From Oceanospirillales bacterium (GTDB taxonomy: Bacteria; Pseudomonadota; Gammaproteobacteria; Xanthomonadales; SZUA-36): a DNA stretch of 40,406 nucleotides. How positions within the stretch are numbered: position 1 is the first letter of the stretch; the number at the start of each line of letters is the position of its first letter. Made by a program: the position numbers and the translations under genes. This document shows, piece after piece, positions 1-40,406 of the stretch. The notes below the pieces were generated by a model. That model did no database searches. It worked only from the letters and a program-made list of their open reading frames with translations, and was not told the origin of the DNA. The DNA lies in contig QIKG01000097.1 of NCBI GenBank assembly GCA_003232965.1, positions 1 through 40,406 of the forward strand, written 5' to 3'.

Positions 1-297
1 GCTGTTTACACTGGATCCAAACCGTTTTTTCATCGCCAACGAACAAGCCGCAGCGCGGCGACCGCAACCGATAAGCAGGCTCGCTGGTGGCAGCGTAGTA
101 AGTGCCTCGGCTGCAGCCAGTGAAAGCGCTTCAATCCGCAGGCGTGAGCTGGAATTATCCGTTGATGTTTTAATCTGTGCCTTAATCAGGGACCCCGCCA
201 GTGCTGCAGATTGATGCAGGTGGCCTGCCCGCTCATCATCCAGCAAGAAGATAACTTTATCGTTTCTACTACAATTTAAGTCCGAGGTTTGAATGAT
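1..297 (-). CDS. ELM1/DUF1022-family protein, N-terminal part (gene continues past the left edge; start codon unresolved)
   Basis: The minus-strand frame is open from the window edge to a TAA at 298-300. The translation ..KVIFLLDDERAGHLHQSAALAGSL...LPPASLLIGCGRRAAACSLAMKKRFG resembles N-termini of ELM1-like proteins that often flank LPS core genes (from memory). There is no in-frame ATG or GTG, only TTG (244-246) or ATT/ATC candidates. It is absent from the ORF track, probably because it is edge-truncated. Confidence 0.4.
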   Translation of the reverse strand, partial: MIQTSDLNCSRNDKVIFLLDDERAGHLHQSAALAGSLIKAQIKTSTDNSSSRLRIEALSLAAAEALTTLPPASLLIGCGRRAAACSLAMKKRFGSSVNS

Positions 298-356
298 TTA
301 TTCCCTATCTTGTCCGTGGGCGTTAAAATAACAGATTATCGACTGGAGAAACTACC

Positions 357-563
357 GTGGCCCACACAACCGATGCTAACAACCCGGACCTGATTCCTGC
401 AAATACCCAGCAATCCTACCAGATCAGCCACGATGACCTGCCATTAAGCTGCCCCATGCCAAATATGAAAGTCTGGGATTCGCACCCTCGGGTATTCTTG
501 CCGCTGGATGCAGATGGTAAGGCCCACTGCCCTTACTGCGGTGCTGATTATAGTCTCGCCTGA
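357..563 (+). CDS. zinc-finger (zf-CHCC family) small protein
   Basis: 68-aa ORF with a GTG start. The C-terminal HPRVFLPLDADGKAHCPYCGADY fits the zf-CHCC pattern (HPxVYL...CPYCG). Confidence 0.7.
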   Translation: MAHTTDANNPDLIPANTQQSYQISHDDLPLSCPMPNMKVWDSHPRVFLPLDADGKAHCPYCGADYSLA

Positions 564-596
564 ATCTCCAACAACTAGACTAACAGGATAAAACCC

Positions 597-1694
597 TTGC
601 ATATTGTTCATTGTCTGGCATCCATGCAAACGGGTGGCTCCGAGCTGGTTGTGCTGGAGTTGACTGAAGCTGCGCGCAAGCAAGGCCACCGAGTAACTGT
701 GTTTTCAGCAGCCGGGGATTTGTGTACCCGACTGCATGCCAGCGGTGCTGAACACCTGCACTGGCCCATCGGCAAAAAAAACCTCCACACGCTGAAATTA
801 ATCCGCCGCATGAGCAACTGGCTGGCCGACAACCCTGCTGATATCGTGCATGTACATTCACGCCTACCTGCCTGGCTTGCCTGGAAGGCTATTCAGGCCC
901 TGCCGCTGCAACAACGACCGCATTTCATATCCAGCGTACATGGGCACTATTCAGTTAGTAAATACAGCGCAGTAATGACCTATGGCGAAAAAGTTATTGC
1001 GGTTTCAGACAGTATTGCCCGCTATATCCGCGAGAATTATCTACAAGTTGATGCATCTAAAGTTGTGGTGATTCCCCCCGGGGTTGATCATCTGCGCTTT
1101 CGGCAGCAGCAGATAGAACCTGAGTGGCTGGCAGCCTTTGCGTGTGAATTCCCAGGCGTAGGTGAGCGCAAATTATTGATGTTGCCGGGCCGAATTACCC
1201 GCCTAAAGGGGCATAAATGTTTTGTCCGCCTACTCGCCGGGCTGATCGCTGCCGGTGAAAATGTGCACGGCCTGATTATTGGGCCGATGTCGTCGGGTAA
1301 ACAACATTATCTGGATGAAATTTCAGAGCTGGCTCTGGATTTAGGAATTGCCGAACAACTCGACTATGCCGGTAATCGCAAAGACATGCCGGAATTAATG
1401 CAACGCGCCGAGCTGGTGCTTAATCTTTCTATCAAAGCCGAAGCCTTTGGCCGTACCGTTAATGAAGCGCTTAGCGTGGGTACGCCTGTAGTTGCCTGGG
1501 ATCGTGGCGGTGTTAATGAGTTGCTGGGTGAGTTATTTCCCCAAGGACGGGTCGAGCCGGGTGATGAAGCCGCCCTGCTGGAAACCTGCCGAAAGCTACT
1601 GCACCAAGCTGGTGAAATCAGCAGCAATCAGGCTTACAGCCTTGCGGCGACAAATGCGGCCACCTTAGATTTATACGCGGAGCTTTGCCGATGA
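597..1694 (+). CDS. glycosyltransferase family 4 (LPS core-type)
   Basis: 365-aa ORF with a TTG start. It has an N-terminal HIVHCLASMQTGGSE and a C-terminal EAFGRTVNEALSVGTPVV (E-x7-E type) motif, both typical of GT4. It sits immediately upstream of the O-antigen ligase gene. Confidence 0.85.
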   Translation: MHIVHCLASMQTGGSELVVLELTEAARKQGHRVTVFSAAGDLCTRLHASGAEHLHWPIGKKNLHTLKLIRRMSNWLADNPADIVHVHSRLPAWLAWKAIQALPLQQRPHFISSVHGHYSVSKYSAVMTYGEKVIAVSDSIARYIRENYLQVDASKVVVIPPGVDHLRFRQQQIEPEWLAAFACEFPGVGERKLLMLPGRITRLKGHKCFVRLLAGLIAAGENVHGLIIGPMSSGKQHYLDEISELALDLGIAEQLDYAGNRKDMPELMQRAELVLNLSIKAEAFGRTVNEALSVGTPVVAWDRGGVNELLGELFPQGRVEPGDEAALLETCRKLLHQAGEISSNQAYSLAATNAATLDLYAELCR

Positions 1695-2926
1695 TTGCCT
1701 CAGGCTACCAAAAGAATCCCTGGTGGGCGGCTGTACTGATCGCCGCTTATCCCATGCTGCTACCGTTTTCAAGAACAGCTGAAGTTCCACTTAGCATGTT
1801 GGCAATTACCGGCATGGTATTGCTCTGGCGACAGGGGCGCGCCATCAAACACTGGCCTAGCTCACGCGCCTTGCTACTGGTATTTTTATGTATGTGGCTA
1901 CCAATGGTGGTGTCCTCAGTAGATGCCTTTAATCCCTCTGGCTCCTGGTATCACAGCCTGGTGTCCCTGCGCTTTTTCTTTGCAGCTTTAGCCATGGCCT
2001 GGTTGTCCCGTTTCAGTGCGGTACGCGAACGTGCCATGCTATTAATATCCTTAGTGCTGGGTTTTTGGGTGGTCGACAGCCTGATACAGTTTATTTTCGG
2101 GGTGGATTTGCTCGGCTTCCCGAACACGGCTGACCGCCTCAATGGCCCTTTCGGCATGCGGCATTTTCGGCTCGGTATGATCCTTGCTGTATTTTCACCG
2201 ATTTTATTCGAACAGGTACGCCGCAGTTGGGGCGGTTACGGCCTGCTACTGGTCATACCGTTAACCGTTTTTGTGGTGATTCTCAGCGGGGTGCGCTCAG
2301 GCTGGGTGATCATCGCCTTGGCCGTGCCATTGTTTTTGTTTTGGGCCGCACGGCGAAATAACTGGCCGCTATTGCCTCTCAGCGCGATCACCACTGTCGG
2401 TGCTATTTTGCTGCTAAGTCTGGCCTGGGTGAGTTCACCATTGGTTCAGGAACGCATGGAGCTCAGCATGGGCCTGGGCTCCGGTGATATACAGACCACC
2501 GACCACGCCTTATCCAACCGCATACCTATCTGGGAGACATCACTGCGAATATTTAAAGCCTACCCGTTGGTTGGCGTTGGCATTGATAGTTATCGTGAAG
2601 CTTATGTGGTTTATGCAGCAGATGATGACCCGCATGTAGCTACTAATGGCATTGGTGGCTATCATGCACACAACCTGATTCTAGAGGTTCTGTCAGCTAC
2701 CGGCTTGCTTGGTCTGCTTGGATTAATCTTGGCCAGCCGCATTATGTATCGCCTATGGCAACAGGCAGATGCCGCTTCACGCCAGTCTATGCTGCCGTTT
2801 GCGCTGGCATTGGTGCTACTGATGTTGCCGTTTAATTCGCACTTCTCTCACTATGGTACTTTCCTGTCCTCAGTCAGTTGGTGGTTGCTCGGGCTATGGA
2901 TGGGTGCCTTCCGCCGGCGCGAATAA
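1691..2926 (+). CDS. waaL: O-antigen ligase (WaaL/Wzy_C family) membrane protein
   Basis: Polytopic hydrophobic protein with a ligase-type loop: RIPIWETSLRIFKAYPLVGVGIDSY...GGYHAHNLILEVLSATGLLGL. The ATG at 1691 overlaps the upstream TGA (ATGA); the track ORF starts at TTG 1685. Confidence 0.8.
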   Translation: MIASGYQKNPWWAAVLIAAYPMLLPFSRTAEVPLSMLAITGMVLLWRQGRAIKHWPSSRALLLVFLCMWLPMVVSSVDAFNPSGSWYHSLVSLRFFFAALAMAWLSRFSAVRERAMLLISLVLGFWVVDSLIQFIFGVDLLGFPNTADRLNGPFGMRHFRLGMILAVFSPILFEQVRRSWGGYGLLLVIPLTVFVVILSGVRSGWVIIALAVPLFLFWAARRNNWPLLPLSAITTVGAILLLSLAWVSSPLVQERMELSMGLGSGDIQTTDHALSNRIPIWETSLRIFKAYPLVGVGIDSYREAYVVYAADDDPHVATNGIGGYHAHNLILEVLSATGLLGLLGLILASRIMYRLWQQADAASRQSMLPFALALVLLMLPFNSHFSHYGTFLSSVSWWLLGLWMGAFRRRE

Positions 2927-2928
2927 AC

Positions 2929-3723
2929 ATGCCATCTATCAGCAACAAGTTTTATCTCAGTGCGGTAATCACTACATTTAATAATGAAGCCACCCTGGGG
3001 CGGTGTTTAAGCTCGCTGAACCTTAATGAACGGCCGTTGACTGATGAAATACTGGTGCTCGATTCCGGCAGCACAGATAGCAGCGTTGCCATAGCCACAT
3101 GCCACGGTAGCAGAGTTGAAACCAGAGCCTTCAACAACTACAGCGAACAAAAACAACGGGCGATTGAGTTGGCAAAACACGACTGGGTATTGTTGCTGGA
3201 CGCGGATGAATACTTATCGCCAGAACTGCAAGAAAGCCTACTACAATGGCGGCAACAACCCCCAAGCGCCGACGCTTACCGCTTGCAACGGCGAGAGTGG
3301 CTGCTGTGGCGCTGGCAACATCGCTGGAGCAAACCCGTCACGCCCATTCGCTTGTTTGACCGCCGCACAACCCGAATGAACAGTGTGCCGGTGCACGCAG
3401 CCCCGGCATGTGATGGGCAGGTGGATACGCTGAAAGCAGCACTTCTACATACGGGCGAAGCTAACATCCATACCAAAGTTGAGAAAATTAACCAATATTC
3501 TAGCGGCCAGGCTGAGTGGCGGAAATCACGCCGGTTTTTGCGGCTGCGGATGCTAGTATATCCCTGCGTTGCTTTCTGGCGGGAGTACTTGCTCAGGCGG
3601 CAGTTTCTAAATGGTTGGGCCGGATTTATTGCTGCCAAGAGTGCAGCCTTTTACGCTTTTCTAAAATACGCCAAGGCCTATGAATTAACCCGTAAGGGGC
3701 AGGGCGATCAACCGCCTGAATAA
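2929..3723 (+). CDS. glycosyltransferase family 2 (WaaE/KdtX-like LPS core GT)
   Basis: ATG at 2929; the track ORF start at 2878 lies inside waaL. It has LSAVITTFNNEATLGRCLSSL and a VLLLDADEYL DxD motif typical of GT2. The LPS core context supports the call. Confidence 0.8.
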   Translation: MPSISNKFYLSAVITTFNNEATLGRCLSSLNLNERPLTDEILVLDSGSTDSSVAIATCHGSRVETRAFNNYSEQKQRAIELAKHDWVLLLDADEYLSPELQESLLQWRQQPPSADAYRLQRREWLLWRWQHRWSKPVTPIRLFDRRTTRMNSVPVHAAPACDGQVDTLKAALLHTGEANIHTKVEKINQYSSGQAEWRKSRRFLRLRMLVYPCVAFWREYLLRRQFLNGWAGFIAAKSAAFYAFLKYAKAYELTRKGQGDQPPE

Positions 3724-4643
3724 AAGGGCGGTTCCCCCGGGGGCCGGGTTTTAAAACGCCGGTGAATCCACCAGTATTGTTCTGGGGCCATCCGGATCAT
3801 CTGCTCCAATACCGCATTGACCTGTTGTAAATCTTTCTCATCATCGCCGCTGAAATCATCCAGTGGCGGTAGTATTTCCAGACGGAAACGATTACCGGGT
3901 AAGCGAATAGGCATCATCGGGATAACCACAGCTTTGCCGGCTTTTGCCAGGCGCAGGGGGGCGGTCATGGTGGCTGTCTGAATGCCAAAAAAAGGCACGA
4001 ATAGGCTTTGTTCACCGCGCATATCCATATCGGCGGTATACCAAAGGGCGCCGCCTTCGCGCAGATAACGCATCGCTGTACGCACTTCCCGTTTCTTGAT
4101 CATATAGACGGACTTATGCGAGCGCTGGCGCAGCGCCATATATTCCATCACCGGGTTTTTATGTGGCCGATAAATCGCGCCGATGGGGGTTTTCGCTGTC
4201 AGCAGTGATGAACCGATTTCCATACAAGTGCTATGAACGCTTAACAGCAAAATACCTTTACCTTCACGCTGGGCGGCCTCAATATGTTCGAACCCACCAA
4301 TGCTGCCAATGCGCTCGACAAAAGCTCTGCTTCGCCACCAAATATAGATTGTTTCGCCCGGCATACTTGCCAGCGCAGTTAGGTTTTGGTCCAACATTTC
4401 GGCTCTTTCTTGCGGGCTTTTATCCGCAAAACAAGCGGCCAGATTCTGTTCGATAATAGCCAGCCTTTTTTTCATTAAGACTTTAATCACTGGTTTCAGG
4501 CTACGACTCAAAGCCATGCCCAGCGCAAATGGCAGGCGTGAATATAACCACGAAAGCCCCAGCAACAGCCAGCTAAGCCAATGCTTTGGATGCAGCAAAG
4601 GTTTCAATGGTGGAAGCGGGGCGCTTTTCACAGGTGGTTTCAT
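3708..4643 (-). CDS. lpxL: lipid A biosynthesis lauroyl/myristoyl acyltransferase (LpxL/HtrB family)
   Basis: Motifs: LHPKHWLSWLLLGLSWLYSRLPF, an HX4E acyltransferase motif (LSVHSTCMEIG), and C-terminal WWIHRRFKTRPPGEP. The start is set at ATG 4641-4643, because the 29 upstream codons of the track ORF are read out of a REP element. The 3' end overlaps the convergent GT2 gene by 16 nt. Confidence 0.85.
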   Translation of the reverse strand: MKPPVKSAPLPPLKPLLHPKHWLSWLLLGLSWLYSRLPFALGMALSRSLKPVIKVLMKKRLAIIEQNLAACFADKSPQERAEMLDQNLTALASMPGETIYIWWRSRAFVERIGSIGGFEHIEAAQREGKGILLLSVHSTCMEIGSSLLTAKTPIGAIYRPHKNPVMEYMALRQRSHKSVYMIKKREVRTAMRYLREGGALWYTADMDMRGEQSLFVPFFGIQTATMTAPLRLAKAGKAVVIPMMPIRLPGNRFRLEILPPLDDFSGDDEKDLQQVNAVLEQMIRMAPEQYWWIHRRFKTRPPGEPPFYSGG

Positions 4644-4700
4644 TACACTATTGTCGGGGATTTTTGCAGTAACTGCTAGTAAAAGCCTTGTTACCCCCAG

Positions 4701-4727
4701 CGTAGGCTGGGCATTTATGCCCACGCG
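4701..4727. repeat. REP-like palindromic element, copy 1 (CGTAGGCTGGGCATTTATGCCCACGCG)
   Basis: Core hairpin TGGGCAT-nn-ATGCCCA with GTAGG and CGCG flanks. The same unit recurs at 4777, 4814, 7208 and 7255. It is intergenic, between tatD and lpxL. Confidence 0.85.
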
Positions 4728-4776
4728 CAAAAACCAACCAAGCCAAATTCTTTTCTCAAATATTTATAATTTCTTT

Positions 4777-4801
4777 GCGTGGGCATAAATGCCCACCCTA
4801 C
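4777..4801. repeat. REP-like palindromic element, copy 2 (GCGTGGGCATAAATGCCCACCCTAC)
   Basis: Opposite orientation to copies 1 and 3. Together with copy 3 it forms a larger inverted pair separated by 12 nt. Confidence 0.85.
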
Positions 4802-4813
4802 GGGAGTGTTGGG

Positions 4814-4839
4814 GTAGGCTGGGCATTTATGCCCACGCG
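4814..4839. repeat. REP-like palindromic element, copy 3 (GTAGGCTGGGCATTTATGCCCACGCG)
   Basis: Near-identical to copy 1. It lies 7 nt downstream of the tatD stop codon. Confidence 0.85.
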
Positions 4840-4845
4840 TTCGGT

Positions 4846-5646
4846 TTAAGGCAGGCTAAAAAACACCCGTGCATTTCGACTTGTATTGGCGGCGGTTACT
4901 AATGGACTTTCACCTCGACAGGCCGCAACTGTGCCTAATATCCACGGCAAAACCCGCGGCTCATTCCGGTGGCTCTTTATTTTGGGGCGTAAATTTCGCG
5001 GCTTTAAATACGGCGCGTCGGTTTCTATCAACAAACGATTCTCGGGTATATCCCCCACCAAATCTTTCAGGTGACCCCCGCGGCGTTCATCACAAATCCA
5101 GCCGGTAATGCCAATATAGCAATCTAAATCAAGGTAATCATGCAACGCCTCACGGGTATCAGTAAAACAATGCACCACTACATCGGTCAGCTGATCGCGA
5201 AAACTTTTTAATATAACTAAAAAATCTGCGTGTGCATCTCGTTGGTGTAAAAACAGCGGTAATTGGGTATCGATCGCGATCTGGATTTGCCCTTCGAAGG
5301 CTTTTTTCTGTGTAGGCCGAGGGCAAAAATCACGAAAATAATCAAGCCCTGCTTCACCCACTGCAACCACTTCATCTGCTTGCACCAACTGTCGAAGTTG
5401 CCGGTCTGTTTCAGCACAATAATCTACCGCATGGTGAGGGTGCACACCCGCTGTAGCAAATAGGTGGTTGGGATAAAGTTTTGCCAGCTCCAAAGCAGCA
5501 ACACTACCCGCCACTGACCCACCGGTTACCGCCATCTGGCTTACTCCGGCTTCAATCGCGTGACGAATAACCTGTTCGCGGTCTTTGTCAAAGCTATCGT
5601 GGGTAAGGTTGCAGCCGATATCAACCAAATCGAGTTCATGTTTCAT
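4846..5646 (-). CDS. tatD: TatD-family metal-dependent hydrolase/DNase
   Basis: MKHELDLVDIGCNLTHDSFDKDREQVI..ATAGVHPHHA..LIETDAPYL parallels E. coli TatD. The start is set at ATG 5644-5646; the track ORF extension to 5688 reads through galE-derived sequence. Confidence 0.85.
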   Translation of the reverse strand: MKHELDLVDIGCNLTHDSFDKDREQVIRHAIEAGVSQMAVTGGSVAGSVAALELAKLYPNHLFATAGVHPHHAVDYCAETDRQLRQLVQADEVVAVGEAGLDYFRDFCPRPTQKKAFEGQIQIAIDTQLPLFLHQRDAHADFLVILKSFRDQLTDVVVHCFTDTREALHDYLDLDCYIGITGWICDERRGGHLKDLVGDIPENRLLIETDAPYLKPRNLRPKIKSHRNEPRVLPWILGTVAACRGESPLVTAANTSRNARVFFSLP

Positions 5647-5869
5647 ACAGGCTTCCGCGATTGCTGCCAACGCCAAGTATCGCGGCACATATCATCGAGT
5701 GTACGCGTTGAACAGCTGATTTAAACTCTCGGTATCGCAGATATCACCTTCTACAAACTCGGGAGCCTTGCCGGTGATTTGTGCGATGCGGTCAATAACC
5801 GGCCTCCTGCAGCACCACACAAGCATGTGAACTTATAAAACCACAACCGCCGGCAATCAGAATTGTCAT
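5647..5869 (-). pseudogene. galE: UDP-glucose 4-epimerase (galE) relic: N-terminal about 90 codons with an internal deletion/frameshift, 3' part missing
   Basis: An ATG at 5867-5869 directly abuts the ugd stop (TAAATG). It reads MTILIAGGCGFISSHACVVLQEAGY, then TGA at 5792-5794. A second frame continues DRIAQITGKAPEFVEGDICDTESLNQLFNAYT (compare E. coli GalE ..IERLGGKHPTFVEGDIRNEAL..). A third frame gives ..LALAAIAEA (compare HFAGLKAVGES). About 19 codons are missing between the first two pieces. Confidence 0.6.
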
Positions 5870-7192
5870 TTATGCCCTGCCGATTGAATAGTAGGTGATG
5901 CCGTCTTCGCGCATTTTTTTCGGCTCAAACAGGTTGCGCCCATCAAAAATCACTGGCTTGGCGGCGTGTTGCTTCAACATATCTACATCTAACACCTTAA
6001 AATGTTGCCACTCAGTAACAATAACCAGCGCATCGGCACCCTCAAGCACAGCCTCCTTAGATTCCATCAACACGAAATCATCTCGTTGACCATAAATCCG
6101 TTTGCACTCTGGCATCGCCTCGGGGTCATAAGCCTGAACTTTGGCGCCGGCATCCCAAAGGGCTTCCATTAATACCCGACTGGGGGCATCACGCATATCA
6201 TCGGTGTTGGGTTTAAAACTTAAACCCCAGAGGGCAAATGTTTTGTCCTTTAAGTCATTCTCAAAGTGCTTGCTAATTTTCTCAAATAATTTCTTTTTCT
6301 GACGGAAGTTAACCGCCTCCACAGACTTGAGTATTTCCGGATCATAGCCAACGGACTCAGCTGTACGCACCAATGCCTGCACATCCTTAGGGAAACAGGA
6401 GCCACCATAACCACAGCCCGGATAAATAAAGTGATAGCCAATGCGTTTATCCGAACCAATGCCCTGACGCACCGCTTCAATATCCGCACCCAGTGCCTCG
6501 GCAAGGTTGGAGATTTCATTCATGAAGCTGATTTTAGTAGCCAGCATGGCATTAGCTGTATATTTAGTTAGTTCAGCACTTTTAACATCCATGATAAGTA
6601 TGCGCTCATGATTGCGGTTCATGGGGGCGTAGAGTTCCCGCATAGTGTCTGCAGCAGTGGTGCTGTTGGTCCCAATAATTATCCGATCAGGACGTTTGCA
6701 GTCTTGAATAGCTGAGCCTTCTTTCAAAAACTCAGGGTTAGATACTACGCTGAAATCGATGTTAACCCCGCGTTTTTGTAAAATCTCGCTAACACTAAAT
6801 TCAACTTTTTCTGCAGTGCCAACAGGCACTGTGCTTTTGTCGACAATGATTTTAGGATAGGTCATATGGGTCGCGATAGTTTCGGCAACCGTCAATACAG
6901 CAGCAAGGTCAGCCGTACCACTTTCATCCGGCGGCGTACCTACCGCAATAAACTGGATATCACCATGAGCAACCCCGGTTTTTGCATCGGTAGTAAATTC
7001 CAACCGACCGGTTGCTGTATTTGCCTTAACCAAGGAAGTTAAACCCGGCTCAAAAATTGGAATGATACCTTTGTTAAGGTTATTGATTCTGTTCTCATCA
7101 ACATCAACACATACAACATGGTGCCCGGTATCGGCAAACACGGCCGCCTGCACCAAACCAACATAGCCTACACCGAATATCGTAATTTTCAT
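5870..7192 (-). CDS. ugd: UDP-glucose 6-dehydrogenase
   Basis: 440 aa. It has the Rossmann motif [20 protein letters not shown] and the catalytic-Cys motif [11 protein letters not shown]. Similarity to Ugd/Udg runs the full length. Confidence 0.95.
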
Positions 7193-7207
7193 CTGTTTTG
7201 CCTTGAC

Positions 7208-7232
7208 GCGTGGGCATAAATGCCCACCCTAC
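7208..7232. repeat. REP-like palindromic element, copy 4 (GCGTGGGCATAAATGCCCACCCTAC)
   Basis: Identical to copy 2. Its CTA at 7229-7231 (the CCCTAC flank) supplies the TAG stop codon of fcl on the minus strand. Confidence 0.85.
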
Positions 7233-8260
7233 CTGGTTATATTTTCGTCTGGGGGTGTGGGCATAAATGCCCACGCGTTCCCCCGATCAAGATACCACCG
7301 ATATGTCGATGCTATCCCTTCATGTAAGCCAACCCCAGCCTCCCAGCCAAGCGTTTTTACCGCAGATACATCCAACAACTTACGCATGCTGCCATCCGGG
7401 TACTCGCTGTTATATTGAATTTTTCCCTCATAGCCAACCACCTCGCGAATAATCTCCGCAAGCTCGGCAATCGAAACATCACTACCGGTGCCTATATTCA
7501 GATGCGACTGGCGTGGATGAGTATACTCTGCATAAACAGCCTGCGCTAAACAGGCAATATATACGCAAGCATCAGCCAAATCATCTACATGTAAAAACTC
7601 ACGTCGGGGCTTACCACTTCCCCAAATTTCAACCGTTGGGCTGCCTGTCTGCTTTGCCTCATGAAATTTGCGTAACAACGCTGGCAAAACATGGCTGGTT
7701 TCTAAATCAAAGTTATCGTTGCTGCCATACAGGTTAGTCGGCATCACACTGCGAAAATCTGTGCCATATTCCCGATTATAGGACTCACATAACTTTATCC
7801 CGGCAATCTTCGCAATCGCATAAGGCTCGTTAGTTTCTTCTAATACTCCGGTCAACAGACAATCTTCCGACATCGGCTGCGCTGCCTGTTTTGGGTAGAT
7901 ACAGGAACTGCCCAAAAACAATAAACGCTCAACACCGACCTGATAGGCAGCATCAATGACATTGGCGGCCATCATAAGGTTGCTATAAATAAACTGTGCC
8001 GGCCAGGTATTGTTGGCGTGAATGCCACCCACACGCGCGGCGGCCAGGAACACAAAATCCGGCTTCTCGTCCTGCATAAAATCGCGTACTTGTTGTTGAT
8101 TTTCAAGATCCAGCTCAGCACGGGTTTTTAAAATCAAATTTCCACAACCGGCTTCCTGCAAGCGACGCACCAGCGCCGAACCTACCATGCCACCATGACC
8201 TGCCACATAAATTTTGCCAGCGCGCAGTCGGCCTAATTCATAAGCATTAGGTTTATTCAT
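7229..8260 (-). CDS. fcl: GDP-L-fucose synthase (GDP-4-keto-6-deoxymannose 3,5-epimerase/4-reductase)
   Basis: Motifs [26 protein letters not shown] and YAIAKIAG support Fcl. The start is set at ATG 8258-8260, which overlaps the gmd stop by 8 nt (ATGAATAA); the track ORF start at 8353 lies inside gmd. The C-terminal tail is REP-derived. Confidence 0.9.
7255..7277. repeat. REP-like palindromic element, copy 5 (GGTGTGGGCATAAATGCCCACGCG)
   Basis: Same core hairpin. It lies inside the last about 20 codons of the fcl reading frame (..[11 protein letters not shown]..). Confidence 0.8.
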
Positions 8261-9365
8261 GGTAGTTAAATACCTTGTAACCTTCCTTGGCAATAACCGC
8301 ATCACGGCGTGCCAGTTGCAGGTCTTCATGGACCATCTCTTTAACCAACTCAATAAATGAGGTTTTAGGCTCCCAACCCAGGTTTTTCTTGGCTTTGGAA
8401 GGGTCCCCTAATAAATTTTCAACCTCGGTAGGGCGGAAATAGCGTGGATCAATACGCACTATCACTTCGCCGGCTTGCGGGCCCTCGCCTTCGAGGTTTT
8501 CAATAATCCTACCGACTTCATCAACGCCATCGCCTTCCCAGCCTATGGTCATGCCAAGAAAGCCCAGCGCTCGCTCAACAAACTCTCGCACCGAGTGTTG
8601 CTCGCCGGTAGCAATCACATAATCTTCCGCCTTATCCTGCTGCAGCATCATCCATTGGGCTTCTACATAATCTCGCGCGTGGCCCCAGTCACGTTGAGAA
8701 TCGATATTGCCTAGAAAAAGAGCATCCTGAAGGCCGGTTTTAATTCTGGCAAGTGCGCGGGTGATTTTACGGGTCACAAAAGTCTCACCGCGCTGTGGGG
8801 ATTCGTGATTAAACAAAATACCGTTACAGGCATACATACCATAGGCTTCGCGGTAGTTGACCACTATCCAGTAAGCATACAACTTAGCTGCGCCATAGGG
8901 TGAGCGTGGGTAAAAGGGTGTGGTTTCAGTTTGCGGAGTTTCCTGTACAAGACCATACAGTTCGGAGGAGGATGCCTGATAAAAGCGGGTTTTATCTGTC
9001 AGCTTTAATATACGAATAGCCTCAAGTAACCGCAACGGCCCTAGCCCATCCGCATTAGCGGTATATTCCGGCATTTCAAAAGAAACACCCACATGGCTTT
9101 GAGCGGCCAAATTGTAAATTTCATCCGGTTGAATTTCTTGTACCACTCGAATCAAATTGGTTGAATCGGTCATATCCCCATAATGGAGGATAAAATTTCG
9201 ACCTGTTACATGAGGATCTTGATACAGGTGGTCTATTCGATCGGTATTGAATGAGGATGCGCGGCGTTTCAAGCCATGGACTTCATAGCCCTTTTTTAAT
9301 AAAAACTCCGCAAGATATGCGCCATCCTGGCCTGTAACACCGGTAACTAGTGCTTTTTTTCTCAA
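8253..9365 (-). CDS. gmd: GDP-mannose 4,6-dehydratase
   Basis: 370 aa with a TTG start. Motifs: [45 protein letters not shown]. The match to Gmd is full length. Confidence 0.95.
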
Positions 9366-9401
9366 TGTCGGGAACCCCTCGAAAAATTTAGTGACTGCCT
9401 A

Positions 9402-9418
9402 CTACCTTACTAAGGTAG
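9402..9418. promoter_or_regulatory. perfect 8-bp inverted repeat CTACCTTA-C-TAAGGTAG in the gmd leader/promoter region
   Basis: Read directly from the sequence, 37-53 nt upstream of the gmd start codon. It contains GGTAG on both strands, which is only a partial resemblance to the ops core GGCGGTAG. Confidence 0.3.
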
Positions 9419-9615
9419 CCTAACTATACAATTGTACCGTATTGAATTTATAAAATGTACAGAGTTAGCGTGCAAGCGGCTTTAGCCTTGACTTTAAGTG
9501 CTGTCGATGAGATTACAATAATATCACAGGGTCTATATCATTCCGCTATAATTAAAACCCTGAAACCCAAACCCTTGTTTGGCACAACAAAAACGTATAA
9601 GCATCCCTTAATATA

Positions 9616-10269
9616 ATGAATGTAGAACAAATAACCGAAACGATTCGGGGTTATCAAAAAGACGGAAAGAGACTGTTTGCAAGCTCCTCTTTCCAAACTC
9701 ATAGCATCCCCCTGTTACACATAATTAGCCAAATTGATCGCTCCATTCCAGTCATATTTATCAATACAGGTTATTTGTTCCCTGCAACATTAATATTTCG
9801 TGACCAGGTGGCTAAATCACTAGGGCTTACCATCATCAATGTATCATCGGTTGTCTCGCGCAATTTACAAAGGGATGGAACTGGAAACCTTTTTTTCACC
9901 TCCGACCCAGACCGGTGCTGCTATTTGAACAAAACCCAGCCAATGGAGCCAGTTCTTACAGAATATGATATCTGGATTAACGGTATTCGTGCTGACCAAA
10001 ATGCCAATCGCAATAAAATGAGCGTAGAACAAGATGGCGCCTTTAACTGCAAGCGATTTCACCCACTTCTTGACTGGGATAACCGGATGGTTTATCGCTA
10101 TATTAATCAGCACAAGCTCCCCCGACACCCACTGGATGACCAGGGGTATTTAAGTATTGGTTGTGAGCCTTGTACTCGAAAATTAGATATGACAAACGAT
10201 CGCGACGGACGCTGGTTCGGTTTAAATAAAACCGAATGTGGCCTGCATACTGACCTGGTGAGCAAATAA
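9616..10269 (+). CDS. cysH: adenylylsulfate (APS) reductase-type CysH family protein (Fe-S cysteine pairs present)
   Basis: SSSFQTHSIPLLHIISQIDRSIPVIFINTGYLFPAT parallels CysH. It carries the cysteine pairs DRCCYLNKTQP and SIGCEPCT plus a C-terminal TECGLH, which is the pattern of Fe-S APS reductases rather than E. coli-type PAPS reductase. Confidence 0.85.
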   Translation: MNVEQITETIRGYQKDGKRLFASSSFQTHSIPLLHIISQIDRSIPVIFINTGYLFPATLIFRDQVAKSLGLTIINVSSVVSRNLQRDGTGNLFFTSDPDRCCYLNKTQPMEPVLTEYDIWINGIRADQNANRNKMSVEQDGAFNCKRFHPLLDWDNRMVYRYINQHKLPRHPLDDQGYLSIGCEPCTRKLDMTNDRDGRWFGLNKTECGLHTDLVSK

Positions 10270-11186
10270 TGAAAATACTAATTACCGGCGGCGCAGGTTA
10301 TGTTGGAACCGTACTCAGCTATCAACTGGAAAATATCGCTGATATAGAAGAAATTATCATTTATGACAATTTACACCGCGGTAACTACAACCTGTTTATT
10401 GGCAGTAGCAAGTTAAAGAAAAAGTTAAGCTTTGTTGCAGGGGATATTCTTGATACCCGCAAACTGAAGCAGGCTCTTGAAGGTGTCGACATCGTTTATC
10501 ATTTAGCCGCAACTGTAACCACGCCCTTTGCTGACCAGGACCCGCATTTTTTTGAACAAATCAATCACTGGGGAACCGCTGAGTTAGTTAACGCCGTAGA
10601 AAAGAGCGGTGTCAAAAAATTCATTTATCTCAGCAGTGCATCTGTCTATGGAGATACTGCTGAAGAAGTTGATATAAATACCCCGGCAAATCCGATAACT
10701 TTCTACAGCATCTCAAAAATGCGTGGTGAAGAGCATGTCAGCAGATTGTCTGAATTAAAAATTGATACCTATATTTTTCGTTGCGCTAATGTGTATGGTT
10801 ATAGTAAAAGCATGCGATTTAATTCAGTCATCAACCGGTTTATGTTCAACGCAAACTTCACAAACCGCATCACCATTAACGGGAATGGTGAACAGCAGCG
10901 TTCGTTTATTCATATTGAAAAAGCTGCTTCTACCCTAGCCAGCCTTGTAAATACAAATTTAGTGGGTGGAAAATACAACCTCACAGAAAATATACTCTCT
11001 ATTAATGACATTGCTGACACGCTAAAGGAAGTTTATTCAAACCTAGAATATCTTTATATAAATCAGCAGCTTAATCTACATCAGCTCAAATTAAAGCCTG
11101 ACCCTGTTGTTAATGCGATGTCCAATACCAAAACACCAAGCCTGAAAGAATCACTTGAAATTTTTAAAAAGGCATTTACTTTTTAG
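10269..11186 (+). CDS. NAD-dependent epimerase/dehydratase (extended SDR)
   Basis: Motifs MKILITGGAGYVGTVL and YSISK (YxxxK). Its start overlaps the cysH stop (TAATG). Confidence 0.8.
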   Translation: MKILITGGAGYVGTVLSYQLENIADIEEIIIYDNLHRGNYNLFIGSSKLKKKLSFVAGDILDTRKLKQALEGVDIVYHLAATVTTPFADQDPHFFEQINHWGTAELVNAVEKSGVKKFIYLSSASVYGDTAEEVDINTPANPITFYSISKMRGEEHVSRLSELKIDTYIFRCANVYGYSKSMRFNSVINRFMFNANFTNRITINGNGEQQRSFIHIEKAASTLASLVNTNLVGGKYNLTENILSINDIADTLKEVYSNLEYLYINQQLNLHQLKLKPDPVVNAMSNTKTPSLKESLEIFKKAFTF

Positions 11187-11263
11187 TTCTTGATAAGGCA
11201 AATAAAACAACCGCTCAGTCAATTGATTAATTCGATCTTATTGCCTGGTTTTCTGGTGTCAAA

Positions 11264-11959
11264 TCAGTTTTTAATAAATTGCTTATAGGCACTAACAACT
11301 TCCTCAGTCTCACCAATCATCTTGATTTTTCCTTGATCTAGCCATAGTGCGCGCTCACAAAGTTTTAGTATCTGATTCATGGAATGAGAAACCAGAACAA
11401 CCGTTTGTTTTGAGTTAATTTTATCCAGCATGGCCTTATTAGCTTTCAGCTTAAATTTACCATCACCTACACCGAGAACTTCGTCAATCAGCAAAAGCTC
11501 TGATCTCATTTTCAGCGCCACTGAAAACCCAAGCCGGGCACGCATGCCGCTTGAGTAGGTTTTAATCGGATTGTCAATAAAATCTTCGAGCTCTGAAAAC
11601 TCAATAATTTCATCAAGCATGGCAAGCACTTCTCGTTTACGGGCTCCCAAAAACATGCCACTAATAATCGCATTGTCCCTACCGGACAGCTCAGGATCAA
11701 AGCCTAAGGCTAAAGACAGTAGGGCAACCTGCTTGCAGTGCCAGCTAACTGTGCCGCTATCGACCTCATAAATATTGGCCAACACCCTTAACAAAGTAGA
11801 TTTACCACAACCATTAGAGCCCAAAACACCCAGTGTTTCACCTCTTTTTATGGTAAAACTCACATCCTCAAGGGCTGCAAAATAATCATGCCGAAAAAAG
11901 GAACGGCGGGTTCTGTATTGAACCCCAACATTATGCAATTCCATCACATTATTGTTCAC
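11264..11959 (-). CDS. wzt: polysaccharide/O-antigen export ABC transporter ATP-binding protein (Wzt/KpsT-like, NBD only)
   Basis: Walker A GSNGCGKST, signature YSSGMRARLGF and Walker B LLLIDEVL are present. It is only 231 aa, so it has no C-terminal carbohydrate-binding extension. The GTG start overlaps the wzm stop (GTGA). Confidence 0.85.
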   Translation of the reverse strand: MNNNVMELHNVGVQYRTRRSFFRHDYFAALEDVSFTIKRGETLGVLGSNGCGKSTLLRVLANIYEVDSGTVSWHCKQVALLSLALGFDPELSGRDNAIISGMFLGARKREVLAMLDEIIEFSELEDFIDNPIKTYSSGMRARLGFSVALKMRSELLLIDEVLGVGDGKFKLKANKAMLDKINSKQTVVLVSHSMNQILKLCERALWLDQGKIKMIGETEEVVSAYKQFIKN

Positions 11960-12732
11960 TGTGCTATCAACCGCGCATAATTAGTTTCTGTTTTTCGGTA
12001 ATACCATGTCATAGCGATAATTAAAACCAAACTACCAAGGCAAATCAAACCCAGTGCAGACCAGTCAGGGAGAACATTATCCATTAGCACCTGTCGATAG
12101 TTTTTAATTAGGTTAGCTATAGGGTTCATCAAAAATAGGCGCTGATGATCCGGGTGAATAACATCTGTATAACTATAAAATATTCCTGAGCCTAGCATCA
12201 GGGCCATTAATCCCGTAGAAACCAAATATCGAAAATCAGGAATATAGGGCGTCACTGCCGCCACCAACATCGCAACCGCAAAAGTTAACAAAAACTGAGT
12301 TAATATCACAAAAATTATACTAAGCCAGACCCAGGAAATATCAAGCCCATAGAGATACAAAAAACCAAACATAAACGCAAACACCACTGTTTGCTTGAAA
12401 GCATCCTGAAATACAACCAATAGCGGAAAGAAAGGCATTGGAATAGACACTTGGTTAATCAGACCGCGACCTGCAGTGATCGAGCCAGTCGCATTGCCAA
12501 TGCTACGGGAAAACCACGAAAAAGGGATTCTTCCACAGATCAGAAAAATTAAAAAATTTGATGTCCTTGTTTCCAGAAAAACACCGAAAACCAGATAGAG
12601 TACCGCCACCATCAAGGCAGGCTCCAATAACCACCAAATATAACTAAGGTAGGTTTTTGAGGCCTCAGATTTTAAATTGAACACCAACTTGGTGAAGAAC
12701 ACCTCAACGAGGTGTGCTCTAGATATAAACAT
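11956..12732 (-). CDS. wzm: polysaccharide/O-antigen export ABC-2 permease (Wzm/KpsM-like)
   Basis: 258-aa protein with about six hydrophobic spans, immediately upstream of and overlapping the ATPase gene. The N-terminus YLSYIWWLLEPALMV is typical of the ABC-2 family. Confidence 0.85.
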   Translation of the reverse strand: MFISRAHLVEVFFTKLVFNLKSEASKTYLSYIWWLLEPALMVAVLYLVFGVFLETRTSNFLIFLICGRIPFSWFSRSIGNATGSITAGRGLINQVSIPMPFFPLLVVFQDAFKQTVVFAFMFGFLYLYGLDISWVWLSIIFVILTQFLLTFAVAMLVAAVTPYIPDFRYLVSTGLMALMLGSGIFYSYTDVIHPDHQRLFLMNPIANLIKNYRQVLMDNVLPDWSALGLICLGSLVLIIAMTWYYRKTETNYARLIAQ

Positions 12733-12852
12733 TCTTATTCACTAATGTGACCGCACAATTTGCATTGTAACACTTTCGCACTCACCGGTAATTGTTGGAT
12801 CAAGGTCAGGCTTTGAGTGCCGCTTCTTTAATGTATGATAGGCACCTAATCG

Positions 12853-12886
12853 GTTTAGACCCCTGAGTTTAGACTTGAGTTTAGAC
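12853..12886. promoter_or_regulatory. three direct repeats of GTTTAGAC (12853, 12867, 12879) in the wzm / GT2 divergent intergenic region
   Basis: Read directly: cGGTTTAGACccctgaGTTTAGACttgaGTTTAGACtgtg. The last two copies form a 12-nt tandem, TGAGTTTAGACT. They lie between divergent starts at 12732 and 12964. Confidence 0.3.
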
Positions 12887-12963
12887 TGTGCCCTCTTGCT
12901 CATCAACAAGAGCTTGTTTCAACAAAGCCTGCCTGTGCAGCCTTACATGCAAAGTGGTGTCAG

Positions 12964-14559
12964 ATGCGAGAAGTTTTTTACAAGGCTTACTTCAAACTGC
13001 TGTCTATACGGCCACTGGGCGCTTGGATGCAGAATTTGCGTCAAATTCTTGGCAAACACCTTAATCAGGCCGCTACGAAAAACGATTTAGTCACAATAAG
13101 GGCCCTTGCACAGCATCGCCATGCAGCTATTCTAAAGCTGATTAATAAAAACAGAAGAAAACGGACTGACCTACCGAGCATAGACTTGGTATTGGTTGCA
13201 AGCAATGATATTAAAAGCTTTGTGATCAGCCTACGCACAATCAAAAAACAGTCATACCCTAGTGAAAAAATCACACTAACGATCCTGCTGCTAGGAAATC
13301 AACAAATATCTGCAATGCCACTGCTGCCCGTTAATACTTTCAAGGCACAATATATCCAACTAACAGAGGAAAACACCACAGCCGCCTTTTTTCAGGCTAT
13401 CGAAAACCTAAGCGCCCCTTACTTTTTGCTAATGCAGCAACCATTTGAGTTAGCTGAACACTGTCTTGAAACCTGTGTACAAAATTGCATAGCAAGCGAT
13501 ACAGACACCAGCTTGTGGGAACTTAGTCCATCACTTAGCAAGCGAGTAACCTATTATGACCCTGTAACGCTGGAGGTTCCGAGTTCCGATTTAGAGCTTG
13601 GCATTATCAGGCGACAGTCATACCTTACTATTGGTGGCTTTAATCCACAACTTCCGCTTTCTCAACAAGGGTTTGATCTAGGCTTCCGTCTACGCTCTCA
13701 CGGGTATCGCTTGAAAAACATTGGCCAATCCGAGCTTTACCAAAGCTCTCGTGTAAGCAACAACAGCCTAATACAATCATCAAGATTGCATAGCCAAGAA
13801 ACTGATTTCGGTATGGGGTCCTGCCTTAAGCTTTCAACAGTACTTCCCCAAAAAGAGACTAAAGTTTCGATAGTTATGCGCACTTATGCAGGCAGAAGTG
13901 CATGGCTTCACGAAAGCATTTGTAGTGTACTCAACCAGACTCACCCTAATATTGAGCTTATTATTATTGAAGACGGCTCAAATGAGCATTCGGTGCTGAT
14001 AAATCAACTCCTACCCGCATTAAACCCTGGGCAGAGCATAAAGTACTTAAGCCAACAGAAGCTTGGCAAAGCCCATGCCGGCAACCTAGGCCTAGAGAGC
14101 GCTACCGGCAACTATATTGGTTTTTTGGATGATGACGACCTATTGTTTGCCAATCATGTTGAGTTGCTATTAGGCACAGCCCTTGCAAACAAGCAGGCAA
14201 GCGGGGCATACGCACTAGCCTGGGAGGTGCGAACGGCTACTCCCCCGGGAATGCCATACGCTGAACAACACTACGAAGTACCCGCAACATCTCGACAAAC
14301 CTATTCCCGAGAGGCCTTCCTGAAACATAACCTCTGGTCGATTCAAAGCGTGCTCTTTGAAAGAAGCCTTTATGACCGATATGGGGGCTTCAATATTAAA
14401 TGTGAACACCTGGAAGACTGGGATCTATGGCTTCGCTACACCCAGACATCCCACTTTGCATTTCTTCCCCATATCACATCACTTTACCGCACGCCTGCCG
14501 ACCCTTATCAATTTTTATCTCGCGTCGGCAATCCAGAAAGAAGAGCCCTGATAGAGTAA
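12964..14559 (+). CDS. two-domain glycosyltransferase: degenerate GT2-like N-domain plus canonical GT2 C-domain
   Basis: The C-domain has VSIVMRTYAGRSAWLHESICSVLNQTHPNIELIIIEDGS and GFLDDDDLLFANH. The N-domain (IDLVLVASNDIKSFVISLRTIKKQSYPSEKITLTILL) is GT2-shaped, but LLMQQP replaces the DxD. The start is uncertain. Confidence 0.75.
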   Translation: MREVFYKAYFKLLSIRPLGAWMQNLRQILGKHLNQAATKNDLVTIRALAQHRHAAILKLINKNRRKRTDLPSIDLVLVASNDIKSFVISLRTIKKQSYPSEKITLTILLLGNQQISAMPLLPVNTFKAQYIQLTEENTTAAFFQAIENLSAPYFLLMQQPFELAEHCLETCVQNCIASDTDTSLWELSPSLSKRVTYYDPVTLEVPSSDLELGIIRRQSYLTIGGFNPQLPLSQQGFDLGFRLRSHGYRLKNIGQSELYQSSRVSNNSLIQSSRLHSQETDFGMGSCLKLSTVLPQKETKVSIVMRTYAGRSAWLHESICSVLNQTHPNIELIIIEDGSNEHSVLINQLLPALNPGQSIKYLSQQKLGKAHAGNLGLESATGNYIGFLDDDDLLFANHVELLLGTALANKQASGAYALAWEVRTATPPGMPYAEQHYEVPATSRQTYSREAFLKHNLWSIQSVLFERSLYDRYGGFNIKCEHLEDWDLWLRYTQTSHFAFLPHITSLYRTPADPYQFLSRVGNPERRALIE

Positions 14560-14619
14560 GTAAAAAGCTGTATACTTACCGGTTAAGTATTCAAAAAAAT
14601 ACATTGGGGATCCTTTAGG

Positions 14620-15648
14620 ATGAAGAATTTTTTATCAAATAAACGCGTCTTGGTTACGGGCGTTTGTGGTACTGTCGGCAGAGAAATTACGCGGATGTTA
14701 CTATCTGGTGACTTTGGCGAACTGGCTGAATTAATTGGTATCGATAACAACGAATCCGAATTATTTTTTGTGGCCCAAGAATTTAACCAGCCCAGCGCTC
14801 AGTTTTTTCTACGAGACCTAAGAGATTACCCGGGTTTACAGGAGGTTTGCCAAAATGTTGATGTTGTTTTCCATGCTGCTGCACTTAAACATGTGGGTAT
14901 TTGCGAACTTTCACCCAGTGAGGCGGTGCAAACCAACATCATAGGCCTTCAAAATTTGATTAATGCCGCTAAAAGATGCCGAGTCGAGCATTTCATTTTT
15001 ACCAGTTCCGATAAAGCGGTTAACCCTACCAATGTAATGGGAACATCTAAGTTAATGGGCGAGCGTTTGGTTACCGCGGCGAACAATTCACGCGAAAACC
15101 AGGGCACCATTTTTGCATCTACACGGTTTGGTAATGTGCTGGGTTCGCGGGGTTCAGTAGTGCCAATATTTCACGACCAAATACTTCAAGGCAAAGATAT
15201 AACCTTAACCAGCCCTGAAATGACACGATTTATTATGTCTATCAGCGAGGCAGCCGACCTTGTCATTGCTTCTGCTGCCGAGGCCAAGGGCGGGGAAGTT
15301 TTTATTACCAAAATGCCGGTTATCCGTATTCAGGATCTTGCTGAAGTAATGGTAGATATGCTGGTGGAAGAGCACTCGCTACCAAAACGGTCAAACATTA
15401 TCGAAATTGGCGTCAAGCCCGGCGAAAAGCTCTATGAAGAACTAATGAGCGATGAAGAAACCGCCCGTGCATTGGAAACAGAGCCGTATTTTGTAGTGTT
15501 GCCGGCGTTCCGGGATATGTACGATATCGACTATAGTTATAACAATGAAGTCGCTAACGCTCTGCTTAAGCCGTATAAATCATCTGAAGAAAAAATGCTT
15601 AGCCAGGCTGAATTAAAAGACTACTTACAAAAGTTTAATATTGTTTAA
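14620..15648 (+). CDS. nucleotide-sugar 4,6-dehydratase/epimerase of the Polysacc_synt_2 family (PseB/CapD/FnlA-like)
   Basis: Motifs KRVLVTGVCGTVGREI, TSSDKAVNPTNVMGTSK and TRFGNVLGSRGSVVPIF. Confidence 0.8.
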   Translation: MKNFLSNKRVLVTGVCGTVGREITRMLLSGDFGELAELIGIDNNESELFFVAQEFNQPSAQFFLRDLRDYPGLQEVCQNVDVVFHAAALKHVGICELSPSEAVQTNIIGLQNLINAAKRCRVEHFIFTSSDKAVNPTNVMGTSKLMGERLVTAANNSRENQGTIFASTRFGNVLGSRGSVVPIFHDQILQGKDITLTSPEMTRFIMSISEAADLVIASAAEAKGGEVFITKMPVIRIQDLAEVMVDMLVEEHSLPKRSNIIEIGVKPGEKLYEELMSDEETARALETEPYFVVLPAFRDMYDIDYSYNNEVANALLKPYKSSEEKMLSQAELKDYLQKFNIV

Positions 15649-15680
15649 GATTAAAAGTCTCAAACAAAGAGGAGAATAAA

Positions 15681-16826
15681 ATGCGCGTTCTAATACTTGG
15701 GGGTGATGGTTATCTGGGCTGGCCCACCGCAATGCACTTTTCAGCCAAAGGCCACGAAGTTGCCGTGGTTGATAATTACCTGAGGCGCAACATTGCGCGC
15801 GAAACCGACAGCGGAACCCTCTACCCCACGCCTAACCTGCACGAGCGTGCAGAAATATGGGAAGATCATTCCGGTAAAAATATTTCTGTTCATATTGGTG
15901 ACCTGTGCGACTGGAATTTTATTAATTCCCTATTTGCCGAATTTAAACCCGACACCATTATTCATTACGCCGAACAACCTTCTGCTCCCTATTCAATGTT
16001 AAGTACAGCCGCAGCCCGGCTGACTCTCTCAAACAATATTGGGGTCACCGGCAATGTTGTGCTGGCGATGAAAGAACACTGCCCTGATGCTCACCTCATC
16101 AAACTGGGCACAATGGGCGAATATGGCACCCCCAATATTGATATAGAAGAAGGCTGGCTTGAAGTTGAACACAAAGGCCGCTCCCAAAAATTTCTCTACC
16201 CCCGCCAGGCAGGCAGTTTGTACCACACCACCAAAGTAATGGACACCGATCTGCTTTGGTTTTATGTGCGTACCTGGGGATTACGAGTAACCGACCTTAT
16301 GCAAGGCCCGGTATATGGCATCTTTACGGATGAAAATACCCACGACGACCGCTTGTTGCCCTGTTTTGCCTATGATGAGATATTTGGCACAGTTATCAAT
16401 CGCTTTGTTGTACAAGCCGTTGCCGGTTACCCACTAACAGTATATGGCAAAGGAGGCCAAACGCGGGGTTACCTCAATCTGAAAGACACCCTGCAATGCC
16501 TTTTACTTGCAGCAGAAAACCCAGCTGATAGCGGTGAAATGAAAATTTACAATCAACTAACTGAAACATTCTCGGTGAATGAAATTGCCGACCATGTGCA
16601 GCGTGTTGGTAAGCAGTTTGGGCTGGATGTACAAATAAAAAGCATAGAAAACCCGAGAAAAGAGTTGGAAGAACATTACTACAACCCGGCACACACCGGA
16701 CTGCTAGAGCTTGGGCTAAAACCAAACTATCTCACAGACGAGGCGCTTGGAGAAATCATCCAAAAAGTCATTCAATATAAAGATGACATTGTGCAAGACC
16801 GTATTTTCCGTGGTGTTAAGTGGTGA
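15681..16826 (+). CDS. sqdB: UDP-sulfoquinovose synthase
   Basis: Resembles SQD1/SqdB end to end (from memory). Shared motifs: MRVLILGGDGYLGWPTA, EQPSAPYSM, KLGTMGEYGTPNIDIEEG, YHTTK, LTVYGKGGQTRGYL, FSVNE and EEHYYNP. A GAGGAG ribosome-binding site precedes the ATG. Confidence 0.9.
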   Translation: MRVLILGGDGYLGWPTAMHFSAKGHEVAVVDNYLRRNIARETDSGTLYPTPNLHERAEIWEDHSGKNISVHIGDLCDWNFINSLFAEFKPDTIIHYAEQPSAPYSMLSTAAARLTLSNNIGVTGNVVLAMKEHCPDAHLIKLGTMGEYGTPNIDIEEGWLEVEHKGRSQKFLYPRQAGSLYHTTKVMDTDLLWFYVRTWGLRVTDLMQGPVYGIFTDENTHDDRLLPCFAYDEIFGTVINRFVVQAVAGYPLTVYGKGGQTRGYLNLKDTLQCLLLAAENPADSGEMKIYNQLTETFSVNEIADHVQRVGKQFGLDVQIKSIENPRKELEEHYYNPAHTGLLELGLKPNYLTDEALGEIIQKVIQYKDDIVQDRIFRGVKW

Positions 16827-17812
16827 GTAGTAAAAAATGGCTTATCACCGGAGGCTGTGGCTTTATTGGTACATCGCTAATACAACAACTACTGAAAAAC
16901 GATGCGCATACCGACATCCGAATACTGGATAACTTGTCGGTAGGTTCCGAGGAAGACCTTGCTGAAGTGGCTGAATTTAATAAAATAAGCCACCCCGATG
17001 CCCCACCTGAAGGTGTTGAGTTACTGGTTGGCGACATAACAAACGCACAAGACTGCCTAGATGCAAGCAAAGGTATCGATATTATTGTGCACCTTGCAGC
17101 CAATACCGGTGTTGGGCCTTCCGTTGAAGATCCCGAAGGGGATATGCGGGCAAATGTTATCGGCATTTTCAATATGCTGGAGGCTGCGCGGACAAATGCT
17201 GTCAATAAATTCATTTTTGCATCATCCGGCGCACCCATTGGAGAACTAAAAAACCCTCCCATACATGAGGAACTGGCAGCCCACCCAGTTTCACCTTATG
17301 GTGCAAGCAAGCTGGCGGGTGAAGGGTATTGTTCCGCCTATTACCACTCCTTTGGTATCAACACTATTGCCTTGCGGTTTGGTAATGTTTACGGGCCCAG
17401 GAGCAAACACAAAGCCAGCGTTGTTGCCAAGTTCATTAAACAGGCAATAAACGGTGAGACCTGTGAAATTTATGGTACGGGTCTGCAGACCAGGGATTTT
17501 ATTTATATACTGGATCTCGTAGATGCCATCATCAAATCCGCTCAGGTAGATATCGGTGGCGAGGTTTTCCAAATTGCCAGCAGCAAAGAGCGCACAGTCA
17601 ATGAAATCGCAAAAATTGTAGAACAAGAGCTAAAACATCATGGGACGAACCTAAAACTGAAATATGGAGAAGCCAGACCCGGCGATGTCATGAGAAATTT
17701 TTCTGATACAACCAAAGCAAAAAAAATCTTAGGTTGGCATGCGATAACAAATATCAATTATGGGATAAATAAAACAATTGAAAATTTGATAAAAAATCTT
17801 TATCCTAAATAG
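16820..17812 (+). CDS. NAD-dependent sugar-nucleotide epimerase (GalE/WbpP-like extended SDR)
   Basis: Motifs WLITGGCGFIGTSL, SPYGASKLAGE and LRFGNVYGP. The GTG starts at 16820/16823 overlap the sqdB stop codon (16824-16826). Confidence 0.8.
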   Translation: MVSSKKWLITGGCGFIGTSLIQQLLKNDAHTDIRILDNLSVGSEEDLAEVAEFNKISHPDAPPEGVELLVGDITNAQDCLDASKGIDIIVHLAANTGVGPSVEDPEGDMRANVIGIFNMLEAARTNAVNKFIFASSGAPIGELKNPPIHEELAAHPVSPYGASKLAGEGYCSAYYHSFGINTIALRFGNVYGPRSKHKASVVAKFIKQAINGETCEIYGTGLQTRDFIYILDLVDAIIKSAQVDIGGEVFQIASSKERTVNEIAKIVEQELKHHGTNLKLKYGEARPGDVMRNFSDTTKAKKILGWHAITNINYGINKTIENLIKNLYPK

Positions 17813-17863
17813 CTTAAATAAAATTAGCTAATCACACATATATATTATAAAAGGTAGCGAAAC

Positions 17864-19684
17864 ATGAAGTATTCATCAGACGGCGCTAGTATGAATCTTG
17901 CTGCTGCCCCTTATTCAGGTGCATTTTTTAAAAACGTTCATTTCTGGACACCACCAGTATCAACCATAAAACCTAGGAAGAAAAAACCTAACTCCTCTCT
18001 ACGAATGGCTGGGATTGTAAGCAAAAGATTATATGAAGGCCTAAAATATGAGGGCAAGTTATTCCTACTAACACCAAATAACTGGGGCGAGATTTTGCAG
18101 TATGGAAAGCTCGACTTACTTATTGTCGAGTCATGTTGGGAAACTGCAACTGGTGATTGGTATCTGTCACAAGTTACCATTAATGAACAAACAGCACTTT
18201 TAGTAAAATTAATACGGTTGGCTAAAAAACTTTCTATACCATGCGTCTTCTGGAATACTAAAGATCATCTATACCACAGTCATTATGAAGACTTTGCAAA
18301 ACAATTCGATTATATTTTTTGTGCTGATCCTAATGTTGTTGAGTCATTACGAAAACAGCACATAAAAGCAAATATACTCCTTCCCGCAATCCAGCCTGCA
18401 CTCCATAATGCTTTTAGAGAACATGGGGATACCAACGAATTTGAACTCGGTATCCTATTTGATGGCTGGGTAGATCTGATACGCCATTCGGAAAAGCTGC
18501 AAGTACTAAGCATATTGAAAAAATATGGGTTAGCAATAATTGAGTCTAAAGGACGACTGTTACGAGGGAAAATAGATGAACTCCCAGAGTATTCCAGTTC
18601 AATTCTCGGTTGTGTGACAAATGAAATAAGAAGAGTCTGTCTGAAATACGCAAAAACTGCGTTAACATTTGATGTGAGTACTTTTAGTAGCACAGAGCAA
18701 CAATGGAGAGCTCTTGAAATGGCGGGTTTTCGCCTACCGGTGCTGTACAGGGGAAAGTTACCAGATGGTGATATACGGAAAAATATCGTAGATGAGCAAA
18801 TGACAGATAAGGCCCTGATACAAAGGCTTAATCATTTTAAAAACAATGATTTAGATAGGAAAAAAATCGGACACCTTGCTTGGCGTGAGGTCTACAGTAA
18901 CCATACCTTTTCCCATCGCTTACAGTCTATCTGCATGGAGCTAGGGGTTTTTCATGATTGGATTGAGTTTCCTGCAATTAGCATGATTACACCTACCTTT
19001 CGTGTAGAACTGCTAACACGTTGCATCGAGACATTTGAAAAGCAGTCATACCCAAATAAAGATTTAGTTCTTGTCATTAATAGCAATAGACAAGACTTAC
19101 CAGGAGTTGGTGACCTAGTTTCTGACAAAGAGGACATTCAAGTAATACAGATGCCACAAGAGTGTTTCGTGGGTGGTTGCTTGAATATAGGGAATGCTAT
19201 AGCAAAAGGAGAATACTGTCTAAGAGTTGATGATGATGACTTCTATGGTAAATATTGTATTTCTGATATTTCACTTCATTTAAAATCAATAGATATAGAC
19301 TTATTCGGCAAACCGACTCCTTACTTTTTTTTTGAGGGTGACGAATGTGTGTATGAACGACCATTCAGGGTGCCTGATCTGACTATCATTCCGCCAAATG
19401 AACTCGAAGACTGGACCACACATGTTGCTGGTAACCTACTAGGTGGCAAGAGAGAATTTCTTCTTTCCACAGGTTACCCAGATAACGCTTTCGCAGCTGC
19501 CGATAGTAGCTTCTTATATTCTTTGAGTGAAAAAGAGTTTAATTACTGTTGTTTGGATAGTGCTAATATGGTCATTTATCGAGGTTTGAATTTACAGAGC
19601 CATACTTGGAGGCTACCTAAGCATCGTATTCTTGATAATGCAACCGCGCTTGATCAAGAAACACCAAGCGATATGATGTATTAA
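17864..19684 (+). CDS. bifunctional glycosyltransferase (CgeB/DUF3880-like N-domain plus GT2 C-domain)
   Basis: The N-domain has LDLLIVESCWETATGDWYLSQV..IPCVFWNTKDHLYHSHYEDFAKQFDYIFCAD, a CgeB-like GT pattern (from memory). The C-domain has ISMITPTFRVELLTRCIETFEKQSYPNKDLVLVINSN and RVDDDDFYG, typical of GT2. Confidence 0.7.
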   Translation: MKYSSDGASMNLAAAPYSGAFFKNVHFWTPPVSTIKPRKKKPNSSLRMAGIVSKRLYEGLKYEGKLFLLTPNNWGEILQYGKLDLLIVESCWETATGDWYLSQVTINEQTALLVKLIRLAKKLSIPCVFWNTKDHLYHSHYEDFAKQFDYIFCADPNVVESLRKQHIKANILLPAIQPALHNAFREHGDTNEFELGILFDGWVDLIRHSEKLQVLSILKKYGLAIIESKGRLLRGKIDELPEYSSSILGCVTNEIRRVCLKYAKTALTFDVSTFSSTEQQWRALEMAGFRLPVLYRGKLPDGDIRKNIVDEQMTDKALIQRLNHFKNNDLDRKKIGHLAWREVYSNHTFSHRLQSICMELGVFHDWIEFPAISMITPTFRVELLTRCIETFEKQSYPNKDLVLVINSNRQDLPGVGDLVSDKEDIQVIQMPQECFVGGCLNIGNAIAKGEYCLRVDDDDFYGKYCISDISLHLKSIDIDLFGKPTPYFFFEGDECVYERPFRVPDLTIIPPNELEDWTTHVAGNLLGGKREFLLSTGYPDNAFAAADSSFLYSLSEKEFNYCCLDSANMVIYRGLNLQSHTWRLPKHRILDNATALDQETPSDMMY

Positions 19685-19705
19685 ATGTGACAAATTACTT
19701 ATAAA

Positions 19706-20821
19706 ATGAAAATTATATACATAACTAGGGCAGCCTTTGGTTTGTTAGGTGGCGCAGACAGCTATCTTATACCTACATATGCAAATAAAAAGTGCGATGT
19801 TACGGTCCTATCAAACTTCATACCCCATTCTAAAGAGAAAGTTGTTTTTAGTTGCCCAGATCTCGAAATTCATGATGTATATTCCCGCAATACTACAGAA
19901 AGAGTTTTGAAGGTCTTAAATCATATATATAAAATAAAGCCGGATATTATACATATCTTCCACGGGCCTGATTGCTTAAGATACCCATATTTGCTACGAG
20001 GGTTAACCCCAAATGTTAAATGGGTATTAGATTTTCGATCCCCGCCTGTAACAAAAAACCGTACAGAACTTAACAAAGTGTTGTGGCGCTACTTTTTATG
20101 TCAATTTTATTATGACCAAATCCTGACTCACTCAAAGTTAACAATTAAGGATAATTTGCCTTTTCGTTTTAAAAGATTTATCGAGCTACCCCTAGGGGTT
20201 GAGTTAGCAAAAATTCCATTTGCAAATATCGGCAAACTAAAGCCTGTGAAGTTTGTATATATTGGAAGTGTAACAAAATCACGTCAACTTTTTTTACTGG
20301 TCGAATCATTTGCAAAATTCGCAGCCAACACTGAAGCAAGAGTTACTTTAGATATAATTGGTGATGGGAATGCAGTTGGTCCAATCAATGAACTAATATC
20401 TTCTAAGAAAATTAATAACCATGTGCAATTAAAAGGGTTTTTACCTCAACATGAAATTTATAAAATCATGCAAAATTATGATGTTGGAATAGCGTATGTA
20501 CCTTATGATAAATTTACAAGAGCACCATCCTTAAAATCCTTGGAATATGCTGCAGCAGGCTTACCTGTTCTAGCTTCTGATACTAAAGGACATAAAGACT
20601 TTGTTAATCGGTTTGGTTTTAAATTCGATCTTTTTAAAAACTCATCTAACGGGATCATAGATGCTTTTGAATGCTTTCTTAAAGATGGTGTATCACACAC
20701 TAAAATTAACAATAATCTTAAAGTAGTTAAAACCTTTGACTGGGAAAATCTTATTGAGAATATTCTTATACCAACATATACGAAATTATTGAAAACTCAC
20801 CATAACCTAACAAAGAAGTGA
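19706..20821 (+). CDS. glycosyltransferase family 4
   Basis: FVYIGSVTKSRQL and LEYAAAGLPVLASDTKGHKDFV form a GT4 C-terminal Rossmann/EX7E-like region. Confidence 0.8.
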   Translation: MKIIYITRAAFGLLGGADSYLIPTYANKKCDVTVLSNFIPHSKEKVVFSCPDLEIHDVYSRNTTERVLKVLNHIYKIKPDIIHIFHGPDCLRYPYLLRGLTPNVKWVLDFRSPPVTKNRTELNKVLWRYFLCQFYYDQILTHSKLTIKDNLPFRFKRFIELPLGVELAKIPFANIGKLKPVKFVYIGSVTKSRQLFLLVESFAKFAANTEARVTLDIIGDGNAVGPINELISSKKINNHVQLKGFLPQHEIYKIMQNYDVGIAYVPYDKFTRAPSLKSLEYAAAGLPVLASDTKGHKDFVNRFGFKFDLFKNSSNGIIDAFECFLKDGVSHTKINNNLKVVKTFDWENLIENILIPTYTKLLKTHHNLTKK

Positions 20822-20911
20822 TATCCTCCCAGCAACCATTAGCCCAGAGCAGGAACAGGTCATGGTCCCTATTTTTGAAATAGGTTAATAATCAGGGGAA
20901 TACAGATACAG

Positions 20912-21062
20912 ATAATGGTAAGTTTAATAGCAAATGGAGCGCAGTATTTAAAGACGTTAAAAAAACTAAATTACAATCAATAAACCTAAATATGAGCTTG
21001 ATAAATCACGATATGAGAACCACAAATTAGACCTACAAGCGAAAACGAGGCTAAAGAATTAG
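20912..21062 (+). repeat. decayed partial duplicate of the 5' part of the downstream coiled-coil ORF
   Basis: 20932-20940 equals 21121-21129 (AAATGGAGC). 20994-21030 matches 21205-21241 at 32 of 37 nt (GAGCTTGA..ATGAGAACCACAAATTAG). The offsets are 189 and 211 nt, so indels break the frame, and the copy carries several stops. Confidence 0.6.
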
Positions 21063-21081
21063 AAAGCCCTTAAAGTCTCGA

Positions 21082-21720
21082 TTGAAATCACTAAAGACAG
21101 AAAATGGCAACCGGTATAAAAAATGGAGCAGAGTGGTGAAAGAGATTAAAGAAACAGATTTAGAAAAAGCACAAATCCAATTGCAATCAAGAGTACTTAA
21201 AAAAGAGCTTGAGGAATATCGAGATGAGAACCACAAATTAGTCAAATATACAGAGGACTTGTCAAGCTCTTTAAAAAATATAGTCAAAGAATATAAATAC
21301 GAATACTTACTATTAGTAGAACAGTCTGATCGGGTTACATTTGACAATCAGAGATTGACTGAGAAACTAAATAATAGACTGCATGAAATATCTGAACTCC
21401 ACGTTTTGCTTGAAAACACTACAGTAGCATCTCAGTCCTTTCAAAATACCTCTACTATACGAATAAAAAAGATTGCTAAATTACAACAAAACCAACGTGA
21501 GTTAATCAGCAAGATCAAAACCTTACAATCTAAAAATGGAAACAAAGAAAATAGAATTATTCAAAAAGAAAAAGCAATCTTACAATTACAAACTTCATCA
21601 TCCATAAGGATTGGGCAAACATTTGTACAAGCTCTAAGTCAACCTGGGAAGAAAACAATTTTCTTCCCATACTATTTTCTTAAAGCCGTTTTTGAGGCAG
21701 CTTTTGTACATGAAAGGTAA
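21082..21720 (+). CDS. coiled-coil protein of unknown function with a hydrophobic/amphipathic C-terminal tail
   Basis: 212-aa Lys/Glu/Gln-rich heptad-like sequence with a TTG start (the start is uncertain; GTG at 21133 is an alternative). The tail is SSSIRIGQTFVQALSQPGKKTIFFPYYFLKAVF. No family was recognised. Confidence 0.45.
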   Translation: MKSLKTENGNRYKKWSRVVKEIKETDLEKAQIQLQSRVLKKELEEYRDENHKLVKYTEDLSSSLKNIVKEYKYEYLLLVEQSDRVTFDNQRLTEKLNNRLHEISELHVLLENTTVASQSFQNTSTIRIKKIAKLQQNQRELISKIKTLQSKNGNKENRIIQKEKAILQLQTSSSIRIGQTFVQALSQPGKKTIFFPYYFLKAVFEAAFVHER

Positions 21721-21883
21721 GCTAAGCATCTTTGCAGTACCTATTCCCCATTAGTTGTATGATTGATAGAGCTGTAATTCAACCACAGGTCAGATTAATA
21801 CCTAGGAACCCAACACGCTGTCAAGATGGTTGATAGTTTGACTAGGTAATCACAGACATAGGATATTAACGGAAGTTAAATTA

Positions 21884-23569
21884 ATGAAAAGCATGGCAAA
21901 TAGAAAAGCAATTATTGTCATTGGGTCCGGTCGCAGCGGGACCTCTCTGGTAATGCAAGTTTTAAACTACTTAGGGGTTAGCCCCCTGGGGAAATTGCTC
22001 AAAGGAGATGTTAGCAATCCAAAAGGATTTTTCGAAGATACACGAATTCTTGAAATTCATAGGAGGCTCCTTAAATCTATCCAGCCACATACAAGTTTAC
22101 CGCTTTTGCCAGGTTGGTTAAGCAGCCCTGAAGCTGCGGAAGCTAAAGCAGCTTTAATAGGACATATCCATTCCAAAATTGATAATAAACAAACATTTGC
22201 TGTAAAAGACCCGCGTACATCTCTGCTGATTCCCCTCTGGCGTGAAGTATTAGTAAGTTTCAGTATTGAGCCTGTTTTTGTGATGAGTTATCGCGATCCC
22301 ACTATGGTATTTGAGTCCATGCAAAAATACAATAGTAAACCAGATGATTGGGGTCAGGGTTTATGGGATACACGCATTGTACACTCTGTCGTTGATACAG
22401 ATTGCAAATTCTTACCCATTAATTATGACCATTGGTTTGATTCCCCCACTGAAGTCATTTTAGCTCTTGCGAAAGCATGTGGCATTCGTCAGAACGCCAA
22501 AGTTAATGCCTTAATACAACAGCCAGACCTGATTATTAAATCTGATCTTAAACGCTCATTAAACAGCAGTGTTTATCAGCAAAAAGTTCCCAGTCATTCA
22601 CAAAAAATGTATGCATTAATACAAGCCTTTCAAAAAAACAAAGACTACTGCAAGGACTTATTAAATTATTGTGTTTATTTCAAAGAGTTTTATGATTCCT
22701 TAGTGTATGTTTCTTCCAGCTTTTCTAAACTTGAGAGTGAAAGAAACGAGGGGATAAAGCCTAGCCAACTGCTTGAGCAAATTGTCGCAGAGAGAGAAGC
22801 CATATTAACCACCCAAAAAGCAAGAAAACTGGAACACAAAGCTTTTCTTGCCAGTCTGGAAGAATTGCGTAAAAATCAGGGCAGCCTCAAAACTGAAATA
22901 CAGGGCGTTAGCCATCAGGGTCAGTCGCTCGATGGCATTGCCACTTTATTGCAACAACGCCTTGAGCTTGAAAAAACCGAAGGCCACAAAGTCAGCCAAC
23001 TGCTTGAGCAAATTGTTGCAGACAAAGAAGCCATCTTAACCACTCAAAAACAACGGGCACTGGAACACGAAGCTTTTCTTGCCAGCTTGGAAGAATTGCG
23101 TAAAAACCAGGGCAGCTTAAAAGCAGAAATTCAAAGCCTCTCACATCAAGGTAGCTCACTAAATAAAATCATTAATCTGCTTCAGAAACGCTTTGAGCAT
23201 GATAGAGAGGAAGAGCACAAATCCAGTCAGTTACTTGAGCAACTTTTAAACGATAAAGATGTCTCATTGAATGCCCTCAACCAAAGAACCGAAGAGCAAA
23301 GCAAAATGATCTCAACGCTACAAACAGGGAATATTAACAAGGACAGTGAGATATCCTTTCTACAGAAAGAGATAGAACGACTCAATAAACAAAATACTGG
23401 GATTAAAACTAAGAACATCAACTATCGTGAACGAAATAAAAATTATCGTGAAAAAGAGAAATATCACAGTGCGCGAATGGCTGAGCTTCGTTATCGCTTA
23501 ACCACCACACAAAAAAAGTTATCTGCGCTCGAAAACCAGTCCGTAATTAATAAAATCTTTAGAAAATGA
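21884..23569 (+). CDS. sulfotransferase domain fused to a long C-terminal coiled coil
   Basis: The N-domain has a 5'-PSB-like IIVIGSGRSGTSLV and a 3'-PB-like SYRDPTMVFESM. From residue 294 onward it is continuous Lys/Glu/Gln/Leu-rich heptad-like sequence, including two 77-aa repeats. Confidence 0.75.
   Translation: MKSMANRKAIIVIGSGRSGTSLVMQVLNYLGVSPLGKLLKGDVSNPKGFFEDTRILEIHRRLLKSIQPHTSLPLLPGWLSSPEAAEAKAALIGHIHSKIDNKQTFAVKDPRTSLLIPLWREVLVSFSIEPVFVMSYRDPTMVFESMQKYNSKPDDWGQGLWDTRIVHSVVDTDCKFLPINYDHWFDSPTEVILALAKACGIRQNAKVNALIQQPDLIIKSDLKRSLNSSVYQQKVPSHSQKMYALIQAFQKNKDYCKDLLNYCVYFKEFYDSLVYVSSSFSKLESERNEGIKPSQLLEQIVAEREAILTTQKARKLEHKAFLASLEELRKNQGSLKTEIQGVSHQGQSLDGIATLLQQRLELEKTEGHKVSQLLEQIVADKEAILTTQKQRALEHEAFLASLEELRKNQGSLKAEIQSLSHQGSSLNKIINLLQKRFEHDREEEHKSSQLLEQLLNDKDVSLNALNQRTEEQSKMISTLQTGNINKDSEISFLQKEIERLNKQNTGIKTKNINYRERNKNYREKEKYHSARMAELRYRLTTTQKKLSALENQSVINKIFRK
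22763..23455 (+). repeat. in-frame tandem repeat, period 231 nt (77 codons): two well-conserved units plus a diverged third
   Basis: Units start at 22763, 22994 and 23225. Units 1 and 2 begin AGCCAACTGCTTGAGCAAATTGT and are close to identical by eye over the first ~130 nt. Unit 3 begins AGTCAGTTACTTGAGCAACTT. Confidence 0.85.
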
Positions 23570-23661
23570 CTTCTATCTGAAATTATTACTTGAATACAAT
23601 AAAAATTATATTATAAATGAAAAAGCCGATGCTTCTTACTGGTATGTCAAGGACTTATACG

Positions 23662-23690
23662 AGATCACTTAATGTGATCTTTTATCTTCT
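23662..23690 (+). terminator. candidate intrinsic terminator after the sulfotransferase-coiled-coil gene
   Basis: AGATCAC-ttaat-GTGATCT hairpin (7 bp) followed by TTTTATCTTCT. The stem has only 3 GC pairs. Confidence 0.35.
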
Positions 23691-23716
23691 CAACAACAGA
23701 TTTTGAGACTGCGTTT

Positions 23717-24610
23717 ATGAGACCCACACCCATTCACCTTCAGTTTGCCACAAGAAAAAGCGATGTTAAGACTTTGCGACCTTTTATCGAACAGGCTGAG
23801 AATACTCATAGTTATATCGCAGAGAGACTTTTCAATTTACAAACGAACATAGTTATCACGGATAAAAATCCGGATTACTTAATCATTATTAACAACCCGA
23901 ATTACGAGATATTACACCCACGCGAAAAAACAATCGGTATAGTAACAGAGCCTTCATGGTCTCCGAATTTTACTTCCGAATATTTCCAGAAGAGGTGTTC
24001 AGTTGTAATTTCTCATTTTTTTGCTCCCACTGATAACGCTATTTATGGTCATAGCTTATGTTTACCGTGGGTTACGACAAAAGATGTATCTGTAATTCCT
24101 GAGAAGTCAAAAAAGTTAAGTATCATCCTTTCTCCACTAAAACCCAGAATAGAAAGGTCAAAAGCCAATTATCTCTTTCGCCACAACTTGATAAAGTTGA
24201 TTCTCGACTCAGATATTGATTGCGACATTTATGGCGATTGGGCTGGCACAGATTCAAGGCTGAAGGGGTTCGTAGAAAATAAGATTGACGCTCTTTTGCC
24301 TTATGAGTTTTCGGTAGCCATAGAAAACACATGTGAAGCCGGCTACAGCACCGAAAAACTAATTGATTGTTTTTTAGCGCAGACACAACCAGTGTACATG
24401 GGTGATCCTTTTGCACAACTCCATTACGGTGACAACGCCATAATCCCCATAGATAGAGACAACCCATTAGAGGTTTTGCAAAAAATCAACAATAAAGAAA
24501 TTAAATATAACTATGATGCAGTTTTAAAGGCAAAAAACAAATACTTATCCTCATACAACTTGTTTAAAAGAGTGCTTGAGGTTATCGATGATTTAGAGTC
24601 ATCAAAGTGA
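23717..24610 (+). CDS. GT10-family fucosyltransferase (alpha-1,3/4-FucT-like)
   Basis: LLPYEFSVAIENTCEAGYSTEKLIDCFLAQTQPVYMG matches the GT10 signature (..F.ENs...gY.TEK..d......P.y.G). The GDP-fucose genes gmd and fcl are in the same window. Confidence 0.75.
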   Translation: MRPTPIHLQFATRKSDVKTLRPFIEQAENTHSYIAERLFNLQTNIVITDKNPDYLIIINNPNYEILHPREKTIGIVTEPSWSPNFTSEYFQKRCSVVISHFFAPTDNAIYGHSLCLPWVTTKDVSVIPEKSKKLSIILSPLKPRIERSKANYLFRHNLIKLILDSDIDCDIYGDWAGTDSRLKGFVENKIDALLPYEFSVAIENTCEAGYSTEKLIDCFLAQTQPVYMGDPFAQLHYGDNAIIPIDRDNPLEVLQKINNKEIKYNYDAVLKAKNKYLSSYNLFKRVLEVIDDLESSK

Positions 24611-24679
24611 AAGACTAAGCTCATCATTACCAAACAGTCAATTCTAATTTGGTATGCCACCTAGCTCGTCCTATCATAA

Positions 24680-26266
24680 TTAGTTTACTTGCTTTTTTAT
24701 GGATTCTTCCCCCCGTATTCTTTTGGTGTCTAATTTCATCAGCATCTTAATAACGGGCTTAGGCTCATTGAAATCCAAAAGCCTATCAAAACTTTCCTTC
24801 TCATTTACCAAACATCGGGCAACCGAGGCCACAATGCGAGAAGTGGTATTGTATGGCTTTGAGTAGTGTGCGAGGGTCTCTCTATTCGCACAATGATTAT
24901 CTGTTTGAAGGACAGAGAGACTTACCATGTGTCTATCTTCATAAAAAAATTCGGGATCTTCTTCTGCCTTTATGCCCCTGCTCATCCATGCGCCATGATC
25001 ACCAAAGACTACCAACATGGCTGATGGGTCATTGATGCTTATTATGCTTGCTGCTTTTTCTAAAATTTTATCTAACTGTTCAGCACCATCTAGGAAGTAG
25101 TTTCGATACGCATCTTGTGCATCAAGGTCAGTATGACGATAATTTTTTTTCACATGACCATTTGGTCGATATGAGTAAAATATTTTAAGTTGCGGTGCTT
25201 TACTATTAGCCCCATCTCTAACCTCTTCCAATACCTTTTCAGGCCATGATTTGCCAGTATATTTAATAATTGTTTTCCGGCCAAACAGTTTTGTAGTTAA
25301 ATGCGTGATATTTTTAAACTCGCCAATGTTGACACATACACCAAACGCTCTTAATTTATGATATAAACTATCAGCGACATCCACGCACTGAACTGTATCA
25401 CTCAATGTATGAAACTGACCGATAACATATCGATCTATGTATGGGCCTTTTTCTCCAAAATAATAACTAGCATACCCGGTTGTTACCTCATAACCATTTT
25501 GCTTGAACAAGGTACTAAGAACTGATGGTTTCATACCATTAAAATAGTCCCTACTATTAGTGAGACCTCTCTGGTCAAGGCGCATTACCCCGTTAAGGGA
25601 TGGTTTAGTTGGCACAGACACTGATGCAGAATGCTCAAACTCGATGAAAGATTTTTTGAGTTCTCTCTCATAAGGAAGTTTTTCTATCCCTAAGTATTTT
25701 TTTGCAATATACGGTGGAATCATTGAGTCAAATGCCAATAAGTAAACATTTGGCCTCTGCTCAAAGGTAATATCTGAAAATTGCTCTAAAAAGTGATTCT
25801 CAGTAGCTGTCAATTTGACCTCTGTCCCAAAGGCAGCCTTATCTGTGGTGACCAGTGGTGCCAGAACAAAAACAACTGCAACAGCTAGATAAAATACAAT
25901 ATTGGGTACTGATGGGAGCACTTTTTTATAGGCAAGTAGCAACAAAACAACTATGAAGCTAATAAGAAATATGCCAAGATAACCGCTTGTAAGGTCAGAG
26001 AAAGTATTAGTGTAAATCAGCTTGAGCTCAAGTGCTGATAATGCAATAAAACTTGCAATGGCTAGAGTATATAACCGTGTCGAAATAAGTCCAATTAATG
26101 TAATTAAAAACAAACTGGCCAAGGCTACAAGAAAAATATATACATAAACTAGCAGTGCGCTTTCTAAACTTTCATTTAATATAAGCTGTAATACTGGCTC
26201 GAAAGCCAGACACAATGAGAGGAAGAAGCTAAAGCTACTCCATTTAACCTTTTCAGTTAACGTCAT
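24680..26266 (-). CDS. membrane-anchored alkaline-phosphatase-superfamily enzyme (sulfatase/LtaS/phosphoglycerol- or phosphoethanolamine-transferase-like)
   Basis: About 5 N-terminal hydrophobic spans precede a soluble domain with PNVYLLAFDSMIP and MLVVFGDHGAW, which look like metal/nucleophile motifs of the sulfatase-like fold. There is no C/S-x-P-x-R arylsulfatase motif. Confidence 0.65.
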   Translation of the reverse strand: MTLTEKVKWSSFSFFLSLCLAFEPVLQLILNESLESALLVYVYIFLVALASLFLITLIGLISTRLYTLAIASFIALSALELKLIYTNTFSDLTSGYLGIFLISFIVVLLLLAYKKVLPSVPNIVFYLAVAVVFVLAPLVTTDKAAFGTEVKLTATENHFLEQFSDITFEQRPNVYLLAFDSMIPPYIAKKYLGIEKLPYERELKKSFIEFEHSASVSVPTKPSLNGVMRLDQRGLTNSRDYFNGMKPSVLSTLFKQNGYEVTTGYASYYFGEKGPYIDRYVIGQFHTLSDTVQCVDVADSLYHKLRAFGVCVNIGEFKNITHLTTKLFGRKTIIKYTGKSWPEKVLEEVRDGANSKAPQLKIFYSYRPNGHVKKNYRHTDLDAQDAYRNYFLDGAEQLDKILEKAASIISINDPSAMLVVFGDHGAWMSRGIKAEEDPEFFYEDRHMVSLSVLQTDNHCANRETLAHYSKPYNTTSRIVASVARCLVNEKESFDRLLDFNEPKPVIKMLMKLDTKRIRGEESIKKQVN

Positions 26267-26342
26267 TATAAAAACTCAAGTTGATAATGTGGTCTTGTCT
26301 TATACTCAGCTTACTTGTGCCTAGGCGCAATTTGAGCTCACC

Positions 26343-27764
26343 TTATTCTATGTCCTGAACGCATAAGTATATAATACGATTTCCGTTATTTACTTCGAGA
26401 GATTTTTTAATAGAAAAATATTTTTTCAAATGTTTTTCGAGCTCAACTCGACTGTAATCTTTATATTTATCTTCTTTATTTCGCAGCAAAGTAATCACTT
26501 TATCGTCTTTCCTAGATACATACTCTATAACAAGCTTTTTTGTTAATCCGGCTAACCACTCAATAAACTCTTCTAATGGAATATTTGCAGTCATAACCAC
26601 ATGATGCACAAGTGCCAAACACAAAACTAGATCAGGTTTACTCCGTGTTTGCAGGTCGCTACGCTCACGGTTCCGCCAGCCCCAATTTGGTGATGGGTCT
26701 GCAATGTTTTGGACTAGCGGTAAAATATTTGAAGGTTTATTTGGGTCAAGGTATAGCCTCTCAACTGCCACATGGTCAATATCGGTAGAAACAACCTGTT
26801 CGCATTCTGCAGCTGCTATTCTGGAAAACTGCCCTGTATTACAACCAATATCCCAAACAACATTTGGTTTTTCTGTCGTCACCGCATTTCGAATGAAGTT
26901 TTCTTTGAGTAAATGATCGCTATCTGAATAGTTATGAAATTGGGTGTAATCGCCCCATTCTGAGCCAGTAGCTTCCCACTTTAAATTCTTGATGAGTTTT
27001 TGTAACTTGCGCACATTTACTAAAATTAACTCACGATTGAAACCCGCCGATTTCAAACTTGAACGAACATTCTCTGTTGAACTGCCATGCCGTTGGTCCA
27101 TTCTGGATTGCAACCACACATGGCTCATTACACCTTTACGAAAACGATCACGTAAACTAAATAGTGAAGCCGCTGCCTGTACAGCCACACCATCTATAGA
27201 TGCTCGCATAAATGGTTGGAAGTTACAGCCTTTATAGGCTTGTAACAATAGCGGAAACAAAAACATTTCACAAAACTGTTTGTAACCTGTCCAGGGAGCA
27301 CCTTTTTGCAGAATTTCAAATGAAGGGATATCAATAAATACTGGTTTTGAATTAACAAACTGAATGTTATAAGGTGTTGCATCCTTTAATGTAAAGCCAT
27401 TACTTACAGCTCTTTCAACTAGCTGTAGTTGAAGAATGGCCGCAGACTTCAACATACTAAAGGTCCACTCGTACGGATAACTAATTACTGCAATTTGGTC
27501 ATGCTCAAGAAAACCAGCCCATAGCAACTTTATTTCTTCCGGTAATGGGTTCTCCTCCGGGGAAAGCTCCTTAGTTCCAATAATTTTATTAGCATCTATC
27601 AGCTTCTTATAAAAGCCCTTATTACTTAATTTTCTGTATGTTTCTAGGGCAGATTCACTTAATCCGCGAAATACACGACCCTGAAAATGATAGACGCGAC
27701 CATCCCGGTCACGAAATGAACCGGCATTTACTCTGGCCGATGTCGGCTCCTGATTATCCATCAT
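26343..27764 (-). CDS. class I SAM-dependent methyltransferase with a large conserved N-terminal domain
   Basis: The C-terminal half has SAM motif I, VWDIGCNTGQFSRIAA. The N-terminal half has FRDRDGRVYHFQGRVFR, ISYPYEWTFSMLK and LKDATPYNIQFVNSKPVFIDIPSFE. The start is set at ATG 27762-27764 (MMDNQEP); the track ORF extension to 27845 overlaps the upstream small gene. Confidence 0.8.
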   Translation of the reverse strand: MMDNQEPTSARVNAGSFRDRDGRVYHFQGRVFRGLSESALETYRKLSNKGFYKKLIDANKIIGTKELSPEENPLPEEIKLLWAGFLEHDQIAVISYPYEWTFSMLKSAAILQLQLVERAVSNGFTLKDATPYNIQFVNSKPVFIDIPSFEILQKGAPWTGYKQFCEMFLFPLLLQAYKGCNFQPFMRASIDGVAVQAAASLFSLRDRFRKGVMSHVWLQSRMDQRHGSSTENVRSSLKSAGFNRELILVNVRKLQKLIKNLKWEATGSEWGDYTQFHNYSDSDHLLKENFIRNAVTTEKPNVVWDIGCNTGQFSRIAAAECEQVVSTDIDHVAVERLYLDPNKPSNILPLVQNIADPSPNWGWRNRERSDLQTRSKPDLVLCLALVHHVVMTANIPLEEFIEWLAGLTKKLVIEYVSRKDDKVITLLRNKEDKYKDYSRVELEKHLKKYFSIKKSLEVNNGNRIIYLCVQDIE

Positions 27765-27960
27765 CGAGATCTTCTTGCTCTTCTTTTTGAGCAAAGCCCA
27801 GTGCTGCTCGTAAGCGATGCCAATACATTTTAATAATAACCCCAATTGCTGCTACACCACCGAGAATTACCTGAAGCAACACACTTCCGGTGCCAGGATC
27901 CAAATAGGCATAAGCATTAAGAGAAAATAACATTGTAAGAACAAAAACTAATAATTTCAT
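27754..27960 (-). CDS. small membrane protein (signal-like N-terminus, YLDPGTGS motif, one further hydrophobic span)
   Basis: MKLLVFVLTMLFSLNAYAYLDPGTGSVLLQVILGGVAAIGVIIKMYW.. with an acidic tail, EEQEDLDDG. Its stop overlaps the methyltransferase start by 11 nt (ATGATGGATAA). The start is chosen at ATG 27958-27960; the track uses GTG 28017. Confidence 0.5.
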   Translation of the reverse strand: MKLLVFVLTMLFSLNAYAYLDPGTGSVLLQVILGGVAAIGVIIKMYWHRLRAALGFAQKEEQEDLDDG

Positions 27961-28147
27961 ATATCCATCAAGCTCCACTGAATTAAAAAACGCGTATTTC
28001 ATTAACCATTTAATCACATATCATACCCGAATACCCGAATAACCATTAGTGCTGCTGCATAAAAGTCGCGAAAACTAGGGCCTTGCCACAGTTAAACTAA
28101 AAACAAACATAAGCTAACCTAACTCTTAATTTTTCGTGCCCATAGTG

Positions 28148-28876
28148 TTACATGAGCCCATCAAGCTCGGCTGCAGCCTTGTTTAGGGCTTTTGGCTCTA
28201 CCGGCCCAAGGTATAGTTTCATCATCTGTCGGTTTTCAGAATCAGGAATAACAGATAAGCCTGCTCCTACAACGGAGACCCCCGTATCAAATTTTAACGG
28301 CACACTCCGTTCAGACAGAATTAATGCAGCCCAAAATCGGCTACGAAAACCAAACCAGCCGGAGCTATTAAATTGAGTTTGTTCGGTGCTGTCTTTGCCA
28401 ATCGTTTCAATATCCGAATTATTAAATAGCAGATAACGCATCTGTTCAAGAAAATACCCGAAGCCACTAGTGTCTGGTGGTGTAAACGCCTCACCACCCT
28501 GAAGTTTTACTCGGGCTCCAGAGTTTGATGCTACAGAAATCACCCAACCTTGATCAGGTATTTCCCAGCGATGAATTTCACTACCTGCCACATCTCTAAA
28601 AGTGAGTATTGTTTTCGAATTAAGTCGCTCTCGCTCAACATCAAGCGGGCGTACCTCTGTTTTTTCAAACACAAACATGCCTACCGGCGCAGATAATTTG
28701 GCACGTTTCACATTCTTAGCCGTGCATTCAGGAAAACAGGCATTAACTTCCAACAAGTCGCCCTGGTCACTAAAGGCCAACGTCAAGGACCGAGTCTCAA
28801 CAGTAATATCAGCTGAAGCAGTGCCTGCAAGCAGTAAACCACTTAAAGAGAGTGCTTTTAGAATTCTATGTGGCAT
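28148..28876 (-). CDS. secreted protein resembling the periplasmic P1 domain of YidC (standalone, no insertase core)
   Basis: The signal peptide is MPHRILKALSLSGLLLAGTASA. ITVETRSLTLAFSDQGDLLEV, SSGWFGFRSRFWAALILSE and KLYLGPVEPKALNKAAAELD follow the order and spacing of YidC P1 landmarks (I.V.TD..., GGW....YF.sAliP, lY.GPK....L). This is recognised from memory only. Confidence 0.4.
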   Translation of the reverse strand: MPHRILKALSLSGLLLAGTASADITVETRSLTLAFSDQGDLLEVNACFPECTAKNVKRAKLSAPVGMFVFEKTEVRPLDVERERLNSKTILTFRDVAGSEIHRWEIPDQGWVISVASNSGARVKLQGGEAFTPPDTSGFGYFLEQMRYLLFNNSDIETIGKDSTEQTQFNSSGWFGFRSRFWAALILSERSVPLKFDTGVSVVGAGLSVIPDSENRQMMKLYLGPVEPKALNKAAAELDGLM

Positions 28877-29063
28877 TTATTCCCACCTTTCTTCAATATC
28901 AGCAGTGCCGATTGCAGATTATTCAGTAATTTGAGAACAACTCTAAATACACTTATTCCCTGCTTATCTATAATGATCAATTCTACCTAAATTCGACTAC
29001 AGTTCCATTCGTCACTACAATTACTTACAATTAACCCCAGCCAAACACGAGTTATGGATTTAA

Positions 29064-32000
29064 ATGCATCAAACGATGGTTGCTGTTGTTCTAAACACAC
29101 TGGACTGCCCATCTTTGGGCACGCTCAGCCGTGCCGAAGGGCTTTTAACTTCTCTTAACAGTATAATCAGCCAAGAAACCACCACTTTAATTGAAATTAT
29201 TATAGTTACAGCGCCGGATTCCACTGGTGAAGCACCTTATCAGAATATTTTGGAGAAAAACCCCTGGATTCCGTCCGTACGGTTTTTATATTGTACTTCA
29301 GACCAGCAGGCGCAGGCTGCCTACACCCAGAGTATTGCCGATTACTTTATATTTCTTTCTGTGGGTGATGAACTACTCCCCGGGGCTGTTAAGTTGTTGC
29401 TCGATCATATTACAGAATCAGAGCACCTCAGCTGTTATGGTGCCTGCCGTTGGTCTGATAATACAGCGTCTTGGTCACATCCATCCGTTGACCAGTTTTT
29501 TGAAATGCCCGCCGTTACCACTATAACGGAGCTTTTACAGGCCAGCACTCTTGCTAAGACCTCGCTAGGGTTATTGCACCGATCACTTTTGCAGGAAAAA
29601 ACAGACCAAACCTCTCCCAAAGCCATTATTGTTAAAGACTATATCTGTATTCGCCAAGCGCCGGGTGAAATCAGCTTCAGCCCCATATACCCCTACCCCA
29701 AGCCAATATACCAAAAGGCCATATTACCTGCGCAAATGCCTGTGAGTGAACTTACGACGAGGGAGGGTGGAAGGCGCTCTGCTGTCTGGCTATTTGGAGA
29801 GCGTGCCGGGGAAAGTGCAGAAGATAATGCCTGGGCCTTATTTAAATATTGTGTTGATAACTGCCCCTATATCGAAAGTTATTATGTTCTAAAACATGAA
29901 AAAGTAATTTCACCTGACCCCAAATATCAAAGCCGGATACTCATTAAAGGCAGCCCTGAATGGAGTAAACACATAGAGCGAGCAAGCCATATGTGCTTTA
30001 CTGATACGGCTGCCGATATTCTTGTATCGTCACTTGATGCTTTAAATTATAACGATGTTGATTTTATATATCTCACCCATGGCTATCTGGCATACAGCCC
30101 CGGGGTATACCAACGCGGGCATCCATATTTTAACCGGGTTATTTGTACCAGCGCGATGGATGTTGACGCTGCTTCACGGTTCTGGGGGTTTCCCAAATCC
30201 AGCTTTATCCAAACTGGCTTGCCGCGATGGGATAACTTAAGAGATAGCTCCGCCGGGCACAAAGAAATCTTAATCCTACCCACCTGGAGAAAAACATTTG
30301 ACTCATCCCACTGGAGTGCCAGCGAGGCCTTAGCTGAAGATGACATCCACAAATTTAAGACCAGCGCCTACTTTAAGCATTTTAATGCTCTTCTGAAATC
30401 TGCAGAATTGAATAAATTGCTACTCTCACATGATGCCCGGGTTACTTTTAAGTTGCATTTCCGGCTGGAAAAATACCTGCCTTTATTTGAGAAAACCGTT
30501 GATTCAAAGATTAGAATTTCTACCCGGGCAAACGATAACCGCAATATTAAAGCGCTGCTAGAAGATGCCAGCATGTTGATAACTGATTATTCCAGTGTAA
30601 TGTTTGATATGGGTCAAATGGAAAAGCCGGTTATTTGCTATCAGTTTGACAAGGCCGCTATGCTCGGCGAGCGTAAGATTGATGCCTTTGCGCTCGCCGA
30701 TACCCGAATGTTTACGGATATGTGTTCTACACAAGTGGCTGTAATTCATCAACTTGAAGAATATTTACTCTCCGGCTTTACCATTCCCGAACATAAATTA
30801 CGTCGACTCAACCACACCCTACCATTTCGCGACCGGGGAAATTGCAAGCGGGTGGTGAATAAAATCCAACAACTGCAAAATAAACCCGCTCACGGGAGCG
30901 CCAAAGTAGCAAAAATAATCAAACAGCCCGATATAACTTCTTATTTAAAACGACTGGATTGGGTTAAAACTGATGAATCAACAAAAATTGGGTATTTGCT
31001 GAACATCCCCATCTCAAAACCGACCGCACATATAGCCATAAACCCGGATAACTGGAAAAAAATTATCAGTGCCGGGGATATCGATATTTTGCTCATTGAG
31101 CCACACTTAAACGCCCGTAGCCAATGGGCACCTGTTTTCTTTAATGCTGGAGGTTTGTTAGCGTTTCTGCATGAAATCAGCGACTTTGCGCAACAACATG
31201 GGGTAGCAAGTGTTTTATTAGAGCCGCACTACCATCTGTTCTTTGATAACCTACTACCCTTAAACGACCACTTTGACCACTATGTGCCATTAGCTACCGC
31301 TACGGATATATCACCTGCCTATAGTATCTCTGTGATTATCCCTGCCTATAATTGTGAACACTATATTAGTCATTGTATAGATTCTATTCTCAGGCAAAGC
31401 TACACCGGTAGTGTAGAGTTGGTTATTGTTGATGATGGCAGCACAGACACCACCTGGGATGTTATTACAAGTTATTCCCACGTACATTCCAATGTAACAG
31501 CTATCAGGCAATATAACGCTAAACAGGGAATGGCCCGGAACCGGGGGCTTGATGCGGCTAGGGGTCAATTTGTCACCTTTGTAGATGCCGATGATCTTCT
31601 ACCGGTCAATTGTCTTGCTGATTTGTTCCATGAAATCAGTTTATCGGGTGCCGATATTTCCATTGGGCTTGTCGCTTCTACAGACGAAAAGGGAAACACA
31701 CAGCAAATAAACCAGTCTTACTACCATTATTCAAAAGCGCCGCGGAGTTTTACTCCGGCAAGCTGGCCACATGTTTTTTACGACCCCAGTTGTGTCGGCA
31801 AGCTAATTTCAAGACGCTTTCTGCTTGAACACAAGATATATTTCCCACAGAGCTATCATGAAGATCAGGTTTTCAATTTCAAACTGTTTACCAGTGCCAC
31901 AACAATTTGTAAAACAAATGCAGTGGTGTATCTGTATATTGCCAGACCAGCGGCTAGTCCGGCACTTTCGGGAACACAAACATTTACGGCTGAAAAATTC

Positions 32001-32783
32001 CGGCAAATACTCATCGCCGCGCAGTTGGCCATATCAATTCTGGATACATCGGGCCTGCCGAGGCGAGTTAAAAACCGTGCCCTTGGGTTTTTAGTCCTTC
32101 GCTACGACAGGTTTCTCTGGAAACAACAATCCATACCAACAAACAAAGAAGCTTCAGAAGTACAGCTACAGGCTTTTGATTTGCTGGCTGCTTTGCTCAA
32201 GAGGGTACCGGATGAAACTATCTGGAAACAAGCAAAACACCTTCCATTGGCCTTGCTGCTGCTTAAAAGGCAGCAATTTCCGCTGGTTGCCCAAGCTTTG
32301 AAAGGCAACAAGAGTGCGTCCATCGAGTATTTATACCGCGAAGGCACGATTCCTGAAAAAATTCTGGGCTTATTAAAAGCCGGTGGCCGGCTAAGTACTC
32401 GCTACAATTACTACAAAGCAATGCCATTGCTTAGCGAGAAGAGTACAATTATCACTCAAATGGATTATGGCTATAGACTTGGATCCATTTTTGTTGATAT
32501 TTTAAAACGGCCCATCTTAATATTTCTTCTGCCTTTTCGCTTGATACTGCTGGCTTTTGATATGCTTAGCAAAAGAGGTCGCGAGAAACAAAATAAACTT
32601 GAGAAGGAAATAATTAATAACCATAATCAACAGCAGCTCATTGAGCGTTCTATGATTTTAGAAAAATCAGCGGCGCATCGCCTTGGTGTGGCAATACTTG
32701 AGACATTTTCAATATCACCCGGTAAAATTATTAAACTACCCGGTAAAATCAAACAAATATATATACAAACTCGCTCACTCTAG
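29064..32783 (+). CDS. 1239-aa multidomain polymerase-like enzyme: degenerate GT2-like N-domain, TagB/TagF-type CDP-glycerol glycerophosphotransferase domain, canonical GT2 domain, C-terminal hydrophobic/amphipathic tail
   Basis: TagF-type motifs: WLFGERAGESAEDNAWALFKYC, ILILPTWR (about 30272-30290) and MLITDYSSVMFDM (about 30575-30610). GT2 motifs: ISVIIPAYNCEHYISHCIDSILRQSY..VELVIVDDGSTDTT..VTFVDADDLL (from about 31321). The tail has ILIFLLPFRLILLAFDML and AAHRLGVAILETFSISPGKIIKLP. Confidence 0.8.
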   Translation: MHQTMVAVVLNTLDCPSLGTLSRAEGLLTSLNSIISQETTTLIEIIIVTAPDSTGEAPYQNILEKNPWIPSVRFLYCTSDQQAQAAYTQSIADYFIFLSVGDELLPGAVKLLLDHITESEHLSCYGACRWSDNTASWSHPSVDQFFEMPAVTTITELLQASTLAKTSLGLLHRSLLQEKTDQTSPKAIIVKDYICIRQAPGEISFSPIYPYPKPIYQKAILPAQMPVSELTTREGGRRSAVWLFGERAGESAEDNAWALFKYCVDNCPYIESYYVLKHEKVISPDPKYQSRILIKGSPEWSKHIERASHMCFTDTAADILVSSLDALNYNDVDFIYLTHGYLAYSPGVYQRGHPYFNRVICTSAMDVDAASRFWGFPKSSFIQTGLPRWDNLRDSSAGHKEILILPTWRKTFDSSHWSASEALAEDDIHKFKTSAYFKHFNALLKSAELNKLLLSHDARVTFKLHFRLEKYLPLFEKTVDSKIRISTRANDNRNIKALLEDASMLITDYSSVMFDMGQMEKPVICYQFDKAAMLGERKIDAFALADTRMFTDMCSTQVAVIHQLEEYLLSGFTIPEHKLRRLNHTLPFRDRGNCKRVVNKIQQLQNKPAHGSAKVAKIIKQPDITSYLKRLDWVKTDESTKIGYLLNIPISKPTAHIAINPDNWKKIISAGDIDILLIEPHLNARSQWAPVFFNAGGLLAFLHEISDFAQQHGVASVLLEPHYHLFFDNLLPLNDHFDHYVPLATATDISPAYSISVIIPAYNCEHYISHCIDSILRQSYTGSVELVIVDDGSTDTTWDVITSYSHVHSNVTAIRQYNAKQGMARNRGLDAARGQFVTFVDADDLLPVNCLADLFHEISLSGADISIGLVASTDEKGNTQQINQSYYHYSKAPRSFTPASWPHVFYDPSCVGKLISRRFLLEHKIYFPQSYHEDQVFNFKLFTSATTICKTNAVVYLYIARPAASPALSGTQTFTAEKFRQILIAAQLAISILDTSGLPRRVKNRALGFLVLRYDRFLWKQQSIPTNKEASEVQLQAFDLLAALLKRVPDETIWKQAKHLPLALLLLKRQQFPLVAQALKGNKSASIEYLYREGTIPEKILGLLKAGGRLSTRYNYYKAMPLLSEKSTIITQMDYGYRLGSIFVDILKRPILIFLLPFRLILLAFDMLSKRGREKQNKLEKEIINNHNQQQLIERSMILEKSAAHRLGVAILETFSISPGKIIKLPGKIKQIYIQTRSL

Positions 32784-32795
32784 GCCTCCGTCATT

Positions 32796-33494
32796 ATGAT
32801 TCTCAGAAACAATACGAAGTTTGTACTAGTTGGCCTTGGTCGTTGCGGTTCAAATCTTTTGAAATTTGGTCTCAGGCAAAACGCCCAAATTTTTATGGCC
32901 GGGGAATATTTCAACAAACATAGCCACCCCGAATCCCTTCAGCAGGATGGCAAAGCCAGGGCCCAAGCCTTTTTTGAAGGCAGCCGGCGAAATAGCGTAC
33001 GGGCCGTCGGATTCAAGATATTTCTACATCATGGTCGCAAACATGGTGTTAATACCGTTTGGAAGTATTTACGGAAAAATAGAGAAATAAAAATACTTCA
33101 TTTATCCCGGGAGAACACATTTAAGCGGTTATTAAGTCTGGAAGTCGCAAATGTTCGCGGCCAGTGGCTGAATGATGGCCTTGGTACTGATGATATCGTT
33201 ATCACACATTCCAATGAGTGGTGGCAAGAAAAAATAGAGAGCGATTTAAAAAAAGAAAGTGCACTGACAAAAACTTTCCACAAGCATGACCGCCTTCACA
33301 TAAGCTATGAAAACCTGATCCAGGACTGGGATCAGCTGACTACCGACATCCAGAGTTTTGTTGGTGCTCAAGCCACTTCTGTCGAAAAGTCATTACGCAA
33401 GCAAGAATATATGCCGCTTTCACAAAGGTGCCCGAACCTAGCAGAATTACAAACTTTTTTCCAAAACAGTCCTTATCGCTGGATGTTTGAATAA
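32796..33494 (+). CDS. sulfotransferase (NodH/Stf0-like)
   Basis: FVLVGLGRCGSNLLKF is a P-loop-like 5'-PSB motif and KILHLSRENTFKRLLSLEVA is 3'-PB-like. Size (232 aa) and pattern fit NodH/Stf0-type enzymes (from memory). Confidence 0.6.
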   Translation: MILRNNTKFVLVGLGRCGSNLLKFGLRQNAQIFMAGEYFNKHSHPESLQQDGKARAQAFFEGSRRNSVRAVGFKIFLHHGRKHGVNTVWKYLRKNREIKILHLSRENTFKRLLSLEVANVRGQWLNDGLGTDDIVITHSNEWWQEKIESDLKKESALTKTFHKHDRLHISYENLIQDWDQLTTDIQSFVGAQATSVEKSLRKQEYMPLSQRCPNLAELQTFFQNSPYRWMFE

Positions 33495-34405
33495 TGTTAA
33501 ATATCGCCATTATCATTTTAAACTGGGAAAATTCGCCCGCTACACTCGAATGTGCACGCTCTGTACTAGATGATATGGATTTGAGTTCTGAGCATGTCCA
33601 TAGTCATTTGTGGATAGTTGATAATGGCTCAAGCGACCAATCTGCTGATGTTATAAAAAACTGGGTTAATACTAATGTGGCTGATAACCTTGTTACAGTG
33701 ATTGAAAACCCTGAAAATGCTGGTTTTTCTGCAGGTATGAATAAAGGCATTTTTGCTGCTGCTAAAAACGCCCAAGTTGATTATTTTTGGTTGCTTAATA
33801 ACGACCTTACAGTTGAAACAGGCTCGCTAATACAGCTTTCTCAAGCTATTATGAAAGACCCCGCTGTGGCAATATGGGGCCCTACGGTAATCGATGCCGC
33901 AACCTTCAAAGTGCAGTGTGCTGGCGGCTGTATTTACTATCGCTGGCTGGGTAAGGAAAAGCGTGCATTCGCCGGACTGAGGACAAACCAACTGCCACAT
34001 ATAGAGCCACCTGCACTGGACTATATTTATGGTGCGGCTATGTTAATAAAAAAGGAGCTTTTAGATCGACTGCACGGATTAAACGAAGACTATTTTCTCT
34101 ATTACGAAGAACTGGACCTCGTAGAGCACTTAAACACTAGTGAAACACTGGGGTGGTGCCAGGATGCCAGAGTGGTACACCAAGGTGGCGATTCTTCCCC
34201 CGACAAGAGAGCTAAGGTATTTGCCGCCTACCACGCCGCTTTAAGTGCATTCAAATATACCTGGCGCTACCACCCATTGTGCTTGCCATCCGTCATTCTA
34301 TTTCGCGTCTTTGGTCTGCCGCTGTTCGCCTTGAGGTATAAGAACCCAAGGCTGGCGCTGGCACCCTTCCGGGCACTACGGGACTTTTTACGGCCGGCTG
34401 CATAA
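33494..34405 (+). CDS. glycosyltransferase family 2
   Basis: IAIIILNWENSPATLECARSV, WIVDNGSSDQS and FWLLNNDLTVE fit the GT2 rhamnosyltransferase-like architecture. The start overlaps the upstream stop (TAATG). Confidence 0.8.
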   Translation: MLNIAIIILNWENSPATLECARSVLDDMDLSSEHVHSHLWIVDNGSSDQSADVIKNWVNTNVADNLVTVIENPENAGFSAGMNKGIFAAAKNAQVDYFWLLNNDLTVETGSLIQLSQAIMKDPAVAIWGPTVIDAATFKVQCAGGCIYYRWLGKEKRAFAGLRTNQLPHIEPPALDYIYGAAMLIKKELLDRLHGLNEDYFLYYEELDLVEHLNTSETLGWCQDARVVHQGGDSSPDKRAKVFAAYHAALSAFKYTWRYHPLCLPSVILFRVFGLPLFALRYKNPRLALAPFRALRDFLRPAA

Positions 34406-34408
34406 GCT

Positions 34409-35425
34409 TTACGGTTCTGGCTCAGCACCTCCACCACAGTGGAGAAATACCAAGTGCACATAAAGCACCCATCGCAAAACACCTTTGCGTAAGCCAAGCT
34501 GATGCGCTGTTTTAATTCTCTTATATGGACTTATTTCAGCTAAGTTCGCATACTTTTCAAGATAACCCAAAAGCTCAGGACTTTGAATATTCCGCAGTTT
34601 TAGACGAGTTGTGAGTTCCTTAGCCTGGTTAATGGTCTGACATAGCTCGTTCGACCCTTTTGTCCATGAACTTGCCCACTGTTTGTAATTTATTAGCAAG
34701 CGCCCAATGGAAGTAACACCTATTGTATTACCCGTGTGCTGCCTGTATTTAATCAGCTTTTCATCTATAAAAATCAATTTTCCACAAGCGGCAGCGGTTA
34801 AAGCCAACCACCAGTCATGCATAAGCGCTGTCTCAGGTATTGGGCTGGCAAGCTCTGCTAATTTCCTGTTTATTGCCATGCAGCACCCGGGGATATGATT
34901 GAGGCTTAATAAGCTATTCAGTTTAGTATTACCCCCTTCATTTAAACCCCTTTGAAAAGAGTAAGCCGTTTCAACAGGTTGCAGCTCCGAGTCAGTTAAT
35001 TCAATATTGCTGTAGATCAAACATGGACCATTTTCGGCAGCAAATTTATCATAAAATTGTTGGGTTTTAGTCGGCTCCCAATAGTCATCTTGATCGCTAA
35101 ACATAATCAATTGCGCCTTGGTTTCCAGGGCATGAACCAATAAACGAGCAAAACTTGCTCGGGGGCCTGTATTTACTGAATTAACAGACTCAATATGTTT
35201 AATTCGAGGGTCGGCGTGGCAATATTTATCAATTAGTGTCGTTGTCGTATCAACAGAGCCATCATCACGAATCAAAAGCAGCCATTGCTTGAAGGTTTGT
35301 GCCTGGATACTTTCTATTTGGCAGGCTAAATATTCGGCACCATTATAAGTGGATAGTAAAATACAAACCTCAGCCCTACCCATAGTTTTAGCAGGAACTT
35401 TAGGGATTTGTGGGTTGGCTGTCAT
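34409..35425 (-). CDS. glycosyltransferase family 2
   Basis: Motifs VCILLSTYNGAEYLACQIESIQAQTFKQWLLLIRDDGSVDTT and FSDQDDYW (DxD). An alternative start is at Met15 (35383). It is convergent with the preceding GT2, with only a 3-nt gap. Confidence 0.8.
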   Translation of the reverse strand: MTANPQIPKVPAKTMGRAEVCILLSTYNGAEYLACQIESIQAQTFKQWLLLIRDDGSVDTTTTLIDKYCHADPRIKHIESVNSVNTGPRASFARLLVHALETKAQLIMFSDQDDYWEPTKTQQFYDKFAAENGPCLIYSNIELTDSELQPVETAYSFQRGLNEGGNTKLNSLLSLNHIPGCCMAINRKLAELASPIPETALMHDWWLALTAAACGKLIFIDEKLIKYRQHTGNTIGVTSIGRLLINYKQWASSWTKGSNELCQTINQAKELTTRLKLRNIQSPELLGYLEKYANLAEISPYKRIKTAHQLGLRKGVLRWVLYVHLVFLHCGGGAEPEP

Positions 35426-35839
35426 AGTTTAAGAGTCATCTGTGGCTGGCCTATATTTGGCATATATTTAAGTTATTAAAAACCATTGTTTATTAGTCAT
35501 AACCCCGACTTTTTCAGAAACCTCTATCCTGAGCATTTTACATCGTTCCTTCCGGAAGCGACAGCCAGGATTTTCAGGGCTGTACCCCATTCATAGGTCA
35601 CCTCTCACTTTTACTTTGGTGGTAAAAAAATCGAAAGGATAAACCATGGCCTGCTTCTAATACAGTCTCAGACCAAATTACAGAAAAGAATGTTACGCTA
35701 CCCGCCGGAATTGATGTATGCTGGTTCAGCTGACCTGAAAAGGGCGGCATAACTGATGGAAAACAATTCCTAAGCAACCTGTCCTAAATATGGGGGTGCA
35801 GCTCTGCTAATAGCATTAATAATAAACACTATAAATTAT

Positions 35840-36802
35840 ATGCCTGATAAAAACTTAATATTTTTAATATCACTACCTAGAAGCGGCTCAACTTTAACGC
35901 AAAAAATACTTGGGGCTAGCTCTGATATCTATACTCGGTCTGAACCCTGGCTTATGCTTGCACCCTTATATGCTTTAAAAAAAACCGATTGTATTGCTGA
36001 TTACAGCAAACCACTTGAGTATACTGCCACACAAGATTTTATATCTCACCTACCTGGCGGGGGCAGAAAAAAATATATTGAACATATCCGCAATGCTTAT
36101 ACCTCAATATATTCCGAATATTCGAGCGCGTATGGTAAAAGATTTTTTTTAGACAAAACCCCCAGATATTACCTTATTGCGAATGAGCTCAAAGAGGTTT
36201 TTCCAAACGCTAAAATAATCATACTCCTTAGAAACCCGCTCGCAGTAATGAGTTCAGTTATTAAAATCTGGGCAAATAAAGATTTAACACGGCTTGCTAA
36301 TTTCAAAATTGACTTAGTCACTGGTCTCGATATTCTTTCAAAGCTAGTCGCAATAAAAAAGAATGATTTCTTTTTTTTACGCTATGAAGATATTTTATCT
36401 GATCCGGTAAATACTTTCCAAGAGGTGTTTAACTATTTGGGAGTAAAATTTAATCAAAACATCCTTACTGAGTACAATAATAGTGATGATGAAAAATGGC
36501 CTTATGGTGACCCTCACAAAGTATATAAAAGAAAAACTATTGATACAGATAATGCAATGAAATGGGTTGATAATTTAGATGACCCGCAGCACTGGCGACT
36601 GCTTTATGATTATCTTAATTATATTGGTAAAAAGAGGTTTGAGTTACTTGGGTATGATTATGAATCAGCCTCAAAAACACTAGTGTCAAACATGCCTTGT
36701 TCATGCATTCGAGAGCTTGAAGACAACACAACTTCATTATATGAATTTTTGGGAATACCAACCGATGAGATAGGTAAAGAAATCGTTGATCAACAATCAT
36801 AA
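35840..36802 (+). CDS. sulfotransferase
   Basis: LIFLISLPRSGSTLTQKILG is the 5'-PSB motif and IIILLRNPLAVMSSVIK is the 3'-PB motif. Confidence 0.8.
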   Translation: MPDKNLIFLISLPRSGSTLTQKILGASSDIYTRSEPWLMLAPLYALKKTDCIADYSKPLEYTATQDFISHLPGGGRKKYIEHIRNAYTSIYSEYSSAYGKRFFLDKTPRYYLIANELKEVFPNAKIIILLRNPLAVMSSVIKIWANKDLTRLANFKIDLVTGLDILSKLVAIKKNDFFFLRYEDILSDPVNTFQEVFNYLGVKFNQNILTEYNNSDDEKWPYGDPHKVYKRKTIDTDNAMKWVDNLDDPQHWRLLYDYLNYIGKKRFELLGYDYESASKTLVSNMPCSCIRELEDNTTSLYEFLGIPTDEIGKEIVDQQS

Positions 36803-36871
36803 GCTGGTAACACGGTGTACTACATACAACTGCAGGAGGCCGCTTAAACGACCATGCAACTGACTGTTCCT

Positions 36872-36901
36872 TTAAGCATGTGGATGCTTAATTGCTTGGT
36901 T
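36872..36901 (+). terminator. weak candidate terminator hairpin
   Basis: TTAAGCAT-gtgg-ATGCTTAA (8 bp, AT-rich) followed by TTGCTTGGTTT, 70 nt after the stop at 36802. Confidence 0.25.
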
Positions 36902-37000
36902 TAGAGTAACCAAATTTCTTGAGGGTGTAATTTAAACTATGTTGACACAGAATTTTGAACGCCCTCTTCTAGTCGATGGATTCATTTAATAAATAAACCA

Positions 37001-37579
37001 CTACAGGCATTCAAATTTATAGTTAAACAAGCAAATGTCGTCTGAAAACACCTCCGCCACCCTTTCCCTGCTTCTATCATTATAGTATATCGCAAAGGCT
37101 TCATGCTCAGTTTTATTTACGTGGGGTAACAGTAGTCCCTGCAGGCCTAACAGATCACATATTCCGCTAAAGTCTCTTTCAAGATTTTCCATCCTAATAA
37201 TGCGGTCAACCCCGACTTCTCCGTCTAGATAAAGCATCTTCGAACATGAGTGCTTAATCATGTAATCAACGAACGTGTCGTCATTAAGGTCCGACCAAAG
37301 ACGGTCTTCGAACTTGCCGGATGTTCTCTCCCGCCTCATGTCCCGGTATTTTACCCATGACACCACTCTTTCCCACGGGTTTCGGACGATTGAGAAGCTA
37401 AAATAAGCTGCATACTTTGCGGGGTACTTTTTCTTGATTTCTTTCACACCCCAATGCTTTTCCGTGTGCCCACAATAGGTAGATGTGTTGAAAGGCCCGC
37501 CAAGTAACAATGTTTCCACACTCTCACCTGCACACTTAGGTACATGAATAAAAATACATTTGTAATCGTCGGAAATCAT
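37001..37579 (-). CDS. sulfotransferase family 2 (Sulfotransfer_2-like)
   Basis: Motifs CIFIHVPKCAGESVETLL and FSIVRNPWERVVSWVKY. The start is chosen at ATG 37577-37579 (MISDDYK); the track ORF extends to 37639. Confidence 0.75.
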   Translation of the reverse strand: MISDDYKCIFIHVPKCAGESVETLLLGGPFNTSTYCGHTEKHWGVKEIKKKYPAKYAAYFSFSIVRNPWERVVSWVKYRDMRRERTSGKFEDRLWSDLNDDTFVDYMIKHSCSKMLYLDGEVGVDRIIRMENLERDFSGICDLLGLQGLLLPHVNKTEHEAFAIYYNDRSRERVAEVFSDDICLFNYKFECL

Positions 37580-37792
37580 GGGGTTGTGAAACAAAAATTC
37601 ATTACAATAACCGGTATCAACAAAGGGCAATAAGGGCACAGGTTTATATTACGGAAGCAACGGGTTCTTACGCTCATCAGGATAGACCTGCGTCCAATTA
37701 TAATTAATTAGTTCAGCGTTTCGCTTACGTCCATATATTACTTGAATTCATATAAAACAAAAACAAATATATTTGTACCCCCATAAAACAAA

Positions 37793-37811
37793 CCCCGGCT
37801 TTAAGCCGGGG
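37793..37811 (-). terminator. intrinsic terminator for the 37863-38651 gene
   Basis: CCCCGGC-tttaa-GCCGGGG GC-rich hairpin. On the minus strand it is followed by TTTGTTTTAT. It lies 52 nt downstream of the stop codon. Confidence 0.65.
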
Positions 37812-37862
37812 AATATTTTAATCTAAAACCACCCAAAGATGGTTTTTTATAGTTCAATTACA

Positions 37863-38651
37863 TTATTTTAGGGATGTCAAAATACTTTTTCCCTTTTGTG
37901 ATGTAATCAGTTGATTCACTAACTGCTCCAGCTGATCAACTCTATCCAGCTTGTCTTGTAGTAAGCTGACAGCCTTTAATAACTCCCTATGCCCATTGAT
38001 CAGTGCCTGATTATCCTTATTCAACTGATCAATGTAGATGTGTGCCTTTTCCAGCTCTTCTAGCATGCCCATCTGGTGGCCCACCAGATTAACCGGGCCC
38101 TTCAGACCTTTAGGTGCTTTTGGTAGCGACGGCAGATGTTTGTTCTGCCACATAAAGTCCGCGTTCTCTTTTATGGTCATTAGGTCATAACCTGGCTCGA
38201 AGACATAATCCGCATGCACTATAGAGCCATGCACCATAATGGAGCCTCTAACATCCAAGGTCGTTTCTTCACCAAAGTTGATTCCGCCTATACTGACCGT
38301 GCGCGGAGCCAGACCATTGGCACCGTTAATACCAATACGCAACATGTTGTTACCTGCACCATCATCAAACTTAAACGGTACTACACCAGCACCCGCCTCG
38401 CGGTTAGCTAAATTGAAACGGCCCGTATTGGGGTTAACAAAAACTTCCCAATTACCCGAACCAGGCCCGGTGTTGGTAAGACGAAAAGCTGGGCCAATGT
38501 CTTCAATATCTATTTGCGAATCCGGCGTAAAGGTGCCAACACCAACATTACCTAAAGCATCTACATGCATTTGCGCCTGCAGATTTGATGATAAGGCGAA
38601 CAAAGGCGCAACTAGCAGCACACCCAATACTTTATAGTTTAGATTTTTCAT
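37863..38651 (-). CDS. secreted protein of unknown function with a C-terminal coiled coil
   Basis: The signal peptide is MKNLNYKVLGVLLVAPLFALSSNLQA. It has a Gly/Asn-rich beta-like region and a C-terminal MLEELEKAHIYIDQLNKDNQAL..LDRVDQLEQLVNQL. It resembles uncharacterised tail-fibre-like proteins (from memory). Confidence 0.55.
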   Translation of the reverse strand: MKNLNYKVLGVLLVAPLFALSSNLQAQMHVDALGNVGVGTFTPDSQIDIEDIGPAFRLTNTGPGSGNWEVFVNPNTGRFNLANREAGAGVVPFKFDDGAGNNMLRIGINGANGLAPRTVSIGGINFGEETTLDVRGSIMVHGSIVHADYVFEPGYDLMTIKENADFMWQNKHLPSLPKAPKGLKGPVNLVGHQMGMLEELEKAHIYIDQLNKDNQALINGHRELLKAVSLLQDKLDRVDQLEQLVNQLITSQKGKSILTSLK

Positions 38652-38711
38652 AATATATCTCCAATTTTTCAGTTCTTATAGCTTAGTGTACAATAATTTG
38701 ACAGCAATTGT

Positions 38712-39767
38712 TCAAGGTGTCATATCCAGACAGACCGCGTAGGCAAAAGCCCGTGATGTGTTTCCATCACACTGTACCGCCCAGGTCTGAAAATCGGCAC
38801 CACCGTTATCCAGGCAGGCACCTGCTGCATTTGCTGGGCAAGTTTTGTGCATATGGTCACCAAAAAACCCACCAGCACGACAACGACCGCCGCCACCAAT
38901 TATTTTGTCACCCGCATCACAGGCCGCAAACTGCAACGCAACACGTGGGGCTGGCACATCGTTATCAACCGTGACTATATAAGTAGAGGGAAAAGCTGCA
39001 GGCGGTGGGCCCGGTACGGCTGCTGTAGTTTGCACGGTACCATCCGGAAATTTAAAGCCATCCTGCTGGGACTCAATAATACCAACCGCACTGATTTTTG
39101 GCGCCATTATCGGATTTCCGACAATAGCATTTACCTGTAAGCTGGCGAGCACCGTTGTACTCGGGATGTTTTCTTCTAATAATGTCAGTACAAATGAATA
39201 GTGGCCATCGGCATCCGGGTCAAAACCGGCACCATAATTTTCGCAGAGAAAACCAAAGCCGATATTTTGAGAAAACTGTAATAGTACAGCCGTATCCGGT
39301 ACCAGATCGAGTGGCAGAGTTGGCCCGTCAATAATGTCAGTTGCAGGGTCACAGTCAACTTTTACAGTAAGATTCACATCGCCCAACATTTCCGGTGGTG
39401 TGCCGCCGTCACCGATTGCAAAACCAAAATCAATATGTCCTTCAATATTCCAGGCAGCACGACCATCATTATTCGGATCACCGGCTGGTGACGGATAATC
39501 AGCCGTGCCTGGTGTTGGCGTTATTGGACCCACAAACCGCTCCGAAATTCTCCCTGCAATTTGCACACCCGGGTGATCACATACGGCGAAACTACCGTTT
39601 GAAATGCCCGACCCTCCAACTGGAAATATCGTTGAGCCGTCGGTTACTGTGTTGCTGTCGAAGACACTGGCATCTGTATTATATGTAACACCATCCGGGC
39701 AAGTTTGTGCGAATAAGCTCGGGCTGGCTATTAAAGCCAACGCTGTTAGAGCTAGTTTATATTTCAT
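38712..39767 (-). CDS. secreted Cys-containing protein of unknown function
   Basis: The signal peptide is MKYKLALTALALIASPSLFAQ. It contains FKFPDGTVQTTA, a motif recurrent in tail-fibre-like or lectin-like proteins (from memory), and a Cys-rich C-terminal module ending AYAVCL. Confidence 0.55.
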   Translation of the reverse strand: MKYKLALTALALIASPSLFAQTCPDGVTYNTDASVFDSNTVTDGSTIFPVGGSGISNGSFAVCDHPGVQIAGRISERFVGPITPTPGTADYPSPAGDPNNDGRAAWNIEGHIDFGFAIGDGGTPPEMLGDVNLTVKVDCDPATDIIDGPTLPLDLVPDTAVLLQFSQNIGFGFLCENYGAGFDPDADGHYSFVLTLLEENIPSTTVLASLQVNAIVGNPIMAPKISAVGIIESQQDGFKFPDGTVQTTAAVPGPPPAAFPSTYIVTVDNDVPAPRVALQFAACDAGDKIIGGGGRCRAGGFFGDHMHKTCPANAAGACLDNGGADFQTWAVQCDGNTSRAFAYAVCLDMTP

Positions 39768-39972
39768 GTTTTTCTCCCTTAAAAGTTGTATGTTTATTAG
39801 TAGCAGGCTACAATTCGATATATATTATATATAATTCCAAACACAAAAATCTCCAACAAAGCTTTAATGCCACTACACACCAAATCCTGATGCGTACCGT
39901 CAAAATTTGTCAGAAGTGCATTTATTGATTGGACTTTCCCCTAATACATACCCGTATTCAAAGTAGCACTAA

Positions 39973-40209
39973 TCATTTAATCTGTCAATAAAAAGACCTT
40001 GTCCGCTCAAGTTACATGTAACCGAAAATGCTCGAAATACAAAAAACCATTTCTGCCCCAGTATGAAGCTGGTGGAAAAGAAACGCATTAACTCAAAGTA
40101 CTACAAGAAATACGACTTTTCGCGCACGCCGTATGACCGAGTGATGGCATCAGGCTCTGTTTCAGAGAAAACTAGGGTTACCTTTTACCATGAGTCAACT
40201 CGGATATGA
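39973..40209 (+). pseudogene. C-terminal relic of a DDE transposase/integrase-core family gene
   Basis: The open frame reads ..NHFCPSMKLVEKKRINSKYYKKYDFSRTPYDRVMASGSVSEK... This matches the recalled C-terminal pattern NFFCPtMKL..K.R..S.Y.KKYD...TPYqRl..S of an integrase-core transposase family. No catalytic domain lies upstream. It is shorter than the ORF-track cut-off when counted from its ATG (40063). Confidence 0.45.
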
Positions 40210-40300
40210 AACGAGTCTCAAATAGTCCAAATTGTTCATAATTACTCGATGAGAACGATTATGACAGATTCAACAGTTGAGACAATGCAACACGCCAGCC

Positions 40301-40329
40301 AAAAAAAAGCCGGCCCTCGAGCCGGCTTT
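40301..40329 (-). terminator. intrinsic terminator (strong on the minus strand; possibly bidirectional)
   Basis: AAAAAAAA-GCCGGC-cctcga-GCCGGC-TTT. On the minus strand the GC stem is followed by T8. It lies 23 nt downstream of the stop of the edge gene. Confidence 0.75.
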
Positions 40330-40351
40330 AAATAGTATTGAAAGGTTTAGA

Positions 40352-40406
40352 TTATTTATTAAATACCGTCTGTACCTGTCCAAAAGTAGACTGATCAACA
40401 AGTTGC
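40352..40406 (-). CDS. 3' end of an unidentified gene entering from the right edge
   Basis: The minus-strand frame reads ..QLVDQSTFGQVQTVFNK, then TAA at 40352-40354, followed by the terminator. It is too short to assign. Confidence 0.3.
   Translation of the reverse strand, partial: QLVDQSTFGQVQTVFNK

What the first reader, a model, noticed from the sequence alone, without database searches (positions are those of the whole stretch)
9616..17812. Fe-S APS-reductase-type cysH plus UDP-sulfoquinovose synthase inside an ABC-transporter glycan locus: predicted sulfoquinovose-containing surface polysaccharide with its own sulfite supply
**sqdB.** ORF 15681-16826 matches SQD1/SqdB across its length. 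Shared motifs are GGDGYLGWPTA, EQPSAPYSM, KLGTMGEYGTPNIDIEEG, YHTTK, LTVYGKGGQTRGYL and EEHYYNP. SqdB makes UDP-6-sulfoquinovose from UDP-glucose and sulfite.

**cysH.** ORF 9616-10269, in the same locus, is a CysH-family reductase. It carries the CC (DRCCYLNK) and CxxC (SIGCEPCT) pairs plus a C-terminal ECGLH. That is the Fe-S APS-reductase type, whose product is sulfite.

**Context.** Neither gene sits with cys-regulon genes or with recognisable sqdX/sqdD lipid genes. Both are embedded among wzm/wzt, SDR enzymes and many GTs. Each is translationally coupled to an SDR epimerase-like gene (TAATG at 10269; GTG 16820 overlapping the sqdB stop).

**Inference.** A locus-private sulfite source feeds a sulfoquinovose residue, or an epimerised 6-sulfo-hexose, into an exported glycan. 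SQ is established in SQDG lipids and Sulfolobus N-glycans. I am not aware of a characterised bacterial ABC-transporter polysaccharide pathway that uses it, but I cannot verify that here.
Basis: partly seen in the sequence, partly recalled or inferred. Interest (0 to 1): 0.85.

Follow-up and report, generated by a model that had tools for sequence, protein, structure and literature searches.

The report
Sulfo-sugar gene cassette in O-antigen locus
A marine gammaproteobacterial LPS locus carries an uncharacterised relative of the plant sulfolipid enzyme SQD1 plus its own sulfite-making reductase, so it probably builds a carbon-sulfonated sugar into an exported polysaccharide, which I found no report of in bacteria.

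Summary
ORF 15681-16826 aligns without gaps over 380 residues to Arabidopsis SQD1 (E 1e-130, 49% identity) and keeps the TMGEY and YHxxK catalytic motifs. ORF 9616-10269 is a CysH with the CC, CxxC and ECGLH cysteines of Fe-S APS reductases. Both lie in a low-GC wzm/wzt glycosyltransferase locus next to a WaaL-like ligase gene, with no SqdX or SqdD.

Comparative genomics supports the predicted coupling. A same-strand cassette cysH, SDR305, PglF/Pen-like dehydratase, sqdB, GalE-like SDR recurs in distant genomes (Motilimonas pumila, Ca. Fredericiella, a deltaproteobacterium).

- The enzyme belongs to a large uncharacterised clade with Pro where SQD1, Agl3 and S. meliloti SqdB have Arg101. Agl3 R101A is inactive.
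- A PglF-type dehydratase gene lies within 10 kb of this clade's gene in 70 of 76 loci, against 0 of 80 SQD1-type loci. The product may therefore not be plain sulfoquinovose.
- The cysH is a Bacteroidota-type xenolog that always travels with SDR305.

No report of a sulfosugar in a bacterial polysaccharide was found. Verdict: real, a new variant of a known kind, chemistry unproven.

The parts
9616..10269 (+). cysH-like thioredoxin-type (P)APS reductase, 217 aa, with Fe-S cluster cysteines (CC 101-102, CxxC, ECGLH); proposed sulfite source
   Evidence: PF01507 E 7e-40. NF002537 222 bits against a 154 cut-off. Cysteine motifs align with those of Mtb APS reductase 7lhr. Nearest named relatives are Flavobacteriales/Bacteroidota at 62-70% identity. 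Found next to Pro-type sqdB in L003, L004, L006, L050, L069 and L165.
10269..11186 (+). Extended SDR (GalE-like, S...YxxxK), 305 aa, translationally coupled to cysH; always travels with this cysH type; role unknown (epimerase or reductase on the sulfosugar is a guess)
   Evidence: PF01370 E 2e-38. PDB hits are generic epimerases. The cysH-SDR pair is conserved in L003, L004, L006, L050, L069, L165 and in Bacteroidota L164, L166, L167. TAATG overlap.
11264..11959 (-). Wzt, ABC-transporter ATPase for polysaccharide export (short form, no carbohydrate-binding domain)
   Evidence: PF00005 E 1.4e-22. Best NCBIfam matches are galactan and teichoic-acid export ATPases.
11956..12732 (-). Wzm, ABC-2 type permease partner of Wzt
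   Evidence: PF01061 25.5 bits, just under the 26.9 cut-off. Overlaps the wzt start. The wzm-wzt pair is conserved in L001, L003, L004 and L006.
12964..14559 (+). GT2 glycosyltransferase, 531 aa, first gene of the sulfosugar operon
   Evidence: PF00535 E 1.9e-20. Homologs upstream of the dehydratase-sqdB pair in L002, L003 and L004 at 37-94% identity.
14620..15648 (+). Short soluble Polysacc_synt_2 dehydratase with the PglF/WbpM-type motif TSSDK...M-G-T-S-K; conserved partner of Pro-type SqdB
   Evidence: PF02719 E 1e-91. Best PDB hit is 6bwc, deposited as CapD (which I recall, from memory, as the 5,6-dehydratase Pen), 250 bits. Within 10 kb in 70 of 76 Pro-clade loci and directly upstream in 51; 0 of 80 in Arg-clade loci. 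Met-for-Tyr motif in 54 of 55 partners where the motif could be located (62 in the cluster).
15681..16826 (+). SQD1/SqdB-family enzyme, 381 aa, Pro-type (Pro100 in place of SQD1 Arg101); proposed sulfite-adding UDP-sugar synthase
   Evidence: Gapless alignment to SQD1, E 1e-130, 49% identity. TMGEY and YHTTK retained. Pro is found in 117 of its 120 closest database homologs; Arg in all 80 SQD1-like loci and in S. meliloti SqdB. 23 clade-discriminating positions.
16820..17812 (+). GalE/WbpP/WbgU-like extended SDR, 330 aa, start overlapping the sqdB stop; candidate 4-epimerase or 4-reductase
   Evidence: PF01370 E 2e-54. Best PDB hits are UDP-hexose and UDP-HexNAc 4-epimerases. A homolog of at least 40% identity is present in 28 of 76 loci and directly downstream of sqdB in 19.
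17864..19684 (+). GT2 glycosyltransferase, 606 aa
   Evidence: PF00535 E 9e-9. Homologs at 27-41% identity in L001, L002, L004, L006, L051, L057 and L059.
19706..20821 (+). GT4 glycosyltransferase, 371 aa; not an SqdX ortholog
   Evidence: PF00534 E 7e-17. Only 23% identity over 175 residues to an inferred SqdX, the GT4 next to Arg-type sqdB on contig L095, which I judge cyanobacterial-type from its sequence.
1685..2926 (+). WaaL-like O-antigen ligase; marks the locus as LPS-related
   Evidence: PF04932 Wzy_C E 3.7e-23. A lipid A acyltransferase gene lies at 3708-4730.
35840..36802 (+). PAPS-type sulfotransferase in the same locus (with 37001-37639(-) and weaker 32796-33494, 21884-23569)
   Evidence: PF13469 E 7e-30. 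PF03567 E 7.5e-14 for 37001-37639.

Best explanation
The window is the O-polysaccharide region of a marine gammaproteobacterium (Lysobacterales-like). It uses the ABC-transporter (Wzm/Wzt) route followed by WaaL ligation. Embedded in it is a horizontally mobile 'sulfosugar cassette'.

Proposed steps:
1. The Fe-S CysH (9616) reduces APS, possibly also PAPS, to sulfite using thioredoxin.
2. The SQD1-family enzyme (15681) oxidises a UDP-hexose at C4, forms the 4-keto-5,6-ene, adds sulfite at C6 and re-reduces C4. The product is a UDP-6-deoxy-6-sulfo-hexose, most simply UDP-sulfoquinovose.
3. The flanking SDRs (14620 PglF-like, 16820 GalE-like, 10269) either tailor this sugar, for example by 4-epimerisation to sulfofucose, or make a companion 6-deoxy-HexNAc.
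4. The adjacent GT2 and GT4 enzymes build the sugar into an undecaprenyl-linked glycan. That glycan is also O-sulfated by the locus sulfotransferases, exported by Wzm/Wzt and ligated to lipid A-core.

Shown: gene identities, conserved catalytic motifs, and conserved gene linkage across phyla. Inferred: sulfite use, the identity of the sugar, and its incorporation into LPS.
For: - SQD1 homology is full-length with catalytic motifs retained.
- CysH carries the Fe-S cysteines and the catalytic ECGLH.
- A contiguous same-strand run cysH, SDR305, dehydratase, sqdB, SDR330 occurs in L006 (Motilimonas pumila, directly after wzm-wzt) and in L069. In L050 the cysH-SDR305 pair lies about 4 kb upstream on the same strand. 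The same genes occur in L003, L004 and L165.
- cysH lies within 10 kb of this sqdB type in about five independent lineages against about 0.4 expected (Poisson P about 6e-5). It is seen in 0 of 80 Arg-type loci, although those had shorter flanks.
- Neighbours of this sqdB clade across more than 10 phyla are surface-glycan genes: DegT aminotransferases, acetyltransferases, PglC-like and WbpM-like genes, NeuB-like genes and ABC exporters.
- No SqdX or SqdD is present.
- A WaaL-like gene, a lipid A acyltransferase gene and wzm/wzt are in the window.
- GC content is 0.37-0.47 in the locus against 0.52 on the core-LPS side.
- Agl3 establishes a precedent for UDP-SQ feeding a glycan (PMC4388408).
Against: - No member of the Pro-type clade has been characterised, as far as I could find.
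- Arg101 is replaced by Pro. Arg101 is invariant in SQD1, Agl3, S. meliloti SqdB and all 80 SQD1-like loci, and its mutation to Ala inactivates Agl3.
- 22 other positions, several near the YHxxK and NQG motifs, also differ systematically.
- The tight pairing with a PglF-type dehydratase is not needed by SQD1 and is unexplained by this model.
- Only a minority of Pro-type loci carry cysH.
- The same cysH-SDR pair also occurs alone in Bacteroidota, far from any sqdB.
- No chemical report of a sulfonated sugar in a bacterial polysaccharide was found.
Confidence: 0.6

Rival explanations
1. Two-enzyme ('split') sulfosugar synthase that makes a different sugar. The PglF/Pen-like dehydratase (14620) acts on UDP-GlcNAc and delivers a 5,6-ene or 4-keto-5,6-ene intermediate. 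The Pro-type SqdB adds sulfite to it. The product would be UDP-2-acetamido-2,6-dideoxy-6-sulfo-glucose ('UDP-sulfo-QuiNAc') or its 4-epimer after the GalE-like SDR. CysH still supplies the sulfite.
For: - The dehydratase is within 10 kb in 70 of 76 Pro-clade loci and directly upstream on the same strand in 51, against 0 of 80 Arg-clade loci.
- Several loci also carry a separate WbpM-like long dehydratase, so the short one is not simply the general UDP-GlcNAc dehydratase.
- Agl3 R101A is inactive, and here that residue is Pro.
- Free UDP-glucose-5,6-ene is a competent Agl3 intermediate.
- Clade-specific changes sit next to the sugar-facing NQG and YHxxK motifs.
Against: - At 49% identity with a gapless alignment and all other tested catalytic residues kept (H95, M145, E147, Y148, S180, Y182, T185, K186), the enzyme looks self-sufficient.
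- Six of the 76 Pro-clade loci with enough upstream sequence lack the dehydratase within 10 kb.
- A haloarchaeal Pro-type sqdB has no PglF-like neighbour.
- Long SqdB-family proteins are insertions, not dehydratase fusions.
- No such sugar is described in the searched literature.
Confidence: 0.2
2. The SqdB-like enzyme does not use sulfite here. It would be a dehydratase or epimerase making an ordinary deoxy or unsaturated sugar, and the cysH is a displaced or housekeeping assimilatory gene. The glycan's only sulfur would be sulfate esters from the locus sulfotransferases.
For: - The essential Arg101 is lost.
- Agl3 and SQD1 act as 5,6-dehydratases without sulfite.
- Most Pro-type loci have no cysH nearby.
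- The cysH-SDR pair exists independently in Bacteroidota.
- Whether a second cysH exists in this genome is unknown.
Against: - cysH co-localises repeatedly and in order with this sqdB type in unrelated lineages, against about 0.4 expected.
- The cysH is a Bacteroidota-type xenolog with low GC, not the Pseudomonas-type expected in a gammaproteobacterium.
- There are no cysDN, cysIJ or cysK genes beside it.
Confidence: 0.12
3. Sulfolipid synthesis. The UDP-sulfosugar is used for SQDG or another membrane glycolipid, and the neighbouring glycan genes are unrelated.
For: - All characterised bacterial SqdB enzymes serve SQDG.
- A GT4 gene lies 3 kb downstream in the same operon.
Against: - GT4 19706 shares only 23% identity over its C-terminal half with the SqdX-type GT.
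- There is no SqdD or SqdX hit in the window or in any of the roughly 80 Pro-clade loci.
- SqdX-like GTs are instead found next to Arg-type sqdB.
- The operon is flanked by wzm/wzt and large GT2 genes.
Confidence: 0.04

Closest known systems
SQD1/SqdB with SQD2/SqdX (plant and cyanobacterial sulfolipid SQDG pathway)
   Same: Same enzyme family. The alignment is gapless at 49% identity and keeps the TMGEY and YHxxK catalytic motifs. The presumed chemistry is the same: UDP-sugar plus sulfite gives a UDP-6-sulfo sugar. In chloroplasts the sulfite also comes from an Fe-S APS reductase (established knowledge).
   Different: Pro replaces the conserved Arg101, and 22 further clade-specific substitutions exist. 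There is no SqdX or SqdD partner. The enzyme is paired instead with a PglF-type dehydratase, GalE-like SDRs, large GT2 enzymes and an ABC exporter, and the reductase is encoded in the same locus.
Agl3 of Sulfolobus acidocaldarius (UDP-SQ synthase for N-glycans)
   Same: A UDP-sulfosugar feeds a lipid-linked surface glycan rather than a membrane lipid.
   Different: Agl3 is archaeal, serves a protein N-glycan, and is Arg-type. Its neighbourhood is not reported to contain a dedicated reductase or PglF-like partner (from memory; not checked here).
Sulfofucose (6-deoxy-6-sulfo-D-galactose) in Thermoplasma N-glycans and Fucaceae lipids
   Same: It is the 4-epimer of SQ. The GalE/WbpP-like SDR coupled to sqdB (16820) could make the UDP form.
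   Different: No biosynthetic pathway for sulfofucose has been identified (PMC12421959). Nothing here proves epimerisation.
PglF/WbpM and Pen (UDP-GlcNAc 4,6- and 5,6-dehydratases)
   Same: ORF 14620 has the T-S-S-D-K and Met-x3-Lys constellation of PglF/WbpM. Its best structural relative is 6bwc, deposited as CapD, which I recall from memory as Pen.
   Different: It is a short soluble form, fixed next to a sulfite-adding enzyme homolog. Its substrate and product are unknown.
Sulfated O-polysaccharides of marine bacteria (sulfate esters made by PAPS sulfotransferases)
   Same: It is an anionic, sulfur-bearing surface glycan of a marine gammaproteobacterium, and sulfotransferase genes are present in the window.
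   Different: Those carry O-sulfate esters. This locus additionally predicts a C-S bonded sulfonate.

Membership tests
UDP-sulfoquinovose synthase (SQD1/SqdB/Agl3) | Full-length homology to a solved or characterised member | tested here: met
   1qrr E 1e-130, residues 2-381 aligned without gaps, 49% identity.
UDP-sulfoquinovose synthase (SQD1/SqdB/Agl3) | Catalytic Thr145/Tyr182/Lys186, the [ST]MG fingerprint, and His183, Glu147, Tyr148, His95 | tested here: met
   GTMGEYG, YHTTK and IIHYAEQ are present. The fingerprint comes from PMC8987622 and the Agl3 mutagenesis from PMC4388408.
UDP-sulfoquinovose synthase (SQD1/SqdB/Agl3) | Arg101 (EQRSAP). It is essential in Agl3 and conserved in SQD1, S. 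meliloti SqdB and 80 of 80 SQD1-like loci. | tested here: not met
   The window has Pro100 (EQPSAP), as do 117 of its 120 closest homologs.
UDP-sulfoquinovose synthase (SQD1/SqdB/Agl3) | Score above the NCBIfam NF041015 equivalog cut-off (575 bits) | tested here: inconclusive
   The window scores 445.8, but the authentic SQD1 control also scores only 482.9.
UDP-sulfoquinovose synthase (SQD1/SqdB/Agl3) | Placement inside an experimentally characterised clade | tested here: not met
   In a neighbour-joining tree the window's clade is separate from the SQD1/cyanobacterial-type clade and from the S. meliloti clade.
UDP-sulfoquinovose synthase (SQD1/SqdB/Agl3) | Converts UDP-glucose plus sulfite to UDP-SQ | not testable with these tools
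   Needs an enzyme assay.
SQDG sulfolipid pathway | An SqdX/SQD2-type GT4, or SqdD/SqdC/SqdA, accompanies sqdB | tested here: not met
   GT4 19706 is 23% identical to an SqdX-type GT over 175 residues. There are no SqdX or SqdD hits in the window, and none among Pro-clade loci.
Fe-S assimilatory APS reductase (CysH of M. tuberculosis / P. aeruginosa type) | PAPS_reduct domain with a C-terminal ECGLH catalytic cysteine | tested here: met
   PF01507 E 7e-40. KTECGLH aligns with 7lhr.
Fe-S assimilatory APS reductase (CysH of M. tuberculosis / P. aeruginosa type) | Four cluster cysteines (CC ... CxxC) | tested here: met
   DRCCYLNK and SIGCEPCT align with HECCRLRK and SIGCAPCT of 7lhr. That these are the cluster ligands is established knowledge.
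Fe-S assimilatory APS reductase (CysH of M. tuberculosis / P. aeruginosa type) | Score above the TIGR02055 APS_reductase cut-off | tested here: not met
   148.7 bits against a 235.3 cut-off. It also falls below TIGR02057 PAPS_reductase (157.3 against 254.2). It passes the general NF002537 and TIGR00434 models. It is a separate, Bacteroidota-type lineage.
Fe-S assimilatory APS reductase (CysH of M. tuberculosis / P. aeruginosa type) | Prefers APS over PAPS; product is sulfite | not testable with these tools
   Inferred from the Fe-S motif only. From general knowledge, B. subtilis CysH has the cluster and uses both substrates.
ABC-transporter-dependent O-antigen pathway | Adjacent Wzm permease and Wzt ATPase | tested here: met
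   Wzt: PF00005, with best NCBIfam matches to polysaccharide export ATPases. Wzm: PF01061 25.5 bits, just under the cut-off, overlapping wzt and conserved in related loci.
ABC-transporter-dependent O-antigen pathway | WaaL ligase and LPS core or lipid A genes nearby | tested here: met
   PF04932 E 3.7e-23 at 1685-2926. Lipid A acyltransferase at 3708-4730.
ABC-transporter-dependent O-antigen pathway | The glycan is actually O-antigen rather than capsule or EPS | not testable with these tools
   Needs chemistry or genetics.

The most novel reading that the evidence does not exclude
The Pro-type SqdB and its fixed PglF-like partner form a two-enzyme route to a sulfosugar not yet described. Candidates are UDP-6-sulfo-QuiNAc, or UDP-sulfofucose and related sugars, for which no biosynthesis is known. 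The mobile Fe-S APS reductase and SDR module supplies the sulfite. This cassette would install C-sulfonated sugars in surface polysaccharides of bacteria from more than ten phyla, creating a large and overlooked pool of organosulfonate outside phototroph lipids.
Probability: 0.22. Interest if true: 0.88.

Novelty: new variant of a known kind. Interest (0 to 1): 0.7.

Why it matters
Sulfoquinovose is treated as a product of phototrophs (the lipid SQDG) and of a few archaea (N-glycans), and marine and soil sulfonate budgets and sqdB gene surveys are read in that light.

If this cassette works as predicted, many heterotrophic bacteria would make sulfonated sugars for LPS or capsules. The groups involved include Gamma-, Alpha- and Betaproteobacteria, Desulfobacterota, Planctomycetota, Verrucomicrobiota, Acidobacteriota, Rubrobacter and Bacteroidota.

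Consequences if true:
- A new class of acid-stable anionic O-antigen.
- A new source of substrate for sulfoglycolytic bacteria.
- A candidate biosynthetic route to sulfofucose, for which none is known.
- Environmental sqdB sequences of the Pro type should not be counted as sulfolipid markers.

Three cultured strains carry the cassette, so the question can be tested directly.

Tried and rejected
- Exact look-up of the window's SqdB in public assemblies found nothing. Relatives were used instead.
- The NCBIfam equivalog cut-off was rejected as a membership test, because authentic SQD1 also fails it.
- Rosetta-stone fusion of dehydratase and SqdB: proteins of 680-1160 aa in the representative search looked promising. 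They are SqdB interrupted by intein-like insertions of roughly 260-460 aa, not fusions.
- GT4 19706 as SqdX: rejected. SqdD and SqdC: no specific hits.
- The SQD1 structure paper (PMC23906) is not held, so the structural role of Arg101 could not be read. By alignment to GalE (from memory) the position corresponds to Lys84, an NAD-contacting residue. The Arg-to-Pro change may therefore affect cofactor handling rather than sulfite binding. This is unresolved.
- Literature searches found no report of a C-sulfonated sugar in a bacterial polysaccharide. Terms covered sulfoquinovose with O-antigen, LPS or capsule; sqdB with polysaccharide; and sulfoquinovosamine and its variants. The library is incomplete, so this is absence of evidence only.
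- Promoter and terminator scans around cysH gave nothing beyond chance, apart from a well-placed 10/12 promoter-like site at 9523-9552.

Full report
**1. Observation**

The window holds about 32 genes and has the layout of an LPS region.
- On the 0.52-GC side are a GT4, a WaaL-like ligase (PF04932), a GT2, a lipid A acyltransferase and TatD.
- A lower-GC block (0.34-0.47) follows. It carries ugd, a GDP-mannose dehydratase and an adjacent epimerase/reductase-family SDR (7229-8353), wzm/wzt, many glycosyltransferases, a 1239-aa Glyphos_transf+GT2 protein, a methyltransferase-domain protein and three to four sulfotransferases.

ORF 15681-16826 (381 aa):
- It aligns with Arabidopsis SQD1 (1qrr) from residue 2 to 381 without a single gap, E 1e-130.
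- Identity is 49%.
- It matches NCBIfam NF041015 (UDP-sulfoquinovose synthase) end to end at 445.8 bits, below the 575 cut-off. SQD1 itself scores only 482.9, so that cut-off says nothing.
- The [ST]MG...Yx3K fingerprint of SQ synthases (PMC8987622) is present as GTMGEYG and YHTTK.

ORF 9616-10269 (217 aa):
- It is a PAPS_reduct protein (PF01507, E 7e-40).
- It passes NF002537 and TIGR00434.
- Its CC, CxxC and ECGLH align with the corresponding cysteine motifs of M. tuberculosis APS reductase.

**2. Organism and relatives**

The closest SqdB homologs are a Lysobacterales/Xanthomonadales MAG (97%), Microbulbifer agarilyticus (85%) and Parahaliea aestuarii (82%).

In all of these the gene sits between a short Polysacc_synt_2 dehydratase and glycosyltransferases. 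It is often accompanied by wzm/wzt, sulfotransferases and a PAPS_reduct gene.

**3. A conserved cassette**

A scan of one genome per species returned 80 loci at 61-97% identity from more than ten phyla.
- tblastn with the window's proteins and de novo clustering of all ORFs show the homolog of 14620-15648 within 10 kb in 70 of 76 loci that have enough upstream sequence. It lies directly upstream on the same strand in 51.
- A GalE/WbpP-like SDR of at least 40% identity to 16820-17812 is present in 28 loci and directly downstream in 19.
- Other recurrent neighbours are DegT aminotransferases, hexapeptide acetyltransferases, UDP-GlcNAc 2-epimerases, WbpM-like long dehydratases, PglC-like phosphoglycosyl transferases and NeuB-like synthases. 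These are surface-glycan genes, not lipid genes.
- No SqdX or SqdD homolog occurs in the window or in any of these loci.
- GT4 19706 shares only generic C-terminal GT4 similarity with an SqdX-type transferase.

**4. The cysH link**

- In Motilimonas pumila (L006) the order is wzm, wzt, cysH, SDR305, dehydratase, sqdB, SDR330, GT2, all on one strand.
- Ca. Fredericiella danica (L069) has the same five genes in the same order. In a deltaproteobacterial MAG (L050) cysH and SDR305 lie about 4 kb upstream of the dehydratase-sqdB pair on the same strand, and the SDR downstream of sqdB is only 34% identical to 16820 and is separated from sqdB by a Ugd-like gene.
- L003, L004 and L165 have the window's arrangement.
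- These CysH proteins are only 42-45% identical to the window's, yet they keep the CC, CxxC and ECGLH motifs.
- M. agarilyticus has a different, cluster-less PAPS_reduct gene 7 kb from sqdB.
- About five independent lineages show cysH within 10 kb of this sqdB type. About 0.4 would be expected for a single-copy gene in a 4-Mb genome, giving a Poisson P of about 6e-5.
- None was seen beside 80 SQD1-type genes, although those loci had shorter flanks.

This is the strongest evidence that the reductase feeds the SqdB-like enzyme.

The window's CysH is 62-70% identical to Flavobacteriales/Bacteroidota proteins. It is far from the Pseudomonas-type enzyme expected in a gammaproteobacterium (97 bits to 2goy). 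It is therefore a xenolog. Whether a housekeeping copy also exists could not be checked.

**5.

- SQD1 reads EQRSAPYSM. The window reads EQPSAPYSM.
- Agl3 R101A is inactive (PMC4388408).
- Pro is found in 117 of the 120 closest database homologs and in all clade members in the genome loci.
- Arg is found in all 80 SQD1-like metagenome loci, in S. meliloti SqdB, whose function is proven, in a Microbulbifer plasmid copy that sits next to an SqdX-like GT, and in Agl3.
- Twenty-two further positions separate the two clades at 90% conservation or better. They include 184, 185, 208 and 211 beside the YHxxK and NQG motifs.
- In a rough neighbour-joining tree the window's clade is distinct from both characterised clades. 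Pro is common in many deep, uncharacterised lineages, including haloarchaeal ones.
- The PglF-like neighbour is absent from all 80 Arg-type loci. There the neighbours are SqdX-like GT4, ArnT-like GT39, HpnI-like GT2 and AsnB.

The partner carries the T-S-S-D-K ... M-G-x-[ST]-K constellation typical of PglF/WbpM in 54 of 55 cases where the motif could be located, out of 62 cluster members. Its best solved relative is 6bwc, deposited as CapD, which I recall from memory as the 5,6-dehydratase Pen.

**6. Mechanism**

The simplest reading (confidence 0.6):
- CysH produces sulfite.
- The Pro-type enzyme makes a UDP-6-deoxy-6-sulfo-hexose.
- The SDRs tailor it or make a companion 6-deoxy-HexNAc.
- GT2 and GT4 enzymes polymerise on undecaprenyl phosphate.
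- Sulfotransferases add ester sulfate.
- Wzm/Wzt export the chain and WaaL ligates it.

The main rival (0.2) is that dehydratase and SqdB form a two-step synthase acting on UDP-GlcNAc.
- This would explain both the loss of Arg101 and the obligate pairing.
- It is weakened by Pro-type genes that lack the partner.
- It is also weakened by retention of every other residue shown to matter in Agl3.

A non-sulfonate role (0.12) and a sulfolipid role (0.04) are less likely.

**7. Novelty**

A 2025 paper from a sulfoglycolysis laboratory lists the known natural sulfosugars. These are SQ in SQDG, and sulfofucose in Fucaceae lipids and Thermoplasma N-glycans. SQ in archaeal N-glycans is documented separately (PMC4388408). 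The paper states that no sulfofucose biosynthesis is known (PMC12421959). None of my searches found a C-sulfonated sugar in a bacterial polysaccharide, or any study of this clade.

The enzyme family and the chemistry are known. The clade, its partners, the built-in reductase and the glycan destination are new. Hence my rating of a new variant of a known kind, interest 0.7, pending enzymology and sugar analysis in the three cultured carriers.

Noticed in passing
L164 6001-7571; L166 10001-11579; L167 10001-11584 (compare window 9616-11186): The Fe-S CysH (217 aa) and the ~306-aa extended SDR form a stand-alone two-gene module in Bacteroidota genomes. It sits in unrelated housekeeping neighbourhoods, with no cysDN, sulfite reductase or sqdB within 6-10 kb. 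What the pair does on its own is unexplained.
   Followed up: partly
L171 6001-9202 (Haladaptatus pallidirubidus plasmid): A haloarchaeal Pro-type SqdB homolog is followed by an SDR 36% identical to the window's SDR305 and by a second SDR. There is no PglF-like gene and no cysH. SDR305-like enzymes therefore associate with Pro-type SqdB in archaea as well.
   Followed up: partly
Proteins P0245, P0250, P0263, P0271, P0273, P0280, P0344, P0372 and others: Many SqdB-family proteins of 680-1160 aa are SqdB interrupted by one or two insertions of roughly 260-460 aa after about residue 145-190 or about 235. They look intein-like and lie close to the catalytic motifs.
   Followed up: no
L096-L163 (soil and peat metagenome contigs): Arg-type (SQD1-like) sqdB in soil bacteria sits beside three recurrent neighbours. 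These are an ArnT/GT39-like membrane glycosyltransferase (29 loci), an HpnI-like GT2 (21 loci; TIGR03472 278 bits against a 310 cut-off) and asparagine synthase (23 loci). This hints at sulfoquinovose on a hopanoid or another lipid carrier rather than on diacylglycerol.
   Followed up: no
L170 8007-10232 (Microbulbifer sp. MKSA007 plasmid) versus L001 (M. agarilyticus chromosome): One genus holds both kinds. The plasmid has an Arg-type sqdB with an SqdX-like GT, which looks lipid-type. The chromosome has a Pro-type sqdB inside a glycan locus with wzm/wzt and sulfotransferases.
   Followed up: partly
window 21884-23569, 32796-33494, 35840-36802, 37001-37639, 29064-32783, 23717-24610: The same locus encodes three to four sulfotransferase-like proteins, a 1239-aa Glyphos_transf+GT2 protein and a GT10-like (fucosyltransferase-like) protein, with gmd and an adjacent epimerase/reductase-family SDR (7229-8353) upstream. 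The glycan is probably also O-sulfated and may carry fucose or 6-deoxyhexose and a glycerol-phosphate substituent.
   Followed up: no
window 24680-26266(-), 37863-38651(-), 38712-39767(-), 21082-21720(+): Four sizeable ORFs inside or at the edge of the locus have no Pfam match at E 0.01 or better, apart from a sub-threshold CdhD hit for 21082.
   Followed up: no

What the first reader, a model, noticed from the sequence alone, without database searches (positions are those of the whole stretch)
21884..23569. Sulfotransferase fused to a ~270-residue coiled coil built from 231-nt tandem repeats: candidate WbdD-like chain terminator and molecular ruler that caps with sulfate
**What the sequence shows.** The N-terminal ~270 aa carry sulfotransferase PAPS-binding motifs (GSGRSGTSL; SYRDPTMVFESM). 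The rest of the protein (residues ~294-561) is uninterrupted heptad-like Lys/Glu/Gln/Leu sequence. It contains two 77-aa units (DNA 22763-22993 and 22994-23224) that are close to identical by eye over their first ~130 nt. A third, diverged unit starts at 23225. Since 77 = 11 x 7, each duplication preserves heptad phase. At about 0.15 nm rise per residue, each unit would add about 11 nm of rod.

**Comparison with known systems.** In ABC-transporter O-antigen pathways, chain length is set by terminators carrying a coiled-coil ruler. Examples are WbdD (kinase/methyltransferase) and WbbB (Kdo transferase). A sulfotransferase in that architecture, inside a wzm/wzt locus, suggests a sulfate cap and a ruler recently lengthened by duplication.

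**Caveat.** The Wzt here is NBD-only (231 aa). It lacks the cap-binding module that normally accompanies terminator systems.
Basis: partly seen in the sequence, partly recalled or inferred. Interest (0 to 1): 0.85.

Follow-up and report, generated by a model that had tools for sequence, protein, structure and literature searches.

The report
Sulfotransferase on a coiled-coil stalk
This gene fuses a sulfate-adding enzyme to a long helical stalk inside an O-antigen-type sugar-polymer locus; it belongs to a large unnamed family built like the known "molecular ruler" enzymes that cap such polymers and set their length, which suggests, without proving, a new kind of cap made of sulfate.

Summary
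Gene 21884-23569 (561 aa) has an N-terminal sulfotransferase domain and a ~270-residue heptad-periodic, all-helical tail. The tail holds two 231-nt (77-aa) tandem units, 74.5% identical in DNA, plus a third that is alike only at its start.

**For:**
- The N-domain founds a very large, unnamed family (31,069 cluster representatives). Almost all of the 150 best matches are N-terminal sulfotransferase plus a variable helical tail.
- About half of these end in a conserved C-terminal motif that I read as a membrane anchor.
- Relatives sit directly upstream of wzm-wzt.
- In Vibrio mimicus and two metagenome loci, the domain heads WbbB-like sulfotransferase / coiled coil / glycosyltransferase giants, next to a Wzt carrying the Wzt_C cap-binding module.

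**Against, or not shown:**
- The window's Wzt is NBD-only.
- The window protein lacks the anchor motif, which sits on a separate 212-aa coiled-coil ORF just upstream.
- The duplication is not recent: a 70%-identical ortholog has the same three units at the same spacing.
- Three other sulfotransferases in the window leave in-chain sulfation open.
- No sulfate cap or length effect is demonstrated anywhere.

Verdict: new variant of a known kind. About 50% confidence for the terminator role.

The parts
21884..23569 (+). ST-CC gene, 561 aa: N-terminal sulfotransferase plus C-terminal coiled-coil tail.
21884..22738 (+). Sulfotransferase domain (residues 1-285). It carries 5'-PSB G14-x-G-R17-S-G-T20, N45-P-x-G48-x-x-E51, K108-D-P110, and 3'-PB R137...S145.
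   Evidence: Invariant columns. Profile hits to TPST1/2, CurM ST and OLS ST at E about 5e-6. AF2 pLDDT 85.6. Top Foldseek hits are nearly all sulfotransferases. Pfam PF13469 scores only 17.5 bits against a cut-off of 27 for this protein, but homologs pass the cut-off.
22760..23566 (+). Heptad-periodic helical tail (residues 293-561).
   Evidence: 3.5-residue periodicity, 0 of 500 shuffles reach it. AF2 helices 293-344, 349-437 and 444-560 at pLDDT 45-70.
22763..22993 (+). Repeat unit 1 (77 aa = 11 heptads).
22994..23224 (+). Repeat unit 2. It is 74.5% nt and 72.7% aa identical to unit 1.
23225..23455 (+). Diverged third unit. Only its first ~12-20 residues resemble units 1 and 2.
   Evidence: Its position is conserved in the ortholog.
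21082..21720 (+). cc212: a stand-alone 212-aa coiled-coil protein (TTG start) ending in the family's C-terminal anchor-like motif (SSSIRIGQTFVQALSQPGKKTIFFPYYFLKAVFE). It is a candidate membrane-anchor partner.
   Evidence: 40.5% identity over 227 aa to the C-terminal tail of the full ST-CC-anchor protein P0069, E 6e-44. Anchor HMM 69 bits. A counterpart lies in the ortholog locus, L001 7370-7981.
11956..12732 (-). wzm (ABC-2 permease).
   Evidence: Only 20-27% identical to the Wzm that travels with the cassette elsewhere.
11264..11959 (-). wzt, NBD-only, 231 aa.
17864..19684 (+). Dual-module glycosyltransferase (Glyco_trans_1_2-like plus GT2), candidate polymerase. It is conserved next to ST-CC genes.
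   Evidence: Homologs score 490-750 bits in L010, L021, L044 and L047.
19706..20821 (+). GT1-family glycosyltransferase of the conserved cassette.
16820..17812 (+). NAD-dependent epimerase/dehydratase. In relatives this gene sits directly upstream of the ST-CC gene.
14620..16826 (+). CapD/FnlA-like (14620-15648) and a second epimerase-family gene (15681-16826). These are sugar-nucleotide genes of the cassette.
9616..11186 (+). PAPS_reduct-family gene (9616-10269) and an epimerase (10269-11186). The same pair occurs in the Arhodomonas cassette L010.
1685..2926 (+). O-antigen ligase family (Wzy_C) gene. It places the locus in an LPS context.

Best explanation
**What it is.** The gene encodes a cytoplasmic, PAPS-dependent glycan sulfotransferase. 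Its catalytic head sits at the N-terminal end of a ~270-residue alpha-helical coiled coil. It is a core part of a conserved ABC-transporter-dependent (Wzm/Wzt) polysaccharide assembly cassette. In this window that cassette is probably an LPS O-polysaccharide cassette.

**Most likely mechanism (inferred).**
1. The stalk oligomerises and is tied to the inner membrane and to the polymerising glycosyltransferases (17864-19684 and 19706-20821).
2. In most family members the tie is an intrinsic C-terminal anchor motif. Here it is probably the separately encoded coiled-coil/anchor protein cc212 (21082-21720).
3. The head is held tens of nanometres from the membrane and sulfates the non-reducing end of the undecaprenyl-linked chain once the chain is long enough to reach it.
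4. This stops elongation before Wzm/Wzt export and ligation.
5. In this way it works like WbdD/WbbB, with sulfate in place of methyl, methyl-phosphate or Kdo.

**Shown.**
- Sulfotransferase identity of the head.
- Heptad-periodic helical tail with two 77-aa units.
- Locus context.
- Family architecture and gene neighbourhoods.

**Inferred.**
- Oligomeric coiled coil.
- Membrane tethering through cc212.
- Terminal rather than in-chain acceptor.
- Length control.
For: **Head.**
- Homologs pass the Pfam Sulfotransfer_3 threshold.
- The family profile hits TPST1/2, CurM ST and OLS ST.
- The 5'-PSB, 3'-PB and KDP residues are invariant.
- The AF2 model has pLDDT 85.6. Its top Foldseek hits are almost all sulfotransferases.

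**Tail.** 3.5-residue periodicity, with 0 of 500 shuffles reaching it. The tail is predicted all-helical.

**Locus.** wzm/wzt, at least seven glycosyltransferase genes, sugar-nucleotide genes, a WaaL-like gene and LpxL/M.

**Family.**
- 31,069 representatives at E<=1e-3.
- In 153 of the 155 proteins analysed (the 150 best plus the first hits), the ST domain is N-terminal. The median tail is 165 aa.
- 68 of 155 carry the anchor-like motif, 61 of them at the very C-terminus.

**Conserved cassette.** The dual GT, GT1, epimerase and ST-CC recur in L010, L021, L044, L045, L047 and L048. ST-CC lies immediately upstream of wzm-wzt in L002, L010 and L125.

**WbbB-like fusions.**
- ST / heptad repeats / SxSW[RK]LT motif / WbsX-GT1-GT2 proteins of 1454 and 1512 aa lie directly after a Wzt with Wzt_C (100 bits) in L106 and L117.
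- Vibrio mimicus has ST-CC-GT2-GT2 (1073 aa) beside a Wzt_C-bearing Wzt, with cysN-, cysC- and cysD-type genes and a sulfate transporter nearby.

**Tail length and its evolution.**
- Tail lengths range from ~50 to over 450 aa.
- 33 of 116 long tails have internal repeats. 18 of these 33 have offsets that are multiples of 7, against about 4.7 expected by chance.
- The exact 77-aa spacing is kept in the ortholog.

**Literature.** An extended coiled coil with the terminating enzyme at its distal end is described as the characteristic marker of the polymerase-terminator strategy (PMC11231755).
Against: - The window's Wzt is NBD-only. In all characterised terminated O-polysaccharides, Wzt carries a cap-binding CBM (PMC11231755).
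- The window protein and its ortholog lack the family's anchor motif. Pairing with cc212 is untested, and cc212 is poorly conserved outside its last ~50 residues.
- Three further sulfotransferase genes lie in the window. Known bacterial sulfated polysaccharides carry in-chain sulfate (PMC11766843; PMC3210612). An in-chain role is therefore a live alternative.
- Confidence in the tail model is low (pLDDT 45-70, monomer only).
- The window's Wzm is a different lineage from the one usually linked to the cassette.
- No chemical structure with a terminal sulfate was found in the searchable literature.
Confidence: 0.5

Rival explanations
1. **In-chain modifier on a scaffold.** The enzyme sulfates internal residues of the growing polymer. 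The coiled coil only oligomerises it and docks it into the membrane-associated assembly complex. It neither terminates chains nor measures them. Chain length is set by the coupling of polymerisation to export, as in systems with NBD-only Wzt.
For: - The Wzt is NBD-only.
- Known bacterial sulfated polysaccharides made by ABC-transporter pathways carry in-chain sulfate.
- Coiled-coil proteins also act as scaffolds for complex assembly (PMC11231755).
- The family includes fusions directly to Glyphos_transf polymerases (P0117, P0124).
Against: - Three stand-alone sulfotransferases without stalks are already in the window and could do in-chain sulfation.
- The ST head is almost always at the end of the stalk that lies away from the anchor or the GT modules. 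That geometry suits a terminator and is unnecessary for an in-chain modifier.
- Relatives sit beside a Wzt with Wzt_C or another large extra domain.
Confidence: 0.35
2. **Non-glycan acceptor.** The head sulfates a protein tyrosine, as TPST or Xanthomonas RaxST do, or a lipid or glycolipid. The glycan-locus position would then be incidental.
For: The best solved-structure matches by sequence profile are tyrosylprotein sulfotransferases. The closest relative comes from a Lysobacterales/Xanthomonadales genome.
Against: - No peptide-substrate gene or type I secretion genes were seen among the window ORFs scanned; they are glycan or LPS genes or have no Pfam match.
- Family members are covalently fused to GT2, GT1, WbsX and Glyphos_transf modules.
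- The gene travels with a conserved GT / sugar-nucleotide cassette.
- Foldseek ranks the polyketide and Stf-type sulfotransferases equally high.
Confidence: 0.07
3. **Scaffold only.** The sulfotransferase head is catalytically inactive, and the protein serves purely as a structural stalk or adaptor.
For: The protein itself scores below the Pfam gathering threshold (17.5 against 27 bits).
Against: All PAPS-binding and TPST-like catalytic positions (R17, S18, T20, E51, K108, R137, S145) are invariant in the family, including this protein. The equivalence of these positions to the TPST catalytic residues rests on my knowledge of TPST2. Between the two orthologs, the head (about 73% aa) is at least as conserved as the tail (about 68%).
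Confidence: 0.05

Closest known systems
WbdD (E. coli O9a/O8, K. pneumoniae O3/O5): chain terminator with a coiled-coil molecular ruler
   Same: - A non-glycosyltransferase modifying head lies at the N-terminus.
- An extended coiled coil follows it.
- At family level, a C-terminal membrane-proximal motif ends the protein.
- It is encoded with wzm/wzt and a separate multi-module polymerase.
   Different: - The head is a PAPS sulfotransferase, not a kinase/methyltransferase, and shares no sequence homology with WbdD.
- In the window the anchor motif is on a separate small protein.
- The Wzt has no CBM.
- The predicted stalk (~270 residues) is about twice the length I recall for WbdD's coiled coil (from memory, not checked here).
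WbbB (K. pneumoniae O12, Raoultella terrigena) and K. pneumoniae O7 ORF6: terminator / coiled coil / polymerase GT modules in one polypeptide
   Same: Relatives of the window protein have exactly this layout, with the sulfotransferase in the terminator position and a Wzt_C-bearing Wzt next door. Examples are L106, L117, Vibrio mimicus P0229 and P0061.
   Different: The window protein itself carries no GT modules. The cap chemistry would be sulfate rather than beta-Kdo or methyl-phosphate.
Bacterial carbohydrate sulfotransferases of Pfam Sulfotransfer_3 (for example NodH, and the stand-alone STs of sulfated capsule loci such as Cobetia)
   Same: They share the PAPS-binding motifs, the fold and the location in glycan loci.
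   Different: Those enzymes are stand-alone, ~250-320 aa proteins that sulfate internal or defined positions. None is described with a coiled-coil stalk or a terminator role.

Membership tests
PAPS-dependent sulfotransferase superfamily (Pfam Sulfotransfer_3, PF13469) | 5'-phosphosulfate-binding loop (GxxRSGT[ST]) | tested here: met
   G14-S-G-R17-S-G-T20-S. G14, G16, R17, S18, G19 and T20 are invariant in 9 homologs.
PAPS-dependent sulfotransferase superfamily (Pfam Sulfotransfer_3, PF13469) | 3'-phosphate-binding motif (R ... S, eight residues apart) | tested here: met
   R137 and S145 in YRDPTMVFES are invariant. They align to the same motif in TPST1.
PAPS-dependent sulfotransferase superfamily (Pfam Sulfotransfer_3, PF13469) | Score above the Pfam gathering threshold | tested here: not met
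   17.5 bits against a cut-off of 27 for the window protein. Homologs P0003, P0004, P0005 and P0007 score 31.5-37.7 bits and pass. P0003 matches the window protein at E 3.6e-34.
PAPS-dependent sulfotransferase superfamily (Pfam Sulfotransfer_3, PF13469) | Sulfotransferase fold | tested here: met
   AF2 pLDDT 85.6, pTM 0.86. Foldseek top hits are 4gox, 4gbm, 3ap3 and 2zq5, at E from 2e-5 and TM 0.44-0.52. Nearly all of the top 50 are sulfotransferases.
PAPS-dependent sulfotransferase superfamily (Pfam Sulfotransfer_3, PF13469) | PAPS binding and sulfate transfer | not testable with these tools
   This needs biochemistry.
Coiled-coil chain terminators of ABC-transporter-dependent glycan assembly (WbdD/WbbB type) | Encoded in a wzm/wzt glycan locus | tested here: met
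   wzm is at 11956-12732 and wzt at 11264-11959. The gene lies 9 kb away in the divergent GT gene row. Relatives are adjacent to wzm-wzt.
Coiled-coil chain terminators of ABC-transporter-dependent glycan assembly (WbdD/WbbB type) | Non-polymerising modifying enzyme at the distal (N-terminal) end of an extended coiled coil | tested here: met
   The ST head is residues 1-285 and the tail 293-561. The tail has 3.5-residue periodicity and is predicted helical. Oligomeric state is not tested and pLDDT is low.
Coiled-coil chain terminators of ABC-transporter-dependent glycan assembly (WbdD/WbbB type) | Membrane-proximal C-terminal region (amphipathic anchor or polymerase docking), or polymerase modules in cis | tested here: not met
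   The anchor HMM does not hit the window protein or its ortholog. It does hit the adjacent cc212 (69 bits) and 68 of 155 family members. The window protein has no GT module.
Coiled-coil chain terminators of ABC-transporter-dependent glycan assembly (WbdD/WbbB type) | Wzt with a cap-binding module | tested here: not met
   The window Wzt is 231 aa and NBD-only. The feature is met in relatives L106, L117 and L124 (Wzt_C). A different N-terminal extension occurs in L002, L021 and L125.
Coiled-coil chain terminators of ABC-transporter-dependent glycan assembly (WbdD/WbbB type) | Terminal cap on the glycan, and chain length dependent on stalk length | not testable with these tools
   This needs NMR or MS of the polymer and stalk-length mutants.
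Coiled-coil chain terminators of ABC-transporter-dependent glycan assembly (WbdD/WbbB type) | Sequence homology to the WbdD or WbbB catalytic domains | tested here: not met
   The only family and structure matches of the head are sulfotransferases. The resemblance to WbdD/WbbB is architectural only.

The most novel reading that the evidence does not exclude
Sulfate is a previously unrecognised chain-terminating cap for ABC-transporter-dependent bacterial glycans. The cap is installed by a very large, unnamed family of sulfotransferase / coiled-coil 'ruler' proteins.
- Their stalks grow and shrink by duplications in heptad multiples.
- They are read by Wzt_C modules or by a new N-terminal Wzt domain.
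- In this window the ruler is split into a catalytic stalk and a separate anchor-bearing coiled-coil partner (cc212).
Probability: 0.4. Interest if true: 0.8.

Novelty: new variant of a known kind. Interest (0 to 1): 0.65.

Why it matters
**If the terminator reading is right.**
- The known terminators in this pathway add methyl, methyl-phosphate or Kdo. A sulfate cap would add a new chemistry to the polymerase-terminator/ruler model.
- The family is far larger than the handful of studied terminators: thousands of 50%-identity clusters across Proteobacteria, Desulfobacterota, cyanobacteria, Firmicutes and others.

**What it makes testable.**
- How NBD-only transporters deal with capped chains.
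- Whether a ruler can be assembled from two polypeptides.
- Whether the new N-terminal Wzt domain reads a sulfated terminus.

**If only the rival is right.** The family still defines a widespread, uncharacterised class of stalk-mounted glycan sulfotransferases. That is relevant to sulfated bacterial polysaccharides and to glycoengineering.

Tried and rejected
**Searches that found nothing or too little.**
- Sequence search of the N-domain alone against PDB found only noise. The family profile was needed.
- The word-indexed homolog search found just 9 relatives and made the protein look like an orphan. The exhaustive HMM search overturned that.
- A genome-collection scan with the 9-sequence alignment failed for lack of a conserved stretch. 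It was redone with 4 sequences.
- The Whitfield 2020 review and Williams 2017 paper could not be read because they are not held.
- Literature searches for a sulfotransferase terminator or a terminal sulfate returned nothing relevant.
- The Wzt N-terminal extension has no PDB sequence match.

**Ideas rejected.**
- *Recent duplication:* rejected by the ortholog comparison.
- *cc212 or the target is a frameshifted fragment of one gene:* rejected. cc212 lies upstream of the target, there is no ST remnant in 20500-21900, no anchor remnant lies after the stop codon, and the split is conserved in the ortholog.
- *The 528-aa and 500-aa unknown ORFs are a detached cap reader:* no ORF in the window resembles the L002/L021 Wzt extension.

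**Technical failures and limits.**
- A BLAST-based internal-repeat screen gave no hits for technical reasons. It was replaced by a direct offset scan.
- A homo- or hetero-oligomer structure prediction could not be run.
Full report
**1. Observation**

The ORF 21884-23569 (+) encodes 561 aa.

*Tandem repeat.*
- Tandem Repeats Finder reports one array in the region: period 231, 2.1 copies, 75% matches, score 527, at 22756-23242. The repeat finder gives two 231-nt copies at 74%.
They differ at 18 synonymous and 21 non-synonymous codons.
- Identity is 86% over the first 135 nt and 58% over the last 96 nt. The longest in-register exact run is 23 nt. 'Close to identical' is therefore too strong.
- The third 'unit' (23225-23455) is only 40-43% (nt) and 17-23% (aa) identical. 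It resembles the others just at its start.

*Tail.*
- Hydrophobic residues in 286-561 show a sharp periodicity at exactly 3.5 residues (power 3.12). None of 500 shuffles reaches it, and the N-domain has no such peak.
- A monomer AlphaFold2 model makes 293-560 three long helices, with breaks at 345-348 and 438-443. Confidence is low, pLDDT 45-70.
- There are 10 Gly and several register shifts. The tail is heptad-like and helical but not strictly uninterrupted.

**2. The head is a sulfotransferase**

- The protein itself is below the Pfam threshold: PF13469 scores 17.5 bits against a cut-off of 27.
- It matches P0003 at E 3.6e-34. P0003, P0004, P0005 and P0007 pass the threshold.
- An alignment of nine N-domains has these invariant positions: G14, G16, R17, S18, G19, T20, N45, P46, G48, E51, K108, D109, P110, R137, S145. 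These form the 5'-PSB loop, a KDP motif and the 3'-PB R...S pair.
- The profile of that alignment hits tyrosylprotein sulfotransferases 1 and 2, the CurM sulfotransferase and the olefin-synthase sulfotransferase in PDB, at E from 5e-6. The KDP and RDxxxxxxS motifs align.
- The AF2 model of residues 1-284 is confident (pLDDT 85.6, pTM 0.86). Its Foldseek matches are almost exclusively sulfotransferases, with TM 0.44-0.52 for the best.
- That these positions correspond to catalytic residues of TPST2 (R78, E99, K158, R183, S191) is from my own knowledge, not tested here.

**3. Surroundings in the window**

| Coordinates | Content |
|---|---|
| 597-9365 | GT4, an O-antigen-ligase-family gene (1685-2926), a GT2, a lipid A acyltransferase, ugd, fcl-like and gmd |
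| 9616-11186 | A PAPS_reduct-family gene and an epimerase |
| 11264-12732 (-) | wzt (231 aa, NBD only) and wzm |
| 12964-24610 (+) | A row of glycosyltransferase and sugar-nucleotide genes that ends with cc212 (21082-21720), the target, and a GT10-like gene |
| 29064-32783 | A 1239-aa Glyphos_transf+GT2 protein |
| 32796-33494, 35840-36802, 37001-37639 | Three more sulfotransferases |

This is an LPS / O-polysaccharide-type locus for a glycan that is probably sulfated at several positions.

**4. A large hidden family**

- The word-indexed search found only nine relatives. An exhaustive HMM search with the N-domain profile found 31,069 representatives at E<=1e-3 and 4,331 at E<=1e-30.
- I analysed 155 proteins: the best 150 plus the first hits. 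The sulfotransferase domain is N-terminal in 153 of them. 116 have a tail of at least 100 aa, and the median tail is 165 aa.
- 68 of 155 carry a conserved motif, SxS[YF]R[LI]Gxx[FV]xxAxxKPGKNT[IL]LLPFRL[IL]KL. In 61 of them it lies within 40 residues of the C-terminus. I interpret this as a membrane-proximal anchor or docking element. That is inference from its position and hydrophobic character.
- Source names are only 'hypothetical protein', 'sulfotransferase family protein', 'glycosyltransferase' or coiled-coil artefacts.

**5. Neighbourhoods and fusions**

*Conserved cassette.* A cassette surrounds ST-CC genes in Arhodomonas (L010), a Chromatiales MAG (L021) and several metagenome contigs (L044, L045, L047, L048).
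- It includes a homolog of the dual glycosyltransferase 17864-19684 (490-750 bits), often the GT1 19706-20821, and the epimerase 16820-17812 directly upstream of the ST-CC gene.
- In L010 it also includes the CapD-like and epimerase genes and the PAPS_reduct/epimerase pair.

*Position relative to the transporter.* The ST-CC gene is immediately followed by wzm-wzt in L002, L010 and L125.

*Three transporter types accompany the family.*
- NBD-only: the window and L010.
- Wzt with a homologous ~400-470-aa N-terminal extension of unknown fold: L002, L021 and L125.
- Wzt with the classical Wzt_C cap-binding module: L106, L117 and Vibrio mimicus L124.

*WbbB layout in the last group.* There the sulfotransferase is the N-terminal module of 1073-1512-aa proteins. 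It is followed by a short coiled coil (in L106, LAERDAQ x6), an SxSW[RK]LTxP[LV]R motif, and two or three glycosyltransferase modules.
- This is the layout of WbbB, with the sulfotransferase in the terminator position.
- The V. mimicus locus also carries cysN-, cysC- and cysD-type genes and a sulfate transporter.

*Other fusions.* ST-CC-GT2, ST-GT1 and ST-Glyphos_transf.

**6. What is special about the window copy**

- The protein and its only close relative lack the anchor motif. That relative is P0002, 70% identity, from a Lysobacterales MAG.
- Instead, the ORF just upstream (cc212, 212 aa, TTG start) is a coiled-coil protein ending in that motif.
  - It is 40.5% identical over 227 aa to the C-terminal tail of the full-length family member P0069 (E 6e-44), and 38.6% over 184 aa to P0077.
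  - It scores 69 bits with the anchor HMM.
- The ortholog locus has the same split. Its small protein conserves only the last ~50 residues well (34% over 120 aa) and has its own 28-aa repeat.
- No ST remnant lies upstream of cc212, and no anchor remnant lies after the target's stop codon.
- I therefore propose that the stalk and the anchor are on two polypeptides here and pair through their coiled coils. This is untested.

**7. Age and meaning of the repeats**

- The ortholog has the three units at identical 77-aa spacing: residues 306/383/460 against 295/372/449.
- In the 3' 96 nt of each unit, W1 is closer to X1 (67%) than to W2 (58%), and W2 is closer to X2 (62%).
- In the 5' 135 nt, the two window units are closer to each other (86%) than to their orthologs (75-81%).
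- The duplication therefore predates the split of two lineages whose proteins are 70% identical. The first halves have since been homogenised or are more constrained. 'Recently lengthened' is not supported, while exact length conservation fits a length-sensitive element.
- Across the family, 33 of 116 long tails have internal repeats. 18 of these 33 offsets are multiples of seven, against about 4.7 expected. They include another 77-aa repeat in P0069.
- Heptad-preserving duplication is thus a recurrent way these stalks change length.

**8. Mechanism**

- The framework comes from the literature. [quoted passage not shown]
- The coiled-coil protein is also a membrane-associated scaffold. In all characterised cases, a CBM on Wzt reads the cap (PMC11231755).
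- The ST-CC family reproduces every architectural element of that scheme. In some relatives it also has the CBM-bearing Wzt.
- The best explanation for the window gene is therefore a sulfotransferase terminator/ruler (confidence about 0.5).
- The main rival (0.35) is an in-chain sulfotransferase docked by its coiled coil. It is favoured by the NBD-only Wzt and by the fact that known bacterial sulfated polysaccharides carry in-chain sulfate.
- A protein or lipid acceptor, or a dead enzyme, is unlikely.

**9. Novelty**

- I found no description of a sulfotransferase terminator, a terminal sulfate cap, or this family in the searchable literature. Two key reviews could not be read, so prior mention cannot be excluded.
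- By architecture, the protein works like WbdD/WbbB. It is not a member by homology, and two defining features fail in the window copy: an anchor in cis and a CBM on Wzt.
- I rate it a new variant of a known kind, with interest 0.65.

Noticed in passing
window 21082-21720 (+): A stand-alone 212-aa coiled-coil ORF (TTG start, no internal Met) ends in the family's C-terminal anchor-like motif. It is homologous to the tail of full-length ST-CC-anchor proteins (P0069, P0077). The target gene next to it lacks the motif. The split is conserved in the Lysobacterales ortholog locus (L001 7370-7981).
   Followed up: partly
L002 5528-7639; L021 841-2718; L125 12210-14213: Wzt proteins of 625-703 aa carry a homologous ~400-470-aa N-terminal extension before the NBD. 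L002 and L125 are 46% identical over ~700 aa, and L002 and L021 match at E 1e-31. The extension has no significant Pfam hit and no PDB sequence match. These Wzt lie next to ST-CC-anchor genes and could carry an unrecognised substrate- or cap-reading domain.
   Followed up: partly
L106 8501-14359; L117 7838-14527; L124 (Vibrio mimicus GCA_000176415.1) 7905-13222: A Wzt with the Wzt_C module lies directly upstream of giant ST / coiled coil / SxSW[RK]LTxP[LV]R / multi-GT proteins (WbbB-like). In L106 the coiled coil is a perfect heptad array, LAERDAQ x6. The V. mimicus locus also has an extra stand-alone ST, cysN/cysC/cysD-type genes and a sulfate transporter.
   Followed up: partly
window 29064-32783 (+), C-terminal ~110 residues: The 1239-aa Glyphos_transf+GT2 protein ends in two weak copies of the same anchor-like motif (DYGYRLGSIFVDILKRPILIFLLPFRL and SAAHRLGVAILETFSISPGKIIKLPGKI). 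It is followed by a 232-aa sulfotransferase. A similar pair, Glyphos_transf/GT2 followed by an ST, occurs in the high-GC locus L007.
   Followed up: partly
window 32796-33494 (+), 35840-36802 (+), 37001-37639 (-): Three further sulfotransferase genes lie in the window: a weak Sulfotransfer_3 hit, a Sulfotransfer_3 hit at 105 bits, and Sulfotransfer_2. With the target this makes four, so the product is probably multiply sulfated.
   Followed up: no
window 9616-11186 (+); L010 16392-18016 (-): A 217-aa PAPS_reduct-family gene paired with an epimerase sits beside wzt. The same pair is in the Arhodomonas cassette (258 and 211 bits). Its role is unclear; it could be PAPS metabolism or something else.
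   Followed up: no
window 11956-12732 (-): The window's Wzm is only 20-27% identical to the Wzm proteins that accompany the ST-CC cassette elsewhere, which are 39-56% identical to each other. The cassette here may therefore be combined with a different transporter lineage.
   Followed up: partly
window 23420-23461 (+): A 21-nt tandem mini-duplication encodes NYRERNK/NYREKEK, one heptad each, near the end of the tail.
   Followed up: no
window 24680-26266 (-) and 26343-27845 (-): Two unassigned genes lie downstream. One is a 528-aa multi-pass membrane protein with a soluble C-terminal domain and no Pfam hit. By eye it contains a GDHG-type motif reminiscent of alkaline-phosphatase-superfamily transferases; this was not tested. 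The other is a 500-aa protein with an unknown ~300-aa N-terminal part and a C-terminal SAM-methyltransferase domain.
   Followed up: no

Follow-up and report, generated by a model that had tools for sequence, protein, structure and literature searches.

A marine bacterial surface-polysaccharide gene cluster with four unrelated predicted sulfotransferases and a putative sulfonated-sugar pathway

A 40,406-nt stretch of DNA from an uncultured marine bacterium (the window, analysed over its whole length) is confirmed, by the genes predicted in it, as a surface-polysaccharide cluster that holds four unrelated sulfotransferases (ST1 to ST4) and a sulfonated-sugar pathway. Together these make a heavily sulfated cell-surface glycan the probable product. 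The four sulfotransferases, of four families, lie within about 16 kb and are interleaved with glycosyltransferases (GTs). The explanation that we favour, with good confidence, is an ABC-exported surface glycan encoded beside LPS-core genes and modified by four soluble PAPS-type enzymes; no TM-like segment is predicted in any of ST1-ST4. The source bacterium is closely related to the marine Lysobacterales MAG D96SM.bin.42 (hereafter the MAG), its nearest relative.

Table 1. Predicted features of the window, with coordinates in nt.
Feature	Position	Strand	Basis
LPS-core neighbourhood: GT4, Wzy_C/O-antigen-ligase family protein, GT2, lipid A acyltransferase	597-4730		Pfam
ugd, fcl, gmd (UDP-GlcA and GDP-L-fucose supply)	5870-9365	-	Pfam, NCBIfam
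cysH-family (P)APS reductase (9616-10269) and SDR epimerase/dehydratase gene	9616-11186	+	NF002537, PAPS_reduct
Wzt and Wzm ABC-2 permease	11264-12732	-	NCBIfam, Pfam
Nucleotide-sugar module: PseB/FnlA-like dehydratase (14620-15648), SqdB UDP-sulfoquinovose synthase (15681-16826), SDR (16820-17812)	14620-17812	+	SQD1 match, NCBIfam
GT_17864 (606 aa; unassigned N-terminal domain and GT2) and GT1/GT4-family glycosyltransferase (Glycos_transf_1)	17864-20821	+	Pfam
Small coiled-coil protein, C-terminal amphipathic tail motif SIRIGQTF..PGKKTIFFPYYF (21601-21624)	21082-21720	+	Heptad period 3.50
ST1: sulfotransferase domain (aa 1-~260), then ~280-aa coiled coil (aa 281-561)	21884-23569	+	Family profile, AF2/Foldseek, alignment, TRF
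GT10-like protein, fucosyltransferase C-terminal domain	23717-24610	+	Pfam PF00852, 25.8 bits (cut-off 23.9)
1239-aa multidomain polymerase: TagF-like glycerophosphotransferase domain and GT2	29064-32783	+	Pfam Glyphos_transf 81 bits, Glycos_transf_2 124 bits
ST2, NodH-like sulfotransferase	32796-33494	+	Profile vs 9vki NodH, 1.7e-10
GT2 glycosyltransferase gene	33494-34405	+	Pfam; 94% identity in the MAG
GT2 glycosyltransferase gene	34409-35425	-	Pfam; 94% identity in the MAG
ST3, Sulfotransfer_3/1 enzyme, CurM-ST/TPST/NoeE-like	35840-36802	+	Pfam, NCBIfam, PDB
ST4, Sulfotransfer_2 (HNK-1/CHST-type)	37001-37639	-	Pfam PF03567

By its predicted gene content the locus is a Wzm/Wzt (ABC-transporter) glycan cluster adjoining LPS-core genes (Table 1). 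Wzt (231 aa) is a nucleotide-binding domain alone, without a CBM (NCBIfam Wzt/RfbE 197 bits, TagH 168 bits; Pfam ABC_tran 81 bits), and Wzm, with six TM-like segments, scores 25.5 bits against the ABC2_membrane cut-off of 26.9. Profile annotation finds no second exporter in the window, and no initiating phosphoglycosyltransferase is encoded there. None of cysC, cysN, cysD and cysQ is among its annotated ORFs, in agreement with the initial annotation, which had found no cysC/cysNC. The sqdB, gmd/fcl, ugd, GT10 and TagF-like domains that it listed are all detected by profile or structure matches, with gmd at 598 bits and fcl at 499.4 bits (cut-off 500); it was silent on Wzm/Wzt export, cysH, the coiled-coil half of ST1 and the recurring ST1 cassette. 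Its anionic, multiply sulfated fucose heteropolymer survives in part: these genes reasonably predict a glycan that is strongly anionic, sulfated and fucose-containing, and that it forms a single polymer is uncertain.

The four sulfotransferase ORFs first claimed lie where they were placed, carry the motifs quoted for them and give profile matches beyond chance. Comparison with known families confirms all four as predicted PAPS-type sulfotransferase folds with intact 5'-PSB and 3'-PB motifs; these motifs align with PAPS-binding residues throughout, so the misalignment that the initial annotation named as its own refutation is not seen. ST3 and ST4 pass the Pfam cut-offs outright. ST3 (LPRSGST, aa 12-18; LRNPLAVMSS, aa 130-139) scores 105.3 bits against Sulfotransfer_3 (cut-off 27; E 7e-30), aligns at both motifs with CurM ST (PDB 4gbm, 1.6e-11) and matches NCBIfam NoeE at 1.3e-28 (99.8 bits, under the equivalog cut-off of 500). 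ST4 (HVPKCAGES, aa 32-40; VRNPWERVVSW, aa 85-95) matches PF03567 over profile positions 4-252 of 252 (52.9 bits, cut-off 22; E 7.5e-14), which bears out its description as Sulfotransfer_2-like. Its span had been given as 37001-37579; the minus-strand ORF is present but reaches a GTG at 37639, and the internal ATG at 37579 (M21) is the likely translation start.

ST1 and ST2, scored alone, fall under the Pfam cut-offs (17.5 bits for ST1; 26.9 bits against 27 for ST2) and are supported by family profiles searched against solved structures. The 37-member ST1 profile aligns at both motifs with TPST, SULT and CurM-ST structures in the PDB (2e-7 to 7e-6), and relatives of ST1 exceed the cut-off (32.3 and 43.3 bits). 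The residues of GSGRSGTS (aa 14-21, nt 21923-21946) and YRDPTMVFES (aa 136-145, nt 22289-22318; R137...S145) are invariant columns in the alignment of 37 homologues, and the top 26 Foldseek matches of the AF2 model (pLDDT 90.8) are all sulfotransferases, at a modest TM of about 0.5. The 17-member ST2 profile reaches PDB 9vki, "LPS sulfotransferase NodH", at 1.7e-10; the match aligns the R-x-G-S loop and the R...S motif and agrees with the NodH part of the earlier NodH/Stf0-like label; R16/G18/S19 and R105/S114, within GLGRCGSN (aa 13-20) and LSRENTFKRLLS (aa 103-114), are invariant in the family. No pair among ST1-ST4 shows significant BLASTP similarity (E > 0.1), and they therefore fall into four sequence families, not the three types first counted; Pfam groups them into two (three Sulfotransfer_3-like, one Sulfotransfer_2).

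The C-terminal half of ST1 contains a single Pro in 281 aa, has a hydrophobic period of 3.50 at 8x background and yields SMC-like matches; a 231-bp tandem repeat lies inside the coiled-coil region (22756-23242, TRF). We propose that the small coiled-coil protein is a membrane or partner anchor for ST1: its tail shares homology with the C-terminal ends of P0019 and Microbulbifer L010, in which ST domain, coiled coil and tail form a single chain, and the same gene pair is found in a MAG locus (L009). Single-chain proteins of this kind are encoded immediately upstream of wzm-wzt (L002) and also in Microbulbifer agarilyticus. In 16 of 40 metagenome loci an ST1-like gene has a GT_17864-like GT beside it, with homologues so placed also in L002, L009, L010, L011 and L030, and the neighbouring GT1/GT4-family glycosyltransferase likewise recurs as a partner of the ST1 family. 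An ST1-family gene and SqdB share a contig in 7 of the 40 loci; counted in reverse, an ST1-like gene occurs in 7-8 of 80 SqdB loci. ST1, the dual GT and the PseB-like-SqdB module are a cassette that recurs in other bacteria.

ST2 is separated from the upstream polymerase gene by 12 bp and overlaps the downstream GT2 gene by 1 nt, and this polymerase-ST-GT2 triad is kept in L001 and L003. The polymerase has a hydrophobic tail (aa 1139-1171) and two C-terminal [Y/H]RLG tail motifs (nt 32472-32492 and 32676-32696). ST4 makes up a transcription unit by itself, with a strong terminator upstream of it (37793-37811). In the MAG, ST3 has a counterpart at 94% identity, ST2 has lost 75 aa internally, and ST4 has no counterpart in a region otherwise 88-94% identical; therefore, not all four sulfotransferases are needed for a viable glycan.

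SqdB is homologous to Arabidopsis SQD1 (1qrr) over its full length (E 1e-130), with the catalytic T..YHxxK conserved. Its substrate is sulfite, and we propose that cysH (NF002537 222 bits, cut-off 154; PAPS_reduct 137 bits; CC/CxxC and ECGLH motifs) supplies it. SqdB/SQD1 canonically serves the synthesis of sulfolipid, and cysH is normally a housekeeping gene; sqdB could thus serve the membrane sulfolipid SQDG, the more so with a GT1/GT4-family gene 2.9 kb downstream, and cysH ordinary assimilatory sulfate reduction, their placement here being incidental. The wider gene context makes this unlikely. In 63 of 80 genomes, drawn from many phyla, SqdB of this clade directly adjoins a PseB-like dehydratase gene, in polysaccharide-type surroundings of Wzx, Wzy_C, GT4, AsnB, DegT, ST or wzm/wzt genes, and cysH overlaps the SDR epimerase/dehydratase gene by 1 nt within a low-GC island. 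cysH also adjoins the module in Motilimonas pumila and two MAGs (L055, L074), against roughly estimated chance expectation of ~0.5 in 80 loci; it lies near SqdB in L009 and L011 as well as in L055 and L074, and a weaker homologue (35% identity) is found on the SqdB-carrying contig L091.

The sulfotransferases invite doubts of their own. P-loop-like strings that arose by chance, or proteins that are degenerate and inactive, would fit the sub-threshold Pfam scores of ST1 and ST2 and the deletion in the MAG copy of ST2; this reading is extremely improbable and is largely refuted by the profile matches to solved sulfotransferases (from 1.7e-10 for ST2 and 2e-7 for ST1), the invariance of the motif residues in 17 and 37 homologues, and an ST1 family of 4,958 representative clusters at E <= 1e-10. 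There is a small chance that at least one of the enzymes merely neighbours the glycan genes and acts on lipid A/core, a lipo-oligosaccharide signal, protein tyrosine (RaxST/TPST-like) or a small metabolite. The best solved relatives of ST3 are the CurM polyketide sulfotransferase and protein-tyrosine sulfotransferases, that of ST2, NodH, sulfates lipo-chitooligosaccharides or LPS, and ST3 and ST4 are separate transcription units in a low-GC islet at the locus edge. Yet ST1 and ST2 sit in glycosyltransferase gene orders conserved across unrelated genomes, PKS, peptide-precursor and nod genes are all absent from the window, and sulfotransferase genes within polysaccharide clusters are a documented pattern.

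A more serious alternative, to which we give somewhat less than an even chance, is that there are two products: cassette A, from cysH to ST1/GT10 (9616-24610, with Wzm/Wzt), and cassette B, from the polymerase to ST4 (29064-37639), each making a glycan or glycan domain of its own, with ST1 and ST2-ST4 always working on separate chains. Genes of cassette A are found with none of cassette B in L002, L010, L011, L030 and many metagenome loci, and the polymerase-ST2-GT2 triad without A genes in L003. Between the halves lies a methyltransferase gene, conserved in the lineage, that in another genome has guaBA/tadA as its surroundings, and in the MAG the halves are on different contigs, a break for which the ST1 repeat alone may account. 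By contrast, a single product is favoured by the one wzm/wzt pair in 40 kb, with no other exporter or flippase, by the lack of a further polymerase there except a lone Wzy_C-family gene (1685-2926), here read as a ligase, and by the retention of both cassettes in both relatives. The genes grouped initially as one glycan locus are there; their unity is uncertain, with the ST1 cassette and the ST2 triad each occurring alone elsewhere, and the locus may be two cassettes rather than one.

In the explanation that we favour, an ABC-exported glycan modified by four enzymes, each sulfotransferase would O-sulfate the lipid-linked glycan at a position or sugar of its own, at the cytoplasmic face, where PAPS is available; PAPS synthesis would have to be encoded elsewhere in the genome. 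The lack of PAPS-synthesis, cysQ and initiating phosphoglycosyltransferase genes in the window counts against this explanation, as do the sub-threshold Pfam scores of ST1 and ST2, the modest Foldseek TM of ST1, and the shortened ST2 and missing ST4 of the MAG. Wzm/Wzt would export the sulfated glycan, and a WaaL-family ligase would then probably attach it. ST2 would partner the TagF-like/GT2 polymerase and the next GT2, encoded by its flanking genes, with ST3 (CurM-ST/NoeE-like) and ST4 (Sulfotransfer_2) as accessory modifiers, variable between close relatives. ST1 would be part of a cassette of its own that recurs widely (PseB-like, SqdB, SDR, dual GT, ST) and would cap the chain, or sulfate it during polymerisation, at a fixed distance from the membrane. 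Sulfur would also enter by a second route, in which cysH yields sulfite and SqdB yields UDP-sulfoquinovose, so adding a C-S sulfonated sugar. We infer the substrate assignments of the sulfotransferases from family resemblance.

The window's SqdB resembles the SQD1/SqdB/Agl3 synthases in its full-length SQD1 homology and catalytic residues, but its context is a PseB-like dehydratase, SDR, GTs and wzm/wzt, not sqdX/sqdD. To our knowledge, the sole glycan precedent for a UDP-sulfoquinovose synthase is the archaeal N-glycan made with Agl3. ST2 is likened to rhizobial NodH (9vki) by its family-profile match and aligned PAPS-binding motifs; unlike the rhizobial NodH/NoeE systems, the window has no nod genes, ST2 and ST3 score far under equivalog level, and polymer sugars, not lipo-chitooligosaccharides, presumably serve as acceptors.

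The layout of ST1, with its catalytic head on a coiled coil beside a small coiled-coil protein that bears a membrane-type tail, is that of chain-terminating "molecular ruler" enzymes; a coiled coil has been called a characteristic marker of terminators in ABC-dependent O-PS assembly (PMC11231755). WbdD (E. coli O9a/K. pneumoniae O3), WbbB (O12) and ORF7 (O4) share with it a catalytic head at the N-terminus, a long coiled coil of variable length and a membrane-type tail at the C-terminus (PMC11231755, PMC3482155), and genes beside wzm/wzt and polymerising GTs. No sequence similarity of ST1 to WbdD or WbbB is found, the ST1 head is a predicted sulfotransferase rather than a kinase, methyltransferase or Kdo-transferase, and the tail resides on a separate small protein, whereas P0019 and L010 have it on the same chain. 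A C-terminal Wzt CBM is present in all characterised terminator-dependent systems (PMC11231755); the Wzt of the window lacks it, which weakens the capping reading of ST1.

The initial annotation held such chemistry to be more typical of algal or animal glycans. It is not foreign to bacteria, because sulfated O-polysaccharides and capsules with several sulfotransferase genes are already described, and the locus is a rich case of chemistry known from marine bacteria. A sulfated O-polysaccharide of Pseudoalteromonas marinoglutinosa was reported in 1998 (PMC3210612), and sulfated capsules are made by Vibrio sp. KMM 8419 (ABC transporter, three sulfotransferases; PMC11641403) and Cobetia marina KMM 1449 (ABC transporter and sulfotransferase genes; PMC11766843). 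The Synechan xss cluster of Synechocystis PCC 6803 likewise holds two sulfotransferases of distinct subfamilies, their number roughly tracking sulfate stoichiometry, but it is cyanobacterial, uses Wzx/Wzy polymerisation and lacks a coiled-coil sulfotransferase and sqdB (PMC8205485). The Vibrio and Cobetia clusters share with the window an ABC-dependent organisation and several GTs, with one to three sulfotransferase genes, and the Cobetia polymer contains glycerophosphate, matching the TagF-like domain here (PMC11641403, PMC11766843). They have their own PAPS genes (cysDN/cysC/cysQ), of which the window has none, and Kps-type export in place of Wzm/Wzt beside LPS-core genes; to this the window adds sqdB and cysH, a sulfotransferase-coiled-coil fusion and its four sulfotransferase families.

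By their predicted functions, the genes of the window make up a polysaccharide locus, as called from ORFs and from Pfam and NCBIfam scans (see table). From 0.47-0.53 in the first 9 kb, GC content falls to 0.34-0.46 between about 9 and 37 kb, and such a low-GC stretch is typical of a variable glycan island. In the closest relative, Lysobacterales MAG D96SM.bin.42 (GCA_021648045.1), contig 13 (locus L009) shares ugd to SqdB with the window at 94-99% amino-acid identity, and contig 2 (locus L001) holds the counterpart of the right half. An Rfam scan of the window gave no matches, and a promoter and terminator scan stayed at background level except for one strong hairpin.

Features of the window, from left to right
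Feature	Coordinates	Strand	Remarks
GT4, Wzy_C/O-antigen-ligase family protein, GT2, lipid A acyltransferase	597-4730		TatD next
Wzy_C/O-antigen-ligase family gene	1685-2926		Pfam; ligase-family candidate
ugd, fcl, gmd	5870-9365	-	
cysH-family reductase and SDR gene	9616-11186		1-nt overlap
cysH	9616-10269	+	
wzt, wzm	11264-12732	-	
GT2			after wzt/wzm
PseB/FnlA-like dehydratase, SqdB, SDR	within 14620-17812		
Dual GT	from 17864		606 aa
GT1/GT4-family gene	19706-20821		
Small coiled-coil protein	21082-21720	+	tail motif at 21601-21624
ST1	21884-23569	+	tandem repeat at 22756-23242
GT10-like protein			after ST1
Three minus-strand genes	24680-28876	-	the next three rows
Membrane alkaline-phosphatase/sulfatase-superfamily protein	24680-26266	-	528 aa
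Methyltransferase	26343-27845	-	500 aa
Secreted protein		-	
TagF-like + GT2 polymerase	29064-32783		1239 aa; tail motif at 32472-32492 and 32676-32696
ST2	32796-33494	+	
Two GT2s			after ST2
ST3	35840-36802	+	
ST4	37001-37639	-	
Hairpin	37793-37811		strong, bidirectional; between ST4 and the next gene
Secreted protein	37863-38651	-	262 aa; C-terminal coiled coil; no Pfam match

The initial annotation proposed four sulfotransferases here from paired PAPS-binding-type motifs. All four motif pairs are present exactly as described, and in profile comparison they align with PAPS-binding residues. Pfam, family profiles, motif alignment and a structural model of ST1 together bear out all four ORFs as sulfotransferases, with catalysis predicted. 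The 5'-phosphosulfate-binding loop (P-K/R-x-G-[ST]-[ST]) occurs in each, aligns to the loop of NodH, TPST and the CurM sulfotransferase, and is invariant in the ST1 and ST2 families. The 3'-phosphate-binding motif (R and S about 8 residues apart, after strand 3) falls at R137/S145 in ST1, R105/S114 in ST2, R131/S138-139 in ST3 and R86/S93 in ST4; it was aligned to solved sulfotransferases, with ST4 placed only by its Pfam match and motif. The sulfotransferase fold was modelled for ST1 only, and profile matches point to it in ST2-4.

Against Pfam Sulfotransfer_3 (PF13469, gathering threshold 27), ST3 passes with 105.3 bits, ST2 alone scores 26.9 bits, 0.1 bit under the threshold, and ST1 alone 17.5 bits, also under it; relatives of ST1 pass (32.3 and 43.3 bits). 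ST4 matches Sulfotransfer_2 (PF03567) with 52.9 bits (gathering threshold 22) over profile positions 4-252 of 252. ST3 finds the CurM and OLS sulfotransferase structures at 1.6e-11 and 3.3e-11, its P-R-S-G-S-T loop and R-x-P-x-x-V-x-x-S motif being matched, and the NoeE model at 1.3e-28, far under equivalog level. The ST2 family (17 members aligned) has R16, G18, S19, R105 and S114 invariant, and its profile matches PDB 9vki, 'LPS sulfotransferase NodH', at 1.7e-10 over profile positions 5-178 of 233; no NCBIfam equivalog match was obtained, so ST2 is NodH-like, not an orthologue. In the ST1 N-terminal domain (37 members aligned), GxGRSGTS, K108/D109, R137 and S145 are invariant, with P110 and R111 nearly so, and the profile aligns both motifs to TPST, SULT7A1 and the CurM sulfotransferase (2e-7 to 7e-6). 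The AF2 model of ST1 (pLDDT 90.8) has sulfotransferases as its first 26 Foldseek PDB matches, at a modest TM of about 0.5. Family profiles were needed, as single-sequence PDB searches with ST1, ST2 and ST4 returned nothing useful; an exact look-up of the ST1 sequence found no record. The four enzymes are mutually unrelated (BLASTP, E > 0.1).

Between ST2 and the polymerase gene before it there are 12 bp, and ST2 shares 1 nt with the GT2 gene that follows. The order TagF-like/GT2 polymerase, NodH-like sulfotransferase, GT2 recurs in an unrelated metagenome contig (40% identity) and in the MAG, which argues that ST2 would modify the product of the polymerase. The MAG copy of ST2 (L001 10001-10444) has lost residues 84-158 in frame, and with them the 3'-phosphate-binding motif. 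ST4 is missing from the MAG although the flanking genes are 88-94% identical; ST3 is 94% identical. A 211-aa MAG ORF on the other side of ST3 was considered as a displaced ST4 and proved unrelated (BLASTP E 1.1). Because of the ST2 deletion and the absence of ST4, ST2, ST3 and ST4 appear to behave like accessory, serotype-type modifiers, and the sulfation pattern probably differs between strains. By family resemblance, one might guess that the NoeE-like ST3 acts on fucose and that the acceptor of ST4, a Sulfotransfer_2 enzyme, is a uronic acid or HexNAc.

Several neighbouring genes deserve separate mention. The MAG copy of the 262-aa secreted protein is 88% identical, and a second, longer paralogue adjoins it there (72% identity; L001 14682-15470 and 16060-18018). 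The 528-aa protein has about 5-7 N-terminal TM segments; its MAG orthologue (L001 2353-3903) matches Pfam Sulfatase (alkaline-phosphatase superfamily) weakly, at 22.4 bits against a cut-off of 25, and by eye the canonical C/S-x-P-x-R sulfatase signature is absent from the window protein; instead of a sulfatase, this protein may be a decorating transferase of the periplasm, similar to LtaS, EptA or OpgB. The 500-aa protein joins an N-terminal domain of ~300 aa to a C-terminal class-I methyltransferase domain; since its homologues are about 470 aa long, its true start is probably downstream of the TTG. It has 4,117 homologues, the top 120 at 72-89% identity, and in another genome (L008) a homologue lies among guaBA/tadA. 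A phmmer search found no PDB relative, and the matches to the AF2 model (pLDDT 72) were all generic class-I methyltransferase folds, including that of WbdD, which aligned by the methyltransferase domain only. Conservation, context and structure searches thus rule out that it is a terminator of the WbdD kinase-methyltransferase kind; the gene probably belongs to the genomic backbone and divides the glycan locus in two.

This split bears on the product. The initial annotation had predicted a single multiply sulfated heteropolymer, of which the four sulfotransferases stand and the single polymer has become uncertain: each half of the locus is found alone in other genomes, and the methyltransferase between them is lineage-conserved, with a housekeeping context elsewhere. 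The window could therefore specify two glycans or glycan domains, not one polymer; it holds a single exporter, however, and we place the two-glycan arrangement somewhat short of an even chance. That exporter is the Wzm/Wzt pair (Wzt/RfbE, 197 bits; for Wzm, six TM-like segments and ABC2_membrane at 25.5 bits, slightly under the cut-off of 26.9). The Pfam and NCBIfam scans of the window gave no match to a Wzx-type flippase, so the pathway is predicted to follow the ABC-transporter-dependent mode, with the whole glycan built on a lipid carrier at the cytoplasmic face. None of the four sulfotransferases has a TM-like segment, which fits cytoplasmic assembly; as soluble enzymes they would use cytoplasmic PAPS before export. 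The window contains no PAPS-synthesis gene, in agreement with the initial annotation, and no initiating phosphoglycosyltransferase (WecA/WbaP).

A further sulfur chemistry is suggested by SqdB, which aligns over its full length with Arabidopsis SQD1 (1qrr; E 1e-130, aa 2-381), conserves the catalytic GTMGEYG and YHxxK, and scores 445.8 bits against NCBIfam NF041015, under the 575-bit equivalog cut-off. The GT1/GT4-family gene, considered as an SqdX-like sulfolipid synthase, found no specific NCBIfam support. The sulfur donor of SQD1 is sulfite, and CysH-family reductases produce sulfite. Located in the low-GC island and overlapping the gene of a sugar SDR, the window cysH (222 bits, cut-off 154) carries the ECGLH motif as well as CC/CxxC cysteines, the latter a usual trait of Fe-S-containing members that reduce APS. 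It could plausibly be dedicated to supplying SqdB with sulfite for a sulfonated sugar.

A scan of GTDB species genomes with the window SqdB yielded 80 loci. A PseB-like homologue is directly adjacent (within 700 bp) in 63 of them, across many phyla, and an SDR gene is adjacent as well in 23; wzm and wzt occur in 8, a homologue of the 606-aa dual GT in 7, an ST1-like gene in 7-8, and cysH at no less than 40% identity in 4. In Motilimonas pumila and two MAGs (L055 and L074), no more than 10 kb separates a cysH homologue from SqdB of this clade; on a metagenome contig (L091) the distance is about 13 kb and the homologue is weaker (35% identity). The M. pumila order (wzm, wzt, cysH, SDR, PseB-like, sqdB, SDR, dual-GT-like ... 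ST1-like) reproduces nearly the gene content of the window. In the reverse direction, with the ST1 P-loop peptide as the sole seed, an independent scan of metagenomes recovered 40 loci; a dual-GT-like gene is a neighbour in 16 of them, and SqdB shares the contig in 7, next to a PseB-like gene in 6 of the 7. In other phyla, the PseB-like-SqdB pair is accompanied by GT4s, Wzx, Wzy_C, asparagine synthase, DegT and another sulfotransferase, which by annotation are polysaccharide genes, not sulfolipid genes. This context suggests that PseB-like and SqdB (with or without SDR) form a nucleotide-sugar pathway, so far undescribed, that would provide the surface glycans of bacteria with a sulfoquinovose-type sugar.

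ST1 differs in architecture. Its sulfotransferase domain (aa 1-~260) is followed by residues 281-561, with one proline in 281 residues, a strongest hydrophobic period of exactly 3.50 (heptad; 8x background) and SMC-like matches in the C-terminal half. A 231-bp (77-aa) tandem repeat (2.1 copies, 75% match) lies within this coiled coil and is shared by the MAG homologue, just past which the assembly breaks; gain or loss of repeats would alter the coiled-coil length. ST1 itself has no membrane-proximal anchor or tail. The gene directly upstream encodes a coiled coil ending ...SIRIGQTFVQALSQPGKKTIFFPYYF, which carries the tail motif that ends single-chain relatives. The MAG has a matching pair, a 203-aa coiled-coil-tail protein and a 572-aa ST1 homologue (70% identity). 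In the 441-aa relative P0019, directly upstream of wzm-wzt, sulfotransferase, coiled coil and tail (...SYRLGNLFV..PGKNTILLPFRLL) are on one chain, and Microbulbifer agarilyticus has a 425-aa single-chain version ending ...SFRLGNLLVRMVKLP.

An exhaustive search found the ST1 domain in 13,958 representative clusters, 4,958 of them at E <= 1e-10. Among the best 149 clusters, 55 have a C-terminal extension of at least 100 aa; 23 of these 55 score as coiled coil by a crude heptad/proline test, and 19 end in S[FY][RQK][LIV]G-x-x-hydrophobic, against ~0.5 estimated by chance. Extension length across the family ranges from 0 to about 540 aa. The tail motif, in its wider form S/Y-x-[RQK]-[LIV]-G-x-x-hydrophobic and usually followed by PGK..LP, also stands twice at the C-terminus of the window's polymerase, at L009 15389-15499, and at 6709-6810 and 15334-15378 of the Microbulbifer locus L010. 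No description of it was found; it probably serves for membrane contact or docking. On the 986-kb contig of a MAG-derived genome (L004/L005 6937-9997), three ST1-family paralogues in tandem adjoin a polymerase of the GT2 plus TagF-like type and an IspD-SDR (TarI/J-like) fusion, a hint of polymers resembling sulfated teichoic acids.

Among the properties that sulfated surface glycans influence are cation binding, biofilm behaviour, bioactivity and, probably, recognition by phages and grazers. To our knowledge, bacterial polysaccharide sulfotransferases are almost uncharacterised, and they are wanted as biocatalysts; the locus offers four different scaffolds with probable partner glycosyltransferases. 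Published examples exist of sulfated O-antigens and capsules in bacteria and of clusters that contain two or three sulfotransferases (PMC3210612, PMC11641403, PMC11766843, PMC8205485), and the four-enzyme locus is therefore a rich further instance of known chemistry. A limited literature search, whose silence does not prove novelty, found no report of a coiled-coil terminator-type protein with a sulfotransferase head, nor of UDP-sulfoquinovose synthase as a bacterial polysaccharide-cluster gene. If the SqdB module does feed polysaccharides, organosulfur of the sulfoquinovose type in sediments and seawater would have a source so far unrecognised, namely non-phototrophic bacteria, with a bearing on sulfoglycolysis within the sulfur cycle. 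Both this idea and that of a ruler can be tested in cultured bacteria that carry the cassette (M. agarilyticus DP4N21-6, M. pumila PLHSC7-2 and Parahaliea aestuarii S2-26).

According to Whitfield and colleagues (PMC11231755), terminator proteins of ABC-dependent O-PS assembly have as 'a characteristic marker' an extended coiled coil, which bears the terminating enzyme distally. ST1 resembles the WbdD/WbbB type in that its catalytic head sits on the far end of a long coiled coil; in ST1 this head is a sulfotransferase. Every characterised terminated system has a Wzt with a CBM (PMC11231755), whereas the window Wzt is 231 aa long, comprises the nucleotide-binding domain only, without a C-terminal CBM, and is followed by the next gene after 78 bp, which counts against a strict WbdD-type mechanism. 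ST1 might alternatively use its coiled coil as a scaffold that places a chain-modifying sulfotransferase in the polymerase complex. A role for ST1 as sulfate cap and ruler is rather unlikely. Less likely still is the broader proposal that the ST1 family, with its sulfotransferase head and a coiled coil of variable length, is a new chemical class of terminator or 'molecular ruler' that caps ABC-exported polysaccharides with sulfate, inside a widespread undescribed cassette (PseB-like, SqdB, SDR, dual GT, sulfotransferase, with or without cysH). The cassette would then furnish the surface polysaccharides of bacteria with a C-S sulfonated sugar of the sulfoquinovose type, for which cysH would provide the sulfite.

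In five of the related loci (L002, at 5528-7639, L056, L062, L064 and L113), Wzt is 625-703 aa long, with an extension of about 400-470 aa before the ABC domain. The extension in these loci is N-terminal, in contrast to the C-terminal CBM of the known arrangement and to the short Wzt of the window, and could be an alternative cap-recognition module. Should ST1 prove to be a sulfate-capping ruler, sulfate would be a fourth terminator chemistry beside methyl, methyl-phosphate and Kdo.

Follow-up and report, generated by a model that had tools for sequence, protein, structure and literature searches.

A TagF-like phosphotransferase domain between two GT-A domains in a Wzm/Wzt locus of marine Proteobacteria: a candidate polymerase of a phosphodiester-containing glycan

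The 40,406-nucleotide stretch of DNA analysed here (the window) contains a large gene that joins a TagB/TagF-type domain to GT2-like domains close to an ABC transporter, raising the question of which unit the encoded protein transfers and whether it polymerises a surface glycan. The preliminary description distinguished four parts in this protein: a degenerate GT2-like N-domain, a TagB/TagF-type domain, a spacer resembling part of ORF 17864, and a canonical GT2 followed by a hydrophobic or amphipathic tail. The gene is a genuine one, and about 19 full-length homologues of the 1239-aa protein were found at 27-73% identity, for the most part in marine Proteobacteria. A second ATG at 29076 corresponds to the start of the database copy, which is 1235 aa long. 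Domain tools recovered all four parts and resolved five modules (degenerate GT-A, TagF-like GT-B, alpha/beta linker, GT2, and helical region plus tail), as follows:

29064..32783, + strand: whole gene, open frame, 1239 aa
29076..29705, + strand: N-terminal degenerate GT-A (GT2-like) domain, aa ~5-214
29790..30866, + strand: TagF-like GT-B domain, aa 243-601, PF04464 E 8.8e-23
30078..30080, + strand: His339 (LTHG), equivalent of TagF His444 and Cps1B His587, putative catalytic base
30456..30458, + strand: His465 (LHFR), equivalent of TagF His584 and Cps1B His717
30987..31286, + strand: small alpha/beta linker, aa ~642-741, motif EPHLNA.S.WA..FF
31323..32210, + strand: catalytic GT2 (GT-A) domain with helical extension, aa ~754-1049, VDDGSTD, VDADD (DxD) and HEDQ
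32421..32780, + strand: helical tail at the C-terminus (aa 1120-1239), with a pair of (Y/H)RLG motifs and one hydrophobic stretch

All motifs quoted in that description were present in ORF 29064-32783: IIIVTAPD (aa 45-52), SVGDEL (aa 99-104), WLFGERAGESAEDNAW (aa 242-257), LPTWR (aa 405-409), ITDYSSVMFD (aa 506-515), DIDILLIEPHLNARSQW (aa 672-688), IIPAYN (aa 758-763), VDDGSTD (aa 789-795) and VDADD (aa 840-844). Residue invariance was judged over 15 homologues.

The N-terminal 240 aa alone gave a weak GT2 match (E 0.0017), and the family profile of this region matched the C-terminal GT2 of the same protein with 98.3% probability (hhalign), TarP (6h1j, E 6e-10) and also the N-terminal GT2-like region of Staphylococcus epidermidis TagF. 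The domain adopts an alpha/beta fold in the AF2 model. The degeneracy noted earlier was borne out, with V-G-D-E at the position of the DxD and a nucleotide-binding DDG motif that is not conserved; this GT-A is probably non-catalytic. The linker showed a beta-alpha-beta pattern (pLDDT 80-94 in AF2 model 2), was assigned to no Pfam family, and resembled the N-terminus of ORF 17864 (BLASTP E 5e-5, 22% identity over 82 aa), in agreement with the likeness claimed for the spacer. The canonical GT2 was matched by PF00535 at aa 756-920 (E 9e-36). Its sequence matches in the PDB were GalT1/CgT (5hea, 1e-22), the chondroitin polymerase K4CP (2z86, 2.5e-20) and TarS (5tze), and its best Foldseek matches were TarS, CgT, TarP and RmlT (E 1e-16 to 1e-15). 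The VDDGSTD, VDADD and HEDQ motifs, including residues D841, D843, D844, E933 and D934, were invariant. By these sequence features, the C-terminal domain is an apparently intact inverting GT2 of GT-A fold. The tail, with six predicted helices, contains the expected hydrophobic stretch at aa 1146-1170, with a Kyte-Doolittle mean of up to 2.2 at aa 1151-1169. Pfam detected no TPR in aa 921-1239, and the tail forms a rare module of its own, a putative membrane anchor or docking module that may hold the enzyme at the membrane.

The TagF-like domain matched PF04464 over its full length (profile positions 17-365 of 367; 81 bits, cut-off 22), and the AF2 model containing it (pLDDT 77.7, pTM 0.80) showed a GT-B-like fold of two Rossmann domains superimposable on TagF. 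The best Foldseek matches of the domain were TagF (3l7i, E 1.8e-13), Cps3D (8qoy), TarL (8va1) and Bcs3 (8a0c). Match and fold together confirm the TagB/TagF-type assignment. The absence of the catalytic histidines had been named as an observation that would speak against the first reading; both His339 and His465 were present and invariant, as were PTWR and ITDYSS (aa 506-511). His339 aligned with the H of LQHG in the relatives P0020 and P0052 and lined up with the histidine of QHG/WHG in the alignment published earlier, and a profile-to-PDB alignment placed His465 at residue 584 of S. epidermidis TagF. In Cps1B, polymer synthesis requires each of the equivalent residues His587 and His717 (PMC5974469). 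Judging by the invariance of their key residues, both the TagF-like and the C-terminal GT2 domains appear catalytically intact.

The name of the PF04464 family does not in itself imply glycerol phosphate, and the donor class can be predicted from subgroup motifs. Those of the TagF-like domain agreed with the published hexose-1-phosphate group and disagreed with the polyol-phosphate group. Motifs of the hexose-1-phosphate type were IYLTHG, with no 'TP.K.LG' after it, ILILPTWRK, the insert FKTSAYFKHFNALLKSAELNKLL, VICYQFDK and PFRDRGNCKR. Among the subgroup signatures (L)QHG, ILIxPTWR, the insert F..T.Y...W..LL.S..L, YQFDK and (F)RDxxNCxR, the sole departure was a change of Q to T: the residue preceding His339 is an invariant Thr, in contrast to the Q of characterised hexose-phosphate enzymes and the W of Gro3P enzymes. 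The polyol-phosphate signatures WHGTPxKxLG and YAPTWRG were absent, the sequence reading LTHGYLAY and ILILPTWRK. When the family HMM was run on published sequences recovered as machine-read PDF text, with some errors, it scored 91-131 bits on the hexose-phosphate domains of Fcs2, Cps1B, BtY31, Ccs2, Cps4B and Cps12B, and 26-49 bits on the polyol-phosphate domains of CszC, Cps7D, c3694, Cps3D and TagF. A maximum-likelihood tree placed the family on the hexose-phosphate side, across its deepest split (100/100) from all polyol-phosphate domains. Within that side the family formed a clade of its own (100/98) in a polytomy, so that its donor specificity is an extrapolation. Altogether, motifs, profile scores and tree indicate that the TagF-like domain most likely belongs to the hexose-1-phosphate-transferring subgroup (CslB/Cps1B/Ccs2 type), presumably with a UDP-sugar as donor. 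The original proposal of a glycerophosphotransferase, or polyol-phosphate transferase, acting on CDP-glycerol or CDP-ribitol is probably wrong on this sequence evidence.

The genes found with the large gene were also compared between loci, the relevant features in the window being:

11264..12732, - strand: wzt (11264-11959, nucleotide-binding domain only, 230 aa) and wzm (11956-12732), ABC-2 exporter, Pfam ABC_tran and ABC2_membrane
33494..35425, convergent pair: small GT2 genes of 303 and 338 aa that accompany the large gene in other loci as well

The best NCBIfam matches of the transporter were Wzt/RfbE and TagH. Homologues of wzm/wzt lie directly upstream of the homologue of the large gene in L005 and L006, and directly downstream and convergent to it in L099. 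The small GT2 pair recurred at 38-44% identity in L005 and L006, where it is likewise convergent, and at 94% identity in L004. The module of wzm, wzt, the large gene and the convergent GT2 pair was conserved in four loci; the large gene is kept together with the transporter, whereas the other glycosyltransferases vary between loci, as do the sulfo-, methyl- and acetyltransferases. In the Halioglobus locus the large gene is the sole large multidomain glycosyltransferase of the 24-kb stretch read, and adjoins wzm-wzt. The window also holds a waaL-like gene, plentiful UDP- and GDP-sugar enzymes, two other large glycosyltransferases (ORFs 12964 and 17864) and candidate terminators.

No tagD-like gene was present in the window, as first described, and the PF01467 matches of the assembly, located on other contigs, correspond to CoaD and RibF. 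The genome search proposed at the outset for tagD- or ispD-like donor genes was run on four carrier genomes: two MAGs 60% (G000) and 85% (G085) complete, and G094 and G095, one assembly and one MAG without stated completeness; the four include the Parahaliea aestuarii assembly GCA_008064635.1. Neither tagD nor tarI/tarJ was found above cut-off in these genomes (for tagD, TIGR01518 scored at best 59 bits where 165 are required), and no IspD paralogue accompanied the housekeeping ispD. A cytidylyltransferase was lacking in three of the four loci, and in the Halioglobus locus the one found was a PF02348 gene of CMP-sugar-synthetase type. The four genomes also gave no match to kpsC/kpsS (PF05159), and the pathway is consequently not that of a group-2 capsule. 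The comparison with group-2 capsules made in the preliminary description thus holds for the enzyme and fails for the pathway, given this absence and a transporter of Wzt/TagH type.

We lean, with modest confidence, towards a bifunctional polymerase that makes a poly(oligosaccharide phosphate) from UDP-sugars for export by Wzm/Wzt; GT-A/TagF-like polymerases are known to make such polymers from UDP-sugars (PMC5974469). The enzyme would be cytoplasmic and membrane-associated, and would act on an Und-PP-linked glycan of O-antigen type. Its TagF-like GT-B domain (aa 243-601, His339 and His465) would transfer hexose-1-phosphate from a UDP-sugar to the growing-end sugar with release of UMP, and the C-terminal inverting GT2 (DxD at 841-843, Mg2+/Mn2+-dependent) would next draw on another nucleotide sugar to add a sugar in beta linkage. 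If the two domains alternate, as we infer, the product would be a poly(oligosaccharide phosphate) whose sugar units are bridged by anomeric phosphodiesters, of the kind that CslB, Cps1B and Ccs2 make in group-2 capsules. The N-terminal GT-A, having lost its metal- and nucleotide-binding residues, may be a structural or acceptor-binding remnant, and the tail would keep the enzyme at the membrane or the transporter. Assembly of the adaptor on the lipid-linked primer would probably fall to the two small conserved GT2s, and the variable sulfo-, methyl- and acetyltransferases would decorate the product. The general idea put forward with the first reading, that an ABC-transporter locus encodes a polymerase for a repeat containing phosphodiesters, is in this form supported by the sequence comparisons.

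The same chemistry could serve a single addition of sugar-phosphate and sugar, whether in an adaptor or 'transition' step or to form a branch or a terminating cap, with polymerisation left to other glycosyltransferases of the locus. Some PF04464 enzymes do make one addition only, as primases or transition transferases (TagB, TarF, Cps7A; PMC11666461), and the window offers several other glycosyltransferases, two of them large, besides the candidate terminators. On the contrary, the characterised two-domain enzymes combining GT-A and TagF-like domains are all polymerases, the Halioglobus stretch has no second large multidomain glycosyltransferase, the gene stays with the transporter while the other glycosyltransferases vary, and the 230-aa Wzt carries no carbohydrate-binding module to read a cap. 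A single addition is rather unlikely in our judgement, and we infer a polymerase role.

Other readings concern the donor. A polyol-phosphate transferase acting on a CDP-alditol would make, with the GT2, either a poly(glycosyl-polyol phosphate) resembling teichoic acid or a poly(polyol phosphate) that carries added sugars. The subgroup motifs, the HMM scores, the 100/100 tree split and the missing signatures ('WHGTP.K.LG' and 'YAPTWRG') argue against it, as do the lack of tagD in carrier genomes with just a housekeeping ispD and the scarcity of cytidylyltransferases in the loci, and we regard it as distinctly unlikely despite several observations in its favour. These are the family name and the full-length PF04464 match; the nearest solved structures, all of polyol-phosphate enzymes (TagF, TarL, Cps3D, Bcs3), with no described hexose-phosphate TagF-like enzyme among the structure matches; a GT2 fold nearest to TarS, TarP and RmlT, whose substrates are ribitol-phosphate polymers; and a Wzt that resembles TagH almost as closely as it does Wzt. 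A non-canonical cytidylyltransferase might conceivably supply the donor. The use of a housekeeping CMP or CDP donor (CMP-Kdo, CDP-diacylglycerol), with addition of a Kdo-like or phosphatidyl unit, would account for a conserved module devoid of a dedicated cytidylyltransferase and fits the CMP-sugar-synthetase-type PF02348 gene near by in the Halioglobus locus. Such a donor has no precedent in PF04464, the missing cytidylyltransferase is more simply explained by kinship with UDP-hexose-using enzymes, and this reading is very improbable.

The closest characterised counterparts of the proposed hexose-1-phosphate polymerase are the group-2 capsule polymerases CslB (Neisseria meningitidis L), Cps1B, Cps4B and Cps12B (Actinobacillus pleuropneumoniae), and Ccs2 and Fcs2 (Haemophilus influenzae c and f) (Litschko et al. 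2018, PMC5974469). The protein shares with the CslB/Cps1B/Ccs2 group a GT-A N-terminal to the TagF-like GT-B, the sequence subtype with its motifs and side of the tree, the two catalytic histidines, a K4CP-related GT-A partner with a Mg2+-type DxD, the link to an ABC-2 exporter and the expected product class, poly(oligosaccharide phosphate). It differs from them in that the N-terminal GT-A is degenerate and an additional, predictedly active GT-A lies C-terminally behind the alpha/beta linker, in the hydrophobic/amphipathic tail that replaces the TPR present in the majority of their members, in THG instead of QHG, in the association with Wzm/Wzt and a waaL-like gene without kpsC/kpsS, and in its free-living marine proteobacterial hosts. 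TagF (3L7I), TarL (8VA1), Cps3D (8QOY) and Bcs3 (8A0C) resemble it in fold (Foldseek E 1e-13 to 1e-10), in the two histidines and in PTWR and TDYSS, and S. epidermidis TagF also in the N-terminal GT2-like region; unlike it, they are polyol-phosphate transferases with WHGTP and YAPTWRG, scoring 26-49 bits and lying across the deepest tree split. TarS and TarP (Staphylococcus aureus), RmlT (Listeria monocytogenes) and CgT/GalT1 (5HEA) are similar inverting GT-A enzymes with DxD, matching the GT2 and its helical extension with target-normalised TM-scores of 0.7-0.79; these, however, are stand-alone enzymes decorating wall teichoic acid, with trimerisation or C-terminal domains of their own, whereas the GT2 described here is fused to a phosphotransferase. 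GgaB presumably combines GT2 and PF04464 domains, and the polymer it makes is exported by an ABC-2 transporter. This polymer (work cited in PMC11081497) consists of sugar-1-phosphate units on an Und-PP linkage unit, as proposed here, but it belongs to the Gram-positive wall. WbdA/WbdD (Escherichia coli O9a) and WbbB (Klebsiella pneumoniae O12) are likewise multidomain cytoplasmic polymerases acting on Und-PP primers with Wzm/Wzt, associated with the membrane through C-terminal amphipathic segments (putative in our protein) and accompanied by separate coiled-coil terminators (candidates in our locus); in contrast to it, they are pure glycosyltransferases (GT4, GT1, GT99) with no phosphotransferase domain.

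Among relatives of the TagF-like polymerases that build capsules in Gram-negative pathogens, the protein represents a new architecture. Multidomain polymerases of this kind, which serve as tools for the enzymatic synthesis of vaccine antigens, have so far come from the group-2 capsules of a few pathogens. The family would extend them to the O-antigen-type Wzm/Wzt pathway and to free-living marine bacteria, and would extend their architecture to an apparently dead GT-A in front, a putatively live one behind, and a membrane tail that replaces the TPR. Should the proposed chemistry be true, the locus would yield a glycan bridged by phosphodiesters and probably sulfated, with a bearing on marine cell-surface chemistry and on the economy of phosphorus and sulfur.

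The tail was confined to 14 representative clusters: those of the family itself, three sulfotransferase proteins of ~460-490 aa bearing it at the C-terminus, and four others. More speculatively, and with considerable doubt, the polymerase and coiled-coil sulfotransferase 'terminators' might be docked on the membrane or transporter by this same rare tail as one assembly line, in a KpsC/S-independent, Wzm/Wzt-coupled route to teichoic-acid-like sugar-phosphate O-antigens in marine Proteobacteria whose product would be a sulfated phosphoglycan. We know of no O-antigen of this nature. The four other tail carriers were a fragment of the family at a contig edge, a 368-aa protein that Pfam assigned to no family, and two small proteins of 104 and 116 aa.

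Analysis of the large gene revealed 1239 open codons, and every motif quoted from it in the preliminary description was found in place. The copy in the public protein collection is 1235 aa long and begins at the second ATG, at 29076; no clear Shine-Dalgarno sequence was present at either candidate start. The gene and the Pfam matches of its product are as follows:

29064-32783, forward strand: large gene, fusion of a TagF-like domain and GT2 domains
aa 243-601: PF04464 (Glyphos_transf), E 9e-23
aa 756-920: PF00535 (GT2), E 9e-36
aa 602-755 (spacer) and final 319 residues: no Pfam family

About 19 full-length homologues were identified, with identities of 27-73% and lengths around 1165-1250 aa. 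The named hosts are marine Gammaproteobacteria (a 'Xanthomonadales' MAG, Halioglobus and Parahaliea aestuarii) and one alphaproteobacterium, Pukyongiella litopenaei. Within the taxonomic family of the window, 2 of the 94 genomes carried the gene, against none of 400 further genomes of the order, a sporadic distribution of the kind expected of a serotype-specific gene. When genome contigs were searched with the TagF-domain profile, the matches listed included no close family member, and the relatives among them were 21-30% identical and mostly from Firmicutes. The database protein P0094, considered as a stand-alone protein made of a GT2 plus the tail, proved to be a member of the family truncated at the end of its contig, and was discarded as a sign that these domains occur independently.

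Structures were predicted separately for the two halves of the protein, with alignments of the family as input (residues 1-625, pLDDT 77.7 and pTM 0.80; residues 626-1235, pLDDT 83.2 and pTM 0.75). The N-terminal 210 residues, approximately, are a GT-A homologue. The family profile of this part aligns with the C-terminal GT2 of the same protein at 98.3% hhalign probability and, at the sequence level, also matches TarP, K4CP and the GT2-like N-terminal region of TagF from S. epidermidis. In the alignment to its own GT2 the DxD position is occupied by V-G-D-E, and the nucleotide-binding DDG is unconserved in the family, so that this domain, already described as degenerate, is very probably inactive. 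Residues 243-601 adopt a TagF-like fold, with TagF (3l7i, E 2e-13) as the top Foldseek match, together with Cps3D (8qoy), TarL (8va1) and Bcs3 (8a0c). Of the histidines in this domain, only two are invariant: H339 (LTHG), which corresponds to the LQHG histidine of relatives and to the (Q/W)HG position in the published alignment, and H465 (LHFR), which falls on residue 584 of TagF from S. epidermidis. The loss of catalytic histidines, against which the earlier reading was to be checked, is thus not observed; PTWR and TDYSS are likewise invariant. The title of PDB entry 3L7M names a TagF variant 'H548A', probably a typographical slip, as the alignment puts the conserved histidine at chain residue 584.

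A small alpha/beta domain follows at residues 642-741, approximately, and matches the N-terminus of ORF 17864, the CgeB-like module gene (pairwise E 5e-5), in agreement with the resemblance proposed for the spacer. The GT2 at residues 754-1049, approximately, is intact, as anticipated, with VDDGSTD, VDADD and HEDQ invariant. Its closest relatives are CgT/GalT1, the chondroitin polymerase K4CP and TarS by sequence, and TarS, CgT, TarP and RmlT by fold (E ~1e-16).

The subtype of the TagF-like domain bears on the chemistry of the product. In the GT-A/TagF-like enzymes CslB, Cps1B, Cps4B, Cps12B, Ccs2, Fcs2 and BtY31, this domain moves hexose-1-phosphate from UDP-sugars with release of UMP, and the product is a poly(oligosaccharide phosphate), whereas the TagF-like/GT-B enzymes Cps3D, Cps7D, CszC and E. 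coli K2 c3694 transfer glycerol phosphate from CDP-glycerol; the signatures of the subgroups are visible in the published alignment (Fig. S5) (PMC5974469). The window protein has the hexose-phosphate version of every signature tabulated.

Subgroup signatures in the TagF-like domain of the window protein and of polyol-phosphate enzymes
First His motif: window protein, IYLTHG, then no 'TP.K.LG'; polyol-phosphate, WHGTP.K.LG
PTWR context: window protein, ILILPTWRK; polyol-phosphate, YAPTWRG
Insert after PTWR: window protein, FKTSAYFKHFNALLKSAELNKLL; polyol-phosphate, absent
Motif after TDYSS: window protein, VICYQFDK; polyol-phosphate, Y.YD..EY
C-terminal motif: window protein, PFRDRGNCKR; polyol-phosphate, DDG

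A family TagF-domain HMM gave 91-131 bits on six hexose-phosphate domains and 26-49 bits on five polyol-phosphate domains, the published sequences scored having been machine-read from the supplement. A maximum-likelihood tree separated the two groups with a 100/100 split. TagF, Cps3D, Cps7D, CszC and c3694 fell on one side with the PF04464-bearing database proteins P0050, P0058, P0060 and P0088; on the other side the family of the large enzyme lay with the hexose-phosphate domains and two relatives from the database. This family forms its own clade in a polytomy there and has Thr, not Gln, before the first histidine. The motifs, the HMM scores and the split thus place the domain in the hexose-phosphate group, and not among the polyol-phosphate transferases to which the preliminary description had assigned it.

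All window ORFs were compared by tblastn with three homologous loci. Besides the large gene, the conserved core consists of the transporter genes wzt and wzm and of two small GT2 genes in convergent orientation:

11264-11959: wzt
33494-34405, forward strand: small GT2, 38-44% identity in distant loci for the pair
34409-35425, reverse strand: small GT2, convergent with the former

In P. aestuarii and Halioglobus, wzm-wzt lie directly upstream of the homologue, and a metagenomic family fragment at a contig edge also adjoins wzt-wzm. The small GT2 pair accompanied the large gene, wzm and wzt in each of the four loci compared, and its products are candidates for adaptor-step enzymes acting on a lipid-linked primer. 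The sulfotransferases, the methyltransferase and the O-acyltransferases that flank the core differ between loci. The window Wzt is an NBD-only protein of 230 aa, and the NCBIfam families that match it best are Wzt/RfbE and TagH rather than KpsT. It has no C-terminal module for carbohydrate binding, and export probably does not require recognition of a chain-terminating cap, despite the several terminator-like genes in the locus. KpsC/KpsS (PF05159) were not found in the four carrier genomes, and the window carries genes for a lipid A acyltransferase and for a waaL-like protein of the Wzy_C type. Therefore the pathway is of the O-antigen type, based on Und-PP, and not a group-2 capsule pathway.

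The last 120 residues of the large protein form a helical tail, preceded by further helices, that bears two (Y/H)RLG motifs and the strongly hydrophobic stretch PILIFLLPFRLILLAFDML, as the description of a hydrophobic tail after the GT2 had indicated. The tail is likely a monotopic membrane anchor. An exhaustive search recovered only 14 representative clusters, marking it as a rare module. They include the family itself and three proteins of ~460-490 aa from other metagenomes (P0097, P0098 and P0100), with an N-terminal sulfotransferase domain and the tail at the C-terminus; four others comprise a contig-edge family fragment, a protein of 368 aa outside any Pfam family, and two short proteins (104 and 116 aa). 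The tail (32421-32780) follows the pattern (Y/H)RLG...P...K..I..LP. A scan of the window for the tail motif detected only two copies, both in the large gene; a weaker copy, SSSIRIGQTFVQALSQPGKK, recognised by eye, ends the coiled-coil ORF 21082 (21082-21720). The presence of the tail on the large enzyme, on the sulfotransferase proteins and on the coiled-coil ORF suggests that the putative polymerase and a candidate terminator may dock in common on the membrane or the transporter.

One tail-bearing sulfotransferase gene (8526-9989 of L100, another metagenome locus) lies in a region syntenic with window 14620-23569. The gene order in L100 (819-9989) is that of the window, with three dehydratase/epimerase genes, a CgeB-like plus GT2 gene and a GT4 gene, followed in L100 by a single 487-aa sulfotransferase gene with the tail. 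The window has a sulfotransferase-coiled-coil gene without the tail, ORF 21884, and the separate ORF 21082 with coiled coil and tail, an arrangement that may have arisen by splitting or rearrangement.

In the mechanism that we infer, the large enzyme would be a membrane-tethered cytoplasmic polymerase. Its TagF-like domain would add hexose-1-phosphate; if it works as TagF does, His339 would serve as the base and His465 would sit at the pyrophosphate. The C-terminal GT2 would add a beta-linked sugar. Alternation of both activities would produce a polymer of oligosaccharides bridged by phosphodiesters, carried on an Und-PP primer made ready by the small GT2 pair; the chain would then be exported by Wzm/Wzt, and the variable sulfo-, methyl- and acyltransferases would decorate it. 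The domains, the conserved residues, the subgroup and the gene association were observed directly, whereas the donor, the alternation, the role as polymerase and the membrane anchoring are inferences.

Transfer of a polyol phosphate, as first proposed, appears quite unlikely. The window contains no cytidylyltransferase, as had been noted for tagD-like genes. In the window's own MAG (60% complete) the PF01467 members are only CoaD and RibF, and were discarded as tagD candidates. Across the three remaining carrier genomes, no protein reached the TagD (TIGR01518) cut-off of 165 bits, the best being a 151-aa PF01467 protein of Halioglobus with 59 bits, and the only strong IspD-family match was the housekeeping ispD. 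This absence is as predicted for an enzyme using UDP-sugars and is awkward for one using CDP-alditols; it is not decisive, because the genomes are incomplete and non-canonical cytidylyltransferases are possible. Use of a housekeeping CMP/CDP donor, such as CDP-diacylglycerol or CMP-Kdo, was considered highly improbable. A role of the large enzyme in a single addition, as adaptor or cap, is unlikely as well, if less so than polyol-phosphate transfer.

The proposed hexose-phosphate polymerase shares its TagF-like subtype and its proposed mode of action with the GT-A/TagF-like capsule polymerases. That group is described as having an active N-terminal GT-A, a group-2 (KpsCS) context and, in most members, a TPR domain, whereas the large enzyme has a degenerate N-terminal GT-A, is devoid of the TPR domain and is encoded in a Wzm/Wzt O-antigen-type locus. 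An apparently dead GT-A, a hexose-phosphate TagF-like domain, a linker, a presumably live GT-A and a tail thus make up, in such a locus, what is best regarded as a new architecture among these polymerases; in a limited literature search aimed at other questions we met no description of a PF04464 polymerase in a pathway of this type. The assignment breaks no rule; it replaces an annotation that had rested on a family name, extends a biotechnologically useful family to new ground and predicts an unusual marine glycan.

Further genes accompany the large gene in some loci:

window 9616-11186 and P. aestuarii locus 8408-10008: conserved pair of a cysH-type PAPS/APS reductase and an adjacent SDR epimerase/dehydratase of 305-314 aa (53% and 44% identity)
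window 32796-33494: small sulfotransferase-like gene

In P. aestuarii the cysH-type/SDR pair is directly upstream of the large gene and overlaps it. The Halioglobus locus (18058-20422) contains a CTP_transf_3 gene of the CMP-sugar synthetase type beside a 2-hydroxyacid dehydrogenase and an SDR, possibly an activated-acid-sugar cassette, absent from the other loci. The small sulfotransferase-like gene starts after a 13-nt gap from the large gene and shows an ATGA overlap with the next GT2 gene. Its counterpart in the 73%-identical locus (11252-11695) was called as only 147 aa, with an alignment limited to the first 83 residues, and may be truncated in that genome.
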